A DNA stretch of 64,000 nt from an uncultured virus (IMG/VR IMGVR_UViG_3300034104_004763) (Duplodnaviria; Heunggongvirae; Uroviricota; Caudoviricetes), in the IMG/VR virus record IMGVR_UViG_3300034104_004763; one strand, written 5' to 3'. A model generated the notes under the pieces. That model had not been told where the DNA came from, ran no database searches, and saw only the letters and a list, made by a program, of their open reading frames with translations. Numbering within the stretch: the first letter of the stretch is position 1; the number at the start of each line of letters is the position of its first letter. The position numbers and the translations under genes were made by a program. This document shows positions 1 through 64,000 of the stretch, piece by piece.

Positions 1-1
1 A

Positions 2-391
2 TATAGCGCCGAGGATTTAGGATCTGGATTAGTTCTTTACGGAGAGATTTATGGAGCAGGAATTCAAAAGAACTATGAATATGGTTTAACTGACATTAAG
101 TTTACTGGGTTTGATATTACAGTAAATGGAAAATACTTAGCACCAGAAACAACTCACTTAGTTACTTCTTGTGAATTAGAACTTTCTCATGTAGAAGTTT
201 TATATGAAGGAAAATGGAATCAAGAAATTCAAGATAAATTTGTATTCAACAACTTTATTGCAGGGACTAAAGTACCACATGAAGGAATCGTAATCAAACA
301 CATCTCAGGTGAAAGAAACAAAGTAGCAAAGGTAATCAATCCAGACTACTTAATCTATGGAGAAAAGAATGATGTAGGAGATTCACATTAA
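2..391 (+). CDS. RNA ligase, Rnl2-type (5'-truncated by window edge)
   Basis: Manual translation in frame 2 gives ...LVLYGEIYGAGIQKNYEYG...FTGFDI...HEGIVIK...KVINPDYL...GDSH*, matching nucleotidyltransferase motifs III-V of Rnl2-like ligases. Confidence 0.8.
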   Translation, partial: YSAEDLGSGLVLYGEIYGAGIQKNYEYGLTDIKFTGFDITVNGKYLAPETTHLVTSCELELSHVEVLYEGKWNQEIQDKFVFNNFIAGTKVPHEGIVIKHISGERNKVAKVINPDYLIYGEKNDVGDSH

Positions 392-403
392 AAATAATTG
401 ATA

Positions 404-440
404 AAAGGCTTGCTTAGGCAAGCTTTTTTTCGTATATTTA
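404..440 (+). promoter_or_regulatory. Fused terminator hairpin and early-type promoter (CGTATATTTA)
   Basis: Hairpin GCTTGC-TTAG-GCAAGC plus T-tract directly followed by CGTATATTTA; the motif recurs about 30 times in the window. Confidence 0.7.
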
Positions 441-619
441 AGTATTAAAATAAAAGTTATGAGAGGTAAAAGAACATGGTGTGAAGATATTTCACCAACC
501 CTAAAATCAATTCGTTCACACAAAAATCATGGTAAAATCATGACTATAAACGAAAAACAATATGAATGTATAGGTGGTGATATATTCATAAATATCAAAA
601 CAAACCGTATAGAAAAACT

Positions 620-1003
620 ATGAAAAAATTATTATTATTACTGATATTAGTTACTCAAGTAACATTCAGCCAAGAAAGAAAGTACTCTTTTGAGTGCAGA
701 GAGAATAGAACACCAACTGGATGGGTAGCAGTAGATACTCCAGGTGATGTAATTATCTACGAAGATAGATATAGTCATACAGTTACTATTATAACTGACA
801 CTAAGCATGAACATCTGTATGTTAAGTCAAGACAATTGTTTATAAGACAAGATACTTTGCTATATACATTAGTTGATGAGGATTATAATGAATGTAGTTT
901 AAGAGTAGTTGTATTAGAGACATTAGACAATCTAGAACTATATTACTATTCAGATAGAGTAGAAGAAAAGTATTATAGGTTGATCTTAAAAAAATGTGAG
1001 TAA
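620..1003 (+). CDS. Hypothetical protein with signal peptide
   Basis: MKKLLLLLILVTQVTFSQ N-terminus. Confidence 0.6.
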   Translation: MKKLLLLLILVTQVTFSQERKYSFECRENRTPTGWVAVDTPGDVIIYEDRYSHTVTIITDTKHEHLYVKSRQLFIRQDTLLYTLVDEDYNECSLRVVVLETLDNLELYYYSDRVEEKYYRLILKKCE

Positions 1004-1062
1004 AAAGTTGCTTAAGTGCAATTTTTTGCTTATATTTAGGTATTAATTTAAAAACAAAGGTT

Positions 1063-1626
1063 ATGTATTACAAATTTAATAAAGAAACGCTTGACTTTGA
1101 AAAAACAAAACTTAGCGATAAATCGCTAATAGGTTTAGGAGCAGTGGTAGGATTGCTATTAATATTTGGATTTACTACTAATCCGGCCAACAATGTGAAA
1201 AATCTTTCACAAGAAGAGAAACTAATTGTCATTAGAGAATACAATGAATTCTCAGAGGCAAAGTTAATTAACAAGATCAAAGAGTTAAATTTTAGATTTC
1301 CTCACATTATCTTAGCTCAATCGTACCAAGAGACAGGACATTACAAATCAGGTATCTTTTTAGAGAATAATAACTTATTTGGAATGAAAGAAGCTAAATT
1401 AAGATCTAATTTAGCAAAAGGAACAAATAGGGGGCATGCTTATTATGCAACATGGCAAGAATCAGTAATAGATTATGCTTTGTACTACTCAACATATCTT
1501 ACAGATATTAAAACTGAAGGAGAGTATTTTGAGTACTTAAAACAGAACTATGCTGAGGATCCAACATACGTCCAGAGATTGAAAGCATTAATTAGTAAAA
1601 GAGATTTAAAAAGTAAATTCAATTAG
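1063..1626 (+). CDS. Glucosaminidase (GH73-like) peptidoglycan hydrolase with N-terminal TM segment
   Basis: LAQSYQETG...NNLFGMK...YAEDPTY motifs. Confidence 0.8.
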   Translation: MYYKFNKETLDFEKTKLSDKSLIGLGAVVGLLLIFGFTTNPANNVKNLSQEEKLIVIREYNEFSEAKLINKIKELNFRFPHIILAQSYQETGHYKSGIFLENNNLFGMKEAKLRSNLAKGTNRGHAYYATWQESVIDYALYYSTYLTDIKTEGEYFEYLKQNYAEDPTYVQRLKALISKRDLKSKFN

Positions 1627-1628
1627 TT

Positions 1629-2255
1629 ATGAAAAACATACACGTATTACCAACAGACAAACCAAGTAGGTTAATAATTTATTCAACTCTATTAAATCAT
1701 TTTAGATTGCTAGATGAGCCTATTCAAGATTGGAAACACAAAAGACACATCCACATCACTAATGATGAAGAAATTAAAGAAGGAGGTTATGTTTTTTGGG
1801 AAGGTAAAATATACAAATATAGAGATTTTATGAAAATGAGAACTCCTGTGTATACTGACTATTTTTCAATCATCCTAACAACAGATACAGACCTTATCAA
1901 AGATGGCGTACAAGCTATTGATGATGAGTTTTTAGAATGGTTTGTTAAGAATCCAAGCTGTGAGTTTGTAAATATTAGACCATTTAAAAAATTTGAAGGA
2001 GAAAATGAAGTTGAGCCAATTTACAAAATAATCATTCCAAAAGAAGAACCTAAACAAACTGATTGGAAAGAATCTACTAAGGCTTTAATGGAAGCTTATG
2101 GAGATAATCCAAAAGATTTTCCTTATGAAGAACCTAAACAAGAACAAAACAAGAATAAGTATAGTGAGGAAGAAGTATTAACAATGCTATTAGATTGTAG
2201 AAGTGAAAATCCAATAGATGTAAATAAATGGTTTGAACAATTTAAAAAGAAATAA
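1629..2255 (+). CDS. Hypothetical phage protein
   Basis: 208-aa ORF with typical GTTATG start context. Confidence 0.6.
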   Translation: MKNIHVLPTDKPSRLIIYSTLLNHFRLLDEPIQDWKHKRHIHITNDEEIKEGGYVFWEGKIYKYRDFMKMRTPVYTDYFSIILTTDTDLIKDGVQAIDDEFLEWFVKNPSCEFVNIRPFKKFEGENEVEPIYKIIIPKEEPKQTDWKESTKALMEAYGDNPKDFPYEEPKQEQNKNKYSEEEVLTMLLDCRSENPIDVNKWFEQFKKK

Positions 2256-2258
2256 GTT

Positions 2259-2465
2259 ATGCAACATTCAGTAAGAGAAATAGGTAAAAGGTACGCTGAA
2301 CTATCAGCATTAAGGAATGATAAAAAATTATTCAAGGCTGATGATTTTATTAATTTTGCAAAAGAGAATACTAAAAAATACTCAATTATTGAGAATGGTA
2401 ATGACTTATTAGTAAGTACTTGGTATTCTGATGAGCTTGTAGAAGCTTATCGACGAACAATTTAA
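2259..2465 (+). CDS. Small hypothetical protein flanked by 22-bp direct repeats
   Basis: GAACAATTTAAAAAGAAATAAG at 2235-2256 and 2455-2476. Confidence 0.6.
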   Translation: MQHSVREIGKRYAELSALRNDKKLFKADDFINFAKENTKKYSIIENGNDLLVSTWYSDELVEAYRRTI

Positions 2466-2478
2466 AAAGAAATAAGAT

Positions 2479-3096
2479 ATGGAAGATTTTTTTGAAGATT
2501 TGAAAAATAGACCAAGACCAAACATATTCAGGAGAATTTGGCTTTGGTGGAAACATGACGGAAAATACCTACATAAAGAAATTAAATGGGGTATTCAAAA
2601 CCTTATATATTGGTTGCCAATTATTTGGAAAGATAGAAACTGGGATGGCCATTATATCTTTGAAGTACTAAAGCATAAGCTAAAAGCACAAGCAAAACAT
2701 ATTGGAGATAATGATCGCCATACTCGAGCACAACAAGATGCCAAAAGAATGAGATTATGTGTCAAGCTAATCCAGAAAGTACAGGACGAGGATTATGCAA
2801 TGGAGTATATGGATTATCATAAGGACAGAGTTTGGTTCACACCTTGCGAAGACAGAGAAGGATCTTCCCTATACAACTCAGAAGAAGTATGGGAAAAGTA
2901 TGATGAGTTGTTTAAAAAGTATAAACTAATATATCGAAAAGTGTTAAGAGGAGCAGGCCCATTTACTTTGAATGGTAGAGATGAGGCTGATATGAAAAGA
3001 ATTATAGCTATGAATATTAGCCATTTGAACCAGCAACGAGCTCAAGATCTTTTATTTAAAATCATAAATGAGAATATAAATCGCTGGTGGGATTAG
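2479..3096 (+). CDS. Hypothetical phage protein
   Basis: 205-aa ORF with WKDRNWD and terminal WWD motifs. Confidence 0.6.
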   Translation: MEDFFEDLKNRPRPNIFRRIWLWWKHDGKYLHKEIKWGIQNLIYWLPIIWKDRNWDGHYIFEVLKHKLKAQAKHIGDNDRHTRAQQDAKRMRLCVKLIQKVQDEDYAMEYMDYHKDRVWFTPCEDREGSSLYNSEEVWEKYDELFKKYKLIYRKVLRGAGPFTLNGRDEADMKRIIAMNISHLNQQRAQDLLFKIINENINRWWD

Positions 3097-3146
3097 TTGG
3101 AAGATTAAAATATTTTTCGTATATTTAAGTATTAAAATAAAAGGCA

Positions 3147-3581
3147 ATGAAAAAAAGAATATATTTAGACGATGTAAGAACACCAGTATCACCAAACAAT
3201 GAATGGGTAGAAGGAATTCCAGAGTGGACTGTTGTTCGTTCTTATGATGAATTTGTAAGTAAGGTAACTGAAATTGGATTAGAAAATATTGAAATAATAT
3301 CATTAGATCACGATTTAGGACCTTCAGCAATGGCTGAATGGCATTCAAATGTATATCACAATTACGAATTAAATTATGATAATATTCAGGAGAAAACTGG
3401 AATGGATTGCACAAAATGGTTGGTTAATCAATGGTTGGATGGAGCTCCTTATGTGCAAGTAAACGTTCATTCGGCTAATGCGGTAGGAGCAAGTAATATG
3501 TTAGGATTAATTTGGAATTACTGCCATATCCATAGAATACCTCAGAATAGCGTAAGATGGCGGGTACCTCATACTGTTTAG
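3147..3581 (+). CDS. Cyclic-phosphate-processing receiver-like domain protein
   Basis: IYLDDVRTP...VRSYDEF...ISLDHDLG...KTGMDC...VHSAN motifs. Confidence 0.75.
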   Translation: MKKRIYLDDVRTPVSPNNEWVEGIPEWTVVRSYDEFVSKVTEIGLENIEIISLDHDLGPSAMAEWHSNVYHNYELNYDNIQEKTGMDCTKWLVNQWLDGAPYVQVNVHSANAVGASNMLGLIWNYCHIHRIPQNSVRWRVPHTV

Positions 3582-3663
3582 TAATTAAATAGGATTAGTA
3601 AATATTCTGGGAATAAAATGTAAACTTTTTATAATTTTATGATATTTATAATAAACGAATATT

Positions 3664-4503
3664 ATGAATTACAAAAGAATTTACAATTCGATAGTTGAAA
3701 ATGCTAATAAACAGAATCGAAAAAAGAAAGCAGGAGTTTTATATGAGCGTCATCATATAATACCAAAAAGTATAGGAGGGAGTAATAATAGAGATAATTT
3801 AGTCTTACTTACACCTAAGGAACATTACATATGTCATAGATTATTAGTTGAGATACATAAAGGAACTCCTAATGAAAACAAGATGTATTACGCTATGTGG
3901 TGTATGATTAATGGAGTTGGTAATCAAAAAAGGTATGCTACTAGCTCCCGAATTTTTACTAAGCTAAGAGAGGAGTTTATAAAAACATATACAGTTAATA
4001 GGTACGATACTAGAAAAGCTATAGAACAATATGATCTAAATGGAAACTATATTACATTTTTTGATTCTGCTAAAACAGCATCTGAATTATTAAAGATAAG
4101 TAGAGGAACTATAGAAAATTGTGCTAGAGGAGAATGTAAAACTGCAGGAGGTTTTAATTGGAAATATCTAAATAGTGATAAACAGATTACTGAGGTTACT
4201 TTTGAAAAAGCAGGAGTAAAAAAGGGAAACATTCCTTGGAGTAAGGGACTAAAATTTACCCCAGGATCTCGAAATATAGAATATAAAAAAGTACATAAAT
4301 ATACCTTAGAAGGTATTTTCTTAGAGGAATATGAAACTATAAACTTAGCAGCACAGAATGTAAGTGTAAGTAGAGGAGCTATTGAAAATTGTTGTTTAGG
4401 GAAATGTAAAACTGCAGGAGGTTTTAATTGGAAATACCAAGGAAGCTCTAAAGAAATATTAAAAGTCACATACGAAAAAGCAGGAAGAAAACCAGTAAAA
4501 TAA
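3664..4503 (+). mobile_element. Free-standing HNH homing endonuclease with two NUMOD1-like repeats
   Basis: ERHHIIPKSIGGSN..NLVLLTPKEHYICHRLL; duplicated ~90-aa unit ending CKTAGGFNWKY (identical 34 nt at 4133-4166 and 4403-4436). Confidence 0.85.
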
Positions 4504-4898
4504 AAACAATTATGAAAAAAGTTAAAGCATTTTTTGATGCAACAGGAGCATTCTTTCTTTGGTGTTGGAAATATCCAACTACACCAATTGAGAATTTTCA
4601 AGATGCACGATGTAAGTATCAATTCCAAACTGACCCTGAAATATTTAAAGAACTCAGAGAATTAATAAGACAACATGACACTAAAAGAAAAAATAACAGA
4701 TGAGTATATCTGGACTACTGAACCTATAATGGATGCAGAAGAAGTTTCTGAATCAGTAGATAAAATGATAGTAATAGCAGAAGAATTTGCTATTAATTTT
4801 GCTAATTGGTATGAGTTTATGTTAAGGCAATCAGATAATCTTAACGAAAGATTTACTCCAAAAGAATTAATTGAAATGTTTAAAAAAGAAAAAGGATT

Positions 4899-5522
4899 AT
4901 GACACTAAAAAATAGAATAAAGTATTTTATAAAGGATCTAGATTTCCTAAGAGCATATAACTCTCCATTCAAAGCACCAAGACTAAAATGGTATTGTGGA
5001 AAAATTGCCTTAGGAACTCCTTATTTCTTTCCTAGAAAGTGGGTTAAAGCAACCCCAGAAAGAGCTCATGAAGCTACATTGAAATATATAAAGGAAACTG
5101 AAGATTTTAATAAACGTAATCCTGAATATACTCGTAAGGTAAGACCTTATAATGAGATATTTGCAGATAAAATGCAATGCTCATATGCTGTACCTAAAAA
5201 AATAGGATTTGATTTTGTTAGACTTGGTTGGAAGACTAAATGGAGAAGTGATGACTACAGATTTGAATGGAGTCCAATGATTTCATTTGTATTTTTTAAA
5301 TGGCAAATAGCTGTAACATTTGTAGCACCCCACCTAGACCATTATTGGGAATGCTGGTTGTATTATACAAGAGAAACAAAACATATAGCAAAAACAACAG
5401 AAGCAAGATTAGCACTTTGTAGAAAAAAAGCACCATGTACTTGGACTAGTCATAATAGTGATGGTACAAAAGAGACAATAGATTATTACAAATTAATTTT
5501 AAAAAAGAAATGGATATGGTAG
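4899..5522 (+). CDS. Hypothetical protein
   Basis: 207-aa ORF in co-oriented cluster. Confidence 0.55.
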   Translation: MTLKNRIKYFIKDLDFLRAYNSPFKAPRLKWYCGKIALGTPYFFPRKWVKATPERAHEATLKYIKETEDFNKRNPEYTRKVRPYNEIFADKMQCSYAVPKKIGFDFVRLGWKTKWRSDDYRFEWSPMISFVFFKWQIAVTFVAPHLDHYWECWLYYTRETKHIAKTTEARLALCRKKAPCTWTSHNSDGTKETIDYYKLILKKKWIW

Positions 5523-5875
5523 GAGGAGCACAACCAAAAGTACTATTATCTCAAGCAGAGGATGGTACTTTACATTTAGATAAAATGTTTGAACAGATAT
5601 TTGGAAACCCAGAAGAACACAAATACAAATTAGTAAGAGAAAGAGATGGTTTAACAAAAACATCTAAAGATATAAAATGGTTAGAGTTTGATGAGGATGG
5701 AAGATATAAAGCAGACTATCCAGAAGTAGCAGTTGGAAGAAGTTTAATCATGTCTCCATTTGGTCCTTCATTTACCTGGCAATGTACCCTTACTACTGAA
5801 ATAATTAAACAAAAAGAAGGTTACATTAAGTTCAAAACAGAAAATAGTACTTACGAGCTTTTTACTCTTAGTTAA
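5510..5875 (+). CDS. Hypothetical protein (host of the HNH insertion)
   Basis: 121-aa ORF ending FKTENSTYELFTLS. Confidence 0.6.
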   Translation: MDMVGGAQPKVLLSQAEDGTLHLDKMFEQIFGNPEEHKYKLVRERDGLTKTSKDIKWLEFDEDGRYKADYPEVAVGRSLIMSPFGPSFTWQCTLTTEIIKQKEGYIKFKTENSTYELFTLS

Positions 5876-5975
5876 TATTTATTGTTGCCTAGTCGAGGAG
5901 GTAAACAAGATATTAAAATACATACCCAAGCATTAGTAAGGACCTCGACCCTGAAAGTGCCTTGGGTTTTTTATT
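5875..5975 (+). promoter_or_regulatory. Structured 5' leader (terminator hairpin plus pseudoknot-like pairing) upstream of HNH gene
   Basis: GTCGAGG (5892-98) pairs with CCTCGAC (5943-49); ACCCAAG (5924-30) pairs with CTTGGGT (5961-67), followed by a T-tract. Confidence 0.6.
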
Positions 5976-6533
5976 ATGAAAAAATGTTCAAAATGTAAGA
6001 TTGAAAAGTCTAAGATCTTATTTGGTAAAAATCAAGGATATTGTAAAGAATGTAGAAGTATAATTGATAAAGAAAAAAGACTAAATAATCCCCAATATTT
6101 TAAAGATTGGTGGGTAAATAATAGGGATAAGAAAAGAGAATATCATTTAAATGATAAATCTAAAAGACATCATGTCCATAAATGGCGCGACTTATTATCC
6201 AACACTCTACAACAACTACATACTTCAAAATCCACAACTACCCAAGAATCATTAAAGTACTCAGCCTTAGAGTTAAAAGAGCATTTAGATAGATTAGGAA
6301 TGGATTGGAAAAATGATCATATTGATCATAAAATTCCTGTAAGTTGGTTTAATCCCTTAACCCCACCACACATTGTAAATGATTTAAGAAATTTACAACC
6401 TTTAAGTGGAGAAGAAAATAGAATTAAATTAAATAGATTTGGAACCCCAATAGAAAGTTCGTATATTATTATTATAAAAGAATATATTAAAAAAGAATAT
6501 TTAAACAATAACTACGAATTATTTAAACTTTAG
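5976..6533 (+). mobile_element. HNH endonuclease with N-terminal Zn finger (homing-endonuclease-like)
   Basis: CSKC...CKEC; HIDHKIPVSWF...NLQPLSGEENRIK. Confidence 0.8.
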
Positions 6534-6848
6534 ATTATGATTTGGATTATACTATTATTCACTTACATTATACCTACGATACTTACTATAGTAACTATAT
6601 ACCATAAGTCAAACGAAGTAACTCGTGGAGATTTAATTGGGATAATTTTAATATCACTAGTACCTCTATTTAACTTTTTTGCTGGATATATAGGAGGATT
6701 AATAGCTTTATGTGAATCAAAATCAATTAATGACTTTTTTAATAAAAGAATAAAATGAAATACGTTTTAATATTAGCAGCTTATGAATTGATAAGATCCA
6801 AAGTAATTTGGTTGTGGTATTACTTAATAAAAAAAGGAGGAGAATAAA

Positions 6849-7553
6849 ATGAGAATAACAGTAATTTCCGATACACATACAAAACATGGATTGATTCCCC
6901 TTACAGATTTACCTGGAGGAGACCTTCTCATTCACTCGGGAGACATAATGAACTCAGGGTACAATAAAAATGATATCTTAGATTTCTGTACTTGGTTTCA
7001 TTCACTTGAGCAATATGATAAAAAAATATTCATAGCAGGTAATCATGATCGTATGTTTGAAAATCATCCTGAAGCAGTAGAGGAATTATTAAACATATAT
7101 TTGGATATTGATTATCTTCAAGATGAAGGATATGATTTATATGACTTGGATACTGATACAAGTACTAAGATTTATGGTTCACCTTGGCAACCTGAATTTT
7201 ATTCTTGGGCATTCAATTTACCAAAAAATGGAATAGAGTTGGCCGGTAAGTGGGAAGCAATTCCTGACAATACAGACATTCTTATCACGCATGGTCCAGC
7301 TTTTGGTACTTTAGATACAGTAGCAGGAAGACCTTGGGATAATTTAGGATGCGAGTTATTAGCTCAACGTATTAATCAAATCCGACCTAAGATTCACATC
7401 TGCGGCCATATCCATAGTGGTAGAGGTTATGAGTTTAAAAATGGTATACACTTCTTCAATGCAGCAGTATTGGATGAGCAGTATGAGTATACTCAAAAGC
7501 CAATGACCTTTGATTGGGATAAGGATACAAATACAATAGAATTTGTAAAATAA
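6849..7553 (+). CDS. Metallophosphoesterase (calcineurin-like)
   Basis: SDTH, HSGD, AGNHD, THGP and GHIH motifs. Confidence 0.9.
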   Translation: MRITVISDTHTKHGLIPLTDLPGGDLLIHSGDIMNSGYNKNDILDFCTWFHSLEQYDKKIFIAGNHDRMFENHPEAVEELLNIYLDIDYLQDEGYDLYDLDTDTSTKIYGSPWQPEFYSWAFNLPKNGIELAGKWEAIPDNTDILITHGPAFGTLDTVAGRPWDNLGCELLAQRINQIRPKIHICGHIHSGRGYEFKNGIHFFNAAVLDEQYEYTQKPMTFDWDKDTNTIEFVK

Positions 7554-7620
7554 ATGGAAAAAGGCTTGCTTATGTGAGTCTTTTTTCGTATATTTAAGTA
7601 TAATTAAAAAGATAAAGGTT

Positions 7621-7854
7621 ATAGAAGAACAAGGAATTATTTTAGAACGAGCAACGTTTGAATTCTCACAAGATGGGAATTGCATTTCAGCATCAGATCA
7701 ATACGAATCTCTAACAATTGAATGTGAATCAGATTTAGGTATTGATAGAACTGAAGGATGTTTTTATGTTTTAAAAACAGAGAAATGGTCAATAAGTGAT
7801 GAGAATGATCTAAAAAAATTATTCGATAGAATACAAAAAGTAATTAAAAAATAA
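7621..7854 (+). CDS. 77-aa hypothetical protein with apparent ATA start (not in ORF track)
   Basis: Open frame (I)EEQGIILERATFEFSQDGNC...VIKK* directly after a promoter and AAAGATAAAGGTT initiation context. Confidence 0.55.
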   Translation: MEEQGIILERATFEFSQDGNCISASDQYESLTIECESDLGIDRTEGCFYVLKTEKWSISDENDLKKLFDRIQKVIKK

Positions 7855-7859
7855 AGGTT

Positions 7860-8216
7860 ATGTTTAAAAAATTATTCAAGTACACACCAACACCTCAAGA
7901 GCAACAATTCATAGATATTGTTACTAAACTATTAGAACATCCTAAAACATCATTAAGGATGACACCATTATCAAATAAGTATTTTCTTATTAACGAACAA
8001 AAACATTACTACATTTTATTAAAAGAGAATGGAATTCAAGTCACAAACACAAAATTCTCTTTTGCAAAATCTATACATCCTAAAGCGTATGATAAGATTA
8101 TAGAAACTATTCACGCACATATTGAAACAGACAGACAAGCATTAGAGGAAAAACTATTCAAAAATGAAACACAAATGCTGGATCAAGTAAGAACTAAATT
8201 AGAATCAACTATATAA
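7860..8216 (+). CDS. Hypothetical protein
   Basis: 118-aa ORF with canonical initiation context. Confidence 0.55.
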   Translation: MFKKLFKYTPTPQEQQFIDIVTKLLEHPKTSLRMTPLSNKYFLINEQKHYYILLKENGIQVTNTKFSFAKSIHPKAYDKIIETIHAHIETDRQALEEKLFKNETQMLDQVRTKLESTI

Positions 8217-8648
8217 TGAAACAAATAACAAACGAGTACTTAGCATCAGCCGTTGTAAATGGTAATGAAGTGAGATTAGTAACAAGAGATAAAAGATACT
8301 TTATTCATTGGGGTGAAGAAGGTATGATAAAAGCAGTACAGGAATTACTAACACCAACAGGAAGAAAACCTTCTCAAAACTCAGCACATAAGAAATTCTT
8401 AGAAGCAATAGAAGCAGCACAGTATTTAAAATTTAGTAGACTATAATGATAACATTGGTAGATAGTAAAGACGATACTTGGTTTTGGATTTTAAAGATAA
8501 TTGCATCTTGCAAAGATATCCATCACATAAATGCTTGTGAAAGACTTATAGAAAATTATAGAATAATGTATAATGATCAACTTCTTACAAGTAAATTAAA
8601 GGCCGAATTAGAAGAAGTAATTGATGAATTAGTAATAGAGAAATATAA

Positions 8649-9803
8649 ATGAACAATCTCGATAAACAATACACAGACCTTCTTAAAACAATACTAGAAC
8701 ATGGTATTGATAAAAAAGACAGAACAGGTACAGGAACAAAAAGCATTTTTGGATACACCATCAGACATAACATGAAAGATGGGTTTCCATTGCTTACAAC
8801 AAAGAAAATGCCATTCAAAACAATCGTAACAGAACTTCTTTGGTTCTTACGAGGTGATACAAATATTAAGTATTTGGTTGATAATAATTGTCATATTTGG
8901 GATGGTGATGCTTATAAGCGGTATATTATGTTACCAAAAAAATTATCTGAAGTTGTTTCTGATGGTGAAAAATTTAATGGTAGAAATTTAACAAAAGAAG
9001 AATTCATTAACAAAATCAAAACAGATGATGAGTTTGCTGAGAAGTGGGGTGAATTAGGTCCGATTTATGGTAAGCAATGGAGAAAATGGGCTAAATTTAG
9101 TGAGAAAGTATACACTAGGGAGATTAGAGAAGTACCTGAAGGAGGTAGATTTCCTGAAACGAGAAATGTTAATTGGGTTGGAGGAAGTGAAGTCGTGTAT
9201 ATTGACCAAATCGCAAACCTAATCAACGACCTTAAAACAAATCCAGACTCAAGACGATTAATGGTTAATGCTTGGAATGTTGGAGAATTAGACCAAATGG
9301 TTCTTCCACCTTGTCATTATGGATTTCAAGTTTATACAAGAGAGTTGAGTTTAGAAGAGAGAATGGATTACTACTATTCAAACATTCTTAAAAATAAAGA
9401 TTTAGAAGAAAAAGCAAGAAAACATACAGATGAGCAAAAAATGCAATATCTACAAGTTGCAGGTGTAGGTAATAATATTCCAACCAGAGCAATCTCTTTA
9501 ATGTTTAATATGCGTTCCGTTGACACTTTTTTGGGGCTTCCATTCAATATTGCCTCTTATGGATTGTTATTGGAAATAATAGCAAAAGAAGTTAATATGG
9601 TTCCTGATCAATTGATTGGTAATTTAGGTGATACTCACTTATATTCAAATCATATTGAACAAGCGAAAGAACAAATTAGTAGAGAACCTATGAAGTTACC
9701 AACTGTACACGTTAGAGATGGTATCTTCTGTAGTTCAGTTGGAGATGTAATATTAGAAAACTATGAATCACACCCATCAATAAAAGCACCATTATCAAAT
9801 TAA
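8649..9803 (+). CDS. thyA: Thymidylate synthase
   Basis: DRTGTGT, ELLWFLRG, LGPIYGKQWR, LPPCH, RSVDTFLGLPFNIASY motifs. Confidence 0.97.
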   Translation: MNNLDKQYTDLLKTILEHGIDKKDRTGTGTKSIFGYTIRHNMKDGFPLLTTKKMPFKTIVTELLWFLRGDTNIKYLVDNNCHIWDGDAYKRYIMLPKKLSEVVSDGEKFNGRNLTKEEFINKIKTDDEFAEKWGELGPIYGKQWRKWAKFSEKVYTREIREVPEGGRFPETRNVNWVGGSEVVYIDQIANLINDLKTNPDSRRLMVNAWNVGELDQMVLPPCHYGFQVYTRELSLEERMDYYYSNILKNKDLEEKARKHTDEQKMQYLQVAGVGNNIPTRAISLMFNMRSVDTFLGLPFNIASYGLLLEIIAKEVNMVPDQLIGNLGDTHLYSNHIEQAKEQISREPMKLPTVHVRDGIFCSSVGDVILENYESHPSIKAPLSN

Positions 9804-10020
9804 AATACATTTATTATGAGGACAGAAAAAGAAATTAGAAAAAAATATGAGGAAATGTTAAAACATACCGAATTATTGATGGATAAAGTTAGAAATCCAG
9901 ATAAATATGATGATGTTAATATTGAAAATATACAGGAACATATAAATGGTGAGAATGAACAACACCATTTAAATGCGTTAATAAAATGGGTTTTAAACGA
10001 TTAAAAATAAAATAAAAACT

Positions 10021-10257
10021 ATGGAAAATTACAAAGCGGATTACTACAATCCAGAAACATTTGAAAAATCAGAAATTGAAACTAAAATACCTGTTGATTT
10101 AGTTAAGAAAGTACATCAAGACTTAGAGTGTCTAAGAGGTTATTTAGTGACACCTACCTTGATTAACCCAGACAATAAGGACTCTGTTGTGTTTGGTATT
10201 ATGGATATGAACGACAAAACATTGAAATATAAGGTAACAATCACACCCAACAATTAA
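10021..10257 (+). CDS. Hypothetical cargo protein in thyA-end insertion
   Basis: 78-aa ORF whose stop lies inside the duplicated thyA tail. Confidence 0.55.
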   Translation: MENYKADYYNPETFEKSEIETKIPVDLVKKVHQDLECLRGYLVTPTLINPDNKDSVVFGIMDMNDKTLKYKVTITPNN

Positions 10258-10276
10258 AGCACCCTTAAGTAATTAA
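10241..10276 (+). repeat. Orphan duplicate of thyA 3' end
   Basis: Encodes SHPTIKAPLSN* versus thyA SHPSIKAPLSN* (9768-9803). Confidence 0.9.
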
Positions 10277-10532
10277 AAAATGGCCAAAGCAACACTTAAA
10301 TACGATATTTCAGATCCAGATGAAAATGTGGATTTTAAAAGAGCAGTTAAATCCTTTGATATGGCTATGGCTTTATGGGATATTCTTCAATTGAGAAACA
10401 AAATAGAAAATAGATTTGAAGTTCAAGATAATACCAACAATGATGTGTTTGATGGAATAGATGCAATGGCTGAAGGTATTGGAGATATTTTAGATCAACA
10501 TGGTATAATAATAGATGAATTATTAAATTAAT

Positions 10533-10871
10533 ATGAATTTCGTACTAGGATTTCTTTATGGCTTAATAGCCCAAATACTTACTTTCTTTCAATTACAAGG
10601 TCAGTTTAAATACGAATGGGCAAAAGAAAATCCATTTGTAATGTCTTTAATAGGCATTCCACTATCATTACTATACATACAATCAGTAAAGTATTTAGTA
10701 GTGCATTTTGATGGACAATTATGGCCATCACGGTTATTAGGATTTGCAATAGGGGCAATTGTATTTACTGGAATGTCTTGGGCTTGGTTTAGAGAGCCTC
10801 TATCTTTAAAAACTTTAATCTGTCTTGGATTAGCAGTTTGTATAATGTTAATCCAATTATTTTGGAAATAA
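10533..10871 (+). CDS. Small 4-TM membrane protein, DMT/SMR-like
   Basis: Four hydrophobic segments; WFREPLSLKTLICLGL resembles DMT C-terminus. Confidence 0.6.
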   Translation: MNFVLGFLYGLIAQILTFFQLQGQFKYEWAKENPFVMSLIGIPLSLLYIQSVKYLVVHFDGQLWPSRLLGFAIGAIVFTGMSWAWFREPLSLKTLICLGLAVCIMLIQLFWK

Positions 10872-11002
10872 GTTTGGAATTATAAAATAAAATTAATATA
10901 TTATATTTATGAAAAAAGATTACACTAAAGCAATTCTTTGGACTAGCATAGTAGCAATTACAGTAGCAATTTGGACAATAATTTACAACTTAATATTTTA
11001 AT

Positions 11003-11464
11003 ATGAAATTTCAATCAACAAAAATCTTTGACGGGTACTCTACAGTATTTCGTCAATGGAGAGCAGATGGTACTCATTGCCAATTCCTACATGGTTATGG
11101 TATTTCTTTCAAAATTATCTTTGAAGGAGACCTAGATGAAAGAAACTGGGTATGGGACTTCGGAGGAATGAAAAGAGCTAAAACTTGGATTGATGGTATG
11201 CAACCTAAAGAGTGGATGGACCATATGTTCGATCACACTACAATTATAGCAGAAGATGATCCATATTTAGAAAACTTTAAAGAAATGTGGAAAGATGGAA
11301 TAATTCAATTAAGAATAATTCCAGCTACAGGAGCAGAACAGTTTGCTAAATTCATCTACGATAAAGTATCTAAATTTATTAAAATAGAAACTAATAATAG
11401 AGTAAGAGTAGTGAGCGTAGAATTTAAAGAACATAGTAAAAACTCAGCAATATATGGAGAGTAA
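11003..11464 (+). CDS. queD: 6-carboxytetrahydropterin synthase
   Basis: CQFLHGY, WVWDFG, FDHT, terminal E-H-x-x-NSAIY; adjacent to queE. Confidence 0.85.
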   Translation: MKFQSTKIFDGYSTVFRQWRADGTHCQFLHGYGISFKIIFEGDLDERNWVWDFGGMKRAKTWIDGMQPKEWMDHMFDHTTIIAEDDPYLENFKEMWKDGIIQLRIIPATGAEQFAKFIYDKVSKFIKIETNNRVRVVSVEFKEHSKNSAIYGE

Positions 11465-12239
11465 ATTAAAAAGAATAGAAGATTATAACAAAACACTCCC
11501 TATTGTAGAGCTTTACACAGCAGTACAATCAGAAGGAAGTAGAGCAGGTTATCCAACCGTAGTAATAAGAACAACAGGCTGTACTCACAGATGTTGGTTT
11601 GGTGATGGAGGTTGGTGTGACAGTTGGTACACTAGTATACATCCTGAGAAAGGACATATCAGTTTCCAAGATATTATTAACATGTATGATGCAAATCCTC
11701 ACATCACAGAGATGATGTTAACAGGAGGATCACCTACAATGCATCCAGCATTAGTAAATGAATTAACACATTTTGCACATGATAGAGGAATATTTATTAC
11801 TATTGAAACCGAAGGGAGTCACTTTTTGGAGACTGATTACCCTATTAACTTACTTAGCATTAGTCCTAAATTTTCTAATTCTGTTCCTAAAGTGGGGGTA
11901 TCGACACCTCAAGGGGACATCGTTGATGAGAAAATGATCAAGCAACATAATAAGTTAAGACTTAACTACGATGCAATTTCTAAATCAATTGCTTATCATT
12001 CTGATTATCACTTAAAACCAGTATGGGATGGAGAAGATCAAGAAGCATTAGCTGAAATTATGGCTTGTATTAAGATGTTAGACATTCCAGAAGAAAAAGT
12101 ATGGTTTATGCCAGCAGGAGATTCAAGAGAAGCTTTATTCAAATCATATCCAAAAATGTTTGATTGGGTTAGAGATAATGGATATAGATTGACATGGAGA
12201 CCACACATTATAGCTTTTGAAAGTGAGAGATGTGTGTGA
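11454..12239 (+). CDS. queE: 7-carboxy-7-deazaguanine synthase (radical SAM)
   Basis: VQSEGSRAGYPTVVIRTTGC, LTGGSP, IETEG and SISPK motifs. Confidence 0.88.
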   Translation: MESKLKRIEDYNKTLPIVELYTAVQSEGSRAGYPTVVIRTTGCTHRCWFGDGGWCDSWYTSIHPEKGHISFQDIINMYDANPHITEMMLTGGSPTMHPALVNELTHFAHDRGIFITIETEGSHFLETDYPINLLSISPKFSNSVPKVGVSTPQGDIVDEKMIKQHNKLRLNYDAISKSIAYHSDYHLKPVWDGEDQEALAEIMACIKMLDIPEEKVWFMPAGDSREALFKSYPKMFDWVRDNGYRLTWRPHIIAFESERCV

Positions 12240-12260
12240 TAATATTTAAAGATTAAAAAT

Positions 12261-12848
12261 ATGGAAAATCAAATTACAAAAAGAATGATGGACATTGTAG
12301 GTCCAGTTACAGATGAGCGACATGCTTTTGGTAAATACAAACAGGAACCTAACCCAGGAGGTTATAATGTAGTAGCACTAACAGATAAGCAAATACAGCA
12401 AGTAGAGCAGTTAGTGATAGATCACTACAAAGTAAAAAAAGTACTCTGGATGGAAATACCATCAGGACTAACTGAAGATGGAGAGCAAGCAATAGTTGCT
12501 CAAACACACAAACTACTAGATACAGATATCCTATACGAAGGAAAGACTGCTTATGTATATCAAATTCTCTTTACTCCTAAAATGTATGATCCTAAAACAA
12601 TACATCAACCAGTAAAGGATGGATGTACATTCGGACCTCTACTATATAATCCTGAAACATTCGAACCTTCAAGATCAATAACAATTACATTTAGCCCTAC
12701 CTTTCCACAAGATATAGATAGTAAAGAAGATCAGGAACAAGTAATGAAACAATTTTTACATGATAAACTTGACAAAGTTCTAACAAATCCAGAAGAGTAT
12801 ATACCAGAAGCTTTCAGAGGATGCATGCTAAGATTTGCAGCAAAATAA
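12261..12848 (+). CDS. Hypothetical protein inserted after queE
   Basis: 195-aa ORF with no recognised motif. Confidence 0.55.
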   Translation: MENQITKRMMDIVGPVTDERHAFGKYKQEPNPGGYNVVALTDKQIQQVEQLVIDHYKVKKVLWMEIPSGLTEDGEQAIVAQTHKLLDTDILYEGKTAYVYQILFTPKMYDPKTIHQPVKDGCTFGPLLYNPETFEPSRSITITFSPTFPQDIDSKEDQEQVMKQFLHDKLDKVLTNPEEYIPEAFRGCMLRFAAK

Positions 12849-13047
12849 AAGAGAGGTATAATGAGATTAAAAGAAGCACATATGACAGAATTTGATTTAC
12901 TAAACGCTGTGTGGTGGCTTTATTGTAATCAAAAAATTATTAAAGAAGAAGTAAAATTCTATGTAGAAGATTTGGATCTTGAATTAGAATTTATTACATT
13001 AGACGGATATAAATTTATAAGTACAGATAAAAAAACAACTTATTCTT

Positions 13048-13743
13048 ATGACAGAAAACAGAAAAAAAATTCATAACAATTTAGAAATCGTTCCTGTAGG
13101 TTATGCAAACGGTATAGCACCAGGTTTTCCTCTTACCGAAAGGGAAAAACAATACATGATTGAAGATGCAGCCGAAGCATATGGTCAATTTTTAGATGCA
13201 TTAGGATGCGACTGGAGAAATGATCCAAATTCAGCAGATACACCAAGACGTGTAGCTAAAGCTTATGTTAATGATTTATGGAAAGGTAGATACACTCCAA
13301 TGTCTGAAATTACCTCATTTCCTTCAGATGGTTATGATGGAATTGTAATCGAAAGAAATATTCCATTAACTTCAATGTGCTCACACCACCACCAAACAAT
13401 TGGAGGAGTAGTACATGTTGGTTATGTAGTAGGTGAAAATGGTAGAGTAATTGGTTTATCTAAATTAAATCGAATTGTAGAACACTTTGGACGTAGAGGA
13501 GCAATTCAAGAGCAATTAACTTCAGCTATTCATCAAGCAGTAGATAAGATTTGTGAAAATAATAGAGGTGTAATTGTTTCTATTGTTGGTACTCATAATT
13601 GTGTATCTTGTAGAGGTGTTAAACATCAAGGTGCTTCAATGGTTACTACTAAAGCATCAGGTGTGTTTATAGAAAATGGAAATTTAGCTAGAGAAGAGTT
13701 TTTTGACTCAATTAAAATTAATAACGGTAATCACCCAGTATAA
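13048..13743 (+). CDS. folE: GTP cyclohydrolase I
   Basis: TPRRVAK, SMCSHH, GLSKLNR, QEQLT, HNCVSCRG motifs. Confidence 0.95.
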   Translation: MTENRKKIHNNLEIVPVGYANGIAPGFPLTEREKQYMIEDAAEAYGQFLDALGCDWRNDPNSADTPRRVAKAYVNDLWKGRYTPMSEITSFPSDGYDGIVIERNIPLTSMCSHHHQTIGGVVHVGYVVGENGRVIGLSKLNRIVEHFGRRGAIQEQLTSAIHQAVDKICENNRGVIVSIVGTHNCVSCRGVKHQGASMVTTKASGVFIENGNLAREEFFDSIKINNGNHPV

Positions 13744-14147
13744 TGGCTTTAAGAGTTCATAATAAAATTTATTTAGGTTGGGATGATATTAATGATCTAG
13801 TTAACACATTATGTGAAAAAATCATTACTGATTTACCTAATATTGATTCAGTTCATGGTATAAAACGCGGTGGGTTAATTCCCGCCGTGTTAGTATCACA
13901 TAAATTAGGTTTACCTTGGTCTGATGTGATGTTACCTAATACTTTAGTAATAGATGATATTTGCGATACAGGAGTAACATTAAAAAACACAGTTGGTGTT
14001 TATACAGCAGTTTTATATCATAAACCTCATACCTCCTGTTACACCCCTAATATTTATGCTCAAAAACATGATGGTGATGAATGGATAATTTTCCCATGGG
14101 AAAAGAAAGATTCAGAATCAATACAAGATTATTTAAAAACAAATTAA
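13743..14147 (+). CDS. Type I phosphoribosyltransferase (Gpt-like)
   Basis: GIKRGGLIPA, LVIDDICDTGVT PRPP motif, WIIFPWE. Confidence 0.88.
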   Translation: MALRVHNKIYLGWDDINDLVNTLCEKIITDLPNIDSVHGIKRGGLIPAVLVSHKLGLPWSDVMLPNTLVIDDICDTGVTLKNTVGVYTAVLYHKPHTSCYTPNIYAQKHDGDEWIIFPWEKKDSESIQDYLKTN

Positions 14148-14345
14148 AACATGGCAACAACTGAACAAATTTTACAAATCACAGAAGTTATTTCAAATTT
14201 AGGAAAAGATCTTTCAACAGCAAATGAATCTAAAACAACTGCTTCACCTGAAGATTTACCTTCTATAGAAGAAAATATTCAATATCTTAAATCTGTCTTA
14301 CAAGAACATAAAAATAAACTAGAAGAACTTATTTCTAAATAATAA

Positions 14346-14732
14346 ATGGCAGAGAATTTTGATCCAAATGCTCCTTCAAGAGGGTTAGGTGATACAATTG
14401 CTAAATTTACTCATGCAACTGGTATAGCTAAAGCTGTAGAAGTTGTAACAGAAGCGTTAGGTATAGAAGATTGTGGATGTGGGGGAAGACAAGAATGGGC
14501 TAATAATTTAGTTCCATATGATCAGCCTAACTATAATGTTCATTATGATCCTAATAATACAGCTGAAGTAGAAGAAGGAATATATGAGGTAATATATGAA
14601 ATTCATGCTTCTAAAGAAGGTAATAGTTTTGATTATAAAGTAGGCGAAAAAGTTTTGATAAACGAAAATCATTTATTATATTCAAGTTGGTCTTATTACA
14701 TAATGATAGGTGCAGTTAAAAAAATAAATTAA
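14346..14732 (+). CDS. Hypothetical protein (GLGD...CGC..R motif)
   Basis: RGLGDTIAKFTHATGI...DCGCGGRQ. Confidence 0.55.
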   Translation: MAENFDPNAPSRGLGDTIAKFTHATGIAKAVEVVTEALGIEDCGCGGRQEWANNLVPYDQPNYNVHYDPNNTAEVEEGIYEVIYEIHASKEGNSFDYKVGEKVLINENHLLYSSWSYYIMIGAVKKIN

Positions 14733-14740
14733 ACAAAGTT

Positions 14741-15265
14741 ATGATTACAAATCCAAAAGTACCTTTTATTGACGAGGTAGAAGAATTTAACGCCGTAATG
14801 GGCAAACCCAACAATTATGAACCACATATCCCCGAACCAAAAGAATGGGAATTTGTATACAATTTCATCCTTGAGGAACTTGAAGAATATAAAGAGGCTT
14901 GCGAGAAAGGAGACATCATTGAGGTTCTGGATGCTTTGTGTGATATTACTTATGTTGCCACTGGGAACGGTACTATGTTACATGGCCTTAAGGATAAGAT
15001 ATGGCCGGCATATCAAGAGGTACAAGCTTCAAATTTATCAAAAGCTTGCAGAACTGAAGACGAAGCTAAAGCAACTGTCATTCAAAGATCGAGTGAGCAA
15101 GGTGAAGAATGTCATTACGAAAAAGTTGGAGACTATTTTATTGTTTATAGATCAAGAGACAGAAAAGTAATGAAAAATGTAAATTACTTTAAACCAGACT
15201 TAAAACAATTCTTCACAGATAAAGAAATTCAAAAAACTCATTTAAAACAATTAACAGGAAATTAA
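14741..15265 (+). CDS. All-alpha NTP pyrophosphohydrolase (MazG/HisE-like)
   Basis: ILEELEEY...EVLDALCDITYV...EVQASNLSK...KVMKNVNYFKPDL. Confidence 0.85.
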   Translation: MITNPKVPFIDEVEEFNAVMGKPNNYEPHIPEPKEWEFVYNFILEELEEYKEACEKGDIIEVLDALCDITYVATGNGTMLHGLKDKIWPAYQEVQASNLSKACRTEDEAKATVIQRSSEQGEECHYEKVGDYFIVYRSRDRKVMKNVNYFKPDLKQFFTDKEIQKTHLKQLTGN

Positions 15266-15279
15266 CTAAAAAATAAAAC

Positions 15280-15657
15280 ATGATAACAGCAATAATACTT
15301 TTAGCAATAATAATAGCAATCGCAGCCTACCTAACCCATACCCTTCACAAAGATGAGAAAGATGATGACTTTTTACTAAGTCCACCACCAACCTACACCA
15401 AAGAGGAACTAGACAACATTAAACTTGCAGAGGAATTGTACAACAAGGATTTAAGACCTGTAGTAGCTAAGAAAGCTAAACCAGCCCCAGAACTTGAAGT
15501 AGTTGAACCCGAGTTTGTAGCAAAGGAAGAAAAAGTATTTTCTGATGATGCAGTTATTAACACAGAAGCAATAAAAGAAATAAAGGAAGCAAAATCAGAG
15601 TTTCCAATCGACAAACCAAAGAAAAAAAGAAAATATTATCCTAAAAAAACAAAATAA
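15280..15657 (+). CDS. Membrane-anchored hypothetical protein
   Basis: N-terminal TM helix and basic C-terminus. Confidence 0.55.
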   Translation: MITAIILLAIIIAIAAYLTHTLHKDEKDDDFLLSPPPTYTKEELDNIKLAEELYNKDLRPVVAKKAKPAPELEVVEPEFVAKEEKVFSDDAVINTEAIKEIKEAKSEFPIDKPKKKRKYYPKKTK

Positions 15658-15675
15658 TATTAAATAAAGGTTATA

Positions 15676-17406
15676 ATGAGTTATAAAAATATAACAACTA
15701 CTTCATTAGGTAAAAATAGATATAATATTACTTTATGGACTGATGATGGGGTAGAACAACATGAATTCCAAAATTATGCATATGAAGTGTGTAGCCAAAA
15801 CCAGGCTACACATTTTGGTCTAAACGGAGAACCTTTAAAAAAAGTAACTTATTGGGAAGGGAATAATCCATTTATTCATTATCATGATATGCCTGTTCAT
15901 CAAAAGTTTTTGATTGACAAATACGGCATAAATGATGAACCTTCTACTACTCATCAAGAAATATTCTTTGATATTGAGATTGAAATGGGTGGTGCACTTA
16001 CACCTGAGTATATTAGAAAAGCACCTAAACCAGTTACATCAATTGCTTGGTGGCACAAACAAGAGGATAAGTGGTATATTCTAATTTTAGATAAAGAAAA
16101 TAAAATTGAAAAAACTACTATAGGGAATAAGCACATTATTCCTGTACCTAATGAAAGAGAGTTATTAAATAAATGGTTAAATTATTTAAATAAAGTTAAT
16201 CCTGATATTTTAATTGGTTATAATAGTGATTATTTCGATATACCTTACCTATATTATAGAATCTTAAATCAATTAGGTGAACGTAGAGCTAGTGCTTTAT
16301 CTCCAATAGGTAAAGTTAAAGAACAAAAGTATACTAGAGATGATGGAGTTGCAATTTATAATGAAGATCAACCAATAAGAATAGAAGGAATGTATTCTCT
16401 TGATTATATTCGTTTACATAAAAAATATTCATTTGCTGATGAACCTTCTTACAAATTAGATTCATTGGGAGAAAAATATTGTAAATTAGGTAAAATTGAA
16501 TATGAAGGTAGTTTAGATAGATTATTTGAAACTGATAAAGATAAATTCATTGAATATAACTTTCGAGACGTTGAAATCCTAAAAGCATTAGATAATAAAT
16601 TCAATTATATCAGTTTAACTAAAAATCTAGCACATAAAGGTAAAATTCACTATGATGATGTTTATCAATCATCTAAAATTCATGATGGTGCTATTTCAGC
16701 CTTCTTATTATCAGAAGATATAATTCCACCTTCACGTGATAGAAACCCAATTAAAAAAGCTAATTATGCTGGTGGTTATTTGTTTTGCCCTAAAGCAGGT
16801 TTATACCGCTATATGTTTGATGAGGATTTAACTTCACTATATCCTTCAATTATTATGTCTTTAAACATTGGTAAGGAAACATTAGTAGGTAGAATTATTG
16901 ATTTGAACGATAGAAACAATCACTTAGGTCTAAATGACTTAATAAATGATACTGAAGATAAACCGCGTACTACTGAATGGTTTACTAACAAAGATAAATT
17001 CAATAAAATTGATTGGACTTCTTCTAAAATAGTTAAACTACTCCAACAATATAATTTGGCTATCTCAGCAAATGGTGTTATCTTTCGTACAGATAAAGAG
17101 TCCGTATTATCAACTATCTTAAATAAATGGTTTGATGAAAGGGTTTTATATAAAAACTTAATGAAAAAAGCTTACAAAGCCGGAGACACAATAGGAGGTG
17201 AAAAATATCATTTATTACAATATACAATGAAGATCTTACTTAACTCACTTTATGGTGCTACAGCATTACCAACATTTAGATATGGTAATGTAATTTTATC
17301 AGAAGCAATTACATTAAGTGGTCAACGCATTATTCAAGAATCAGCACTTTGTGCTAATAGACATATGAATCAAGTAATTAGAGGTGAAATTAAATTAGAG
17401 ATATGA
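15676..17406 (+). CDS. polB: Family B DNA polymerase, N-terminal half (3'-5' exonuclease, motifs A and B)
   Basis: FDIEIE, GYNSDYFDIPY, YNFRDV, DLTSLYPSII, KILLNSLYG; lacks motif C. Confidence 0.92.
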   Translation: MSYKNITTTSLGKNRYNITLWTDDGVEQHEFQNYAYEVCSQNQATHFGLNGEPLKKVTYWEGNNPFIHYHDMPVHQKFLIDKYGINDEPSTTHQEIFFDIEIEMGGALTPEYIRKAPKPVTSIAWWHKQEDKWYILILDKENKIEKTTIGNKHIIPVPNERELLNKWLNYLNKVNPDILIGYNSDYFDIPYLYYRILNQLGERRASALSPIGKVKEQKYTRDDGVAIYNEDQPIRIEGMYSLDYIRLHKKYSFADEPSYKLDSLGEKYCKLGKIEYEGSLDRLFETDKDKFIEYNFRDVEILKALDNKFNYISLTKNLAHKGKIHYDDVYQSSKIHDGAISAFLLSEDIIPPSRDRNPIKKANYAGGYLFCPKAGLYRYMFDEDLTSLYPSIIMSLNIGKETLVGRIIDLNDRNNHLGLNDLINDTEDKPRTTEWFTNKDKFNKIDWTSSKIVKLLQQYNLAISANGVIFRTDKESVLSTILNKWFDERVLYKNLMKKAYKAGDTIGGEKYHLLQYTMKILLNSLYGATALPTFRYGNVILSEAITLSGQRIIQESALCANRHMNQVIRGEIKLEI

Positions 17407-17554
17407 AAAAATTAGGATTTGAAACTCAAGATAATGGAGTAATATTTACAACCACTCTACCAGCACGTTGGATTGCTGATCTATTAGTTAGGTTGGGGTA
17501 CTTAACAAAACTGTTTAAGTACTGTTATGTAATAAATAAAAAACACTTAATATA

Positions 17555-17818
17555 ATGGCATTAAAAGGACAATCAATTAGAAACGGGGTTACTATTAACG
17601 TAAATGGAGTTAAAGCTGAAAAACAATTAGTTATTGAACTATCTGAAAATTGGGATGCTTCACAAGAAAAATTCTTTAAGAAAATGTTACAGCAAGGAGG
17701 TAAATGTAAAGTTAATGGAAACTCATTTGAAATAATTCTTAAAGAAAGATCAGATATAGATTCAAAAGGAAACAGACCAATTAACCTACCACCAGTACCA
17801 GGAGAAAGAACATTTTAA
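17555..17818 (+). CDS. Hypothetical protein between the polB halves
   Basis: 87-aa ORF; a ~50-aa ORF (17403-17555) precedes it. Confidence 0.6.
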   Translation: MALKGQSIRNGVTINVNGVKAEKQLVIELSENWDASQEKFFKKMLQQGGKCKVNGNSFEIILKERSDIDSKGNRPINLPPVPGERTF

Positions 17819-17819
17819 T

Positions 17820-18755
17820 ATGAAGCATTTAGAAGATACTCCATGGTGGATATGTGATGAAGGTGATTTTAACTTTTGTGCCTATGTGGACACAGACTCT
17901 AATTACTTTAATGCTGAGCCTTTATTAAAGTATCTATACCCTGATTTTGATGAAAAGCCTGACCAGGAAAAAGATGATTTACTAGAGAAAGTAGCTCTTA
18001 AATACCAAGATATTATAACAGAACATTATAACACACTCGCTAGAGACGCCTTTAATATTACTACACACCGATTAGAAATGAAAACCGAGTGTGTTATTCG
18101 TTCTGCTTACTTTAGAGCCACAAGACGTTATGCTCAATGGATTACTAAAAAAGAAGGTATAGCTAAAGAGGAGTTAGATATTAAAGGATTAGAATTTAAA
18201 AAAGCTAATTTCCCAAAATATTTTGGTAAGTTTTATCAAGAAATTCTTGAACTAATTATTAAAGGTACTGCACAAAGTATTGTTGATAAAAAAATTCATG
18301 AATTTAGACAAGAAGCTACTTCATCTGATGTTGACTTTACTTTAATTGGTAATCCTACATCTGTTAAAACTTTAAATGAGTATGTAGCTGCTCATCCTAG
18401 ACCAGGTAAAATACTATCTGAAATAAAATCCGGAGCAGGTGCTTCTGTTAAAGCTGCTGTTAAACATAATGACCTATTAAGATTTTGGCAATTAGATTCT
18501 AAACACAGTCAAATAGTACAGGGTGATAAAGTAAAATGGGTTTATTTAAAAAACAATCCTTACAATATAGAAGCAATTGCCTTTTTAGAATTTGATATGG
18601 CTGATAAAATTAAAGATTTTATTAATGAATACATTGATAGAGGTAAAAGTTTTGAAACTATATTACAGAAAAAATTACAAGGGTTTTATACAGATCTTGA
18701 ATGGGTACTTCCGCCAAGTAATCCTAATATCTTTAAATTCTTTATGTTTTCCTAA
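17820..18755 (+). CDS. polB: Family B DNA polymerase, C-terminal half (motif C, thumb)
   Basis: YVDTDS motif C, RRYA, IKGLE. Confidence 0.9.
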   Translation: MKHLEDTPWWICDEGDFNFCAYVDTDSNYFNAEPLLKYLYPDFDEKPDQEKDDLLEKVALKYQDIITEHYNTLARDAFNITTHRLEMKTECVIRSAYFRATRRYAQWITKKEGIAKEELDIKGLEFKKANFPKYFGKFYQEILELIIKGTAQSIVDKKIHEFRQEATSSDVDFTLIGNPTSVKTLNEYVAAHPRPGKILSEIKSGAGASVKAAVKHNDLLRFWQLDSKHSQIVQGDKVKWVYLKNNPYNIEAIAFLEFDMADKIKDFINEYIDRGKSFETILQKKLQGFYTDLEWVLPPSNPNIFKFFMFS

Positions 18756-18812
18756 TTATATTTGATATTTATAATAAGACGGGAAATCACCCGTCTTGTA
18801 AAATACAATATT

Positions 18813-19349
18813 ATGGTAATATATCAAATTGAAAATTTAATTAATGGTAAAAAGTATATTGGTAGAGATTCTTTAAATAGACCTGGGTATCTAGGAGGAG
18901 GAACTGCTATTAAAAACGCTATTAAAAAATATGGTAGAAAAAACTTTAGTAAGATTATTATTGAAGTTTGTAAAGATTATAAACATCTCTTAGAAAGAGA
19001 AGAATATTGGTTAAATTTTTATAATGTAGTTAATAATCCTAATTTTTATAATATGATTACATCTTCAAATGGGTGGGAAAAAGGTAAACCAAGACCTGAA
19101 AAATTAGGTAAACCAAGAAGTCAAGAAACCAAAGATAAGATTAGTAAAGCTGGTAAAGGTAAAACAGGTAAAACATCTGGCAAACCTATTCCTGTAATAC
19201 AATATAAATACGAAATTATTAAAACAAAAATAGCTGAATTTCCTTCAGCTGCCGAAGCATCTAGAGTAACAGGAATATTATCTTGTGATATAAGAGCCGT
19301 AATAAAAGGAAAACAAAATACAGCAGGGGGTTTTATATGGGGTAAATAA
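18813..19349 (+). mobile_element. GIY-YIG homing endonuclease (Seg-like) with NUMOD3/NUMOD1 motifs
   Basis: MVIYQIENLINGKKYIG; RSQETKDKIS; TAGGFIW. Likely start is ATG 18813 rather than 18762. Confidence 0.85.
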
Positions 19350-19394
19350 CCTCCAGCAAATCCACTAATACATAAATTTTTTACATTCAACTAA
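19350..19394 (+). repeat. Orphan duplicate of polB-C 3' end
   Basis: PPANPLIHKFFTFN* versus PPSNPNIFKFFMFS* (18711-18755); its TAA overlaps the next ATG. Confidence 0.88.
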
Positions 19395-20116
19395 TGGATA
19401 AAACAATATTAACACAAATTATTGAAAGTTTTTACTTAAACGGATTAACATCTCAGGTTAAATTTAAGGTAAAAAACAACGAAGCACACATTAAATTTGC
19501 AGTCGATAACAAGGATTGCATAGGGGAAGTTATCGCGCCTATAACCTTAGAAGATTGTGAAATAGGTATTTTTAATACTAGTCAATTACTTAAATTACTT
19601 CATATAACTAATGATTTTATTGAATTAAAATTAGAAAAGCAAAATAATCACTTTTTAAAACTTCATATTAGTGATAATCAATTTGACTTATCCTATAACT
19701 TAAGTGATTTAGGGTTAATACAAGATCCAGGTGTTGTACCTAATTTACCACCATATGATTTAGAATTTGATATTAATTTTGATTTTACTCAAAAGTATAT
19801 TAAAGCTCATAACGCGTTAGATAAACCACCTCGTTTTGAAATAGGTGTATCTAAAGATTTCAAAAATGATGAAGTTATTAATTTTATGATTGGTGAAAAA
19901 TCATCTTATTCAAATAAAGCCAACTTTACAGAATCAGGAAAGATTACTAATAAAATAAAACCTATAGCATTTAGTGCTAATAATTTTAGAGAAGTAATAT
20001 CTGTAAATAAAAATGCAGTAGGTAAAGTACATGTTTATAAAGATGGATTATTAAAAATTAACCTAGAAGAAGCAGGAGTAAAATCAGAATATTTTCTTGT
20101 AGCTTTACATGAGTAA
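19394..20116 (+). CDS. Sliding clamp (gp45/PCNA-like)
   Basis: 240 aa, IGIFNTSQLLKLL, terminal SEYFLVA; lies between polymerase and clamp loader. Confidence 0.65.
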   Translation: MDKTILTQIIESFYLNGLTSQVKFKVKNNEAHIKFAVDNKDCIGEVIAPITLEDCEIGIFNTSQLLKLLHITNDFIELKLEKQNNHFLKLHISDNQFDLSYNLSDLGLIQDPGVVPNLPPYDLEFDINFDFTQKYIKAHNALDKPPRFEIGVSKDFKNDEVINFMIGEKSSYSNKANFTESGKITNKIKPIAFSANNFREVISVNKNAVGKVHVYKDGLLKINLEEAGVKSEYFLVALHE

Positions 20117-20199
20117 TAATATTTATGACAAATGACCTAAGGGCACTTTAAATCATTTAATAACGAGTAGCTAGAGCACTCACAAAACGTAAATCAATT

Positions 20200-20607
20200 A
20201 TGAGTACAACTTTTAATGAATTTGACATTCTATTCCACAATTTCTTTTACCCTACAAGTGGATACGGTTCAGCAGCAACCACAAAACAACCTCACCCTTT
20301 AAATATCTTTTATGACGATGCAGGACTTCATTTTGAAGTAGCTTGTACTGGTCTTACTAAAGATGATGTGAAACTAGATATCGAAGACGATATTCTAAAA
20401 ATCAGTTATGATAAACCAGAAGAAGAAAAAGAATTGCATCCTGGAACAATTCACAGAGGATTATCTAAAAAATCCTTTAGTTTAGGTTACAAAATCTCAG
20501 CTAAATATGACTTATCTTTAGCAGTAGCAAAACTAGAAAATGGTTTGCTAGAAATTTCTATTCCTATTGCTGAAAAAGCAAAACCAAAAACAATAAAAAT
20601 AAAATAA
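20200..20607 (+). CDS. Small heat-shock protein Hsp20
   Basis: Alpha-crystallin motifs GLTKDDVKL, AKLENGLLEISIP, IKI tail. Confidence 0.9.
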   Translation: MSTTFNEFDILFHNFFYPTSGYGSAATTKQPHPLNIFYDDAGLHFEVACTGLTKDDVKLDIEDDILKISYDKPEEEKELHPGTIHRGLSKKSFSLGYKISAKYDLSLAVAKLENGLLEISIPIAEKAKPKTIKIK

Positions 20608-20987
20608 TAACCTTACGCCCTTAGGTTAAGTTTTATTTGGATATTCAAGAAAAATTTATTATATTATATTATAAAAATTTAATTATAAAGTTATGGCAAA
20701 TTCTCAATTCAAAGGTAGACAAAAAGGATCTACTAAAAAATCAACATTAATTTCAGATCCATCATTAGGTAATTATAAAATAGTTGTAGATGATGAAAGT
20801 TATAATCTAGTTTTAACTGACCCTGAAACAGGGAAGGAAAAAATTATTGGTTATTATACTAGATTAATTAATGCTTTAAAATATGTAGTTAGGACTCAAA
20901 CTGTTGAGAAAAAACCAACTTATACTATTAGAGAATATATCCAAGAATTAGAAACAGTTTCAAACAATTTAAACAATTTAATTAACC

Positions 20988-21281
20988 ATGAGTAAATTAG
21001 AATCAAGAGGTGGTAGTATCATCTTAAAACAACTCGAAGAAAACGAAATGAAAGTTGGTAACATCATTATTCCTGATGTGGGCCACGAAAAATCACTTGT
21101 AGCTGAAGTTATAGCAGTATCAGATGTATTTAATTGGCATAGAGGTGAATTCGTACCATCAGACTTAAAAGTAGGTCAAAAAGTAGTTATCCCACCAATG
21201 GGTGCTCAAAAACTAACATTAGATAATGTAGATTATTTAATTATTTCACAAGAACAAATCCCAGCAATAATAGTAGATTAA
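20988..21281 (+). CDS. groES: Co-chaperonin GroES
   Basis: GNIIIPD, EVIAV, LKVGQKV; immediately upstream of groEL. Confidence 0.85.
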   Translation: MSKLESRGGSIILKQLEENEMKVGNIIIPDVGHEKSLVAEVIAVSDVFNWHRGEFVPSDLKVGQKVVIPPMGAQKLTLDNVDYLIISQEQIPAIIVD

Positions 21282-21283
21282 TC

Positions 21284-22924
21284 ATGACAGAAACAGCATT
21301 CGGAACAGAATTAAAATCAAAATTACTATCAGGAGTTAAAAAACTTAATGATAGTGTATCTTCTACTTTAGGACCAGCAGGTAGAACAGTATTAATTAAA
21401 GGAGATTATGGTCAATTAACAGTAACTAAAGACGGTGTAACTGTAGCTAAAGCCTTTAAAGAATTAGAAGATCCAATTGAATCAACAGGAGCAGAATTAG
21501 TACAAAAAGTATCAATTAAATCTGCTAATGAAGTAGGAGATGGTACAACTACAAGTACTTTATTAACATACGCAATCTTAGAAGAAGGTTTAAAACATGT
21601 TAATGCGGGTCAAAATGCAGTTGAAATTAAAAAAGGTATTGATGACGCCGTTGAAGAACTTAAAACAGCTCTTAGCAACTTAACAGAAGACATTTCTGAT
21701 AATCAACAAATTAAAGAAGTTGCCACTATTTCAGGTAACAACGATGCAGAAATTGGAAACTTAATTGCTACTGCTTTGGAAAAAGTAGGTAGAGATGGAG
21801 TTGTAGCTATTGAGGAATCAAAATCAGGTGAAACTTCACTTGAAATTGTAGAAGGTATGCAATTTGATAGAGGTTATAAATCACCTTATTTTGTAACTGA
21901 TAATAATACAATGACAGCTGTATTAGATAATCCTTACATTTTAATTTACAATGGTAGAATAACAGCTGTAAATGAATTAGTACCAGCTTTAACATTAGCT
22001 AATACTGAAAAACGAGCCTTATTAGTAGTAGCAGAGGATATTGATGGAGAAGCATTAGCAGTATCAATTGTTAATAAAATGAGAGGTATTGTAAATGTAG
22101 TAGCAGTTAAAGCTCCTGAATTCGGAGATCGTAGAACAATGGCTTTAGAAGATTTAGCTATTATCACAGGTGGTCAAGTTTTATCTAAAGACAAAGGTCA
22201 TAAATTAGAAAAAATTGATGTTAATACTTTAAAACAATGTTTAGGTACTTCTCGTACTGCTACAATTGGTAAAGAAAAAACAACAATCGTTGATGGTAAA
22301 GGATCAGAAGAAGCTATTGAAACTAGAGCTCAAGAAATTAAAAAACAAATTGATGACGCAGGTTCACCATTTGAAAAAGAAAAATTACAAGAGCGTTTAG
22401 GTAAAATGATTGGTGGAGTAGCTATTATTAACGTAGGTGGTAATAGTGAGTTAGAAATTAGAGAGAAAAAAGATAGAGTAGAAGATGCTTTATTCGCTAC
22501 AAAAGCCGCTCTTGAAGAAGGTATTGTGATTGGTGGTGGAACTGCTTTATTATATGCTCGTAAAGGTATTACTTTTGAAGGTTCAAATGATTTTGTAAAT
22601 GGTAAGAAAATCGTTTACAGAGCAGCAGCTGCTCCATTCCAAAGAATTTTAACTAATGCAGGACATGATCTTGTAGAAGTTCAATATTTAGGTTCTAAAT
22701 TAACTGATTCAGAAAAAGGAAGTAATTGGAATGGTCTTAACTATAAAGACTTATCAACAATGGACTTTAAAGGAGCAGGTATTATTGATCCTAAAAAAGT
22801 AACTCGTATTGCTTTAGAAAACGCAGCATCAGTTGCAGGTACAATTTTGACAACCGAATCTGTAATATACGAGAAAAAAGAAGACAATAAAGAAGAAATC
22901 AATCCTATGCAAGGAATGATGTAA
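21284..22924 (+). CDS. groEL: Chaperonin GroEL
   Basis: [36 protein letters not shown]. Confidence 0.97.
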
Positions 22925-23154
22925 TAAATTTGGAGTCTCGAAAGAGACTCCATATATTATAATAAATTAATAAGTTATGAAAGAACAAATTTTACATTTA
23001 GCAGATGATATCTTCTTAAAAGATAATTCACCTAAAAGAGAAGCATTTATTAAAGAATTTGAAAGTGCTACAGTATTAATGAGAGAAGAAGATTGGGATC
23101 AATTTTATGCTTTCGCTGATATTATAATGCAAAAATATTCCTAAATAAAAAGTT

Positions 23155-24066
23155 ATGTTTAATAAAAAACACACCTTATTTACCGAAAAGTATAGACCTG
23201 ATACCTTAGAAGGATACATTGGTAATGAAGATTTTAAATCATCATTACAACAATGGATTGACACTAATGATATTCCTCATCTATTACTCTCAGGACCCGC
23301 TGGTACTGGTAAAACAACAGCTGCTAAATTAATAGTAAATAACATTAATTGTGATTTTATATACATCAATTGTTCAGATGAAAATGGTGTTGATACTATT
23401 AGAGATAAGGTAAAATCGTTTGTTTCTGCTGCTAGTTTTAAACCACTTAAAGTGGTTATAATGGATGAAGCTGATTTCTTAACTATTAACGCTCAAGCCG
23501 CTCTTAGAAATGTAATTGAAACTTATAGTTTAAATGCTCGTTTTGTATTTACCTGTAACTTTATAGAACGAATCATTGATCCAATTCAGTCTAGAACTGT
23601 TATGTTTGAGTTAATACCTCCTTCAATGCAAGATGTAGCATTTAAATGTGTTGAAATTTTAGATTTAGAAGGTATTACTTATACTAAAGCTGATGTAGTA
23701 AGAATTATCAAACAAACATATCCTGATATTAGAAAATGTTTAAACCTACTTCAATCCTCTATTAAAAATGGAGAGTTAATGGAGAGTAGAGCAGTATCTA
23801 ACTTTAAACAAGTATCAGACCAAATAATAGAATTACTTAAAACTAAAAATGTTAAAAACTTTACTACTATAAGACAGTTAGTAATGGATTCTAATATTAG
23901 AGATTACAATGAGTTATATAGAGTATTATTTGAACGAGCCGATGAATTTACTGAATCTGCAGTTGCTACTCTTATAATAGCAGATTACCAACATAAATCA
24001 ATTATGGCACCTGATAAAGAAATTACATTCTGTGCCTGTGTTTCAAAATTATTAACAACTAAATAA
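23155..24066 (+). CDS. Clamp loader AAA+ subunit (RFC small/gp44-like)
   Basis: EKYRP, GPAGTGKT, MDEAD, PIQSR. Confidence 0.92.
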   Translation: MFNKKHTLFTEKYRPDTLEGYIGNEDFKSSLQQWIDTNDIPHLLLSGPAGTGKTTAAKLIVNNINCDFIYINCSDENGVDTIRDKVKSFVSAASFKPLKVVIMDEADFLTINAQAALRNVIETYSLNARFVFTCNFIERIIDPIQSRTVMFELIPPSMQDVAFKCVEILDLEGITYTKADVVRIIKQTYPDIRKCLNLLQSSIKNGELMESRAVSNFKQVSDQIIELLKTKNVKNFTTIRQLVMDSNIRDYNELYRVLFERADEFTESAVATLIIADYQHKSIMAPDKEITFCACVSKLLTTK

Positions 24067-24298
24067 AAAATGGAAAATCAACAACCGCAAATGAGCTTAG
24101 ATCTAAGCAAAACAACTCCAATTTTAACTGCCGCTGGTGGTAAAATTTGGCATCAAGGATACCTTTTAAGAAAAGTATCTAAATTTATCACTGGTACTAA
24201 CGAGGATAATGTATTACCAATCCAAGTATTTTACGACCCAGAAACCGGTGAAATTTTAAAAGATGGTTTACCTGATGAATTCAAATTCATTGTAGAAG

Positions 24299-24721
24299 AT
24301 GGACAAGAAGATCAATAACATATTTGATTGGGTAAAACAAATGTCTTATGATAAAGAATCATGGTCCTCATTTTCGAATGAGGAGCATGAGATCTTTAAT
24401 AATTTTATGATTAATAAGATAGTTTCAATGAATCCAAGCTATATTGAATTAGTAGCTGAGATTCAAGAATATCAAATGCCCAAACAAAAGTTATATGAAT
24501 TTTATTGCAAAACTTTACCTAAACAGAAATTCTTTAACAAATATCAAAAACCTTCTAAACAACAGTATTTAAAAGAAACTATAAGTTTATTATCAGAATA
24601 TTTTCAAATTAGTACTAGAGAAGTTTTAGATTATTGTAATATTTTAACTCAACAAGATATAAAAGATATTTTACAGCAGTTAGGTAAAGAAGAAAAAGAA
24701 ATCAAAAAGTTACTAAAATGA
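24299..24721 (+). CDS. Clamp loader small subunit (gp62-like)
   Basis: FNNFMINK..SM...LLSEYFQISTRE pattern and position after gp44-like gene. Confidence 0.6.
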   Translation: MDKKINNIFDWVKQMSYDKESWSSFSNEEHEIFNNFMINKIVSMNPSYIELVAEIQEYQMPKQKLYEFYCKTLPKQKFFNKYQKPSKQQYLKETISLLSEYFQISTREVLDYCNILTQQDIKDILQQLGKEEKEIKKLLK

Positions 24722-25002
24722 GTGATTCAAGAAAAAAATTTGAAGAAATGAATGATAGAGAAGCAACATTTACAATTGATGAAGATAAAAATCCATCAGT
24801 AATACATCCAACTCATTATGGTGGAAAAGATAATCCATACGAGGCTATCAAAGTTATAGAAGCTTGGGAAGTAGGATTTAATTTAGGTAACACACTTAAA
24901 TACATTTCTAGAGCAGGTAAAAAGGATAACATAATTCAGGATTTAGAAAAAGCTCTATTCTATTTGGATAGAGAAATCCAAAACAGAAAAAAACTTGGCT
25001 AA
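24718..25002 (+). CDS. DUF3310-like protein
   Basis: HPTHY...GFNLGNTLKYISRAGKK...DLEKALFYL. Confidence 0.8.
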   Translation: MSDSRKKFEEMNDREATFTIDEDKNPSVIHPTHYGGKDNPYEAIKVIEAWEVGFNLGNTLKYISRAGKKDNIIQDLEKALFYLDREIQNRKKLG

Positions 25003-25966
25003 ACAAATCCCACCAGTATTAAAGGATCTTAAAAAAGTAATAGTTCCACCCGTCAACTATGAAGTTAATAAGTATATATCCTACTCACAATTAAGTATGT
25101 TTTCTAACTGCCCGTTCCAATGGGGGTTAAAATATAGAGATGGATTTAAAGTATTTGAACCTAGTATACACGCGGTGTTTGGAACTGCCTTACACTTAAC
25201 CTTACAAAACTATTTAACAGTATTGTATGAAGAAAGTGGAGTAGCAGCAGATCACTTAGATATTGAGACAGATTTTAAAAACGCTTTAAAAAACGAATAC
25301 AAACTTACTTTAGAAAAGAATAGTAATGTTCATTTCTCTACAGCAGCAGAACTAGCAGAGTTTTGTGATGATGGGATTCAAATCCTTACTTTCATTAAAG
25401 AGAAAAGAACAACTTACTTTTCTAAAAAGGGTTGGTATTTAGTAGGTTGTGAGTTACCAATTGTTTTGAACCCTATTAAAACTCTAGAAAAAGTCTTTAT
25501 AACAGGATTTATTGATGTAGTGTTTTATCATGAACCTACTAATACAATTAAGATTCTTGATATAAAAACTTCAACTAGAGGTTGGGGTGATAAAGAGAAA
25601 AAAGATGATGTAAAGATAGCTCAAATACTCTTATATAAAAAATTCTTTGCAGAACAATATGATTTCCCAATTGATAACATTGAAGTAGAATACTTCATTA
25701 CTAGAAGAAAGGTATATGAAGGAGGAGATTTTCCTCAAAAACGAATACAAGAATTCAGACCGGCTGCTGGTAAAATTAAAGTAAATAAATCCACACAATT
25801 GTTAGAGGGATTTTTAAAACAAGCATTCGATTCTGAAGGAAATTACAATATGGTTGAATTAGAGAAAAAACCAAGTAAACATAACTGTCATTTTTGCCCT
25901 TATAAGAATAATCAAGACTTATGTAATAAAAATGAGGAAGTTAAAAACACATTTAAATTTTACTAG
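24995..25966 (+). CDS. PD-(D/E)XK (Cas4/RecB-like) exonuclease
   Basis: SYSQL..CP, FGTALH, GFIDV, ILDIKTS, C-terminal CHFCPY..C. Confidence 0.85.
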   Translation: MAKQIPPVLKDLKKVIVPPVNYEVNKYISYSQLSMFSNCPFQWGLKYRDGFKVFEPSIHAVFGTALHLTLQNYLTVLYEESGVAADHLDIETDFKNALKNEYKLTLEKNSNVHFSTAAELAEFCDDGIQILTFIKEKRTTYFSKKGWYLVGCELPIVLNPIKTLEKVFITGFIDVVFYHEPTNTIKILDIKTSTRGWGDKEKKDDVKIAQILLYKKFFAEQYDFPIDNIEVEYFITRRKVYEGGDFPQKRIQEFRPAAGKIKVNKSTQLLEGFLKQAFDSEGNYNMVELEKKPSKHNCHFCPYKNNQDLCNKNEEVKNTFKFY

Positions 25967-26004
25967 GATGCATATATTTATATATAATAATAAAAATATA
26001 AATT

Positions 26005-26193
26005 ATGTCACAAAATCAACAATTAACAAGTGTGAAAGTAGACAAAGATATCTTTGAGGCTTTCAAAATCGAGACAATTAAAACAAAGTTTTCATTACAA
26101 AAACTGGCAGACAGGTGTATGCATCTATACTTAACAGACCCTGAATTCCAAAAAATGGTTCATGATCATATGAATTTAGAATTAGAAAAATAA
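26005..26193 (+). CDS. Small putative ribbon-helix-helix protein
   Basis: LTSVKVDKDIFEAFK strand-helix pattern. Confidence 0.45.
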   Translation: MSQNQQLTSVKVDKDIFEAFKIETIKTKFSLQKLADRCMHLYLTDPEFQKMVHDHMNLELEK

Positions 26194-26198
26194 AATTT

Positions 26199-27623
26199 AT
26201 GAAAGAAGGTTATATACCAAAAGAACAAAGAAAAAAGATATTATTCATTTGTGATGATATCAGAATGCACTCGGGTGTAGCTACAATGGCCCGAGAAATA
26301 GTTTTAGGAACCGCTCATCACTATAATTGGGTAGTAATTGGAGCAGCTATTGATCACCCTGAAGCTGGACAAAGAATGGATTTATCTGAAGCTACTAATA
26401 AAGAAACAGATAATACTGACTCAAATGTTATTATATATCCTAATAATGGATATGGTAATGCTGACTTAATTAGGTATATGCTAAAAACTGAAAAACCTGA
26501 TGGGTTAATGTTTTTTACAGATCCAAGATATTATGATTGGTTATTTGCTATTGAAAACGAGGTAAGAAAACAAATACCAATGATTTACTTAAATATTTGG
26601 GATGATTTACCTGCTCCACTTTATAATAGAGCATTTTATGAATCATGTGATACTTTATTAGCTATTTCTAAACAGACTAAGAATATTAATGAAATGGTTT
26701 TAGGTAAAAAAGCAGATGGTAAAATTATTTCTTATGTACCTCATGGTATTAATGAGAAACATTTCTTCCCAATAGAAAATCGAGATGAGTTAAAAGAAAC
26801 TAAGAAAAAGTTATTTGGAGATAAAGAATTTGATTTTATATTATTCTTTAACTCACGTAATATTAGAAGAAAATGTATTAGTGATTTATTAGCAGCTCAT
26901 AAAATGTTTTTAGATTCTTTACCTAAAGAAAAAGCAGATAAAATTGCTTTAGTACTTCACACTCAAGTTGTAGATGGAAATGGTACAGATTTAGATGCTG
27001 TTAAAACCCTATTGTTTGGTAAAAAATCAAATGTATTCTTCTCAGATCAAAGAATTGACGCATCTGAATTAAATAAAATTTACAACATAGCTGACGCTGT
27101 AGTATTACCTTCTTCAAACGAAGGATGGGGATTAGCATTAACTGAAGCTATGATGGCTAGTAAAATGATCATTGCTAATGTAACTGGTGGTATGCAAGAT
27201 CAAATGCGTTTTGAAGATGAAGAAGGTAAATGGATTGAACTAACACCTGAATTCCCTTCTAACCATTTTGGTACTTATAAAAAATGTGGTAAATGGGCGG
27301 TACCTGTATTCCCTAACAATATGTCATTAGTAGGTTCACCTATAACTCCTTATATTTGGGATGATAGATTAGACTTTAGAGATTTAGCAAATGCTATTAA
27401 TCAGGTTTATGAAATGTCTCCTAAAGAAAGAATTGAGAATGGTAAAGCAGCTAGAGAGTGGGTAACATCTGATGAATCTGGTATGAGCGCTAGAATGATG
27501 TGTAATAATGTTATTAAGGATATTGATTTAACTTTAGAAAAATTTGTACCTAAAAAATCATTTGAACTACTTTTAGTAGAAGATTTGGAACCTCTAGAAT
27601 TAGTTCATAAATTAACGTATTAA
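26199..27623 (+). CDS. GT-B glycosyltransferase (GT4-like)
   Basis: PHGIN, EGWGLALTEAM. Confidence 0.88.
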   Translation: MKEGYIPKEQRKKILFICDDIRMHSGVATMAREIVLGTAHHYNWVVIGAAIDHPEAGQRMDLSEATNKETDNTDSNVIIYPNNGYGNADLIRYMLKTEKPDGLMFFTDPRYYDWLFAIENEVRKQIPMIYLNIWDDLPAPLYNRAFYESCDTLLAISKQTKNINEMVLGKKADGKIISYVPHGINEKHFFPIENRDELKETKKKLFGDKEFDFILFFNSRNIRRKCISDLLAAHKMFLDSLPKEKADKIALVLHTQVVDGNGTDLDAVKTLLFGKKSNVFFSDQRIDASELNKIYNIADAVVLPSSNEGWGLALTEAMMASKMIIANVTGGMQDQMRFEDEEGKWIELTPEFPSNHFGTYKKCGKWAVPVFPNNMSLVGSPITPYIWDDRLDFRDLANAINQVYEMSPKERIENGKAAREWVTSDESGMSARMMCNNVIKDIDLTLEKFVPKKSFELLLVEDLEPLELVHKLTY

Positions 27624-27632
27624 TAAGATAAA

Positions 27633-28940
27633 ATGAAAAATACATTTGTAATATCATGCCCTATAGATACTTTTTCAGGGTATGGCTCACGTTCACGTGA
27701 TTTAGTTAAAGCGTTAATTAATTTAGATAAATACGACGTTAAAATTTTACCACAACGATGGGGAAACACACCTTGGGGTTTTATTGAAGAACACCAAGAA
27801 GAATGGGGATTCTTACAATCTCATATTTTAAATGGTCAGTTAACTCAACAACCAGATATTTGGGCTCAAATAACAGTACCTAATGAATTCCAACCTGTTG
27901 GAAAGTATAACATTGGGATAACAGCAGGTATTGAAACCACAATTTGTGCACCACAATGGATTGAAGGTTTAAATAGAATGAATTTAAATTTAGTTTCTTC
28001 TGAACATGCTAAAAAAGTATTTCAAGATTCTAAATTTCAAAAACAAGATGAAAAAACCAAACAAACTATTGGTACAGTAGAATTAACAGCACCAATTGAA
28101 GTATTATTTGAAGGGGTAAACATTACTAAATACCTCCCAGCTACTTTAACACCTGCTTCTGAAATAAAACAAGCATTAGACACTGTAAAAGAGGATTTTG
28201 CATTTTTATTTGTAGGTCACTGGCTTCAAGGTGATTGGGGACAAGATAGAAAAGATGTAGGAGGTTTAGTTAGAATGTTTTTAGAAGCATTTAAAAATAA
28301 ATCTAAAAAACCTGCTCTTATATTAAAAACTATGTCCGGTCCAACTAGTATTATAGATAGAGATAATATCTTAAAGAAGATAGATACTATACGTCAATCT
28401 ATGCCTACTAAAAATTTACCTAATATTTACTTGTTTCATGGTGAAATTTCAGATGATGAAATGAATCAATTATATAATCATTCTAAAGTGAAAGCAATGG
28501 TTAGTTTTACTAAAGGTGAAGGGTTTGGTAGACCATTACTTGAATTTACTCAAACTAAAAAACCAATTATTGCTTCAAATTGGAGTGGTCATTTAGATTT
28601 CTTAAATCCTGAATTCACTTCATTAATACCTGGTACTTTAACTAACATTCATCCATCTGCTCAAGTTAAGGATATGTTAATTGATGGTTCTCAATGGTTT
28701 ACAGTTGATTATGGATTTGCTGGAGGTATATTAAGAGATTATTTTGAAAATTATAAAAAGTATCAAGATAATGGTAAACGTTTAGCACACTATTGTAAAA
28801 CTAATTTCTCATTTGAGAAAATGCAAGAAAAGTTAGATACTATATTAACTGCTAATGTACCTGAATTTCCAAAACAAGTACAATTAAAATTACCTCAATT
28901 GAAAAAAATTGAGTTACCTAAATTAAAAAAAGTAGAATAA
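27633..28940 (+). CDS. GT-B glycosyltransferase (GT4-like)
   Basis: SGYG, EGFGRPLLEF. Confidence 0.88.
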   Translation: MKNTFVISCPIDTFSGYGSRSRDLVKALINLDKYDVKILPQRWGNTPWGFIEEHQEEWGFLQSHILNGQLTQQPDIWAQITVPNEFQPVGKYNIGITAGIETTICAPQWIEGLNRMNLNLVSSEHAKKVFQDSKFQKQDEKTKQTIGTVELTAPIEVLFEGVNITKYLPATLTPASEIKQALDTVKEDFAFLFVGHWLQGDWGQDRKDVGGLVRMFLEAFKNKSKKPALILKTMSGPTSIIDRDNILKKIDTIRQSMPTKNLPNIYLFHGEISDDEMNQLYNHSKVKAMVSFTKGEGFGRPLLEFTQTKKPIIASNWSGHLDFLNPEFTSLIPGTLTNIHPSAQVKDMLIDGSQWFTVDYGFAGGILRDYFENYKKYQDNGKRLAHYCKTNFSFEKMQEKLDTILTANVPEFPKQVQLKLPQLKKIELPKLKKVE

Positions 28941-29488
28941 AATGAGAGCCTTAACAATACTAGCAACTGAGATTTATCAAATATTAGGTAAATATTCAAA
29001 TTTAACAGAAAGGAAAGAAGCTACAAAACAATACCTCCTTACTGAAATATCTCAATGGGGGGTAAGAAAATTAAACCAAGGTAATATTATAATATTCAAA
29101 CCAAAAGAATTTAAAGGAACTAACGACAGTTCTCCTTTTGAAGTTAGGCTAGTCTACGACCCAAATGATAATTTTTGGGAATTGAAATTTGGAAACCTAA
29201 ATGCACCTACTCCCGAAGAGCAATTTAAGTGGGATGATAATGATCCAAATCGATTACCTAAAGCAATATTTTTACAGAAAGTAATGAATAATGAGATAAT
29301 TCCTTTTTTAAATAGTACTGATAGTGAGGGTATAAAATTTGAACCCTATGATGGAGATGGTCTTGAAGATGATAGATTAAGTTATTTTCAAAACATGTTT
29401 AGAAAATTAAATAGTAGTGAGTTTGAATTTAATAAAGGGTACTCTGAAGATGATAATACCTATTACATAACTAAAAAATTATAATAAA

Positions 29489-29941
29489 ATGAAAGATCAA
29501 TTAAGTATATGCCCACGTTGCGGGAGTGATGCTTGTTATGTCACTCCTGTAAACGAAGTAAAAAACAATTATTTTTGTTTTGGATGTGGTTTTCAAACAA
29601 ATGACTTAATGAAAGAAGGTGAATTCGACTTTGAAACATATGAAGAAGCCTTACCTGAACTATATAAAGATCTTAAAAATACAGATTCAGAAAAACGTGT
29701 TTGGTACCCAATAACTATTAATATTCAGGATAAAGGAACGGTATTTGCCAACGGAAAAACCAAAGATAATTGGACATGGGCAGGAGTAAAAGCAATTGAA
29801 GTAAACGAAGAAGAAAAAGGTAAATTCAAAATACCTGGAACTGAAGATTATTACACCCATAAAACTGATATTAAATCTTTAAAAAACTATTCACAAGATG
29901 ATTTTATTGAAGCTTTAGATTATATAGGTTTTTACAACTAA
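29489..29941 (+). CDS. Zn-ribbon hypothetical protein
   Basis: CPRC...CFGC. Confidence 0.55.
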   Translation: MKDQLSICPRCGSDACYVTPVNEVKNNYFCFGCGFQTNDLMKEGEFDFETYEEALPELYKDLKNTDSEKRVWYPITINIQDKGTVFANGKTKDNWTWAGVKAIEVNEEEKGKFKIPGTEDYYTHKTDIKSLKNYSQDDFIEALDYIGFYN

Positions 29942-29946
29942 AAAAT

Positions 29947-30564
29947 ATGAAAATAAGTTATGCAATTCCTGTTTGTAATGAACATGAAGAATTAATGAGA
30001 TTACTAAGCATCCTCATCACTAATAAAAGAGATGAGGATGAAATAGTAGTTCAATGTGACCAAGGCAATACTACACTTGAAGTATATCAAGTGCTAGACC
30101 AATTTTATGGTAGAATAAGTGTTATAGAATTTCCATTAAAAGGTAATTTTGCTGCTTTTAAAAACAATCTAAAAAATCATTGTACTGGAGAATGGATTTT
30201 TCAAATAGATGCTGATGAGTATGTAACCATTGAATTTTTACAAAGTCTACATTTAATCTTACAAGATAATCCTACAACAGAGGTATTTTTACTTCCTAGA
30301 ATTAATACCGTAGAAGGATTAACACCAGAACATATTAATAAATGGAGATGGAATGTAAATGAGAAGGGATGGGTTAATTTCCCTGATTTACAACCTCGTA
30401 TACTTCAAAATTCACCTAAAATTAATTGGGGAAATAAAGTACATGAAGTATTAATGGGTCATAACACTTGGGCTACTTTACCATTAGAAGATGATTATTG
30501 TTTATATCATCCAAAACAAATCGAAAGACAAGAACGACAAAACAATTTATACGATTTATTATGA
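29947..30564 (+). CDS. GT2 glycosyltransferase
   Basis: ISYAIPVCNE, WIFQIDADE, KVHE. Confidence 0.88.
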   Translation: MKISYAIPVCNEHEELMRLLSILITNKRDEDEIVVQCDQGNTTLEVYQVLDQFYGRISVIEFPLKGNFAAFKNNLKNHCTGEWIFQIDADEYVTIEFLQSLHLILQDNPTTEVFLLPRINTVEGLTPEHINKWRWNVNEKGWVNFPDLQPRILQNSPKINWGNKVHEVLMGHNTWATLPLEDDYCLYHPKQIERQERQNNLYDLL

Positions 30565-30905
30565 ATTACAAAGAACAAAGACCTTGGGGTCAATTTGAAA
30601 ATCTCCTAGATAATGATTTATGTAAAGTTAAACAAATTACAATATATCCAGGACAAGCACCAAGTTATCAATACCACTTTAAAAGAGAGGAAGTTTGGGT
30701 TGTTGTAAAAGGTATAGGACACTTAAAATTAGATGATAGTATCTTCCCGGCCCGACCTGGAACTATATTTCATATACCTGTGACAGCTAAACATCAAATT
30801 AAAAATACAGGACAGGAAGATTTAATTTTTATTGAAGTTCAATTAGGTGAATATTTTGGAGAAGATGATATTGTAAGACTAGAAGATAATTATGGTAGAT
30901 TATAA
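30561..30905 (+). CDS. Cupin, mannose-6-phosphate isomerase type II C-terminal-like
   Basis: RPWG, SYQYHFKREEVW, IEVQLGEYFGEDDIVRLEDNYGR; true start likely 30561. Confidence 0.85.
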   Translation: MNYKEQRPWGQFENLLDNDLCKVKQITIYPGQAPSYQYHFKREEVWVVVKGIGHLKLDDSIFPARPGTIFHIPVTAKHQIKNTGQEDLIFIEVQLGEYFGEDDIVRLEDNYGRL

Positions 30906-32436
30906 AATATTAATAACAACAAGTGGTTTAGGAAGTAGACTAGGAAAACTAACAGACTATACTAACAAATGTTTAATCCGGGTAGCAGATAAACCTGCTA
31001 TTTCTTATATTATAGAATCGTACCCTCAAGATTCTGAATTTATAATAACATTAGGTCATTTTGGAGATCATGTTAAACAGTTTCTACAATTAGCTTACCC
31101 TAACTATAATTTTACATTTGTTGAAGTAGATAATTATAAAGGATCAAGTTCTAGTTTAGGTTATTCTTTATTACAATGTAAACATGTTATAAACTCTCCA
31201 TTTATATTTCATGCGTCTGATACAATAATAACAAATTATAACCCTGAGTATCCTTGTGAAAATTATATTATTGGTTCTCATAAAGAAGATCCTGCTCAAT
31301 ATCGAACTCTTCATGTTGATGGTGATGAGTTAATCAAAATAAATGAAAAAGGGGAATTAAATTTTGACTATTCTTATGTTGGTATAGCTGGTATTAAAGA
31401 TTTTGAATTATTTTTTTATAACTTAGAAAACTTAATTAACAATGGGCATGAAGACACATCAGATGTTCACTCTATTAATAATATGTTATCTAAAGTTAAA
31501 TTTGTTAAAAAAGAAGTTAAAGGGAATGATTGGTTTGATATTGGTAACACAACTGAGTTAAATAAAACTAGAAAAGTACTTCATTCTAGTATTGAAGTAT
31601 TAGATAAAGTAGATGAATCTATATTTTTCTTTGAAGAATTTGTAATTAAATTCTTTTCTAATTCAACTATAAATAAAAATAGAGTTACTCGAGCAACTAA
31701 TTTAGGAAATTTAGTACCTTCAATAATTGATTCAACTGAAAATTTTTATAAGTATAAAAAGGCAAAAGGGAAATTATTCTCAAAATCAGTTAATTATACA
31801 TCTTTTAAGAAATTTTTAAAATGGGCTAAAAATAATTTATGGATAGAAGAATCAAATTCTAATTTTAAACAAAATTGTTATGATTTTTATATTAAAAAAA
31901 CTAAACAGAGGGTATACCAATATTTAGAAAACCATGTAGAAAATAATCATATTAATGGGCAGTATGTAGAAGATGTTCGCGATTTAATAGATCTTATTGA
32001 TCCTGAATGGTTATGTGATGGAGTTCCAAGTCAATTTCATGGTGATTTTATATTAGACAATGTTATTGAAACTAAAGAAGGATTCACATTAATTGATTGG
32101 AGACAGGATTTTGCTGGGGATTTAAATATAGGTGATTTATATTATGATTTAGCTAAACTAAACCATAACTTAACTGTTAACCATGATATAGTAAATAAAA
32201 ATCTATTTGGCTCCTCAAAAGAAGATTATTATATTTTAGTTAATAGTAAATTAAAAGAATGTGAAGAAGTATTACATTCATTCATTATTGAAAATGGGTT
32301 AGATTTGAAAAAAGTAAAGGTGTTGACAGCTATAATTTGGATTAATATGGCTCCACTTCATGAATACCCATTTAGTAATTTTTTATTCAATTTCGGAAAG
32401 TATAACTTACAAAAATATTTAAATAATGCAACCTAA
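30892..32436 (+). CDS. Nucleotidyltransferase fused to APH/choline-kinase-like phosphotransferase
   Basis: SGLGSRL...NKCL N-domain; HGDFILDN, LIDWR, YDLAKL C-domain. Confidence 0.8.
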   Translation: MVDYKILITTSGLGSRLGKLTDYTNKCLIRVADKPAISYIIESYPQDSEFIITLGHFGDHVKQFLQLAYPNYNFTFVEVDNYKGSSSSLGYSLLQCKHVINSPFIFHASDTIITNYNPEYPCENYIIGSHKEDPAQYRTLHVDGDELIKINEKGELNFDYSYVGIAGIKDFELFFYNLENLINNGHEDTSDVHSINNMLSKVKFVKKEVKGNDWFDIGNTTELNKTRKVLHSSIEVLDKVDESIFFFEEFVIKFFSNSTINKNRVTRATNLGNLVPSIIDSTENFYKYKKAKGKLFSKSVNYTSFKKFLKWAKNNLWIEESNSNFKQNCYDFYIKKTKQRVYQYLENHVENNHINGQYVEDVRDLIDLIDPEWLCDGVPSQFHGDFILDNVIETKEGFTLIDWRQDFAGDLNIGDLYYDLAKLNHNLTVNHDIVNKNLFGSSKEDYYILVNSKLKECEEVLHSFIIENGLDLKKVKVLTAIIWINMAPLHEYPFSNFLFNFGKYNLQKYLNNAT

Positions 32437-33400
32437 ATACTTTATAGGACCAATGTCCCTAAATGTAGTAGACACTATAATTGAGTTTTGTAATAGAACT
32501 AATAACATTATAGGATTAATTCCTTCTCGTAGGCAAGTAGAATATGACGGGGGATATGTAAATAATTGGACCACTAAAGGTTTTAGTACATATGTTAAGG
32601 ATAATACCTCTAATATTATATTAAAACGAGATCATTCAGGTCCTTCTCAAGGGCAAAGTGAAGATGATGGATACAAATCTTTAACTGAAGATTGTAAATA
32701 TCTAGATTTAATTCATATTGATCCCTGGAAAAGATATCCTGCTTTTAACTTAGGATTAAAAGAGACTATAAGAATGATTGAACATTGTTATGATTTGAAT
32801 CCTAATATAGAATATGAAGTAGGAACAGAAGAAGCTATAAGAAGATTTGAACCATATGAATTGGATGAACTAATTTCTGGATTGAAATCAAAATTAGACC
32901 CTGAGGTGTTTGCAAAAATAAAATACCTGGTAATACAATCAGGCACTTCACTAAAAGGAACTACTCAGACAGGGGCGTATGATAGTGATAGATTATTAAA
33001 TATGATTAATATTGCCAAAAAACATAATTTAATTTCTAAAGAACATAATGGTGATTATATCCCGGTTTCTATAATTAAAGAAAAATTTAATTTAGGCCTT
33101 GATTCAATTAATATTGCCCCCGAATTTGGTTTAATAGAAACCCAAACTTATTTGGATAACATAAAAGAAGATATTATATTAGATAAATTTTTTAATATAT
33201 GTTATGAATCTAAAAAATGGGTTAAATGGGTTAATAATGATTTTGACCCATTTACTAATAAAATAGATTTAATTAAAATATGTGGGCATTATGTTTTATC
33301 TACTCCTCAGTTTTTATATGATATTAAATCTAATTTTCCTAACATTGACAAAGAAATACAAAATAACATTAATAATAAATTAAATGAATTATATAACTAG
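32426..33400 (+). CDS. TIM-barrel sugar aldolase/epimerase-like protein (GatZ/KbaZ-like)
   Basis: RDHSGP, IHIDP, YEVGTEE, KEHNGDY, NIAPEFG. Confidence 0.55.
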   Translation: MQPKYFIGPMSLNVVDTIIEFCNRTNNIIGLIPSRRQVEYDGGYVNNWTTKGFSTYVKDNTSNIILKRDHSGPSQGQSEDDGYKSLTEDCKYLDLIHIDPWKRYPAFNLGLKETIRMIEHCYDLNPNIEYEVGTEEAIRRFEPYELDELISGLKSKLDPEVFAKIKYLVIQSGTSLKGTTQTGAYDSDRLLNMINIAKKHNLISKEHNGDYIPVSIIKEKFNLGLDSINIAPEFGLIETQTYLDNIKEDIILDKFFNICYESKKWVKWVNNDFDPFTNKIDLIKICGHYVLSTPQFLYDIKSNFPNIDKEIQNNINNKLNELYN

Positions 33401-34520
33401 AAACGAAGATATTATATTAGGTAACAAAGATTTAGAAAATTTATATAACTTCAAAAATTTCCCTGTATTCATGGGTTGTGTTGAATCCCCTATAGAAGAG
33501 GATATCATAGAAGATATGAATTGGACCATCAGTAAAGAATCAGGAGCAATTCAATTAAACCCTTTACTACCTTTAGATGTAGTATATAATTCAGAACATG
33601 GTTCAGGTACTGTAGGAAAATCTTGGGATGAACATCATCAATCATTTGCTGATTTTGTTAATAAATTTGGAGGTAACAATATCTTAGAAATTGGAGGATT
33701 ACATGGTATTTTAGCTCAAAAATGTTTTAAATTAAATCCTAAATTAAAATGGACTATAATTGAACCGAATCCAATAGTACCTGAAAACATACCTGTTACA
33801 ATAATTAAAGGTTTTTTTGATAATAATTTTACTTCTAAAGAAAAATTTGATACTATAATTCATTCTCATGTTTTGGAGCATATTTACAATCCTGATGAGT
33901 TTATAAGTCATAAATCATCATTTATGGAAGAGGGAGATAATTTAATATTTTCAGTTCCTAATATGGAGGTTATGTTAAAAAACAATTATACTAATTGTGT
34001 TAATTTTGAACATACTATATATTTTACTGAACCCTATATTGAATATATGTTAGCAAAATATGGATTTGAATTAATAGAAAAATCATACTTTAGACCTGAT
34101 CATAGTATATTTTATTGCGCTAAAAAATCTTTATTAACACAACCAATAGCTTTATCAAACGATTTATATGATATAAATAAATCTACTTTTTTAAACTATA
34201 TAAATTCATATATTTCGGATGTTAATAATTTAAATAAAATAATATCTAATACATCTCTACCAGTTTATATATTTGGTGCTCATATTTTCACACAATATTT
34301 AATCTCTTTTGGATTAGATGTATCTAAAGTGATATGTTTATTAGATAATGATTCTAAAAAGGAAAATAAACGTCTTTATGGGACACAATTAATTTCTCAA
34401 TCTCCTAAAATATTAAAAGATATTCCTGAAGCCTTAGTAGTTTTAAGAGCTGGAGTTTATAATGACGAGATAAAAAATGATATATTAAATAATATTAATC
34501 CTAATATAATTTTTATTTAA
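33384..34520 (+). CDS. SAM-dependent methyltransferase (sugar C-methyltransferase-like)
   Basis: ILEIGG..G, SHVLEHI, SVPN, EHTIYF; C-terminal IFGA domain. Confidence 0.8.
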   Translation: MNYITRNEDIILGNKDLENLYNFKNFPVFMGCVESPIEEDIIEDMNWTISKESGAIQLNPLLPLDVVYNSEHGSGTVGKSWDEHHQSFADFVNKFGGNNILEIGGLHGILAQKCFKLNPKLKWTIIEPNPIVPENIPVTIIKGFFDNNFTSKEKFDTIIHSHVLEHIYNPDEFISHKSSFMEEGDNLIFSVPNMEVMLKNNYTNCVNFEHTIYFTEPYIEYMLAKYGFELIEKSYFRPDHSIFYCAKKSLLTQPIALSNDLYDINKSTFLNYINSYISDVNNLNKIISNTSLPVYIFGAHIFTQYLISFGLDVSKVICLLDNDSKKENKRLYGTQLISQSPKILKDIPEALVVLRAGVYNDEIKNDILNNINPNIIFI

Positions 34521-34879
34521 TGGATTTAAGGCCTAAAACTATCATCTGTGATATAGATGGAACATTAGTAGAACATGGTTCTCCATCTCAAGTAGCAACT
34601 TCTACATATAAAATGACTCTCCTCCCTGGTACTTTAACTAAATTAGAGGAATGGGAGGCTAAAGGTTATAGAATAATTTTACTAACAGGTAGAAAAGAAT
34701 CAATGAGAGAGGTTACTAAAGCCCAACTTAAAGAAGTTGGAATTTTTTATGATCAACTAATAATGGGGGTTGGAGGAGGTGCTCGTTATTTAATTAATGA
34801 TAATAAACCAAATGGGGCAGAATATGCTACCGCTATTAATGTAGAAAGAAATAAAGGTGTAAAAGATATAAACATATAA
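34520..34879 (+). CDS. HAD-superfamily phosphatase
   Basis: CDIDGTL, LTGR, IND. Confidence 0.82.
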   Translation: MDLRPKTIICDIDGTLVEHGSPSQVATSTYKMTLLPGTLTKLEEWEAKGYRIILLTGRKESMREVTKAQLKEVGIFYDQLIMGVGGGARYLINDNKPNGAEYATAINVERNKGVKDINI

Positions 34880-34880
34880 A

Positions 34881-36101
34881 ATGGTACTCTTAATAAATAC
34901 TTTTATAACTAATAAATCAGGTACTGGTGGAGCATGGGAAACTGCTGGAGTTAGTCAAGATCGAGGAAATCTAACTCAAGATAATAAACTGGATATTTTA
35001 AAATATACTCTTTCAAGTTTTGCTAAAGCATACCCTTGGAAACGAGTTATTATTAAAGCTCAATTAGATGATGAGTATACCTCTGAGGAGATTAAAAAAG
35101 AATTTGAACATTATGTGAGAGAAGAGTTTAAAGACTTTGACTTATATTTTTCCCATACTCGAAACGTTACTCAACAAGATTGGATTGAAACCCATAAATT
35201 AATTAATGATGACTATGTTCATTGTTATTGTAGTCATGATCATGTATTAATGGATTATTCTCCTGAATATCTTGAACGTATATTAAATTCTTTAAGAGAA
35301 GATAACTCTCATGATTATGTAACTTTATCTTTAAGTCACTGGTCTGAATTTATGAGGAATGCTAAAGCCGGACCTACTAATACTCATAGAGATGTTGCCC
35401 CTATGTTTTATAATATAAATTATAAACTAGAAGAAAATTATGTCTCATATGAGGGATTTTGTTACGATAGCATCCATATAATTTCAGAAAAACTTTATAA
35501 AGATTGGTTTTGCATTGGAGAATGGGATAAAACTCTACTAATTTATCCTCCTAACACATTTAAAACTGGACATATTGAATTACCTAGAATTGATGGAGTA
35601 GGTATTACAGATTTAAACTTTATCAGAAATAAGTTATTAAATATCCCAACTCCCCGACAAAAAATAGTTATACCTTATAGAGAAATAGCTAGACATTATG
35701 ATGGTTATTTTTATCATGGTATAACTAATAATCAAGCTCCTTCATTAGATATACCTAAAGGATTTTTTGAAAAAGATATTAAAATTAGGTATGGATATGA
35801 TACTCGAAAAGAAGGATGGGTTAATATTAACCCTAAAAATGAATATTACTATGCGTCTAATAAATCAGGAGCTGATTATAAATTTACTTTAGAAGAAATC
35901 CCTCTATTTTGGAAATCTCGTATATCACAATGGGACATAAATCCTGATATAAATGAAGAAGAAATGATTCAACATAGATTAAAATCAGTTTTGGAAATGC
36001 TTTATACTAGTGAAAACCATAATCCTTATATTGAACCTGAATTAGAAACTAAAGTATTAAATGAATATCTTAAAATATTTCCTCAATTTAATTTAATATG
36101 A
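34881..36101 (+). CDS. Hypothetical protein in glycosylation island
   Basis: 406-aa ORF, possibly GT-A-like (HDH). Confidence 0.5.
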   Translation: MVLLINTFITNKSGTGGAWETAGVSQDRGNLTQDNKLDILKYTLSSFAKAYPWKRVIIKAQLDDEYTSEEIKKEFEHYVREEFKDFDLYFSHTRNVTQQDWIETHKLINDDYVHCYCSHDHVLMDYSPEYLERILNSLREDNSHDYVTLSLSHWSEFMRNAKAGPTNTHRDVAPMFYNINYKLEENYVSYEGFCYDSIHIISEKLYKDWFCIGEWDKTLLIYPPNTFKTGHIELPRIDGVGITDLNFIRNKLLNIPTPRQKIVIPYREIARHYDGYFYHGITNNQAPSLDIPKGFFEKDIKIRYGYDTRKEGWVNINPKNEYYYASNKSGADYKFTLEEIPLFWKSRISQWDINPDINEEEMIQHRLKSVLEMLYTSENHNPYIEPELETKVLNEYLKIFPQFNLI

Positions 36102-36967
36102 AAATATTATACATAACTAACCATATAGATATAGCTAGAGCTAGTGGTGGTTTTATAAATGACTATCAAAATGATTTAGTATTTTATGGTTTAAGAGAAT
36201 TATTTGGTGATGATGTTATAGATAGTACTCAAATAATTTCACTTTATAAGGAGTATGAGAATAAAATACATCCCCAACACTTATGGGGTGGTATGACTTC
36301 TTTCTGGTTAATTGGGGATAATAACATTGATAGAACTAATATTGAAGAAAAAATTAAGGATCAATACTATGACTTAATTATTTATGGAGCTATTAAACGT
36401 TGTAAAAATTATTATGATCTAGTTTCTAAATGTTACCCACCTAATAAAGTAATTTTAATTGATGGCAATGATGAATCTGATTTAGATCCTCTTTATGAGA
36501 AACATTTATACTTTAAAAGAGAGTTAATAATAGATCATCCTAATTTATTACCTATAACTTTTGGAATACCAACTAGTAAATTAACTATTCCTAATAAGAA
36601 TAAAATACAAGAATACGCAACTTGCATTCCTGGCCAACCTGAAACTTATATTTTTAAAACTGAACAACCTTATTATGAAGACTATCAAAAGTCATTTTAT
36701 GGTGTGACCATGAAAAAGGCAGGATGGGATTGTATGAGGCATTACGAAATATTAGGAAATTATTGTATGCCTTACTTTATAGGGTTAGAAGATTGTCCTA
36801 AAAACACATTAGCTAATTTACCTAAAGAATTATTATTAGAAGGAAGAGAATTAGCAAATAATTTTGATTCTCAAAATTACTTTATTATATTAGATGAAAT
36901 ATTTAATTATACTAAAGAGAATTTAACAACTAAAAACATAGCTAACTATATATTATCAAAAATATGA
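36098..36967 (+). CDS. Putative glycosyltransferase
   Basis: GWDCMRHYEI motif and YFKRE; island context. Confidence 0.6.
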   Translation: MKILYITNHIDIARASGGFINDYQNDLVFYGLRELFGDDVIDSTQIISLYKEYENKIHPQHLWGGMTSFWLIGDNNIDRTNIEEKIKDQYYDLIIYGAIKRCKNYYDLVSKCYPPNKVILIDGNDESDLDPLYEKHLYFKRELIIDHPNLLPITFGIPTSKLTIPNKNKIQEYATCIPGQPETYIFKTEQPYYEDYQKSFYGVTMKKAGWDCMRHYEILGNYCMPYFIGLEDCPKNTLANLPKELLLEGRELANNFDSQNYFIILDEIFNYTKENLTTKNIANYILSKI

Positions 36968-38253
36968 TTCAATTAGAAGACATTCAAAAACTAGTAGGTA
37001 ATCATTTACCTCCTTATTTACTTAATAGTAAAAAATTTATACCTGGTGAAAGTACTGTATGGTATTCAGGCCCATATTGGGATAATAGAGAAATTGAAGC
37101 CGCTATAGATACATTTTTAAATGGAGCATGGGTTACAACTGGAGCTAAAGTTAATCGGTTTGAAATGAAATTTGGTAAAAAATTCAAAACCAAATACTCT
37201 CATATGGTTAATTCAGGTTCATCTGCTAACCTAGTATTAATTGCTGCCTTGAAAAAACGATTCAATTGGGCTGATGGAGATGAAATTATAGTATCACCTG
37301 TAGGTTTTGCAACTACAATATCAGTAATTGATCAAAATAAATTAAAACCTATATTCATTGATATTGAATGGAATACTTTAAATTTTGATTTAAACTTAAT
37401 TGAAGCTAAAATTACTCCTCGTACTAAAGCAATCTTTATATCACCGGTGTTGGGTAATGCTCCTGATTTTGATAGGTTAGTAGAAATAGCTCAAAAACAT
37501 AATATATTATTAGTTGGTGACAATTGTGATAGTTTAGGTTCTAAATGGAATGATAAATACTTAAGTGAGTATTATGTTGCTTATTCAAATTCATTTTATC
37601 CATCACATCATATGTCAACAGGTGAAGGTGGTATGGTTTGTACTAATGATGAGGAACTTAAAAAACTAATCATGAGTTATTCATGGTGGGGTAGAGCTTG
37701 CTATTGTGTAGGTGCTGCTAACTTATTACAACAAGGTAGTTGTGGATGTAGATTTGGTAGACATTTAGAAGGTTATGAAAATGATATTGATCATAAATAT
37801 ATCTTTGATAACATGGGATATAATTTAAAACCATTAGATTTACAAGGTGCAATTGGTTTAGTACAATTAGAAAAAATAGATGAAATTGATGCTAATAGAA
37901 AAAACTCTAAAGAAAGATTAGACAAAATTTTCACTGATAACATCCCAGGACTTAAAGCTATTCACTCATTAGATAAAGCAAGTACTAATTGGTTTGGAAC
38001 ACCTTTCATATGTGATGAGCCAGGTTTAAAACATAAACTAGTTCAACATTTAGAAGAGAATCTAATACAAACTAGAAATTACTTCGCAGGTAATATTTTA
38101 ATGCATCCTGGTTATAAACATTTAGGTGATTATAAAGAATTTCCTGAAGCAAATAAAGTATTAGATAAAGTATTTTTTATAGGTGCCGCACCACATTATA
38201 CTGAAGAAGTATTTACTTATGTTGAAGAAGTAGTTAAAAAATTTAATAAATAA
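36964..38253 (+). CDS. rfbH: CDP-4-keto-6-deoxyglucose 3-dehydrase-like PLP enzyme (DegT family)
   Basis: VNSGSSANL, DNCDSLGS, SFYPSHHMSTGEGG (His in place of Lys), DHKY, GYNLKP. Confidence 0.85.
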   Translation: MIQLEDIQKLVGNHLPPYLLNSKKFIPGESTVWYSGPYWDNREIEAAIDTFLNGAWVTTGAKVNRFEMKFGKKFKTKYSHMVNSGSSANLVLIAALKKRFNWADGDEIIVSPVGFATTISVIDQNKLKPIFIDIEWNTLNFDLNLIEAKITPRTKAIFISPVLGNAPDFDRLVEIAQKHNILLVGDNCDSLGSKWNDKYLSEYYVAYSNSFYPSHHMSTGEGGMVCTNDEELKKLIMSYSWWGRACYCVGAANLLQQGSCGCRFGRHLEGYENDIDHKYIFDNMGYNLKPLDLQGAIGLVQLEKIDEIDANRKNSKERLDKIFTDNIPGLKAIHSLDKASTNWFGTPFICDEPGLKHKLVQHLEENLIQTRNYFAGNILMHPGYKHLGDYKEFPEANKVLDKVFFIGAAPHYTEEVFTYVEEVVKKFNK

Positions 38254-38452
38254 TGGATTTACAATCTAGTATAAAATCTCAAGGTGAGTATGTTACTCAA
38301 ATTATCCATTTTATAGGAGGTGAGAAACGTACTTTTGAGAATATCAAATCTACATCAGTTAAACAAGGTCAGTTTACTAAATTAATTACTAAAGATGGTA
38401 GAATGATTTTAATAAATGATAAAAATGTCCTCTGTATAGAGGTATTTGCAGA

Positions 38453-39175
38453 ATGAAAGTAGTTATTTTAGGTGATGGATTATTAGGAAGTAATATTCAT
38501 CAAATAATGGGATGGGATGTTATATCTAGAAAACAAGATGGTTTTGATATCACACAACCTGAGTTATTCTATAAATACTTTATAGAGAGTCATGAAGGAA
38601 TTATTTTTACTCCTAAATACAATGTTATAGTGAATTGTATAGCGAATACTAATACTTACTCAACTGATAAAAAATCCCATTGGGGTGTTAATTATAAAGG
38701 AGTAGCAGATTTAGTTGATTTTTGTAATATACATAACATTAAATTAGTTCATATATCATCTGATTATGTTTATACTAATTCAGTAGAGAATGCATTAGAA
38801 AATGATATTCCAATTCATGGTAATAATTGGTATTCATATACTAAATTATTAGCCGATGCTTATATTGAATTAAAATCCAATAACTATTTAATTTGTAGAG
38901 GTACTCATAAACCTAAACCGTTTCCTTATGATAAAGCCTGGGTTAATCAAACAGGTAATTTTGATTATGTAGATTGTATAGCAACTTATATTACTTATTT
39001 AGTTAGCATGGATTTTACCGGATTATATAATATAGGTACTAAAACTAAAACAATGTATGAATTAGCTAAACAGACTAATCCTAATGTTAAACAAGCCTTC
39101 AAACCTGAAAACATACCTACTAATACAACTATGAACCTTAATAAATTAGAAGAACAATGCTTATTAAAGAATTAG
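38453..39175 (+). CDS. NDP-4-keto-sugar reductase (RmlD-like SDR)
   Basis: GDGLLG, HISSDYVY, YSYTK. Confidence 0.8.
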   Translation: MKVVILGDGLLGSNIHQIMGWDVISRKQDGFDITQPELFYKYFIESHEGIIFTPKYNVIVNCIANTNTYSTDKKSHWGVNYKGVADLVDFCNIHNIKLVHISSDYVYTNSVENALENDIPIHGNNWYSYTKLLADAYIELKSNNYLICRGTHKPKPFPYDKAWVNQTGNFDYVDCIATYITYLVSMDFTGLYNIGTKTKTMYELAKQTNPNVKQAFKPENIPTNTTMNLNKLEEQCLLKN

Positions 39176-39957
39176 TAAATAAATCAGTGTACGGTACTAT
39201 AGGTTATATTGCTTCTCAAGAAGATATAAATACTTTAGAACAATATATAATTTATAATTTACCTATTTTAAGAGAATACAAACAAATAATAGTTGCAACT
39301 AACTGGAAACAATTAGATTTAAACCTTATAAATCGACATATTGATATGTGGGAAAGATATTTCCCTAATATTATATTAATAGATTCAGAAGTAAATAGGG
39401 GACATAATCATGGATATGCTGATTTAGATAATCTTATAATAAATTATTGTAAAGAAAACAATATAGATTGGTTATGTAAATCTGCTAATGATACTATATT
39501 AATTGATAGTTTTTTTGAAAAAGAAATACCTGAAGCAGATTTTTATTATCTAAATGGAGTAGGTTATGGTGGAATGATTCCATTTAATTTTGATTTTGAT
39601 AAAATAATAGAAGAAGCTTTTTACCCACAAACTAATTTTTATTTTATAAATGTATCTAAAATAGATTATTTAAATGATAAAAAATATCTAGATGATACTT
39701 ATAATTATGTTTTAGGTATTTCTAATTATAGTGGTAAAATTTGGGAGTATATTAAAGAATGGTCATGTGAAAATTTTCTAAAAAAGTGTACTGAAAGAAA
39801 TAATTTATCTGTACATCATTTAATTCCTTTAGATAAATATCTTATTCTTTTAGATCATATTAAAAGAGGTGTTCTTCATGATTCTAGCCATAAAAATATT
39901 TTAATAGAAGGGATATGCCATATGCATTATAAAGAACAACCTATGACTATAATATGA
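39157..39957 (+). CDS. Hypothetical protein in glycosylation island
   Basis: 266-aa ORF overlapping its neighbours. Confidence 0.5.
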   Translation: MLIKELVNKSVYGTIGYIASQEDINTLEQYIIYNLPILREYKQIIVATNWKQLDLNLINRHIDMWERYFPNIILIDSEVNRGHNHGYADLDNLIINYCKENNIDWLCKSANDTILIDSFFEKEIPEADFYYLNGVGYGGMIPFNFDFDKIIEEAFYPQTNFYFINVSKIDYLNDKKYLDDTYNYVLGISNYSGKIWEYIKEWSCENFLKKCTERNNLSVHHLIPLDKYLILLDHIKRGVLHDSSHKNILIEGICHMHYKEQPMTII

Positions 39958-40640
39958 AAAAATACTTAATAATATCACCTCTAGGAGATAAATCCTTATG
40001 TGAGGAATGGCTTCATAAATCATTCAATTTTGATATAGTATTCCTTTATTATGGAGATAATTTTGAAAACGCTCAATATTATTTAAAATATACACCCCAC
40101 ATTTACTCAGCTAAAGGAACTAAATATTCTTTAATTAAATCCTTTATTCAAGGTAATTTAGAATTTTTATCTCAATACACTCATATATGGTTACCTGATG
40201 ATGATGTTTCTATATCAACTGATGAGATTAATAAATTATTTAAATTTACTGATGATTATAATTTAAGTATATGCCAACCATCTATGGGAGGATATGTGTC
40301 GCATGAAATAACTAAACAAGTTCCTAATAGCTTATTAAGGTATACTAATTTTGTAGAGGTATTAGCGCCTATGTTTAATTTAGAATCATTATTAAAGGTA
40401 TATGAAACTTTTGATGAAAATTATTCAAGTTGGGGTTTTGATTATTTATGGGCCCATTTACTTAATTATCCTCAAGATAAGATAGCTATTATAGATGATA
40501 TCATAATGATACATACTAAGCCTGTAGGGCAAGATTATTCACATTTTCCAAGACAACCTTGGGATGAGATGGTAGAACTTTTAAGTAAATATAATATTAT
40601 TAAACAAGAAATTAATTACTCCCAAATATGGAAAAAATAA
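39954..40640 (+). CDS. DUF707-like putative glycosyltransferase
   Basis: IWLPDDD, ICQP, TNFVEVLAPMF, WGFD. Confidence 0.7.
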   Translation: MKKYLIISPLGDKSLCEEWLHKSFNFDIVFLYYGDNFENAQYYLKYTPHIYSAKGTKYSLIKSFIQGNLEFLSQYTHIWLPDDDVSISTDEINKLFKFTDDYNLSICQPSMGGYVSHEITKQVPNSLLRYTNFVEVLAPMFNLESLLKVYETFDENYSSWGFDYLWAHLLNYPQDKIAIIDDIIMIHTKPVGQDYSHFPRQPWDEMVELLSKYNIIKQEINYSQIWKK

Positions 40641-41815
40641 CATTTTGTATACCTAGTAAATCCAATTTAAGGTACTTAAAAACCTGTATACCCTCTATTA
40701 GAAACAATGCTTCAAGACCTGATCATAACATTATAATATTTGTAGATTCAGATGAAGATGGTACTATAGAGTGGTTGGAACAAGTCAAAGATGAGTATAA
40801 TTTATCCTATTATGTTAATCCTGATTTAGGAAAATCATTATTTGGAATTGGTAAAGCTTATGATTATTGTATTGAAAAATCAACTACAGATGTGTTTACA
40901 ATTTTTCATGCTGATATGATGTTAGGTAAAGACGCAGATTTGAAAGCTTTTAATCATTTAAAACCTAAAACTGTAGTTTGTGCTACTCGTATTGAACCAC
41001 CAATACATCCTAATGATGGTGAAAAAATATTACTTGATTTTGGAATGTGGCCTGAGGAATTTAAAGAAGTTGAATTTAACACTTATGTTGAACAACATCT
41101 TAAAGATGATAAAACTACTAATGGTATATTTGCTCCTTGGATGATGTATAAAAATGATTTTGTATCTTTAGGAGGTCATGATCCTATTTTACATTCATGT
41201 AGAGAAGATTCAGATGTGTTTAATAGAATGAAATTGGCAGGATATAAATTTATACAACCTTGGAACTCATTAGTTTACCATTTAACAGGTAGGGGTGCGG
41301 GTAGTTTTGATGGTGATCCAGAACGACATGCTAAATGGAAAGCTGATATGAATCGTTCAACTTTAGAATTTATTCGTAAGTGGGGTTCAAATGTAAAACA
41401 TACTGATTTAATGGATCCTATTGTAATGCCTAAATACAACATATCCTTTGTAATTAAATATGCTAATATACAAATTGTAGAAGCATTGGAGCCTTGGTGT
41501 GATAGGATGTATATTGAAGATGATATGCAAGTAATAATTGATTCATATAGAGAACAAGAACAATCAAATACTAAGTTTGATTTATCAAAAAGAATTCTTA
41601 CAATACAATGTAATGATCCTAAAAGTGAAAATGATATTATAGTTGAATTTGACACAAAAAATTTTTCACAGCAATCATTTGATATTATTACTCAGTTACC
41701 CGAAATTATAAAAGAGAGTGGGGATATAGGTACATTTGAAATAGATATATTCAAAATAACTATCAATTCAATGACTGAATATCAAAATAATTTAATTTAT
41801 CTTAACAATAACTAA
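40628..41815 (+). CDS. GT2 glycosyltransferase
   Basis: ITFCIP, HADM, GGHD, REDSD, VYH. Confidence 0.8.
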   Translation: MEKITFCIPSKSNLRYLKTCIPSIRNNASRPDHNIIIFVDSDEDGTIEWLEQVKDEYNLSYYVNPDLGKSLFGIGKAYDYCIEKSTTDVFTIFHADMMLGKDADLKAFNHLKPKTVVCATRIEPPIHPNDGEKILLDFGMWPEEFKEVEFNTYVEQHLKDDKTTNGIFAPWMMYKNDFVSLGGHDPILHSCREDSDVFNRMKLAGYKFIQPWNSLVYHLTGRGAGSFDGDPERHAKWKADMNRSTLEFIRKWGSNVKHTDLMDPIVMPKYNISFVIKYANIQIVEALEPWCDRMYIEDDMQVIIDSYREQEQSNTKFDLSKRILTIQCNDPKSENDIIVEFDTKNFSQQSFDIITQLPEIIKESGDIGTFEIDIFKITINSMTEYQNNLIYLNNN

Positions 41816-41833
41816 TATTTATACTAAAATATA

Positions 41834-41911
41834 ATGATAGGTATTTATAAAATAACATCCCCATCTAATAAAATTTATATAGGGCAATCTATTAATATTT
41901 ATAAAAGGTAA
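41834..41911 (+). pseudogene. Truncated GIY-YIG endonuclease remnant
   Basis: MIGIYKITSPSNKIYIGQSINIYKR*. Confidence 0.8.
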
Positions 41912-41932
41912 AACATATAAAAAATTATAAAA

Positions 41933-42358
41933 ATGAAATTTAAATTGCGTGACTTTTTCTTAAATGAAGAAATTATAAATGAAGCTGGAGAATTGCATTA
42001 TGAGGCTACTTTCGGTGGTGAGAAATTCCAAGTTGTTGTAGATGTTAATAAAAATGAAACCAAAAAAGGTATCAAAGTTAAATTCTTCCCTGTTAACGAA
42101 CAAGGAATGGTTCTTAACAATTTAACACCTGAAGAAATAGACACTCTACAAAATAGTATAGCCACAACTGTATCTAAAAAATTTAACGAGTATGGTTTAG
42201 AATTTGATAGAGACACAGACGCACCTGATAAACAAGCAGCTAACTTCCAAATACCATTAGACTCAGTATTTACTTTTATTAGAGATAAAGTACTAGGTGG
42301 AGGTGGAGAAGCACCAGCTGAAGAAACAGAGGTTCCGAATGAAGAAGAAAACGCCTAA
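41933..42358 (+). CDS. Hypothetical protein with acidic leader (possible virion protein)
   Basis: MKFKLRDFFLNEEIINE; ATATTTAT upstream. Confidence 0.55.
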   Translation: MKFKLRDFFLNEEIINEAGELHYEATFGGEKFQVVVDVNKNETKKGIKVKFFPVNEQGMVLNNLTPEEIDTLQNSIATTVSKKFNEYGLEFDRDTDAPDKQAANFQIPLDSVFTFIRDKVLGGGGEAPAEETEVPNEEENA

Positions 42359-42659
42359 TTTAGTTTTAACAAGCTATAGTTTAAGAGGAATACTAGATTT
42401 TCTTTTTAATACTAAAGTTCAAGAGATTTTATACGTTGAAACCTTTAACAGTATAAAAACCGCGTTACAAGAAAAAAAACGAGAATGTGTTATATGTGAT
42501 ATTGGACAATTAGAGACCACTATAACACTTCCTAAAGCCAATTGGGAACCTGCTTTAAATTCAATATTAGAATATTATGTTAAAGTAGAGGACTATGATA
42601 AGTGTTCCCAAATTAACAAGTTAATACAAGAGTTAAATGGAGAAGGAAGTAAAAAGTAA
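42339..42659 (+). CDS. UVR-motif protein
   Basis: EDYDKCSQINKLI tail; likely start 42339; similar tail in ORF 46246. Confidence 0.5.
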   Translation: MKKKTPNLVLTSYSLRGILDFLFNTKVQEILYVETFNSIKTALQEKKRECVICDIGQLETTITLPKANWEPALNSILEYYVKVEDYDKCSQINKLIQELNGEGSKK

Positions 42660-43057
42660 TCTTGAAGAGGGATTCAATAAACTCTTCAATACATCAGTTA
42701 ATATTAAGAGACAAAAAAAGGATAAGGAATTAAGAAAAAAAACCTTATTTATATCCCTTATTAAACAGTATGAGGATGTTATATCCAATTCATTTAAGTT
42801 ATTTGATGGTTTTGGTATTGATTTAAAAGACTATGAAGATGCTTACCATCAAATTATAGACAAAGTAATCCTATTAAGTTGGGGACCTGACGTTTATGAA
42901 GTGATTAACTATTACTTGTATGATCGTTTTGCTATGGATGGGTTACCTAACTGTATTATAGAAGAAGTTGAGGGTGTAGAACAAGAGATATTCATAAGCA
43001 ATCCTGAAGAATTGTATAACTACTTAGTAAACATAAATCCTAATTTTTTGAAATAAA

Positions 43058-43178
43058 TAAGTTTGTTAATCTAATTTTTCCTTCGTATATTTATATCATA
43101 TAACTTAAAATAATAAAAAATGAACAACAATTTTAATTTAAAACAATTCCTTGCTGAAGGACGATTATTAAAAGAGGA
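43058..43178 (+). repeat. ~120-bp promoter + initiation region + leader-peptide repeat, copy 1
   Basis: Near-identical to 44654-44773. Confidence 0.9.
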
Positions 43179-43482
43179 TATTCAAAATTCCTCAAACCAA
43201 ACTGGTAGCAATGGTGATAAAACCTCACAAATAGAAGCCCTACTTAAACAAGAATACCCAGAGATAATAAATGATGGTGAAGTAGAAAAAGGCACAGAAG
43301 AATGGTTATTTTTACTACAATTAGCTCTTAAGGTATATGGATTAAATATTGCAAATGAATATGATATACTTAAAGCTACAGATGGTAAAGGACCTTACGC
43401 TAAACAAATAGCAAATTTAGGTTATGGATATGTTTCTGATTTAGAACAAGCTCTTGAAAATTTAGGAGTAGAAGTTTATTAA
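43120..43482 (+). CDS. Acidic protein with MNNNFNLKxFLAEG leader
   Basis: Leader shared with ORF 44715; unrelated remainder. Confidence 0.65.
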   Translation: MNNNFNLKQFLAEGRLLKEDIQNSSNQTGSNGDKTSQIEALLKQEYPEIINDGEVEKGTEEWLFLLQLALKVYGLNIANEYDILKATDGKGPYAKQIANLGYGYVSDLEQALENLGVEVY

Positions 43483-43999
43483 TACTCCCTTACATATAAG
43501 TTAATTTGGCTCCCATAGGGAGCCTTATTATATTACAATAAAAATTTAATATTATGAAACAGTATTTAAGTTATCAGTTTAACCCACACCCACTTGCAAA
43601 CAACAACATTAAATTAACCCTAGAAGACATTTATTATAAATCTTGTATGGGTGATCTTGAAGGTAATAATGATGGAAGTGAAGAATTTGAAATGTTAAAA
43701 CAATTTATCAAATTCAGGTTAAAAGTAAGTGGTGGAAGCGAGTGTAGTGCTGGTGGTGGTATTGGTTGTGATAGTGTAAATGGTTTCCTAAATGAACTAG
43801 CTTTGTTTGACAACATGATGTGTGATTGGGGTGGTGCTTACAGAGGTAGTTTTAGTGGTGAATGCCTAGATTCCCTAATAGAATTACTTGAAGAAGTAAA
43901 TTTTGAACAAGATGTATTTCCTGATTTAAATATTAAGGAATTAATTATAGAGGGGTATAAGGAAATGAATGGTATGAATGAAGATTAAAACTATAAGTT

Positions 44000-44656
44000 A
44001 TGGGAACTAGAGGTAAAGCCCCTAAAATTTACTCTAAAGAAGATTTGTTACGTGCAATGAAGGTTACTAAAAGTATTAGAGCAGCAGCTCGATACTTAAA
44101 CTGTTCATATCAGCATATTAAACCTTACTTTAAGTCCTACAGGGTTGACGACAACGATCCCAACTCGCCCACACTATTTGATACTCATAAAAACCAATTA
44201 GGAAAGGGTATTCCCAAATTCCTAAAACACCATGGTAAAGACCCTGACCTGCAAAAAATATTAACAGGTGAATTATACACTGAATCATTTAGTGTAGACA
44301 AGTTTAAACGCAGACTAATTCAAGAGGCAATACTAGCTGAAGAATGTGTTTGTTGTGGTTTTAAAGAACAACGAGTATCAGATTATAGAGTACCATTATT
44401 AATTAACTTTAAAAATGGGAACAAAAAGGATTGGAAACAAGACAATTTAGAGTTTCTTTGCTACAACTGCTACTTTTTAACAATCGGAGATGTGTTTACT
44501 AAGAAACAAGAACAGGGTATTGAGGATTATAATGAGGGTTATAAAGTAAATCAAGTAACATGGGAGTTAGATGAATACGCTGAAGAGCATTTTCGTTCAT
44601 TAGGATTTATTGATGATAAGGATAAGGATGATGACTTTATTTCTTATAATAATTAA
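44000..44656 (+). CDS. HTH plus degenerate HNH/Zn-finger protein
   Basis: SIRAAARYLNCSY; CVCCG...GNKKDWKQDNLEFLCYNC. Confidence 0.6.
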   Translation: MGTRGKAPKIYSKEDLLRAMKVTKSIRAAARYLNCSYQHIKPYFKSYRVDDNDPNSPTLFDTHKNQLGKGIPKFLKHHGKDPDLQKILTGELYTESFSVDKFKRRLIQEAILAEECVCCGFKEQRVSDYRVPLLINFKNGNKKDWKQDNLEFLCYNCYFLTIGDVFTKKQEQGIEDYNEGYKVNQVTWELDEYAEEHFRSLGFIDDKDKDDDFISYNN

Positions 44657-44773
44657 GTTTGTTAATTTAATTTTTTCTTCGTATATTTATATCATATAAC
44701 TTAAAATAATAAAAATGAATAATAATTTTAACTTAAAAAAATTCCTTGCTGAAGGAAAATTATTGAAAGAGGA
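44654..44773 (+). repeat. ~120-bp promoter + initiation region + leader-peptide repeat, copy 2
   Basis: Near-identical to 43058-43178. Confidence 0.9.
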
Positions 44774-45188
44774 ACGTTTCTATGCCCCTAACTATGTAAA
44801 ACAAAAATATGGTGATAAAGCATCTGAAATAGAGAATAATATACATGATGAAGAAGATAATAATCCCAATATTTGGGATTTATATACTTCTTTAGAATCA
44901 CCTGAAGAAGTAGATGATTTTGTTCAAGGGTTTATTAATGAATCTGAATTAAAAGAAAATGAAGGAGTAGATGAGCTTCCTTTAACTGATGAAATTAAAC
45001 AAGATGTTGATAATGCTGTAGAACGCGCTATTCGAGATGGTGAAATGGAAGAATTACAGACTGTTGGATATTGGGAAAATGATTTTGAAGACGCTTTATT
45101 AATGAACTATGAAGATCAACATCCAGACGCTTATATGATTAGTGATGAACTTCATAATTACATACAGAATAAAGTTTACGGAGAATAA
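44715..45188 (+). CDS. Acidic protein with MNNNFNLKxFLAEG leader
   Basis: Leader shared with ORF 43120. Confidence 0.65.
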   Translation: MNNNFNLKKFLAEGKLLKEERFYAPNYVKQKYGDKASEIENNIHDEEDNNPNIWDLYTSLESPEEVDDFVQGFINESELKENEGVDELPLTDEIKQDVDNAVERAIRDGEMEELQTVGYWENDFEDALLMNYEDQHPDAYMISDELHNYIQNKVYGE

Positions 45189-45203
45189 AATTTCAAATTA
45201 CCT

Positions 45204-45815
45204 ATGGAAGAGATATTAAGAATGCAACTTATAGCGGGTATAATTAATGAAAGTGAATATAAGAATTTACTAGAAGACATATCTGTAATAAATAAAATTT
45301 TAGACAAAATATCAGCCCAAGGTGAAAAATCTTTAACACCCGAAGAAAAAAATTATTTAGATCAATATTCAAAAGGAGAAAAGAATTTAATAGATCCTTT
45401 TATTTCTAATTCTACTGAGGTGTATATGTCAATTCCTTATAATGAATTGTATAAAATAAAAAATCTTCCTCCTATCCCACAGGCACCTGAAGAGATAACT
45501 TTTGATTGTGATGATATTAAAGATATAAAATCTTGTGAAAATTATCCTATAATGCTAAAATTACTTCAAAATGAAGGAGTTAAAACTATTTTAAAAAAAA
45601 TTAGTAGTTATGATCCTAATATGAAAGATAATTCTAATAATCCTTTATATTTTCATGGAATTTATTTCATAGGTAATTTTTCATCCCCTCTTGAAATAGC
45701 ATATGCTCAAGTATCAAATGATGGGTTTTTAATTATTGTAGATTCCTTGTCTGAATTTAGTGAAGGTTATCAAACTGAAGAAGAATGGAAAGTAAAAAAT
45801 TGGAAAAAATTATAA
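45204..45815 (+). CDS. Hypothetical protein with RMQxxAGIINE leader
   Basis: MEEILRMQLIAGIINESEY; ILDKISAQGEKSLTPEEK. Confidence 0.55.
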   Translation: MEEILRMQLIAGIINESEYKNLLEDISVINKILDKISAQGEKSLTPEEKNYLDQYSKGEKNLIDPFISNSTEVYMSIPYNELYKIKNLPPIPQAPEEITFDCDDIKDIKSCENYPIMLKLLQNEGVKTILKKISSYDPNMKDNSNNPLYFHGIYFIGNFSSPLEIAYAQVSNDGFLIIVDSLSEFSEGYQTEEEWKVKNWKKL

Positions 45816-46562
45816 AATTCCACCTTACATACAAAATACTTGGCCTCTTTAAGAGGCCTTCGTATATTATAATATAAAATAATAAGTTATGGCTAAAGGT
45901 AGACCAGCAGAAAATGACACTGTTATAAAACAATACACTCAAGTATTTACAGACCATAAAGGTGAAACAGCTACTTGGGAATGGGACAAAAACATTCACG
46001 CAAATGGTCCTATTAGTGTCACAGTTAAAGATCCTTATTGGAGTGTATTTGATAAAAAGGAAAAACAATTAGCTGAACTATTAAACAAATACGAGTCTAA
46101 AGGTAATGAACGTAAACCACGTATCACTAAAGCCGATAAAGAAGCAATTGAAAAGTTAGAAGAGGAAATAAATGAGATCTGGTATGACTCATTTCCTGAA
46201 GATCGCCCTAAAACTAGAAAACCAAGAACACCTAAAAACAAGTAAATGAAAGCCAAAAAAATGATCTTAAAGGATTTAGAAGAATTAATTGACTTTTCTG
46301 AAAATGAGCCTGAACAAATTCATCTCCAGACCTACAAAATGCTAAACCAAGAATGGAATAAAAACAAAAAATTCTCCATAGTTGACTTATTTGTAATTGA
46401 ATTAACTGATGATGAAGAAATGGAAGAGGTTATTTTAACTGTTCAAGAAGATGAATGGGAGCGAGCTTTAGAATTAGGATTAACACATTTTGAATTAGTT
46501 GAAAACTATGAAATGTGTGCTAAAGTTAAAAAATTATTAGAAACAATCAAAATTAAATAAAA

Positions 46563-46769
46563 ATGAGTTATTTCCAAGTAAACGTGTCTATAACAGACAT
46601 TAATGACAAAGGTAAACAAAGTAAAGTTACTGAACAGTATTTAGTAGACGCTGTAAGTGTAACAGATGCTGAAGTAAAAGTTACTAAAATGTATGAAGAC
46701 GAAGGTGGTCAAGTTGACTTCCAAGTTAAGAGTGTTAAAGAAACTAAAATTCTACAAGTAATAGAATAG
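46563..46769 (+). CDS. DUF4494-like protein
   Basis: GKQSKVTEQYLVDAVSVTDAE...VKETKI. Confidence 0.65.
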   Translation: MSYFQVNVSITDINDKGKQSKVTEQYLVDAVSVTDAEVKVTKMYEDEGGQVDFQVKSVKETKILQVIE

Positions 46770-47004
46770 TATTACCCGCCCCACCATTCCTCCATCCGTA
46801 TATACGCCATGAAACAATTATTTAAATTCAACGACAAACTCTATGTTATCGTACGCGATATGGCTACACACAATTTTGAAAACTCAAATGGTAGCATTAA
46901 CATGGAGGTTTTAAAGGCATGGAGGGATCATTTGGGGTGTGATCACGTTTTAAGACACAACGACCGTTACTTATTAGTACAAACAATACAAGACGCAATA
47001 ATAG

Positions 47005-47256
47005 ATGAAAACAGTAATTAAATATGAAGCAGGATGGTGTGGGCCATGTAAAGTATACTCTCCAACCTTTAATAGAGTAGCAGGTGAGGTATCAGGTGTA
47101 TCATTTCAAACAGTAGATGTAGATTCAGGTGATCCAAGAATAGTTGAACATGGAATTAGAAATGTTCCTACCACAGTGGTAGTAGAGAATGGTGTAGTTG
47201 TAAGACGCCAGAGTGGAAACATAAGTGCAGATCAACTAAAAGCATTGATAGGGTAA
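47005..47256 (+). CDS. trxA: Thioredoxin
   Basis: WCGPC, IRNVPT. Confidence 0.92.
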   Translation: MKTVIKYEAGWCGPCKVYSPTFNRVAGEVSGVSFQTVDVDSGDPRIVEHGIRNVPTTVVVENGVVVRRQSGNISADQLKALIG

Positions 47257-47280
47257 TATTTATTACCATACACTAAACTT

Positions 47281-48498
47281 ATGGCTCAATTAAAAGATTT
47301 ATTACCCCAAATACCTAAAGATGAATTAGCGATTTTAAAATCCCTAAATCAAGAATTAGGAAAAGAATTAACAGAAGCAACAGCTAAAGAAGCGGCTCAA
47401 GCTGTTAAAACAATTATTAAGGGGTGGAAGGGATGGTCACAAGCCATGTTAGCAGCAATGCTACTAACACCTAATATATCTAATGCCTTAGAGACATACG
47501 CTCCTGATACTTTAAATGCAATCAGAACTGAAATCTCAGGAGAAAAAGCAGCTAAAGGTGATCCAACTGCTGTTAAAACAGTAGACTTCTCACAAACATT
47601 CGTTTCAGGGCAATCAGAAATTGTTAATAAGCAAGTTATACTTACTAAAGTTAGTGATTTGAAAAAATGGATAAGTAATAATAAAACTAAACCATTTAAA
47701 ATTGTAATCACAGCTAGTGAATCTAGAGTACCTAACCCTGAAGGATTTGAACAAGGAGAATTGGCTCAAGCAAGAGGTGAAGCACTTAAAGCTGTAGTTG
47801 ATAATCTAGGAGCGCAAGATGTTGAGATTAAAACTCTAGTAGGAGGACCTGCTTGGGATGGTAAAAACAAAGACGATGCTAAATATACTAAACATCAATA
47901 CATTAAAGTACAAATAGTAATTGATACAGAAAGTATTTGTAGTTTAAGTAAAATTAGTAAAGAAGGAGAACAAGGTAACTCAGCTAATAACTTTAGAACC
48001 TATGATGAGTACCTAAATGGAGATGGTAGTATAACATTACATACTGGAACTATACCTGATAGAATGGTTGTATTAGATGAAAATGGTAGAATTACTCATG
48101 ATACTGGATATGTAGCAACAGATGGAACTAATGCTCAAAGTGGATATCAAGAATGGAATTTTGTTCCAATTTATGTTTTAAAATTAACTAAATTGAAAAC
48201 TAATAAAACTATAATAGGTTCAAATGTAGAGACTATTAAAGTTACTTCTTATGAGGATTTAGTTAGTAAAATGTTAAAACCTGGAGTAAAACAAACTAAA
48301 AGTGATACTGTTGATAAAGCCTTAGAGGAATTAAAATCAATGATTGAAAGTGGAGTTAAAGAGTTTGTTGTTTATAAAGTAGGAACAGGTGATTTAAAAA
48401 TAGAATTTAAGAATAGTAGTGGAGATTCTAAAGTCCAAATATTCTCACCCGTTGGAAAGACAGGTTTTGATTTAACAGGACAATGTACTAGAAAATAA
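47281..48498 (+). CDS. Hypothetical protein with OmpA-C-like segment
   Basis: ITASESRVPN...ELAQARGEALK...QYIKV resembles a peptidoglycan-binding fold; ATATTTAT upstream. Confidence 0.45.
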   Translation: MAQLKDLLPQIPKDELAILKSLNQELGKELTEATAKEAAQAVKTIIKGWKGWSQAMLAAMLLTPNISNALETYAPDTLNAIRTEISGEKAAKGDPTAVKTVDFSQTFVSGQSEIVNKQVILTKVSDLKKWISNNKTKPFKIVITASESRVPNPEGFEQGELAQARGEALKAVVDNLGAQDVEIKTLVGGPAWDGKNKDDAKYTKHQYIKVQIVIDTESICSLSKISKEGEQGNSANNFRTYDEYLNGDGSITLHTGTIPDRMVVLDENGRITHDTGYVATDGTNAQSGYQEWNFVPIYVLKLTKLKTNKTIIGSNVETIKVTSYEDLVSKMLKPGVKQTKSDTVDKALEELKSMIESGVKEFVVYKVGTGDLKIEFKNSSGDSKVQIFSPVGKTGFDLTGQCTRK

Positions 48499-48559
48499 AG
48501 ATAAGCTTGGTTTTACCAAGCTTTCTTCGTATATTAAATCAAATTTAAAATAATAAGTT

Positions 48560-48976
48560 ATGGAAAAAGAATTTATACCCTACGAACAAGCATTAGCTTT
48601 AAAAGAATTAGGATTTGATGAACCTTGTTTTGCTTATTATCTTAATGAAAAACTTAATATTTTTCATAGTACTTCTGTAAATGATAGAATTAACTCTAAA
48701 ACCAAAGATGTATTTAATTCAGATGTAGTTACAGCTCCAACATTCTCACAAGCATTTAGATGGTTTAGAGAGGAGTATAATTTAAGAGGTTTTATTGGCT
48801 TTAGACCTAATACTAAACAATTTGATTGTCACATTTATGATATGTCTTTATCTGGTAAAGAATATGTTAAACAAAGAACAATGGAAGAGTTTAACAAAGA
48901 CCCTAAAGTTGGTACTTACGAAGAAGCAGAACTTGAATGTCTTAAAAAATTAATAGAAATAGTTAAAGAAAAATAG
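48560..48976 (+). CDS. Hypothetical phage protein
   Basis: EFIPYEQALALKELGFDEPC...APTFSQAFRWFRE. Confidence 0.6.
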   Translation: MEKEFIPYEQALALKELGFDEPCFAYYLNEKLNIFHSTSVNDRINSKTKDVFNSDVVTAPTFSQAFRWFREEYNLRGFIGFRPNTKQFDCHIYDMSLSGKEYVKQRTMEEFNKDPKVGTYEEAELECLKKLIEIVKEK

Positions 48977-48978
48977 TT

Positions 48979-49590
48979 ATGGAAGTTAAAATTTACAGAG
49001 AGCCTGAAAATGAAGCTCTAATCTTAAATGAAGAACAGTTAGCAGAGTATCATGAGTTAACTGCTGAATTAGGATTACAAACTGTTGAGCAATCTCAAGA
49101 ACAGAAAGTACCAAATGTATATGCTTTTCTAAACTTAGCTATGACTAAGCAATTACATGCTATATGTCCTAAACATGTTGAGGTAGGAAATTATAGAAAA
49201 TCTACTATACCTGTAGAGGTATTAAAAGTGTTAAAGTTTGCTAAAGATAATAACATGTACGAAGGATATGAAATTTGGTATAATGATGTTGAACCTGATC
49301 CATTATTAATTGGGTGGAATTACTCAAGTGATAATGCTAGAGAAAAACAATATGGTTGGCAGAAAGACAGATTCTTAATGGCTAGATGGGGTGATTGCGC
49401 TATGGAATTACCTGAATTACTACAAGTAGGGTTTGATAAATTAAAACAAGAATTAATTGATAAAGCTAAGCAAGCCATATCAACTTGTAACTCAGTAATT
49501 AACGACCCGGACATTTACGTTAGAAAAATATTAAGTGAGCAAGCAGTTAATATTGATTTAACTACTACTTCATCAAATACAATTTATTAG
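48979..49590 (+). CDS. Hypothetical protein
   Basis: 203-aa ORF with DPLLIG...ARWG. Confidence 0.55.
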   Translation: MEVKIYREPENEALILNEEQLAEYHELTAELGLQTVEQSQEQKVPNVYAFLNLAMTKQLHAICPKHVEVGNYRKSTIPVEVLKVLKFAKDNNMYEGYEIWYNDVEPDPLLIGWNYSSDNAREKQYGWQKDRFLMARWGDCAMELPELLQVGFDKLKQELIDKAKQAISTCNSVINDPDIYVRKILSEQAVNIDLTTTSSNTIY

Positions 49591-49954
49591 AATTAGGGGG
49601 CTTTGCCCCTTAAATTTTTCTTCGTATATTAAATCAAATAAAAAGTTATGACAGATAGTACAAAATCACCAGCATCTAAAGAGTATCAATTATGGTGGGA
49701 AGCTAATCAGGAGCGAATATTAGCTCAAGATAGGCTTAACCATGATATGGATTACAAATCAGCATTAGTTAAACATTTAAAACAATAAGTTATGTGGGAA
49801 ATTAAATTAAAAGACGGGAGTGTTCAATGGATTAATGAACGTATAATAATGAAAATCTCCCAAAATGAGGATGGTACTTTTACATTAGAGCATTTTAATA
49901 ATTCTAAAATAATAATTAAAGGTTTTTCAAAATTATAATTTAAAAATAAAGGTT

Positions 49955-51076
49955 ATGATAAAATTTCCATCGCTGTATAAGCGTTCAAACAGTAAAGACC
50001 ACATTAATGAGTGGCAAATCGAAGTTGATGGTCATATGTTTAGAACTACAACTGGATTTGTAGGAATGAAAATGTTTACAGGTGATTGGACAACATGTTC
50101 TCCTAAAAACGTAGGTAAAAAAAATGGAACCACTGCTGAACAGCAAGCATTAGCTGAAGCACAAGCGTTATGGCAGAAACGTAAGGATTTAGGTTATTGG
50201 GAGGATGTTAATGACTGTGATAAGAAAGTGTTTTTTCAACCAATGTTAGCTCAAGACTATGATAAACGTAAAGATAAAGTTAAATATCCTATCTTATCTC
50301 AACCTAAACTAGATGGTGTTAGATGTATAGTTAAATCTGATGGAATGTGGTCCCGTAATGGTAAAGAAATTATATCTGCGCCTCATATATTCGAGAATCT
50401 AAAGCATATCTTTGAGAATCAACCCGACCTAGTATTAGATGGCGAATTATATACTTCAAATAGGGACGTTGATTTTAACACAATTATCTCATGTGTTAGA
50501 AAAACTAAACCAACACAAAGTGATTTAGACTTATCAGCTAAATACATTGAGTATTGGATGTATGACATAATTAATGATAAGGATCAGGGTTATGAAGAAC
50601 GATATGAGGATTTAATTGAATTAAAACAAGAATTTAATTTAGACCCATTTATGTTTCATGTAATAGCAACTTTTGAATTACCTGATGAAAAACATGTTAT
50701 GGAACAATTAAGTCATTATATTGAACAGGGTTTTGAAGGTCAAATACTAAGATATCCTGATTCGTTTTATGAAAATAAACGTTCAAATGGTTTATTGAAA
50801 CATAAAACGTTTCATGATGAAGAGTTTAAAATACTATCCATTAATGAAGGTGGAGGTAAGTTTGCTAATAAAGCCGCTACAATGTCATTCCAAACATCAA
50901 TTGGTGTTAAATTTGATGCTACTATTAATGGTACAATGGAGTACTTAGAGGAGGTTTGGGCTAATAAAGACAAATTAATAGGTAAGTTAGCAACTGTTAA
51001 GTATTTTGAAGAAACAACTGACGGTTCATTACGTTTTCCTAAAGTAATTAATATTGATAGAGCTAGTTATGAATAA
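49955..51076 (+). CDS. lig: ATP-dependent DNA ligase
   Basis: PMLA, QPKLDGVR, LDGELY, EGQILR, LLKHK, LRFP. Confidence 0.93.
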   Translation: MIKFPSLYKRSNSKDHINEWQIEVDGHMFRTTTGFVGMKMFTGDWTTCSPKNVGKKNGTTAEQQALAEAQALWQKRKDLGYWEDVNDCDKKVFFQPMLAQDYDKRKDKVKYPILSQPKLDGVRCIVKSDGMWSRNGKEIISAPHIFENLKHIFENQPDLVLDGELYTSNRDVDFNTIISCVRKTKPTQSDLDLSAKYIEYWMYDIINDKDQGYEERYEDLIELKQEFNLDPFMFHVIATFELPDEKHVMEQLSHYIEQGFEGQILRYPDSFYENKRSNGLLKHKTFHDEEFKILSINEGGGKFANKAATMSFQTSIGVKFDATINGTMEYLEEVWANKDKLIGKLATVKYFEETTDGSLRFPKVINIDRASYE

Positions 51077-52197
51077 GTTTATATTAACAATAATAGTATT
51101 ACTAAGTTTAACTTGTAATGCACAACGAAAAAATAAAGCATTTGACCGTAGATACTTTTATCATTGGGAATCAGTTAACCCACAACAATTTGATATGGAA
51201 ATTATCATCTATAAAGAGAGTGGTAAAGCATATGTAACTGAATTTAAAGCAGATCATGATGGTAAGTTAGGTGGAGGAATTTTATATGCTACAGTTTATG
51301 TTTGTAGGAATAAAAAAGGTAGAATGGCTGTAGAGACAATTGATCCTTCTACATTACAAATTATAGATAGTGAATATATTCTCACTAAGGATAAACAACT
51401 ACTAAGAGTAACACAAAACGATACAATCACATTTAAAAGAAGACATTAATATGATACGAGCAATAGTAGGAGCGATAGCAGCAGGATTAGTTTTAAGTGG
51501 ATTTGTAATAGGTTTTACTTTAATTATACAAGGTATAACAAAAGACATACGTAAAAATGGAAAAAACAGGTAATACTGAAAAACTCAAATACGAATTTGA
51601 GACTGCTGCTAATTTAGAAGTGTTTATGCCTAACTTAAAGGATTGGTATAGAGTAACCGCAAGAGAATTCCGTTCATTCACAGGAAAACGACGTATAAAC
51701 AACGTGGAATATGATGGTGATGTGTATCTGTATGGAACTAATAAGTTAGCTGATTTAAAAACTGTTATTCAAGATAGATTAGCAGGGTTTAGTTGGGTTT
51801 CTAAAAGAAGACCTGGAGAAGATTAGGAGAATTAAAAATTTTTTAGTATATTTAAATCATCAAATAATAAATAATGACAGAAAAATATTATCAAATATTA
51901 TTGAAAACAGGAAAAGTTCATCCATCACTTTATGTTAATCTTCAAACAGCCATTAGAAAGGTAGGAGTAGAAAATGTTAAGGAAATTAAGGAAATTAGAG
52001 CAGAATTAGTTAATGCCAAGTACAACGAAATAGTGGGAACAATTAATATAGAATAGTATGTCTAAAACATCATCAAAAAATAAGTATGAGCAATTAATGG
52101 CCTGGTTACCAACATTAAATCAGCCTAAAACAAAAGTAGAACAATCAACAACTAAATTCAGCAAAGCTGATCATTACAAATCTAAAGGAGTAAAATA

Positions 52198-52359
52198 ATG
52201 AGTGAAAGAAAGCAGATTATTAGTCAAGTAAAAGAGTTAGGTATTAAAACAAACAAACCTGCTCACATGTGCACTACAACTTATCTTAAAGGATTGTTAC
52301 CTAAAGAAGAAGTTAAGATTGGGTTTTTTAAGAGGGTTTTAAGAAGATTAGGCTTTTAA
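52198..52359 (+). CDS. 53-aa protein sharing its N-domain with ORF 58231 (not in ORF track)
   Basis: IISQVKELGIKTNKPAHMCTTTYLKGLL versus IIAEVKKLGLTTEKPAHQCKTEYLQELL. Confidence 0.65.
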   Translation: MSERKQIISQVKELGIKTNKPAHMCTTTYLKGLLPKEEVKIGFFKRVLRRLGF

Positions 52360-52406
52360 AGCCTTTCTTCGTATATTAGGGTATTATTAATTTAAAAATA
52401 AAGGTT

Positions 52407-53204
52407 ATGAGTTTAAAAGCATTATCAAAAGAGGAGTTAAAATCATTAGCACCTCAAACATTCAATCATGTAGTTAGTTCAAATTTAACTAGCAAGTATG
52501 TTCACATTCCAACAGACACTATTGTTGAGGACATGGAAGCATTAGGATGGTTTCCATTTAATGTTAAAACTGTTAAAGCAAGAAAGAAAAATGCTCAAAC
52601 AGCTAAACACTTAATTCAGTTTTTTAATCCTGATATTGTTATTAATGATGAGGAGGGTAAAGCTGATATGGTTCCAACATTATTGTTAATCAACTCACAT
52701 GATGGTTCCACAGCTGTTAGGTTTGAAATGGGTGTGTTTCGTTTTGTATGTGAAAATGGTTTAGTTGTTAAATCAAAGGACTTTGGTGGGTTCAAAATGA
52801 AACACATGGGTTACACATTTGAAGACTTAAGAGTTCACATCAATAACATGGTAAAGGAATTACCAACTGTAGTTGCTAACTTAAACAAGTTCTCACAAGT
52901 TGAAATGACACCTGAACAACAACATGAGTTTGCTATTAAGGCGGTTGAGGCTCGTTTTGGAGAAGAAAAACAACTAAATGATGAAGAAATTAAAAACTTA
53001 TTAGTAGCTGAACGTAAGGAAGATGTTGGTAATAATGTTTGGGTTGTATTGAATCGAGTGCAGGAAAAATTAACAAGTGGTGGGTTTAGTTACTTAGGTG
53101 TTAAAGGTAAACCAAGAAAAGCACGAGCGGTTAAGAATTTCACACAGGACGTTGAAATGAATACCAAATTATGGGAATTAGCTGAGACATATTTAGTTAA
53201 TTAA
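52407..53204 (+). CDS. DUF932/DUF945 family protein
   Basis: LLLINSHDGS, GVFRFVCENGLV, WVVLNRVQEKL, NTKLWELAE. Confidence 0.85.
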   Translation: MSLKALSKEELKSLAPQTFNHVVSSNLTSKYVHIPTDTIVEDMEALGWFPFNVKTVKARKKNAQTAKHLIQFFNPDIVINDEEGKADMVPTLLLINSHDGSTAVRFEMGVFRFVCENGLVVKSKDFGGFKMKHMGYTFEDLRVHINNMVKELPTVVANLNKFSQVEMTPEQQHEFAIKAVEARFGEEKQLNDEEIKNLLVAERKEDVGNNVWVVLNRVQEKLTSGGFSYLGVKGKPRKARAVKNFTQDVEMNTKLWELAETYLVN

Positions 53205-54170
53205 TAAAAAGGGGCCTAGTATTAGGCCCCTTAAATTTGACTTCGTATATTAAGGCATAATTAAAAATAAAAGGTTATGGAAAAATTATTTAAAGATGTA
53301 GATTATTTTATTATTGAAGCATCAAATCGTACACACACTGAATTTGAATTAGACTTTGTGGATGTTATTGAAGTATTTGATGCAAATTCTATAACATTAA
53401 CTACTGAAGATGGTAAATCATTAAAAATTACTTATGATGAAAGAGGTTACTTTAAATCTTACTTTGTAGATGTAGAACCTATTACTCATCTAATGAGTCA
53501 ATCATCTTATATTGAAAGTCAAGTAAAAGACATTATCAAAACTCTAAAACATTTAACATATAATGGTCAAAGTGTTGATGGTGAAACTATGCAATACATT
53601 CTAGAGAAGGTAGGTATGCAAGACCAAATGCTAAAACAATTAGTAATGTCTCAACCAATAGAGGAGGTTAGGTATGTGTTTGAGGAGAGAGAAGAATTAG
53701 AAGAATTTAATAAAAAATAATTAAGTTATGAGAAAAGTAATAGTTAAGTACAAAGACAGTGAACAAGCACTAACATACAACATTGTTAGTTTTAAAAATG
53801 ACAAACGTCAAATTCTAGTTGAACATTTAAAAGAATTCTTAGCAAACCCAAGAGTAGAATCATACAAAATTGTAGACATATCAGGACGATTATCAGACCC
53901 TGATAAAGAAAGTAAATCATACGAGTCAAAATACGAACGGGAAAGTAATAAACTGCCTAAAGTAATTGCTAATGAGGTAACACAAGTTGCTACTACATTA
54001 AAGGGTTGTACTAAGGAAACTGTTGATAAATGGAATAAACATCTCGATTTTGATTTACATACAAAATTAAATGGTGAGTACGGGTTTACAGGTGCTAAAA
54101 GGTTATATAACATATTTGGCTTGTAAAATTTAACTTCGTATATTTAAGTATAATTTAAAAAATAAAGGTT

Positions 54171-54947
54171 ATGATAGTAATTCAAGCATTAGAAGAACAA
54201 AAAGCTGTCTTCAAAACACAAAAGAATGAACTAGAAGAAGCTAGATCTGAAATCTACACAAGAAAGGAACAAGCAATGAGTGATGCTTTAATCCCTTACT
54301 TTGAAGGGTTCAATCCCGATGTTTACATTGAGGTAACAAGAGGATCTATTTATTTTAAAATGGACCACTCCGAGTTAAATCGTAGAAAGGAATTATTTAC
54401 CCTTTATTTAAGAGAAAGATATTTTGAAGAAGGGCAACGTTATGATGGAGTTGATTTATCTTATTATACAACTTCAACAAAAGGAGATGATGAATGGGAA
54501 TTAAAGAGATTGAGAATATTAGGTGACATAGCTGATGTTGTATTAAAGCGTCAACATGATATAGTTGACACTGCCAATTATACTTCAAATCTTTTTAAAG
54601 ATGAGTTTACAAGAAGTTATAATCAAATGAATCTAATAAACAAAGCTATTAGAGAATTAGATGAAAAAATCTCAGTTATTAGTAAAGAGAAAATTGCATT
54701 CGATTTGAAGAATGGAGGAATTCAATTTAAAGAAACAGCTTATATTGACTTAAAACATAATTACACTCCTAGAGTTAACAGCATTAAATTAATTGATTTC
54801 TCACCTTCAGGTAAAAAAGCAACTGCTGTATTTACATGGGCACATGGTGGTCAAGAAGGTAGAGAAGAAGGTGTAAATGTAGGTAGAGTAACTGATCAGG
54901 TAGTAGGATATGCTAATATTATTATTAAAAAAGAATTGGCTAATTAA
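54171..54947 (+). CDS. Hypothetical early protein
   Basis: 258-aa ORF with its own promoter. Confidence 0.55.
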   Translation: MIVIQALEEQKAVFKTQKNELEEARSEIYTRKEQAMSDALIPYFEGFNPDVYIEVTRGSIYFKMDHSELNRRKELFTLYLRERYFEEGQRYDGVDLSYYTTSTKGDDEWELKRLRILGDIADVVLKRQHDIVDTANYTSNLFKDEFTRSYNQMNLINKAIRELDEKISVISKEKIAFDLKNGGIQFKETAYIDLKHNYTPRVNSIKLIDFSPSGKKATAVFTWAHGGQEGREEGVNVGRVTDQVVGYANIIIKKELAN

Positions 54948-54991
54948 ATTTAACTTCGTATATTAAGACATAATTAATAAAATAATAAGTT

Positions 54992-55252
54992 ATGATAGTA
55001 GAAAAATTATTACAAGAAACAGCTAACAAGCGAATCTTTTCAGTTACGTTCATTAAACGTACAACAAAGGAGGTCAGAAAAATGAACGCTATGAGAGGTG
55101 TTCGTAAGGGAGTCAAAGGTGTTGGTTTACCATTTGAAGCATCAGAAAAAAACCTATTAACGGTCTATGACATGAAGAAAAAAGGATTCAGACATATCAA
55201 TTTAAATGATGTGTTAGAATTTACTGCTAACAAACAAAAACATGTAAAGTAA
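54992..55252 (+). CDS. Small SH3/WYL-like beta-barrel protein
   Basis: FSVTFIKR..EVRKM...VYDMKKKGFRHIN. Confidence 0.55.
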   Translation: MIVEKLLQETANKRIFSVTFIKRTTKEVRKMNAMRGVRKGVKGVGLPFEASEKNLLTVYDMKKKGFRHINLNDVLEFTANKQKHVK

Positions 55253-55881
55253 TTATGAGCTTAGTTAGTGATTGCTGTGGAGCATATTCAGAATATGCTG
55301 GTGATATAGACATTTGTCCTGATTGTTATGAACATTGTGAGTTTTATGATGATGAAGAGGAGGATGAGGTTGAAGATTTAAGAGATCCTAATGGAGAAAA
55401 TTAAATAAAGTAATTGGCTAAATAAAATAGTCTTCGTATATTTAAACTGTTAATTTAAAAATAATAAGTTATGTTTAAAACAGAAAAAGCAAGAGAGTTA
55501 TTTAGTCAATTACTAGATGTTAATTGGAAAATTGATAATAAAGAGTATCGTTCACTTGAAGAACGAGTTGAATTAAATACTGAGTATCATAAGTTATATC
55601 AGGGATTAATGTTAGAAATGGGTACAAAGGAGTTTACTGAGTTTATGGAGATGGGTAATAAATTGTTTAATTAAAAATAAAAGTTATGACATTACAGGTT
55701 ATCAATACTAAAAAGGAAAAATTCAATCAAATTCGTTCAACAAAAGAAACATTATTTGCTGATGTAAAATCTCAAGGTTGGAATCTTCAAGATTGTAAAG
55801 TAACAGAACTAAAAGAAGAATTAGTTTATACTTTATATAGAAGTGCTGACGGTAAAAATTCAGCAAATTATTAAATAAAAA

Positions 55882-56027
55882 AGTCAGGTGGCGGAATTGG
55901 TAGACGCTACGCAATTATACTTACGAGTAAACTACCACCATAAATCTAAATTAGGTTGTACAGAAACGATTTAGTAAGGGTAAGTTGATAAAAGGTTTAC
56001 ATACAGGTTCGATTCCTGTCCTGACTA
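55882..56027 (+). ncRNA. tRNA-like RNA with intact acceptor, D and T arms but a ~95-nt insert in place of anticodon/variable arms
   Basis: AGTCAGG/CCTGACT acceptor stem; GCG-GAATTGGTAGA-CGC D arm; ACAGG-TTCGATT-CCTGT T arm. Confidence 0.75.
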
Positions 56028-56082
56028 CTATTACAACATAAGTGTTTCATAACCACTTATTATTTTTAATTATACCCGTGAT

Positions 56083-56104
56083 TAGCCCCGAAAGGGGCTA
56101 TTTA
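56083..56104 (+). terminator. Intrinsic terminator
   Basis: TAGCCCC-GAAA-GGGGCTA-TTT. Confidence 0.7.
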
Positions 56105-56659
56105 CATTATTTGGTTAATTAAAAAAGACTTCGTATATTAAAGCATATTAATAAGTTAAAACAAATGTTATGGAACCTAAAGTAATAAAACAGAAAATGA
56201 CTGAATTTATTAAAGAAAATTCTTTATTAATTCAAGAATTGAAAGATGAATATGGTAGAAAATATTGGATGGAGGAATTTTATAATGAAAGTAAAGTTCA
56301 AACATTTATGAACTCCTTTATCCTCACTAAAGAGGAATTAGAAGATTATGGACATGGGTGGACGGATGAAAAAGATGAGATGTTTTATGAATTACTTAAT
56401 AAAAAATAACTTATAAAAAATTTGGATAGTATTAAATTACTTAGTATATTAAATCATATTAATAATAAAAATAATAAAGGTTATGACAGAAAAAGAATGT
56501 AGAGAAGCTTGGGAAAAGTATCAACAAACTGCTCACCCTGAAGACATGATGTCTTATATGGAGTTTAGAAGTGAAATGGGAATTGAGGACGAAGAGGAGT
56601 ATTAGGCTTATTAAATTAGTCTTCGTATATTAAAGTATAATTAAAAAATAATATAAGTT

Positions 56660-57019
56660 ATGGCAACAAGAAGTAGAATTGGAATTCAAGACGAGAATGG
56701 AACAATACGTTCAATCTATTGTCACTGGGATGGTAACCCTGATGGAGTAGGAGCTACATTAGAAGAGCATTACTCAAACCGACAAAAACTAAACATGCTA
56801 ATTAATTTAGGTGATATTAGTATATTAGGTGAGAACATAGCTACAATGGATGAACATTCATTTAACAACCCTAAAGAAGGTGTAACAGTAGCTTATCATA
56901 GAGATAGAGGTGAAGAATTAAAACCGGCCCGAGTTGATATTTCATTAGACACATTTTATGTATCTGAAAAGTATGGTTATGTTTATACTCTAGAGGGTAA
57001 ATGGGTAACTTTTAGTTAA
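56660..57019 (+). CDS. Phage early hypothetical protein
   Basis: MATRSRIG...SIYCHWDG...AYHRDRGE. Confidence 0.6.
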   Translation: MATRSRIGIQDENGTIRSIYCHWDGNPDGVGATLEEHYSNRQKLNMLINLGDISILGENIATMDEHSFNNPKEGVTVAYHRDRGEELKPARVDISLDTFYVSEKYGYVYTLEGKWVTFS

Positions 57020-58230
57020 GTTTGGCAGTTAATTAATTTCTTCGTATATTTAGATGTAAATAATAATAAAATGAAAGTAGTACAATTTACATTACAAGAA
57101 AGATGGGCTGCATCTAAACACATGGTTCAAAAGAACAAGAAGAAATACAACCGTAATGAAAAGCATAAAAAGGATTCTAATAAGAGTCCTTATTTAGTTT
57201 CTTTGAGTGTATAAATTAGCTTCGTATATTAAAGTATAATTAAAAATATAAAAGATTATGAAAAAATTTATTAAGGGTTTATTTAATACTAATACAGGGT
57301 ATTTTATAAATACAATTTCATACTACTATGAAGGTAAATATTATACAGGGTACATTTTATGTAAAGGTTTTATTATATTTGGGATACCGGGATATGATCG
57401 AATAGAAATATTTCTTAATAAAAATGAGGCTGAGACTTCTTTAAATAATTTAAAATAATAAAGTTATGCCAAAAGGACAAGGAACAATCAATTATTGGGG
57501 AGTAGATATTGATATTGAATATTACTATGAACCATTAGTAAGAGGTAGAATGTATATGGACAATGGTGATCCAGGTTATCCTGATGAGGGAGGTGAATTC
57601 TGTATTGAAAAAGCATTTATTGGGGGTCAGGATGTAACTGAATTACTAGAAGATAAACTAGAAGCAATAGGGAATGCTTATTATGATCAATGTGATGGGG
57701 AATTTTAATACCCCGTTTGGCAAGTATAAATTAACTTCGTATATTAAATCATATTAATAATTAAAAATAATAAAGTTATGAACAAAACGCAAACAATCGA
57801 TTTATTAAAAAGTCAAATGCCTGGATTCTATTCAGTAGAACAAGTTATCAATCTTATCGAAAAGATTGAAGAAGAAGAACAACAAGCAACTGCTAAACTT
57901 ACTTTCGATCAAGTTAGAGAACTTACTCGAAGTATTGTTAATGCAATTGAAGAAGAAGCTCAAAGAGATAACATCGTTAATTTTGAAGATGTTGAATTTG
58001 AATTAGGTTGGGATAGAAAAATTGAAGTAACAGACGTTCCAATTAATTTTGATGCAATTAGAGATTGTGTTGAAGAACAATTGATTGAGTTCTTTGAAAT
58101 AGAATCTTTATTCATATCTTTAGGTATCAATAATTAAAATGAGGGGCCATGTATTTGGCCCCTATAAAATAGCTTCGTATATTTAGAATGTTAAAAAAAT
58201 AAAAATAAGTTTAATTAAAATTTAAAGGTT

Positions 58231-58632
58231 ATGAACAGAAATGAAATTATCGCAGAAGTAAAAAAACTAGGTTTAACAACAGAAAAACCAGCACATCAGT
58301 GTAAAACAGAGTATTTACAAGAATTACTCAATTCACAATACTTTATTGTGACAGAGGTAAAACGTAAAGGTAGACCAGTAAGTGAAAACAGTAACCGACA
58401 AAAACGAATTGCTGAATTAGAAGCAAAACGAGCTGCTGGTGAATTAAGAAAAGGTAGACCGGTTGTTGAAGGAAGTAATCGCCAAATAAGATTATCACTT
58501 AAAGGTACTCTTAAATTAGGTAGAAAACCAAATCCTGAAAGTGCAGCTTACAAACGCAGAATGGAATTAGAAGCTAAACGTGCAAATGGTGAATTAAAGA
58601 GAGGTAGACCAGCACAAGTAAAAGCAGAGTAA
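58231..58632 (+). CDS. Basic protein with repeated GRP (AT-hook-like) motifs
   Basis: RKGRP x2, LGRKP, KRGRP; repeated ELEAKRAxGEL. Confidence 0.65.
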   Translation: MNRNEIIAEVKKLGLTTEKPAHQCKTEYLQELLNSQYFIVTEVKRKGRPVSENSNRQKRIAELEAKRAAGELRKGRPVVEGSNRQIRLSLKGTLKLGRKPNPESAAYKRRMELEAKRANGELKRGRPAQVKAE

Positions 58633-61600
58633 TTAAATTAAAAGGGGTATAATGATGATATTATACCCCATCCCTTAACCATTAATCAGTATATATTGAA
58701 AAAACATACAGTAATCAATAAAAAATACGTTAAATTATACAAAAATCAGCCTAAATTTAAACCTAAATCATGTTATGTGATAGGTTGTGTTTACTATGGT
58801 AGAAATCGTTCAAATCACTTAAAATTAGGTGTATTAATGGAGTTAGGTGATAAAACATCTACACTTAAATTAAAAGATGGTACTAAAGTTAAAGTTAAAA
58901 ATATAACTTTAAAAAGTGCTCAAATAGGGAAATAAGGAGTATAAAATTTCTTCGTATATTAAAGCATATTAATAATAAAAAATAATAAAGTTATGACAAA
59001 AATTAAAGTAAAAATTACTCACAAAACATTAATGATGAGTATGGAGTTTCCACTTGAAGTAGGACAAGTAAAAATGGATGCTGAATGTCAAGTGTTTGTT
59101 TACAAAGACAGAGAATCAGGGTATTTAACTGGTGATTTTGATTTCATGGATTACAAAAATACCACATACATGGGTATGCCGATTGATGGTTATAAGGGAA
59201 TGCAAAAGTTAAGAGATTTCCATACTGAATTAGGAATTGATCTACAGAAATTAATTAATGATGAATTTTATAAAATCATTAATGAAGAATTTCAAGCTGA
59301 TTTTGTATCACAATTTGATATTAAAGATTTTGAGTACTAATAAAGTAGGACCCAGTATTGGGTCCTATATTTTTTCTTCGTATATTAAATCTGTTAATTT
59401 AAAATAATATAGTTATGAAAGAAGTTAGAGAATACTTTGAAAAGAATTATGGTTATGTAAATCTAGATGAGTTGACAGATGTATTTATTCAAAAGTATTT
59501 GGATCAACCATGGATTACTAATTTACCATTTGAAAGAAAGATGGATTGTTTATATGATTATATTCTATCACAGGATTTATGCGATATTCAAGAATAAAAC
59601 TCAAATGAGAGTATTTGGGGAGTTAAAATAATCTTCGTATATTAAGACATAATTAATAAATAATAATGTTATGACAAGACAAGAATTTGAAAACGGTACA
59701 CCTTTTAGAGTAAAAGGTATTCACAACGACAAAGGTAGTTCAACTTATTACTTCCATGATGGAACAATTTCCAAACAAATAAGAAGTAATATTGATGAAA
59801 GAACATTAACAGATGACTATCACCTAAATGTAGATGAGGTATCAAATAAATGGTTTAGTGGGTTTGTGTATGTGATGACTAAGAAAGTAACTGTTAAGCA
59901 TAAGTTTGAAGACCTAGTAGTGTTTGAATAATAATAAAGGGCCATGTATTTGGCCCTTATATTTTAACTTCGTATATTAAATCATATTAATAATTAAAAA
60001 TTTAAAGGTTATGTTAAATACAACTTATTTAGGTAGAGAAATTGTAAGACGTGATAACGTCAAAGTAGAAGGTACATTCGCATCGGTTCATGAAGCTGAA
60101 GAACGCTTGAGAAAGATGGGGTACATGATAGGAAGCATGTGTGGAGATGAACCAATAGGATTCGCATGTAAAGAAAAATATGATTATATAGCGAAATGGA
60201 GAAACATAAACCCGAGTGATAGAAATAAAGTGGAAGGAGTGATGATCAGTACTGATTGGAGAGAGGGTAGTGTGGATATAATATGGTTCGAAGAACCTAA
60301 AACAGCAATTGGATAGTATAAAATAACTTCGTATATTAAATCATAATAATAAAATAATATAGTTATGACATTAGAGCAAATGAATGCCGAGAATAAGTTA
60401 GTGACCGAAAAACATATGGTGGTGAAAGAATTAATAAACCACTTACATGAAGCACAATTCGATAGAACTACACGTACAAGTGTGATGTTGACAGAATTGA
60501 TGAAAAAAATAAATGAAATGTTGAAAAATGATTTTTAATACTTTAATTGGAGTGTATAAATTAACTTCGTATATTAAATTTATAATTAATAAATAATATA
60601 GTTATGAGAAAAGGTACAGTTACAGGTGAATTAAAATCTATTTTTGAAGAATTAAATATAAAGTATACTGGATGTTACTCCGATACTTATAATTTAAAAA
60701 ATGGGGATGATGTTAATTTAAAAAGAGTAGGAGTAAAATTTATGGGTGTATACCTAACTCAAGAACAAATTAATATAATAAAAGATAAAATGGGTAAAAA
60801 AGGATTTACTTATGATTTTATTAAAGAGAATAGAGGTAAAAGTTTATATGGTACTAATGGTACTAGGTTTTGTTTTAAGTATTAAATAATATAATGTGGA
60901 ATACACCTCCTAATATAATATAACAATGAACAAATGTTCCTAAGTTAATATAATGGGGGTGTGTTGTATATGGAAACCGGAATGAGTTAGGGTGAATACA
61001 GGGAACAGGGTTCCGCACCCACGTGTATGTCATGAATGAGTTTTTAACCAACTCACCTCGTATATACACTCTTAAAACCATTTTAAATAAAGATATAAGG
61101 GGTATAAAATTTCTTCGTATATTTAATTATAATTTAAAAATATAAATGTTATGAAAAAGTTTTTATTAAATGTTAAGTATTTTGGGATCTGGGGTATAAA
61201 TAAAATTTATTCTTTAAAGTATTTAAGGTTAGATACTCCAATATCACTACCCACCACAATAATTGTTATATGTGTTTGGTTTGTATTGTTAACTTATATA
61301 TTAGTTCTATAATACCTGGCTTGGAAAGTATAAAATAGCTTCGTATATTAAGGTATAATTAATAAATAATAAACGTTATGAAAGTAAAAGATTTAATTGA
61401 CAGATTAAGTAAGTGTGATCCTAACCAAAGAGTAATTTTAGAATACACCGACCATACTGATTGGGTATATAAAATGGAGTTTGGTGAAGATGAAATTTTA
61501 GATGATTTTGAAATGTTTGTTGGTATAAATAATGAGGATGAAGATGTATTTGAAAAAGTTGTATTAATTGAGTGTAAAGAAGAAAATGACGTTCAAGATA

Positions 61601-61916
61601 ATTTTTCAAGTTAATTAAAACCATTAAACATTATTTGGAGTGTATAAATATTCTTCGTATATTATATTATAATAATTAAATAATAATAAGTTATGAAAGC
61701 AAAAGTGCAAATTAAATCAGTGTTTGAACAAATCGCCAACAACGTATTTACAATGAAAGATGTTAACCAAGCCAAGGTATTCATCACCGAATTTATCACC
61801 AGTAAAGGTATAGACGGTGTAGATAAAAATACTATTGTGAATAACGTTAGCAGATGTACTAATATTAATCAATTACAACGTTACGTGTGTAATTCGTTAT
61901 TGATGTACGAAGGAAT

Positions 61917-61943
61917 GGGAGTTAGTTAAACTCCCGTTTTTTT
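61917..61943 (+). terminator. Intrinsic terminator closing the early-gene array
   Basis: GGGAGTT-AGTTA-AACTCCC-G-T7. Confidence 0.75.
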
Positions 61944-61965
61944 ACTTTTTTTTGAAATAAAATTT

Positions 61966-62125
61966 GAGGGGACACCCTACCCGAACGGGCATGCACCACA
62001 CACGAACGGGCACGGGTTGGTGTCGAATGCCCACACGTCGTTGCTGTCCGTACACGAGATGGTGTCGAACACGTGTAAAATTTCCGCACCTTTCAGATCG
62101 AAAACGATCTTTCACCCAGGCCCTC
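61966..62125. other. GC-rich non-coding element with direct and inverted repeats
   Basis: CGAACGGGCA x2, TGGTGTCGAA x2, GACACC/GGTGTC, AGATCG-AAAA-CGATCT. Confidence 0.6.
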
Positions 62126-62791
62126 ATATATACTCATATACTAAAACAAATGTAGGTCTCCCCCTATTCCATATACTTATAGGAAATTAAAATTAAATAA
62201 AATGAAACAGATCAAAACCTTAACCTCTATGAGTGAAACGCTTGTTCTCCTATTGGAAGATCTAACCAACTTATTAAATGATATCGATAATGGTGATTTA
62301 GTAAGGGAAATCGAGAATAACGTTGTTTCTCCCATGGAAGACGCTCAAGCCCAATTGGATATTATCTTAGATGATATTGATGATGGAGTGTATGATGAAC
62401 ATTCAGAAGAAGAATTTGAAGAGTGGGAATAACCCTTTTGGAAAGTTTTTCCTAGAATGTAAAAATCTCTTTTAAAAAAGTTTTTTGGGAAGTCGAGCAT
62501 ATATACTACTTAAACTAATAAATTAGTTGAAGCTGTTAATCCCTAGCCTAAAGTTAGGGATTATTTGGCTTCCTAACCTTTTCTTCGTATGTTAATTATT
62601 ATGAGAAAATTATATTATAAATTAGTTATGTTCATAGGTTATACAATCATAATTCATGATCACTACAACCCAGAAACATTTGAATTAGAAAAGAAATATG
62701 CCTATATAGGGATTTATAAGTACCTAGGTAATTTTAAACACGACGGAAGTTTAAAGATGATTAGAGTTTGGGAAATTAAAATAAGATAGTT

Positions 62792-63013
62792 ATGTAGCAA
62801 ACAGCAGTAGAATGGTTAGTGAATGAAATTATGACTAAGCATGATAAATCATTTCTTGAATTTTATGGTTCAGAAGTTACACAAGCCAAAGAAATGGAAA
62901 AGCAACAGATTATTGATGCACATGGTAATCAACAAAAAAAATCAGGTGGTGTTTCTAATTACACTTATATTTTAACAGGTGAAAAATACTATAACGAGAC
63001 TTTTAATAAATAA
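62792..63013 (+). pseudogene. M(K)QTAVEWL-type gene with amber codon at position 2
   Basis: GTT-ATG-TAG-CAA-ACA-GCA-GTA-GAA-TGG in frame with ORF 62819. Confidence 0.6.
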
Positions 63014-63467
63014 GTTATGATAAAAGTAAGATTAATACTAATGTTTCAAGGAAGGGTAGAACACGACATTGAAACCGAAATGATAAGACCTAGATTAAAA
63101 GAAACAATTACTCTACATGAACGTGGAGGACATTATAAAATAAAGTTTATCCAACATATGTTTAATGATAAAGGAGAATTTGAATCTCTAATGGTAACAG
63201 GAATAAAAAAAGTATAATGAATATTAAAGAACTAATAGAGACTCTTTCCACATTAGATTCTGAACTAAGAGTTGTAACTCGTGGTTACGAAGGAGGCTAT
63301 GACGATATAGAATGGCCTGTAGGTAAAGATTCTCCTAATGTTATTGATTTGGCACTTCATGTTAATCCAGCATGGTATTATGGTAACCATGAAATGGTAA
63401 GTGAAGATCATCAGTATGGAACTAACGTTGAAGTAGTTAAAGCAATTGTATTATAAAATTTCTCCTA

Positions 63468-64000
63468 ATGTCTAAAATAATCCAATATACACAGGCTAAA
63501 GAAATGGAAATTAACGGCGATCTAATTATCTATGATACAGATCGAGTAGTTACTCCTTTAAACCAAAATTCCAATTCTTCTTTATGGAAAGAAAATTTCC
63601 AAAAATTAAAACAAAAATTTAAAAAGGTTCCTCTTCACAAACTAATAGAATTTCTTGATTTCGATTATGTTATAGAATATAAACATCAAGAACAAGGAGA
63701 TACTCCTACTACTATCTGGTCTTACTCATATGGTAAAACTCCTAGTAGTGCTTATGTATTAGAAAAATCTTTTAATAAAGGTAAATATGTGTACATACTT
63801 ACTAATGAGGCATATCCAAATATATGTAAAATAGGAAAAGCAATTCAACCTACTTACCGTGTAACTAAAGTTAACGGGTCAGGAACAGTCTCTGAATGGC
63901 AACTGCGTTGGGCTTTACCTGTGTCTGATGATTATAAAGTGGAGAGTGTAGTACATAAAACTTTAGAGCATCTACGTATGAATTCGTTTCAAGGATCATC
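63468..64000 (+). CDS. T5orf172-type GIY-YIG domain protein (3'-truncated by window edge)
   Basis: Manual translation: GKYVYILTNEAYPNICKIGKA...RV...VESVVHKTL. Confidence 0.7.
   Translation, partial: MSKIIQYTQAKEMEINGDLIIYDTDRVVTPLNQNSNSSLWKENFQKLKQKFKKVPLHKLIEFLDFDYVIEYKHQEQGDTPTTIWSYSYGKTPSSAYVLEKSFNKGKYVYILTNEAYPNICKIGKAIQPTYRVTKVNGSGTVSEWQLRWALPVSDDYKVESVVHKTLEHLRMNSFQGS

Follow-up and report, generated by a model that had tools for sequence, protein, structure and literature searches.

Phage genomes are tightly packed, and how they take up small accessory genes while leaving the neighbouring genes intact is a long-standing question, to which the usual answer has been "illegitimate recombination plus selection". 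In an uncultured lake phage (genome 117,301 nt, 171 called genes; a search for a close cultured relative found none, with one match at 26%), the junctions of such additions are still readable, and filled, empty and intermediate states occur in natural populations. Within the 64,000-nt stretch of this genome analysed here (the window), an earlier note had described five genes, ORF1629, ORF5510, thyA, queE and polB-C, whose last codons reappear downstream, on the far side of an inserted cassette.

All five pairs of tail and copy are present in the sequence: ORF1629, 2235-2255 and 2455-2475 (21/21 nt identical); ORF5510, the tail ending at 5875 and 6503-6533 (18/30 nt, 6/9 amino acids); thyA, 9765-9803 and 10238-10276 (32/39 nt, 10/12 amino acids); queE, 12222-12239 and 12844-12861 (10/18 nt); and polB-C, 18711-18755 and 19350-19394 (28/45 nt, 9/14 amino acids). 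The copies measure 4-14 codons plus stop, not the 7-15 codons first claimed, and the statement that they agree better in amino acids than in nucleotides holds only marginally (83 vs. 82%, 64 vs. 62%, and 67 vs. 60%). In a tail scan of all 171 genes across the 117,301-nt genome, the top four scores belong to thyA (60), polB-C (55), ORF5510 (41) and ORF1629 (35), and 4 scores of at least 35 were observed vs. 0.375 expected. For queE, the weaker locus of the earlier note, the own-tail score is only 14, but the pair was confirmed through relatives, and with these queE is better supported than ORF1629. The HNH, queE and polB-GIY cassettes and both thyA junctions are bridged with 0 differences by contigs of other lake samples, from five other runs (X3, X4, X5, X6, and X8), and L282 equals the window over 2569/2569 nt spanning polB-GIY-clamp. 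Among the contig matches listed, no bridging piece was found for ORF1629. The duplications are not an assembly artefact at four of the five loci.

The polB-C locus carries a GIY-YIG cassette:

18696..18755, plus strand: working polB-C tail, foreign by comparison with relatives (PPSNPNIFKFFMFS, then stop), about 60-90 nt replaced
18776..18797, plus strand: predicted hairpin 5' of the GIY-YIG start (z -4.8)
18813..19349, plus strand: GIY-YIG/NUMOD homing-endonuclease-like gene, 178 aa (Pfam)
19350..19394, plus strand: stranded polB-C tail by comparison with relatives (PPANPLIHKFFTFN, then stop), TAATG-coupled to the clamp gene

The clamp gene is joined directly in 28/29 close distinct polB-C ends, and the GIY cassette is carried by 2/30 (window included). 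The stranded tail has 1 mismatch/45 nt with that of cassette-free L048; 17/29 close ends read PANPLIHK, as in the orphan, and 2/29 are of the window's working-tail type. Against L022, the polB-C body has 40/540 differences and the last 60 nt have 21/60, the tail count against close L022 and L048 alike, while against distant L009 and L274 the body has 117-119/540 and the tail 10-11/60. Because the upstream tail is nearer to distant than to close relatives, it is foreign. Thus the cassette is patchy in its presence and is accompanied by a 60-90-nt foreign tract, as in co-conversion. L090 has at this site a 249-aa gene to which the nuclease is 80% identical, and represents a second event with another tail and another orphan length (45 vs. 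23 nt). Other polB-clamp insertions leave no orphan.

A second nuclease cassette lies at ORF5510:

5843..5875, plus strand: working ORF5510 tail (NSTYELFTLS, then stop), the odd allele among relatives
5876..5975, plus strand: leader of the HNH gene with two predicted hairpins, whose loops (5892-5898 and 5943-5949) are complementary
5976..6533, plus strand: HNH/EndoVII-like nuclease gene (phrog_1035, E 2.9e-14), an in-frame fusion with the stranded tail
6503..6533, plus strand: stranded ORF5510 tail (NYELFKL, then stop), by comparison with relatives

A 40-nt run through the orphan stop and the next start is identical in cassette-free L011, and a second event at this gene end, with a different tail and orphan length, occurs in L162. 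Since the HNH gene at 5976 has no close same-site relative (best 40%, at another site), its mobility is proposed from this one genome. The two cassettes described by the earlier note as nuclease-bearing hold up, GIY-YIG 18813 by Pfam and the HNH-like 5976 by PHROG 1035 (E 3e-14).

The queE cassette is free of nucleases:

12219..12239, plus strand: working queE tail (ESERCV, then stop), a minority allele among relatives
12240..12260, plus strand: spacer common to the HNH-bearing alleles L004 and L009, resembling a decayed older queE end
12261..12848, plus strand: 195-aa passenger, no family
12845..12861, plus strand: stranded queE tail (KREV, then stop; by relatives), TAATG-coupled to ORF12861, its ATAA shared with the passenger stop

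Most queE ends (34/42) read EDKREV or EDQREV before the stop. In L004 and L009, the window-type tail is followed by an HNH gene; L009 is a second event with a different tail and orphan length, and L052 has the same passenger plus the stranded tail (625/745 nt match). The TAATG coupling had been reported for both queE/ORF12861 and polB-C/clamp, and is present at both. At polB-C, ORF5510 and queE, the upstream tail is foreign and cassette-free relatives use the downstream copy, joined directly to the next gene, which identifies the downstream copy as the resident end that was displaced, as had been proposed.

The thyA locus holds two small passengers:

9765..9803, plus strand: working thyA tail (ESHPSIKAPLSN, then stop), an ordinary Ala-type allele by allele comparison
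9816..10004, plus strand: 62-aa passenger ORF9816, with a homolog 3' of a GIY-YIG gene in L457
10021..10257, plus strand: 78-aa passenger ORF10021, its last 7-8 codons being thyA tail in another frame (family comparison)
10238..10276, plus strand: stranded thyA tail (QSHPTIKAPLSN, then stop; tail scan and alleles), 3 nt ahead of ORF10280

In L457, the order is thyA, an I-TevI-like GIY-YIG gene, both window passengers and the orphan, and 410/493 nt are identical to the window cassette; a nuclease lies inside the same cassette in L460, L461, and L465 as well. The Ala of a K-A-P motif is replaced by F, M, Y, or L in 17/17 thyA ends with an I-TevI-like GIY-YIG gene next and in 6/84 without, an association that is not independent, as a GIY query had served to retrieve the GIY loci and most non-Ala thyA genes occupy one part of the tree. 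Only L366 and L363 are nested among Ala types (support 93 in a quick tree in which L363, L369, and L373 are unlabelled and whose change count of 6 was not used). These two agree in the spacer and, with 3 differences, in the final 30 nt, and differ just upstream, where L366 matches nuclease-free L004, L022, and L215; therefore, tail and nuclease moved as a unit.

The passengers also occur apart from nucleases. ORF10021-family cassettes without one stand directly, or via ORF9816, behind six Ala-type and three non-Ala tails, and thyA passengers with an orphan and no nuclease seen occur in L005, L192, L201, L203, L208, L213, and L272. The inserts at thyA ends come from at least seven passenger families and are often out of frame; most thyA-GIY cassettes have no recognisable orphan left. 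A 7/8-residue thyA pattern is reached by 9/11 thyA cases and by 0 in the control (a loose 5/8-residue pattern gave 69 control matches in 3.24 Mb). Among 20 ORF10021-family contexts, 14 have a complete orphan, ahead of 13 different next genes, and 4 lack one. One short junction sequence thus precedes 13 different neighbours, four of which directly follow thyA in other genomes, and from this the stranded thyA end likely acts as a second, portable arm of homology. Within the orphan, the first 26 nt also encode the passenger end, and passenger coding alone could preserve them. In its untranslated part, the third thyA-frame positions vary most (15 vs. 4 and 6 over 12 rows, a count in which the filter fixes P, L, and N and 5/20 rows were not recovered), and serine codons are both TCA and AGT. 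The four filled/empty thyA pairs with the same next gene are too diverged to place the crossover, and an empty thyA-ORF10280 allele was not found among 6 homologs. Contigs joining 9731 to 10238 were not counted as empty alleles, their short side being only 21-24 letters. A fixed cut site as the starting point of orphans was rejected, because the match reaches at least 45 nt in relatives of ORF10021, and there was no support for selective change of orphans at the Ala codon (3 vs. 1 of 12, p 0.59).

The fifth locus is the simplest:

2235..2255, plus strand: ORF1629 end (EQFKKK, then stop), left copy of an exact 21-nt repeat (tail scan)
2259..2465, plus strand: 68-aa passenger ORF, no homolog found, its last codons overlapping the right copy in another frame
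2455..2475, plus strand: right copy, 3 nt ahead of ORF2479, an end common to several gene families

Because this end is common to several gene families, the copies show no polarity, and an empty ORF1629-ORF2479 allele was not found among homologs. The exact repeat is compatible with a crossover within a shared gene end; it cannot be tied to a nuclease. The idea that every cassette brings a diverged tail is not supported at two loci: the ORF1629 copies are identical, and the window's thyA copies are 7/39 nt apart, which is the median among 69 working alleles.

Across all loci, orphan-type matches were found at 4/35 gene ends before nuclease-like genes vs. 17/3284 others, the 21 matches scoring at least 24 not being 21 orphans, as they include paralog arrays (L210, L022, and L004) and a probable chance match (L109). 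The other 31/35 nuclease-adjacent ends score under 24. Permutation was used as the null; the top matches of the upstream control mirror real events. Orphans cluster at few gene ends (thyA 10/73; 0 in most families, among them six sampled 80-93 times), and, with the polB-clamp insertions lacking orphans, one general route of gene addition is not supported. The four passenger ORFs of the thyA, queE, and ORF1629 cassettes have no Pfam or PHROG match at E 0.001, and hence no nuclease among them by these searches; no usable Atlas match for passenger function and no GenBank phage match for ORF10021 were found. Related cassettes do carry a nuclease at thyA (L457) and queE (L004 and L009), bearing out the suggestion that nuclease-free cargo rides nuclease cassettes; none is known for ORF1629. 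The GIY-YIG and HNH genes lie outside any intron or intein. An intron reading was rejected: no Rfam intron family matches window positions 1-21000 at E<=0.5, and the upstream tails carry their own stops.

These arrangements are probably best explained by homing-endonuclease break repair, with the stranded end later reused as a short recombination arm. First, a free-standing GIY-YIG or HNH nuclease would cut within the last 10-20 codons of a conserved gene, namely polB-C, ORF5510, queE or thyA. The left end would then be repaired on a donor homolog, copying a cut-resistant tail and the DNA that follows, an anatomy that is seen directly; on the first occasion, the right end would join at a few matching bases, leaving the recipient tail downstream and sparing the start of the next gene. 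Repair of a break from one side, at microhomology, has been described for T4 homing (PMC2988022). Once stranded, the tail would act as a right homology arm fitting any recipient, whatever gene follows the target. Passengers between nuclease and arm would co-travel, and would remain after loss of the nuclease or reversion of the tail by recombination; these states are seen in relatives, and their order is our reading. On this sequence comparison, it is likely that homing-endonuclease cassettes create the stranded ends, and likely that these ends are reusable handles that carry nuclease-free passengers between genomes. The window would then likely hold two nuclease cassettes (ORF5510 and polB-C) and two nuclease-free derivatives (thyA and queE).

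The most serious alternative, though an unlikely one, needs no nuclease: one homologous and one short-homology crossover insert the DNA, selection keeps an intact upstream gene and next start, and nucleases are themselves passengers. Gene gaps here are 0-5 nt, such that any harmless right junction falls within the upstream tail; seven thyA cassettes that do not belong to the ORF10021 family have no nuclease in view, the working and stranded thyA copies are in many cases almost the same (scores 53/57, 56/56, and 49/53), and a nuclease-free case is published (mycobacteriophage Island3 genes 67/68; PMC3029335). However, this account predicts neither the clustering at thyA, nor changed codons specifically beside nucleases, nor a nuclease within the same cassette. 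A less probable view still is that nucleases made the scars once and the stranded ends are inert, kept only because the start region of the next gene or the final codons of the passenger lie in them. Orphans do hold native spacing (TAATG or 3 nt), 3/5 overlap a passenger or nuclease frame, and the 4/20 contexts without a complete orphan would suit it, but an inert scar should keep one neighbour, whereas 13 genes follow the thyA orphan, and should decay at all codon positions, whereas variation in the untranslated 19 nt resembles that of working thyA codons.

Integrases use tRNA or icd genes as attachment sites. A dedicated site-specific or circle-integration system using gene ends in this way, to which the flanking direct repeats, the exact 21-nt repeat at ORF1629 and the repeated use of the thyA end could point, is very improbable: orphan lengths vary at a single site (polB-C, as above; thyA, about 20-45 nt), the five sites have no common sequence, and no integrase or recombinase family was found in Pfam among 81 genome proteins scanned (24 + 57). 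Chimeric assembly of co-occurring relatives, conceivable for a metagenomic record from lakes in which many related thyA alleles occur, is refuted for four loci by the bridging contigs and has a negligible chance overall, the same anatomy being present in dozens of independent contigs.

Compared with the available text of published accounts, the anatomy of the tail swap is already known from fungal mORFs and one mycobacteriophage insertion; the additions here are the passengers and the reuse of the arm. Mitochondrial mORFs form gene hybrids with Allomyces macrogynus atp6 and with Glomus atp6, atp9, cox2, and nad3 (PMC3630166). As in mORFs, the gene end is duplicated around an endonuclease ORF at polB-C (GIY 18813) and ORF5510 (HNH 5976), with a foreign C-terminus, then the endonuclease, then the displaced native C-terminus matching an ORF-less relative. 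Unlike mORFs, the present cases are in phage, their tails are 15-60 nt vs. 51-280 nt, HNH occurs besides GIY-YIG, passengers lie within the cassette, nuclease-free derivatives exist, and the orphan is reused ahead of many next genes (PMC3630166). In Island3, the end of gene 68 repeats the last ~18 codons of gene 67, and ~50-bp recombination was proposed (PMC3029335); this too is a nuclease-free gene with a repeated upstream end, but a single case, in frame and with no nuclease link, whereas here the event recurs at one gene end.

The T4 seg and mob genes are likewise intergenic GIY-YIG and HNH genes beside essential genes, with co-conversion, and with microhomology junctions when one arm only is homologous (PMC2988022). 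These enzymes cut at a distance of hundreds to thousands of bases from the gene, with synteny on either side, whereas the target here would be the adjacent gene's last codons, with the right arm carried along; the available text of that review has 0 occurrences of "duplicat" (PMC2988022). In ICP1-like HEG-islands, nucleases are proposed to mobilise cargo, as here, but the cargo is essential operons between two nucleases without discrete ends (PMC10448857), whereas here small unknown genes have one nuclease on one side and a gene-end arm of 20-45 nt on the other. In T6 SegB amplification, a nuclease break resolved at microhomology truncates a gene end, a likeness to the present case, but the outcome is tandem amplification in one genome, not insertion with tail replacement (PMC13096335).

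A bolder extension, which we hold tentatively and think somewhat doubtful, is that thyA-end-fused passengers are non-autonomous homing elements with their own address, which would be inserted at the thyA of co-infecting relatives when a thyA-end-specific GIY-YIG nuclease cuts in cis or in trans. One gene end might then serve a large phage lineage as a general dock for gene flow that needs neither integrase nor synteny. The readable junctions tie the gain of passengers to nucleases whose apparent targets are gene ends. Break repair with a reused arm would explain the homing of a free-standing nuclease where the downstream neighbour is hypervariable, and the one Ala codon in the thyA end offers a sharp biochemical test. 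The last 20 codons of such genes are mosaic and can mislead phylogeny and annotation.

The last 20 codons of each of 171 genes were scored against the stops of the following 1.5 kb, distant regions serving as the null; the four best genes were thyA, polB-C, ORF5510, and ORF1629, and four genes scored at least 35 against 0.375 expected. The duplicated tails described in the earlier note, in which a working gene end lies upstream of an inserted cassette and an orphan copy beyond it, thus withstand the control comparison at these four loci, while queE, scoring only 14 against its own tail, gives no signal. Amino-acid agreement between copies does exceed nucleotide agreement, as had been proposed, but the gap of 1-7 points carries little weight. 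Chimeric assembly is contradicted by independent contigs from other lake samples, which bridge with zero differences the HNH cassette of ORF5510 (X4, 4947-6868), polB-GIY-clamp (X3, X4, X6), the queE cassette (X4, X8), and each thyA junction (X5, X6, X3); ORF1629 has no bridge among the other-sample contigs listed. No Rfam intron match was found in window 1-21000.

The window makes up the first 64 kb of a virus record (117,301 nt, 29% GC) that encodes a T4-like portal and terminase. Near-identical sequence occurs in lake-water metagenomes, a search for a cultured close relative found none, and composition and A-rich starts allow a guess at a Bacteroidota host. Further features of the window are:
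383-460, 1000-1060, 3097-3146, and 7554-7620: TCGTATATTTAAGTA-like intergenic element, often after a hairpin, with many copies in relatives; likely a phage promoter.
15676-18755: polB, present as two genes of 576 and 311 aa that are separated by an 87-aa ORF; relatives have this arrangement too.
17403: an extra 50-aa ORF in the split polB region.

At polB-C, ORF5510, and queE, the downstream copy is the resident end, as the earlier note had supposed, since it matches cassette-free relatives (L048, L011, and L010). The clamp gene directly follows polB-C in 28 of 29 distinct close relatives; PANPLIHK is read in 17, and seven of the direct joins have the same TAATG junction as the orphan. Between the polB-C orphan and L048 there is a single mismatch in 45 nt; the distant L009/L274 come closest to the working tail (10-11/60 differences), and L022 to the gene body (40/540). 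In L090 the same site is occupied by a nuclease of 80% identity, together with a different tail and a 23-nt orphan; a second cassette on that contig (L090:959-1750) comprises a GIY-like gene and a stranded end of an ORF14741 homolog. Over a 40-nt run the ORF5510 orphan is identical to L011, which lacks the cassette; at this gene end L162 carries a GIY-type gene, and its orphan is a different one. Two predicted hairpins with complementary loops lie 5' of HNH 5976 (window 5876-5975; fold z only -1.6). ORF3147 ends in WRVPHTV-stop (window 3540-4503), against [VI]QI[EQ]HTV-like ends in 23 of 23 relative rows listed, and is directly followed by HNH 3664 with no visible orphan, possibly a sixth cassette lacking a stranded end.

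The queE end reads ED[KQ]REV-stop at 34 of 42 relative ends, and L010 matches the window's orphan plus the next gene. The window shares its queE working tail and spacer with L004/L009, in which an HNH gene comes next (phrog_1271, E 4e-13 to 7e-13), and its passenger (an inserted gene without a nuclease match) and orphan with L052. In L034 (10774-10804) and L053 (4601-4620), an altered queE tail is followed almost at once by the orphan end, without a passenger, which would be the end state after cargo loss. In L189, a homolog of the queE passenger ORF12261 lies right behind thyA, before a 15-nt piece of thyA tail; this family uses two docks. The two ORF1629 copies are identical, their end is common to several gene families, and in L234 another gene with such an end precedes the ORF2479 homolog. 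FEQFKKK-like ends occur in several unrelated small-gene families, in arrays (L161:249-1660; window 2235-2255), and lake contigs continue into many different sequences after position 2255.

Behind thyA, relatives carry an I-TevI-like GIY-YIG family (Pfam). The alanine of the K-A-P motif is replaced by F, M, Y, or L in 17/17 GIY-linked thyA ends vs 6/84 without GIY, a contrast whose p-value overstates the case because the two sets were retrieved by different queries and a quick tree of 90 rows groups most non-Ala genes. L366/L363, nested among Ala types, share tail and spacer, and the 30 nt preceding the L366 tail match nuclease-free L004/L022/L215; this pair is the independent evidence for the nuclease link. 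L457 has the order thyA (non-Ala), GIY-YIG, ORF9816 homolog, ORF10021 homolog, orphan, and its cassette is identical to that of the window at 410/493 nt. A GIY-type gene directly precedes the ORF10021 homolog in L460, L461, and L465, and non-Ala tails without a nuclease occur in L459, L463, and L466. The proposal that nuclease-free cargo rides the same route is borne out by passengers or tails shared with nuclease cassettes (L457; L004/L009). Because of these, and of L052, the window's thyA and queE cassettes are best read as putative derivatives of nuclease cassettes. What speaks against it is that the window's thyA tail belongs to the Ala type, that its divergence from the orphan (7/39 nt) is the median among 69 working tails, and that seven further orphan-bearing thyA passengers show no nuclease. 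Empty alleles ending in the orphan, expected by the earlier note, are seen at polB-C, ORF5510, and queE; at thyA, no genome with one of the six ORF10280 homologs joined it to thyA. In L446 (278-2474), a 233-aa ORF (without a Pfam hit) and an ORF10021 homolog that has a partial copy of the thyA tail interrupt thyA, leaving ORFs of 163 and 235 aa, and a GIY-YIG gene comes after the second of these.

A complete K-x-P-L-x-N-stop orphan is present in 14 of 20 ORF10021-family contexts (two others are fused in frame, four lack a complete orphan), preceding 13 different next genes, four of which directly follow thyA elsewhere (L441/L215, L226/L248, L448/L250, L453/L189). In 12 recovered rows, most of the variation beyond the passenger stop is at third codon positions in the thyA frame, a count whose filter fixes three residues, and the orphan encodes serine by TCA or AGT, both of which working tails also use. 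A single decaying scar is not expected to vary in such a way, and it may be inferred that orphans and working tails have crossed over repeatedly. Native passenger ends have 4-10 nt in common with the tail at the junction (L229, ORF10021; L052 vs L213, another family; L033, ORF12261), consistent with microhomology at the initial join.

Integrases use gene ends such as icd as attachment sites. In the way they work, the nuclease cassettes resemble the gene hybrids of fungal mORFs (PMC3630166), and for the nuclease-free anatomy a single phage example is published (PMC3029335; further comparisons in PMC2988022, PMC10448857, PMC13096335, and PMC12724721). Full-text searches, covering main texts and few subscription papers, found no description of passengers joined to a gene-end arm that can be reused, nor of a free-standing GIY-YIG linked to a thyA end.

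Among 3319 deduplicated gene ends from 281 loci and the genome, 21 scored at least 24 against 0.3 by permutation, some being paralog arrays. Orphan-type matches followed 10/73 thyA, 2/22 ORF5510-family, 1/76 queE, and 1/83 polB-C ends (L090, with too little room, was not scored), and none in six families sampled 80-93 times each; they followed 4/35 ends preceding nuclease-like genes vs 17/3284 others. L246 (1085-1150) shows the mirror image: a stranded 22-codon gene head precedes GIY-YIG, and the full gene with a different head follows. A divergent folE tail precedes GIY-YIG in L045 and L049 and occurs without it in L042 and L079.

The anatomy, the polarity at three loci, the nuclease versions of two passenger cassettes, and the association of one orphan with many neighbours are established here. 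Nuclease-independent recombination with a selection filter, the main rival, is an improbable reading, and it probably explains some single cases. Homing-nuclease break repair, with the orphan later reused as an arm, is rather likely: the nuclease would cleave within the gene end, the new tail would resist cleavage, the first right-hand join would form at microhomology, and the orphan would serve as right homology arm. The route that the earlier note had envisaged as general does exist, but it is not a universal one; distant relatives' 0.4-2.3 kb insertions between polB-C and clamp show no orphan, and the route clusters at a few gene ends.

Follow-up and report, generated by a model that had tools for sequence, protein, structure and literature searches.

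The best reading of the data presented here is that in a group of large aquatic phages orphan copies of the end of thyA, called tails in the following, join swappable accessory genes into rows which resemble an integron but are built without an integrase. The model proposes that breaks at the tail, probably made by an endonuclease, create the joints and that recombination from tail to tail would then shuffle the cassettes. The stretch of DNA analysed, 64,000 nucleotides long and called the window, would be the one-cassette state (genes A and B) of a hot spot at the 3' end of thyA where cassettes accumulate. Judging from sequences, we give the model and this placing of the window a joint probability of about 0.5. 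What is new here is a repeat-mediated shuffling of cassettes in which the 3' coding end of an essential gene serves as the repeat. We found no paper describing thyA-tail arrays, although subscription papers on Immutovirus or phage homing, or supplements, could hold a description; the available part of the moraphage paper (PMC12619734) does not mention thymidylate synthase. The locus bears on the question of how large lytic phages, lacking integrases, acquire their many small accessory genes: the site of insertion, its joints and the pool of cassettes can be read in the sequence, with the endonucleases at the thyA end as a candidate trigger.

The window is an AT-rich, one-strand part of a large phage which is present in lake-water metagenomes; RNA runs cover it in small shares only. 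The best annotated relatives of its thyA are Immutovirus Flavobacterium phages (55% identity), in which the gene order is similar. The coordinates are presented in Table 1.

Table 1. Features of the window at the thyA locus and at the polymerase locus used for comparison.
Feature	Position	Strand	Remarks
thyA, thymidylate synthase, 384 aa	8649..9803	+	PF00303 E=6e-93, phrog_160; array anchor
Functional thyA tail, last 12 codons and stop, wild-type Ala codon	9766..9803	+	First joint
Cargo A, 62 aa, predicted two-helix hairpin	9816..10004	+	Sequence relatives, predicted structure
Cargo B, 78 aa, stand-alone alpha/beta phage family (predicted fold)	10021..10257	+	Last codons and stop inside the orphan
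Orphan thyA tail, 36-38 nt up to the stop	10239..10276	+	Second joint
First gene past the orphan, 83 aa	10280..10531	+	Directly behind the gene upstream of thyA in L499
Polymerase C-terminal gene with foreign tail, followed by a GIY-YIG gene (18762-19349); the resident 14-codon tail is displaced and ends at 19394	17820..19394	+	Comparison locus

The initial annotation of this DNA stated that the thyA tail is duplicated around two genes, and the duplication is real. The thyA end SHPSIKAPLSN and the second copy SHPTIKAPLSN (10241-10276), each followed by a stop codon, agree in 10 of 11 amino acids, and 6 of 36 nucleotides differ, including a serine switch between TCA and AGT. As repeat D3 (9766-9805 and 10239-10278) the copies are alike at 34 of 40 nucleotides (85%), and both open with the same 11-mer. 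Among the 127 ORFs of the window the orphan is the best stop-anchored tail copy with a score of 56, followed by the polymerase tail (51) and the rest at 31 or less. With a tail matrix it scores 60, whereas shuffled loci reach at most -2.3 and reverse strands at most 1.7.

An assembly artefact could be suspected from the fact that, among the matching contigs listed, none covers both tail copies. Against this, contigs of run X2 match the window at 9475-10049 and 10072-10535, and contigs of run X3 at 9674-10049 and 10182-10332, with 0 differences. Each junction is thus bridged in contigs of other studies, which argues that the duplication is no artefact, and cultured phages have the same anatomy. 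One run X2 contig has the thyA end joined to B without A. Joints from 9725/9731 to 10238/10240 were considered as traces of an excision and rejected; their sides are shorter than 30 nt and derive from thyA ends of relatives. The related proposal that the cargo consists of fragments of a decayed endonuclease is contradicted by intact, conserved, full-length families: A has full-length relatives in 23 viral loci and B in 28 (2 of these cut by contig ends), B stands alone, mostly with 72-105 aa, among 71 representatives, and dN is well under dS in 11 of 11 cargo pairs, i.e., the cargo is under purifying selection. Both proposals are largely refuted.

Profile searches (Pfam, PHROGs, PADLOC) also agree with the claim that A and B hold no nuclease motif. 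The same searches gave no match pointing to a function, the best Atlas hits, 0.85 for A and 0.77 for B, are to unnamed clusters, and for the predicted fold of B neither BFVD nor PDB gave a match at E<=0.001. The stop codon of B (10255-10257) is indeed supplied by the orphan, in a frame differing from that of the tail. The shared 11-mer had been taken as a plausible crossover point, and as the mark of a recent insertion this was not borne out. A whole tail lies behind B in 19 of 26 complete B loci and a partial remnant in the other 7, and the last beta-strand of B is a natural microhomology with the tail; distant B proteins have a similar strand and no tail. B with its tail is an old unit joined at this microhomology, and the 11-mer is therefore no marker of a recent event.

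The thyA tail of the window is wild type, not recoded, and there is no remnant of an endonuclease. An empty allele with thyA, its tail and gene 10280 in a row was not found, as the 10280 family stands directly behind thyA in 0 of 68 loci. The nearest relative (L499 in genome G010) lacks the whole thyA block, and none is found elsewhere in its 35.6-kb fragment; the gene upstream of thyA is joined directly to the 10280 homolog, and the flanking genes are 87-93% identical in nucleotides. A displaced resident end is therefore only a candidate for the origin of the window orphan.

The evidence for a hot spot comes from relatives. The loci collected first, by thyA similarity and by pattern, hold 149 distinct orphan thyA tails in 69 junction families, and with a further pattern search 134 distinct tail-to-tail cassettes of 124-1930 nt (median 440) in 93 families were collected; as some of the phages are related, the counts are not independent of each other. 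Of 80 loci picked by thyA similarity alone, 6 have extra tails. The longest rows noted have 8 (L386), 6 (L485) and 5 orphans (L098). The same cassettes recur in differing order, the commonest of them both as first and as internal cassettes, and 24 downstream gene families are found directly behind thyA in some phages and behind an orphan in others. Units from repeat to repeat have been gained and lost between related phages, which is seen in the arrays, in the cassette families and in cultured phages: immuto 3-5A and 2-6A are 95% and 99% alike on the two flanks, and carry different cassettes with shortened orphans at the ends. As 2-6A and 3-5A/13-6C grow on one host, Flavobacterium sp. LMO8, and differ in their cassettes, capture and shuffling should be directly testable.

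The cassettes use the tail in several ways. In the 58 classified families (11 further families had no assigned ORF) the cargo ends with its own stop at -36 in 15 (negative numbers count back from the tail end), at the shifted-frame -19 stop of the tail in 20, and in frame in 4. About half of the downstream starts lie 10 nt or less from a thyA stop. Close copies of the tail are confined to the thyA locus. In three complete genomes with 646 ORFs of at least 100 aa, thyA is the sole gene with a nuclease-free orphan tail; one further orphan tail that is not due to paralogs was seen, and it lies beside a NUMOD1/NUMOD3 gene. In L349 (genome G003, about 4000-5200) a putative NUMOD-bearing endonuclease and one cargo gene are enclosed by a 25-codon orphan tail, which belongs to an FAD-type oxidoreductase-like gene. 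Some loci deviate from the usual anatomy; L232, L233, L407 and L414 have only an N-terminal piece of thyA before the tail arrays, with the remainder not nearby, and L095/L242 have three tails and no thyA within 4.5 kb upstream.

The orphans could be thought of as target-site duplications, with flanking copies identical at the time of insertion. The Leu recoding common to thyA and the next two orphans in L432, and a small excess of same-array identity at -10..-1 (+0.048±0.019), would agree with this. However, same-array identity is about zero or negative over the rest of the tail, the window copies are set apart by the three-base change between TCA and AGT, each of which is common among thyA alleles, and neither Cas1 nor a reverse transcriptase was found in 5 of 5 complete orphan-bearing genomes, which also separates the arrays from casposon or retro-element insertions, as do the 6 of 36 nucleotides at which the flanking copies differ. 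We consider a target-site duplication very improbable.

The first step of the model, the break, is suggested by the genes found next to thyA. In relatives, GIY-YIG and HNH genes sit directly behind thyA genes whose tail is recoded. A nuclease gene follows 11 of 24 thyA ends without the Ala codon (-15..-13) and 2 of 157 keeping it (p=1e-9), an earlier and smaller count having given 8 of 12 and 2 of 125; seen from the other side, 11 of 13 nuclease-adjacent ends are recoded. Among the other 13 recoded ends, L453 has a GIY-YIG gene by Pfam, L463 has a similar one by eye, L488 is a mis-call, and L102 and L479 keep remnants of an endonuclease. At least four enzyme types are found behind thyA ends, several with zinc-finger and DNA-binding domains of the I-TevI type. 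The nuclease-domain cassettes are first in the array in 9 of 9 cases (among the 134 cassettes) and can have wild-type orphans downstream, as would be expected if the target included sequence on the upstream side of the junction; L232 has a non-catalytic endonuclease remnant in an internal position.

From the lack of nuclease motifs in the cargo it had been suggested that the insertion route is not limited to homing endonucleases. This stands insofar as neither cargo gene is a fragment of a nuclease and most inserts bounded by tails are nuclease-free, 125 of 134 cassettes having no match to an endonuclease catalytic domain. The same cargo is, however, found behind GIY-YIG/HNH genes, A and B together in L097 and L245 (A following a GIY-YIG gene in both) and B in L093, L100, L101 and L104, and deletions of the endonuclease which leave a nuclease-free cassette are visible in L102, L106 and L479. 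In L106 only the leader and the last codons of the endonuclease remain, and in L245 the GIY-YIG gene is fused in frame to the old tail, followed by A and B. The absence of a nuclease today is therefore compatible with a nuclease origin.

Other arrangements were noted at these loci. In L245 (2357-4463) the usual thyA is replaced by a shorter type (276 aa) with a GIY-YIG gene. In L082/L086 (659-2858) thyA is split into genes of 163 and 235 aa by an HNH-like gene and B, and a second GIY-YIG gene lies behind the recoded tail. In L091/L092/L094 (2499-4237) a GIY-YIG gene and B lie behind a gene of 231 aa for an RNA-ligase-like N-terminal part (PHA02142 OB fold) and seem to have split the ligase-like gene; possibly B travels with endonucleases as a rule.

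The position of the junction is the second line of evidence. In the sets collected without a forced length most clear orphans start 33-39 nt before the stop. Two large orphan sets came from a pattern forcing a boundary at 35-38 nt and are unusable for a histogram; the boundary histogram of the 69 families, with 48 at 35-38, carries the bias of the search pattern and was excluded as evidence. Microhomology at gene ends is enriched about threefold at -44..-41 and -22..-19, and accounts only for the fine peaks at -38 and -35. The 33-39 nt peak is not absolute, since orphans of only 21-29 nt occur; of about 21 distinct non-thyA matches to a relaxed pattern, about 13 were clearly short. The long ones dominate. 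Short orphans can arise by deletion, as in immuto 3-5A. Against the 13 short orphans stand 16 long ones obtained under a strict pattern which catches only 7 of 40 orphans otherwise found. Orphans longer than the peak also occur in a few cases. A segment scan for short orphans gave noise at threshold 17 (97 matches, compared with 96 on reverse strands) and only scores of at least 28 were used.

The enzyme I-TevI leaves 23/25 nt between its cut and its binding site. If the recoded codon marks the binding site, this spacing would put the cut near -38; this is a fit, and the cut site a predicted one. The I-TevI motif CNNNG fits -40..-36 in the Glu allele only, a minority, and not in the common Gln allele. 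According to the parts of the papers available, enzymes of the I-TevI type cleave DNA upstream of where they bind, the zinc finger fixing the distance, and leave 2-nt 3' overhangs (PMC5009752, PMC3664794). A cut beside the Ala codon, derived from a 16-nt remnant in L102, was dropped; microhomology with the endonuclease leader accounts for the remnant.

An account without nucleases is a real possibility, though on the doubtful side. It postulates homology-facilitated illegitimate recombination during co-infection, anchored in thyA and ending at random microhomologies, followed by a length filter which lets orphans of about 35-40 bp alone survive and spread, since those above this length would be recombined out and those below it would be poor joints or harm the start context of the next gene; the endonucleases would be late invaders of the same hot spot. 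It agrees with the 125 nuclease-free cassettes, with A and B standing directly behind a wild-type thyA in several relatives (A without an orphan in L248/L249), with the short and the few long orphans, and with the downstream starts close to the thyA stop. It also agrees with array-bearing thyA ends deviating less from the common tail sequence, with 2.2 synonymous mismatches against 4.0 (p=1e-4; in protein-ascertained loci p=0.05), and the available part of PMC5361080 puts forward the same model for Vibrio T6SS arrays. The endonuclease-made break has difficulties of its own: the motif fits the minority allele, the window tail is wild type with no nuclease remnant, several endonuclease insertions, e.g., L055 and L082, have no orphan, the 68 loci contained no empty window allele, and the immuto phages, which carry orphans, gave no GIY-YIG match in an insensitive search. 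But the nuclease-free account leaves unexplained why nuclease-free orphans are found only at thyA among the 646 ORFs of the three complete genomes, why junctions are scarce at the positions richest in microhomology, and why endonuclease deletions are visible.

The second step, the proposed shuffling, is supported by the variants of the tail. Those in its last 10 nt are associated with the downstream gene (+0.081±0.022) and those in the block -36..-28 with the upstream gene (+0.085±0.036), with no linkage mid-tail; linkage at both edges is as expected of exchanges inside the tail. By analogy with the PeSL cassettes (PMC2839356), we infer homologous exchange between tails as the simplest reading for the movement of cassettes. 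RecA-like genes are found in 5 of 5 genomes, 2 of them above the cut-off.

Alternatively the tail could be the attachment site, and gene ends the secondary sites, of a dedicated integron-like capture by an unrecognised recombinase of phage or host. The sharp junction window, the cargo stops placed exactly at -36 or at the -19 stop, and the closeness of the orphans to a single DNA consensus would be expected from this, but synonymous variation runs along the whole tail, and the linkage profile has no single crossover point. PF00589 and PF00239 are absent from G003, G004 and the two immuto genomes (W01, W02) and present only in G002, whose one PF00589 match lies about 14 kb off the array, and no tyrosine recombinase was seen near thyA among the window ORFs. 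It should be noted that such family searches are soft and divergent genes can be missed; the PF01541 search was blank in G003, which has the NUMOD-bearing ORF between duplicated tails. Folds of both tail copies on both strands were no better than shuffles (z 0.5-1.1). No age polarity was detected along the arrays, the last tail being more decayed in 4 of 12 informative arrays (p=0.39, Spearman -0.09), a comparison of weak power. A resemblance of the tail to an Xer dif site was considered and dropped, given the synonymous variation and the wrongly placed junction. We regard a dedicated recombinase as improbable.

The preferred model can be stated in two steps. In step 1, which is inferred, a break would occur at or just left of the last 12 codons of thyA, most likely made by a GIY-YIG/HNH homing endonuclease targeting the tail, acting either in cis and later lost or in trans during mixed infection. 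Another phage genome would serve as repair template. At the left end homology in thyA would let a new tail and the genes behind it be copied in, and the right end, still carrying the old tail, would be attached through a short microhomology of a few bases to a cargo gene, at its end or close to it, giving the junctions of cargo and tail about 35-38 nt before the stop. In step 2, supported by the comparative data, tails of 35-40 bp would act as homology joints for a RecA-like recombinase of the phage, and tail-to-tail units, the endonuclease gene included, would be gained, lost and reordered; this step rests on the 134 cassettes in 93 families, the commonest being both first and internal. The tail would give the cargo its stop codons and, plausibly, the next gene its start-site context. 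Tentatively one may go further and suppose that the thyA-end homing endonucleases, often acting in trans, do the work of an integrase for a capture platform resembling an integron, in which a fixed cut sets an essential-coding joint of 35-38 bp and a clade-wide pool of about a hundred cassette families is captured and reshuffled. If endonucleases do create the joints, selfish genes would have built a gene-capture platform for their host genomes.

It is useful to compare the arrays with known systems. Integron cassettes are single-ORF units ending at attC, a joint which often holds the stop of the ORF. The thyA arrays likewise are rows of single ORFs ending at a joint often with the stop, and draw on a common cassette pool in varied order; they differ in having no IntI or other tyrosine recombinase nearby, no attC hairpin and no detectable polarity. 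In fungal mitochondria, atp6 and rps3 have free-standing homing endonuclease genes with a replaced 3' end of the host gene; a paper on this was not found in our literature search. As with free-standing homing endonucleases, a nuclease lies behind a recoded end with the old end downstream, at the window polymerase and at thyA of relatives. Unlike these, most thyA units are nuclease-free, the target would lie at the very C-terminus instead of in the active-site region, and there is no intron; the hallmark of a homing insertion, a nuclease gene between the copies, is absent in the window (A and B) and present in 9 of 134 cassettes of relatives. I-TevI and I-BmoI are GIY-YIG enzymes targeting thymidylate synthase, as stated in the parts available of PMC5009752, PMC3664794 and PMC3943268.

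The PeSL cassettes of the T4-type phages RB49 and phi1 (Arbiol et al., 2010, PMC2839356), in the part of that paper available, are accessory ORFs between short repeats, gained and lost by recombination from repeat to repeat without an integrase, as in the thyA arrays, and the authors themselves liken them to integrons. The PeSL repeat holds an early promoter and a stem-loop, whereas the thyA tail has no hairpin or terminator above shuffles, and no promoter in a sigma-70 scan, which leaves Bacteroidota promoter types outside. The thyA joint is furthermore the coding 3' end of an essential gene at one locus only, gives cargo its stop codons and is an endonuclease-associated site. The available part of the study of effector-immunity arrays of the V. 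cholerae T6SS, ascribed to homology-facilitated illegitimate recombination (Kirchberger et al., 2017, PMC5361080), cites Rhs C-terminal displacement as a related case. Such displacement arrays are also anchored in a conserved upstream gene and grow as the old 3' part is pushed downstream. In such arrays the orphan would keep the resident's downstream gene; at thyA, 24 downstream families are found behind thyA as well as behind orphans, and the 10280 family stands directly behind thyA in 0 of 68 loci. The thyA arrays differ in having a metabolic anchor, a displaced end of 12 codons and near-constant length, cargo unrelated to the anchor, and no age polarity. By their defining features the thyA-tail arrays are neither integrons nor PeSL cassettes; they seem to work like PeSL shuffling and displacement arrays, and to look like an integron.

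At a second locus of the window, insertion of a GIY-YIG gene has turned the last 14 codons of the resident polymerase gene into an orphan tail. Of the 16 close relatives examined at this site 15 are empty, 11 of them with the orphan-type tail in place, the comparison covering 25 of 80 loci. The Family B DNA polymerase is encoded in two genes (15676-17406 and 17820-18755, within 15676-19394) with an 87-aa ORF in between. Free-standing endonuclease genes with no duplicated tail detected are found at 3664-4503 (HNH-NUMOD1) and 5976-6533 (endonuclease VII-like). Past the cassette site, as in Immutovirus, lie homologs of queD, queE and folE of the 7-deazaguanine pathway (11003-13743), and an untailed homolog of a common cassette gene is found at 12261-12848. 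An intergenic motif of about 60 nt (blast) occurs many times before small ORFs at 51500-62000, with copies near 1000, 3100 and 7580.

Follow-up and report, generated by a model that had tools for sequence, protein, structure and literature searches.

The tRNA-shaped element of 146 nt at positions 55882-56027 of the window, by which we mean the whole 64,000-nt stretch of viral DNA analysed here, is almost certainly a real, conserved and non-decoding RNA built on a tRNA-Leu chassis. Judged by sequence comparison, its long central domain is a giant variable arm and not a replacement of the anticodon arm, and the element very probably belongs to a phage RNA family in which interiors are exchanged between constant ends. 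The reading that we prefer, with a probability of about 0.45, is that the RNA would act on a host factor through this variable-arm domain, hereafter called the cargo.

The element gave the sole Rfam match above cut-off in the 64-kb window (tRNA, 34.3 bits; cut-off 29), no other known Rfam family being matched; ARAGORN did not call it in the window, where no second copy was found either. When IMG/VR was searched with the exact 5' and interior patterns, the matches were limited to two contigs of the same sequence as the window. The transcription unit that holds it lies on the plus strand, as do all its features, and is headed by an early-type phage promoter motif (TTGG..TTCGTATATT, 55414..55442), one of 29 co-oriented TTCGTATATT copies in the window against 0 on the minus strand. 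The TTCGTATATT motif resembles the Bacteroidota -7 box. Two small ORFs follow, the unit's first gene of 67 aa (55471..55674, from the ORF list, no PHROG match) and a 62-aa ORF (55686..55874), which served as a synteny marker and whose stop codon lies 7 nt upstream of the tRNA-shaped RNA. The order is completed by an AT-rich hairpin (56038-56060) and a terminator-like hairpin (56083-56100), the latter agreeing with the first-pass annotation, which had placed the element before a terminator; relatives with an empty site have both hairpins too. The surrounding early region (52368-61654) contains 20 near-identical copies of a promoter motif, in most cases with a copy for every one or two small ORFs; its organisation is PeSL-like, and relatives have a shuffled gene order.

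The window is part of a large phage encoding DNA polymerase, clamp loader, GroEL, ligase and Que proteins. Its host was probably a member of the Bacteroidota, as suggested by the promoter consensus and by 6 of 16 matches of a family 24-mer in genome collections, which lie in Bacteroidota-labelled MAGs. As a side observation, the DNA polymerase at 15676-18755 is encoded in frames of 576 and 311 aa, about 410 nt apart, which correspond to consecutive parts of one profile and are followed by a homing endonuclease gene; an intron is possible, and no Rfam match was found there at cut-off. The regions 11003-13743 and 26199-41815 contain QueD, QueE and GTP cyclohydrolase genes, possibly for a 7-deazaguanine pathway, together with a cluster of glycosyltransferase, aminotransferase and epimerase genes.

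Scanning metagenomes for the helix adjoining U48 retrieved 21 loci, namely nine direct homologues (seven distinct sequences), three loci of a shorter variant that shares the closing helix, and nine chance matches, which were dropped. The seven distinct homologues are 88-95% identical to the window RNA and all lie in unrelated flanks. Over the alignment of eight rows, a class II cloverleaf is 99% paired, with changes on both sides of five pairs: two in the acceptor stem, one in the hairpin of the anticodon slot and two in the distal hairpin of the cargo. The first-pass annotation had named a lack of covariation among homologues as the mark of a decayed tRNA or att-site scar, and compensatory changes were found instead. 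In a shuffle test of the cloverleaf, the figures of which are inflated by related rows, the cell count was reached by 0/500 and the pair count by 48/500 shuffles; the stability of the whole window RNA relative to shuffles corresponds to a z of -1.72.

The 5' strand of the acceptor stem (55882..55888) reads AGTCAGG, a family signature, and pairs 5 and 6 of this stem are double-changed in three of eight homologues. It is followed by U8, G9 and a D arm of the Leu type, recognised from sequence (55889..55907; 3-bp stem, A14, A15, G18G19, A20a). At 55910-55925, the anticodon slot (55908..55926) forms an imperfect hairpin that contains a C.A mismatch and has a loop of 6 nt, or of 4 nt in three of eight homologues; a 7-nt anticodon loop cannot form. 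Pair probability in this hairpin is only 0.15-0.27, and a C-G pair is changed to U-A in 3/8. The 74-nt cargo (55927..56000), defined by pair probability and compensatory pairs, comprises a basal helix (55927-55933/55994-56000; p 0.87-0.95) and a distal hairpin (55946-55952/55968-55974 plus 55955-55957/55965-55967) with two compensatory pairs, one of them occurring as three pair types, and an invariant 7-nt loop (55958-55964). With a U at position 2 and a purine at 6, this loop at the cargo tip is loosely anticodon-loop-like. Between the variable helix and the T stem, A47 and U48 (56001..56002) are unpaired, as in tRNA-Leu, U48 being the partner of A15. The T arm (56003..56019) has an ACAGG stem, of a type enriched in oversized tRNA-like RNAs, and the acceptor 3' strand, the discriminator A73 (56027) and C74 (56028) occupy 56020..56028.

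In this supported fold, the GTAAAC(T)/(G)GTTTAC helix closes the 74-nt domain two bases before the T stem, like the variable arms of T4 and T5 tRNA-Leu. The long hairpin that had been proposed to replace the anticodon arm must therefore be abandoned, since the homologues place the long domain in the variable arm. Of the two helices put forward for it, TAAATC/GATTTA is only 79% paired in eight homologues, with one pair broken in 7/8, while ACTTAC/GTAAGT is uninformative because it is invariant in 8/8, and it costs about 3-4 kcal/mol relative to the alternative. The remaining description made from the single sequence was confirmed at 55882-56027: a length of 146 nt, a 7/7 acceptor stem, a Leu-type D arm, a canonical T arm, A73 followed by CTA, and a 95-nt middle in which ACGCA has no TGCGT partner. 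Its phrase 'no anticodon stem' is right as regards the absent partner but too strong otherwise, as the slot retains a non-decoding, covarying hairpin remnant. Of two other structures considered, the single-sequence MFE register of the distal hairpin was rejected, as two of its pairs are broken in 7/8 homologues, and a pseudoknot (55919-55924/55980-55985), both strands of which are invariant, is unsupported because one strand overlaps the covarying slot hairpin.

Related RNAs are widespread in viromes. A pattern of D arm, gap and T loop was matched by at least 113 IMG/VR loci and a 3'-end pattern by at least 131, and across these the conserved ends covary and the middle varies, which is what the first-pass annotation had proposed to look for. 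Among the matches listed for the former pattern, 84 of 112 analysable loci have an acceptor stem paired 7/7 and lack an inner T loop, and the 57 unique loci, picked by D arm and T loop, use 34 acceptor sequences and have U48 in 57/57. An RCAGG T stem (RCA at 49-51) was present in 44 of these 57 oversized RNAs, again among the matches listed, versus 22/183 ordinary tRNAs; the ACAGG/RCAGG type occurred in 2/30 phage tRNA-Leu genes. The constant ends measure about 26 nt at the 5' side and about 30 nt at the 3' side, and lengths in the 3'-end set, the 3' end of which is fixed by the query, run continuously from 69 to 182 nt among the matches listed. The 188 unique copies without an ARAGORN call, likewise among the matches listed, fell into 158 interior clusters, and a further 39 copies drew ARAGORN calls with scattered anticodons. 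Copies sit in tRNA arrays or between small ORFs, with up to 12 in one contig (27 kb). Since the family 24-mer was found in only 16 stretches among 185,579 species genomes, all of them MAG contigs, and was absent from the cultured-phage collection, in which only short T-arm-level matches occurred, these RNAs are not host tRNAs.

The variable-arm geometry extends beyond the close homologues. A helix ending 2 nt before the T stem was found in 33/82 cases versus 8.6 expected, and this offset occurred in 31/98 members versus 2-14 at other offsets; a canonical anticodon arm was present in 2/98. In a second subfamily (five rows), the same basal helix contains three compensatory pairs, and 15 small clusters together contain 11 compensatory versus 4 broken pairs. 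Compared with shuffles, interiors gain only a little in stability (mean z -0.64; 7% below -2), and when 40 short loci, out of about 250, were scanned by Rfam E-value, tRNA was the only family matched over the interiors.

In the window subfamily, the cargo varies at 6 of the 62 columns not fixed by the query and the frame at 22/60 (Fisher p 5e-4, the columns not being independent). The six variable cargo columns represent two compensatory pairs and two facing positions. This higher conservation could partly come from a recent spread of one allele into older frames. One family interior was also found without tRNA ends, closed by its own long helix: in L125 (about 2195-2295, minus strand), the interior of L208 and L223 stands free behind a tRNA-like gene, with a closing helix of about 16 bp. 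No interior derived from coding DNA was seen among 178; compared with the masked loci, these gave 12 matches at E<1e-4, which were other tRNA-like RNAs or one free-standing hairpin RNA. A search of the window RNA's interior against 401 Bacteroidota genomes, among which the true host genome is not included, yielded 21 matches at E<=0.05, which is chance level, and complementarity between the interior and the window did not exceed chance. No recurrent neighbour gene was found, the best being present at 9/191 loci. With neither a base-pairing target nor a linked gene, a host protein would therefore be the likeliest partner.

Exchange of interiors was evident at individual sites. Behind the same 62-aa ORF, two relatives with flanks 96-99% identical each have a different interior, and in two more the site is empty (a seventh match in this synteny set was spurious and left out), so that the site is known with three different interiors and twice empty, a fourth interior being seen in RNA contigs. 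As two relatives do without it, the RNA is not essential there. In a complete 168-kb relative whose site is empty (L287, L288; record G005), the tRNA cluster is headed by a single family copy together with further oversized or irregular tRNA-like RNAs; yet another of these, which has a different acceptor stem, lies two genes upstream of the orthologous empty site. A second phage group, richer in GC, was compared at one of its sites: 51/53 loci could be scored and fell into 16 interior types, one being a two-copy block. Where flanks were at least 90% identical, 228 of 266 pairs differ in their interior (228 vs 38), and several of these interiors were met again, 90-100% identical, in the different flanks of unrelated phages. 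The only sequence that a 1.66-kb test locus has in common with five other phage records is the RNA, and at L197:381-453 an ordinary tRNA-Ile(UAU) body bears the family acceptor stem. Exchange breakpoints coincide with the repeated element, as is characteristic of PeSL-type exchange. Comparison of loci shows, at the level of sequence, that the constant ends mark where interiors and whole copies are exchanged, and homologous recombination via these ends would be the simplest cause, although swapping through shared ends would also be expected were the interiors neutral.

Several features suggest that these RNAs are handled as tRNAs. Among the matches listed, U-1 is present in 163/205 family copies, compared with 122/176 true tRNAs of the same loci, and C74 in 200/205, compared with 175/176; CCA is not encoded in the window RNA, as in most true tRNAs of these phages. 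The match of leader and C74 to true tRNA genes fits the first-pass proposal of a tRNA mimic or a processed scaffold carrying a small RNA, and maturation of the window RNA by the host appears likely. According to PMC9976931, the E. coli leucine set consists of A73, A15-U48, G18G19, A20a and the D/T-loop contacts, the anticodon arm and the variable arm being dispensable for leucine identity. The window RNA carries this set in full (A73, A15-U48, G18G19, A20a, U8-A14, U54-A58), in keeping with the earlier remark that charging by LeuRS is conceivable, and it may be leucylated by the host enzyme, at roughly even odds. When members were picked by the 3' end only, the full set was present in 89/155 and at least one element was lacking in 66/155, among the matches listed. 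The T-stem positions conserved in the family coincide with pairs 49-65, 50-64 and 51-63, which set EF-Tu affinity according to PMC11231383.

Regarding expression, contigs from two freshwater metatranscriptome runs (one study) cover family ends and the locus of a close relative with a different middle of 32 nt, a genomic version of which was searched for and not found. No RNA contig in these runs spans the interior of the window RNA, contigs being unable to show absence. In RNA contigs of family members, A73-C-C was read at three back-joints, whereas among genomic tails it occurs in 8/205, and one tandem joint in a run that is probably DNA also has the extra C; the back-joints are a weak hint of CCA addition.

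Stable tRNA-like RNAs of comparable size have precedents in phages. T5 RNA1 and RNA2, annotated 'tRNA-like stable RNA with unknown functions' (AY543070), resemble the window RNA in their length (125-144 nt), tRNA ends and elbow, and oversized non-decoding middle. RNA1 shares with the family a D arm of the Leu type, and its variable helix likewise stops 2 nt short of the T stem; RNA2 (L290:5960-6084) has nearly the same T arm, which suggests a shared constraint on oversized phage tRNA-like RNAs. The similarity is limited to the D arm in RNA1 and to the T arm in RNA2; RNA1 keeps and extends its anticodon stem, whereas the large domain of the window RNA is in the variable arm, and with 26.7 bits RNA1 scored no better against the window model than ordinary tRNAs. 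The 15 kb of T5 examined hold one copy each of RNA1 and RNA2, whereas the window-RNA family is multi-copy. T4 RNA C and RNA D (rnaC, rnaD), without a known role according to PMC3014915 and PMC9697503, are likewise stable phage RNAs (139 and 119 nt) beside tRNA genes, and RNA C ends in a T arm as the window RNA does; they lack a Leu-type D arm, and their sequence similarity does not extend past the T loop. With class II tRNA-Leu (RF00005), the window RNA shares the identity elements given in PMC9976931 and the variable-arm geometry, but it lacks the 7-nt anticodon loop and has a 74-nt variable arm. Allo-tRNAs and irregular tRNA polycistrons also combine a class II chassis with free or non-functional anticodons, and some such RNAs are charged yet unused in translation; they differ in having 8/4 or 9/3 branches and mostly Ser or Ala features, against 7/5, Leu features and a very large variable arm here (PMC5389517). 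PeSL cassettes of T4-type phages (PMC2839356) are likewise short repeats in hyperplastic early regions that exchange modules, but they are promoter-terminator DNA motifs, whereas here the repeat is an RNA gene between such signals and the module lies inside it.

A tmRNA was rejected, the RNA having U3-A70 instead of G3.U70 and no ARAGORN or Rfam tmRNA call. The Y RNA YrlA gave no Rfam match at E<=5 in 44000-64000, and no Ro60/TROVE gene was found when the 54 ORFs of the window, itself part of a genome, were compared with PHROGs. In engineered tRNA-scaffold expression, a tRNA frame reportedly processes and protects a cargo RNA placed in the anticodon stem; that scaffold is artificial, and the window RNA would be a natural, exchangeable version. 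Full-text searches of a mainly open-access literature, main texts only, turned up no description of the family or of interior exchange, and no such family appeared in passages of PMC7824862, PMC11555353 and PMC13282480; large candidate-RNA lists in supplements could hold it.

We propose that the phage makes a small RNA on a tRNA-Leu chassis which would display an interchangeable structured domain. The RNA would be co-transcribed with the two small early genes, cut out of the transcript by host RNase P and 3' trimming, stabilised like a tRNA by virtue of CCA addition, and probably charged by host LeuRS. The variable-arm domain would be the business end, binding a host factor, and a host immune protein that binds RNA or tRNA is our pick for the target, because an arms race would be expected to bring about a fast turnover of alleles, each of them strictly conserved. 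Early expression context, together with this turnover, points to such a counter-defence role. More tentatively, freshwater Bacteroidota phages may share a library of RNA effectors, with more than 100 distinct cargo domains carried as cassettes on the tRNA-Leu chassis. The chassis would then provide processing, stability and perhaps leucylation and double as recombination arms; each cargo would be aimed at a host protein, e.g. an immune effector, and cassettes would circulate between small and large phages.

Alternatively, the chassis by itself could be the active part, a tRNA decoy that titrates a host tRNA-binding protein (a tRNA-targeting immune effector, Rel, EF-Tu or LeuRS) by means of its elbow, acceptor end and T stem, the interiors merely folding out of the way. 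What stays constant corresponds exactly to the top half and elbow of a tRNA, the type of T stem is kept across 34 acceptor sequences (among the matches listed) at the pairs to which PMC11231383 attributes EF-Tu affinity, and very different interiors occupy the same site. We consider this rather unlikely, as the cargo is more conserved than the chassis in the window subfamily; moreover, in the retron-Eco7 system, as reported in PMC11555353, anticodon or stem-loop changes abolished rescue by a phage tRNA, so that decoding appeared necessary there. For the specific decoy suggested by the first-pass annotation, one for anticodon nucleases, no direct support was obtained. The elements could also be PeSL-like joints, whose cleavage by RNase P and at the 3' side punctuates polycistronic early transcripts and whose repeats shuffle small ORFs, the released RNA being inert. 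Shuffling by repeats has the PeSL precedent (PMC2839356), copies alternate with small ORFs, and 57/149 members start at most 19 nt after an upstream stop codon (among the matches listed). This seems unlikely for the window RNA, which separates no genes because it ends its unit right before the terminator; in addition, a promoter-like motif lies directly upstream of the RNA in another phage, and the cargo sequence is conserved beyond the needs of pairing.

The other readings are improbable to varying degrees. That of an antisense or guide RNA on a tRNA scaffold, pairing with RNA of the host or of a rival phage, would account for the invariant unpaired stretches of the cargo and for allele diversity; we regard it as improbable in view of the chance-level matches in the 401 Bacteroidota genomes and the lack of any excess in the window, searches by which short seeds would be missed, and of the 12 interior matches, which are not to coding DNA. 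An intron-containing gene spliced to a decoding tRNA (Lak-type) has parallels in oversized phage tRNAs with introns, reported in 10.1101/356790, and L031:2001-2110 (minus strand) looks like one, being a tRNA-Leu with intact anticodon stem and variable arm and an insertion of about 40 nt in the anticodon loop, hence a candidate phage tRNA intron. This reading is largely refuted and very improbable for the window RNA, whose insert is in the variable arm, whose slot loop has 4 or 6 nt, and whose family shows the continuous lengths given above for the matches listed. In agreement with the earlier statement that intron removal would not restore a tRNA, a deletion scan found no single deletion giving a 5-bp anticodon stem and a normal loop: 16 deletions reach at least 4/5 anticodon-stem pairs, no 5/5 case has U33, and the two that retain the native 5' strand and loop have only 4/5 pairs. 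A decayed tRNA, att scar or MITE without RNA function could be invoked for the filled and empty sites, for the 5-nt TATTA on both sides of the window copy, and for an acceptor stem that is formally a terminal inverted repeat. Decay is refuted by the covariation, with compensatory changes in three helices, and this group of readings is highly improbable as a whole, given the conserved C74 and U48 and the lack of a target-site duplication signal: 205 copies showed no excess, the mean shared word being 4.42 versus 4.15-4.46 in shuffled pairings.

The tRNA-like stable RNAs of T4 and T5 have been without a function for decades, and the family constitutes a large natural experiment in which one chassis, many alleles, and filled and empty sites in close relatives permit direct tests of chassis versus cargo. 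If the cargos are effectors, they would correspond, at the RNA level, to accessory-gene cassettes and would supply new anti-defence RNAs. The family is also a warning that many phage tRNA calls labelled 'pseudo' or 'undetermined', or oddly assigned, are not decoding tRNAs. Further RNAs of unusual build were encountered in the loci retrieved. In the 71-nt copies of L136 and L159, the family chassis bears a normal anticodon arm with the anticodon UUU (Lys); these copies are possibly decoding chimeras. In L090, a tmRNA-like match (1-292) is directly followed by an oversized tRNA-like RNA (293-436). L127 and L153 (reverse strand, offsets 3986 and 4279) hold another tRNA-like family, with a CCATTCT/AGAATGG acceptor, whose ends are the same in two closely related phages, with RNA lengths of 105 and 236 nt; the longer RNA has its additional sequence at the tip of an extended helix in the anticodon position.
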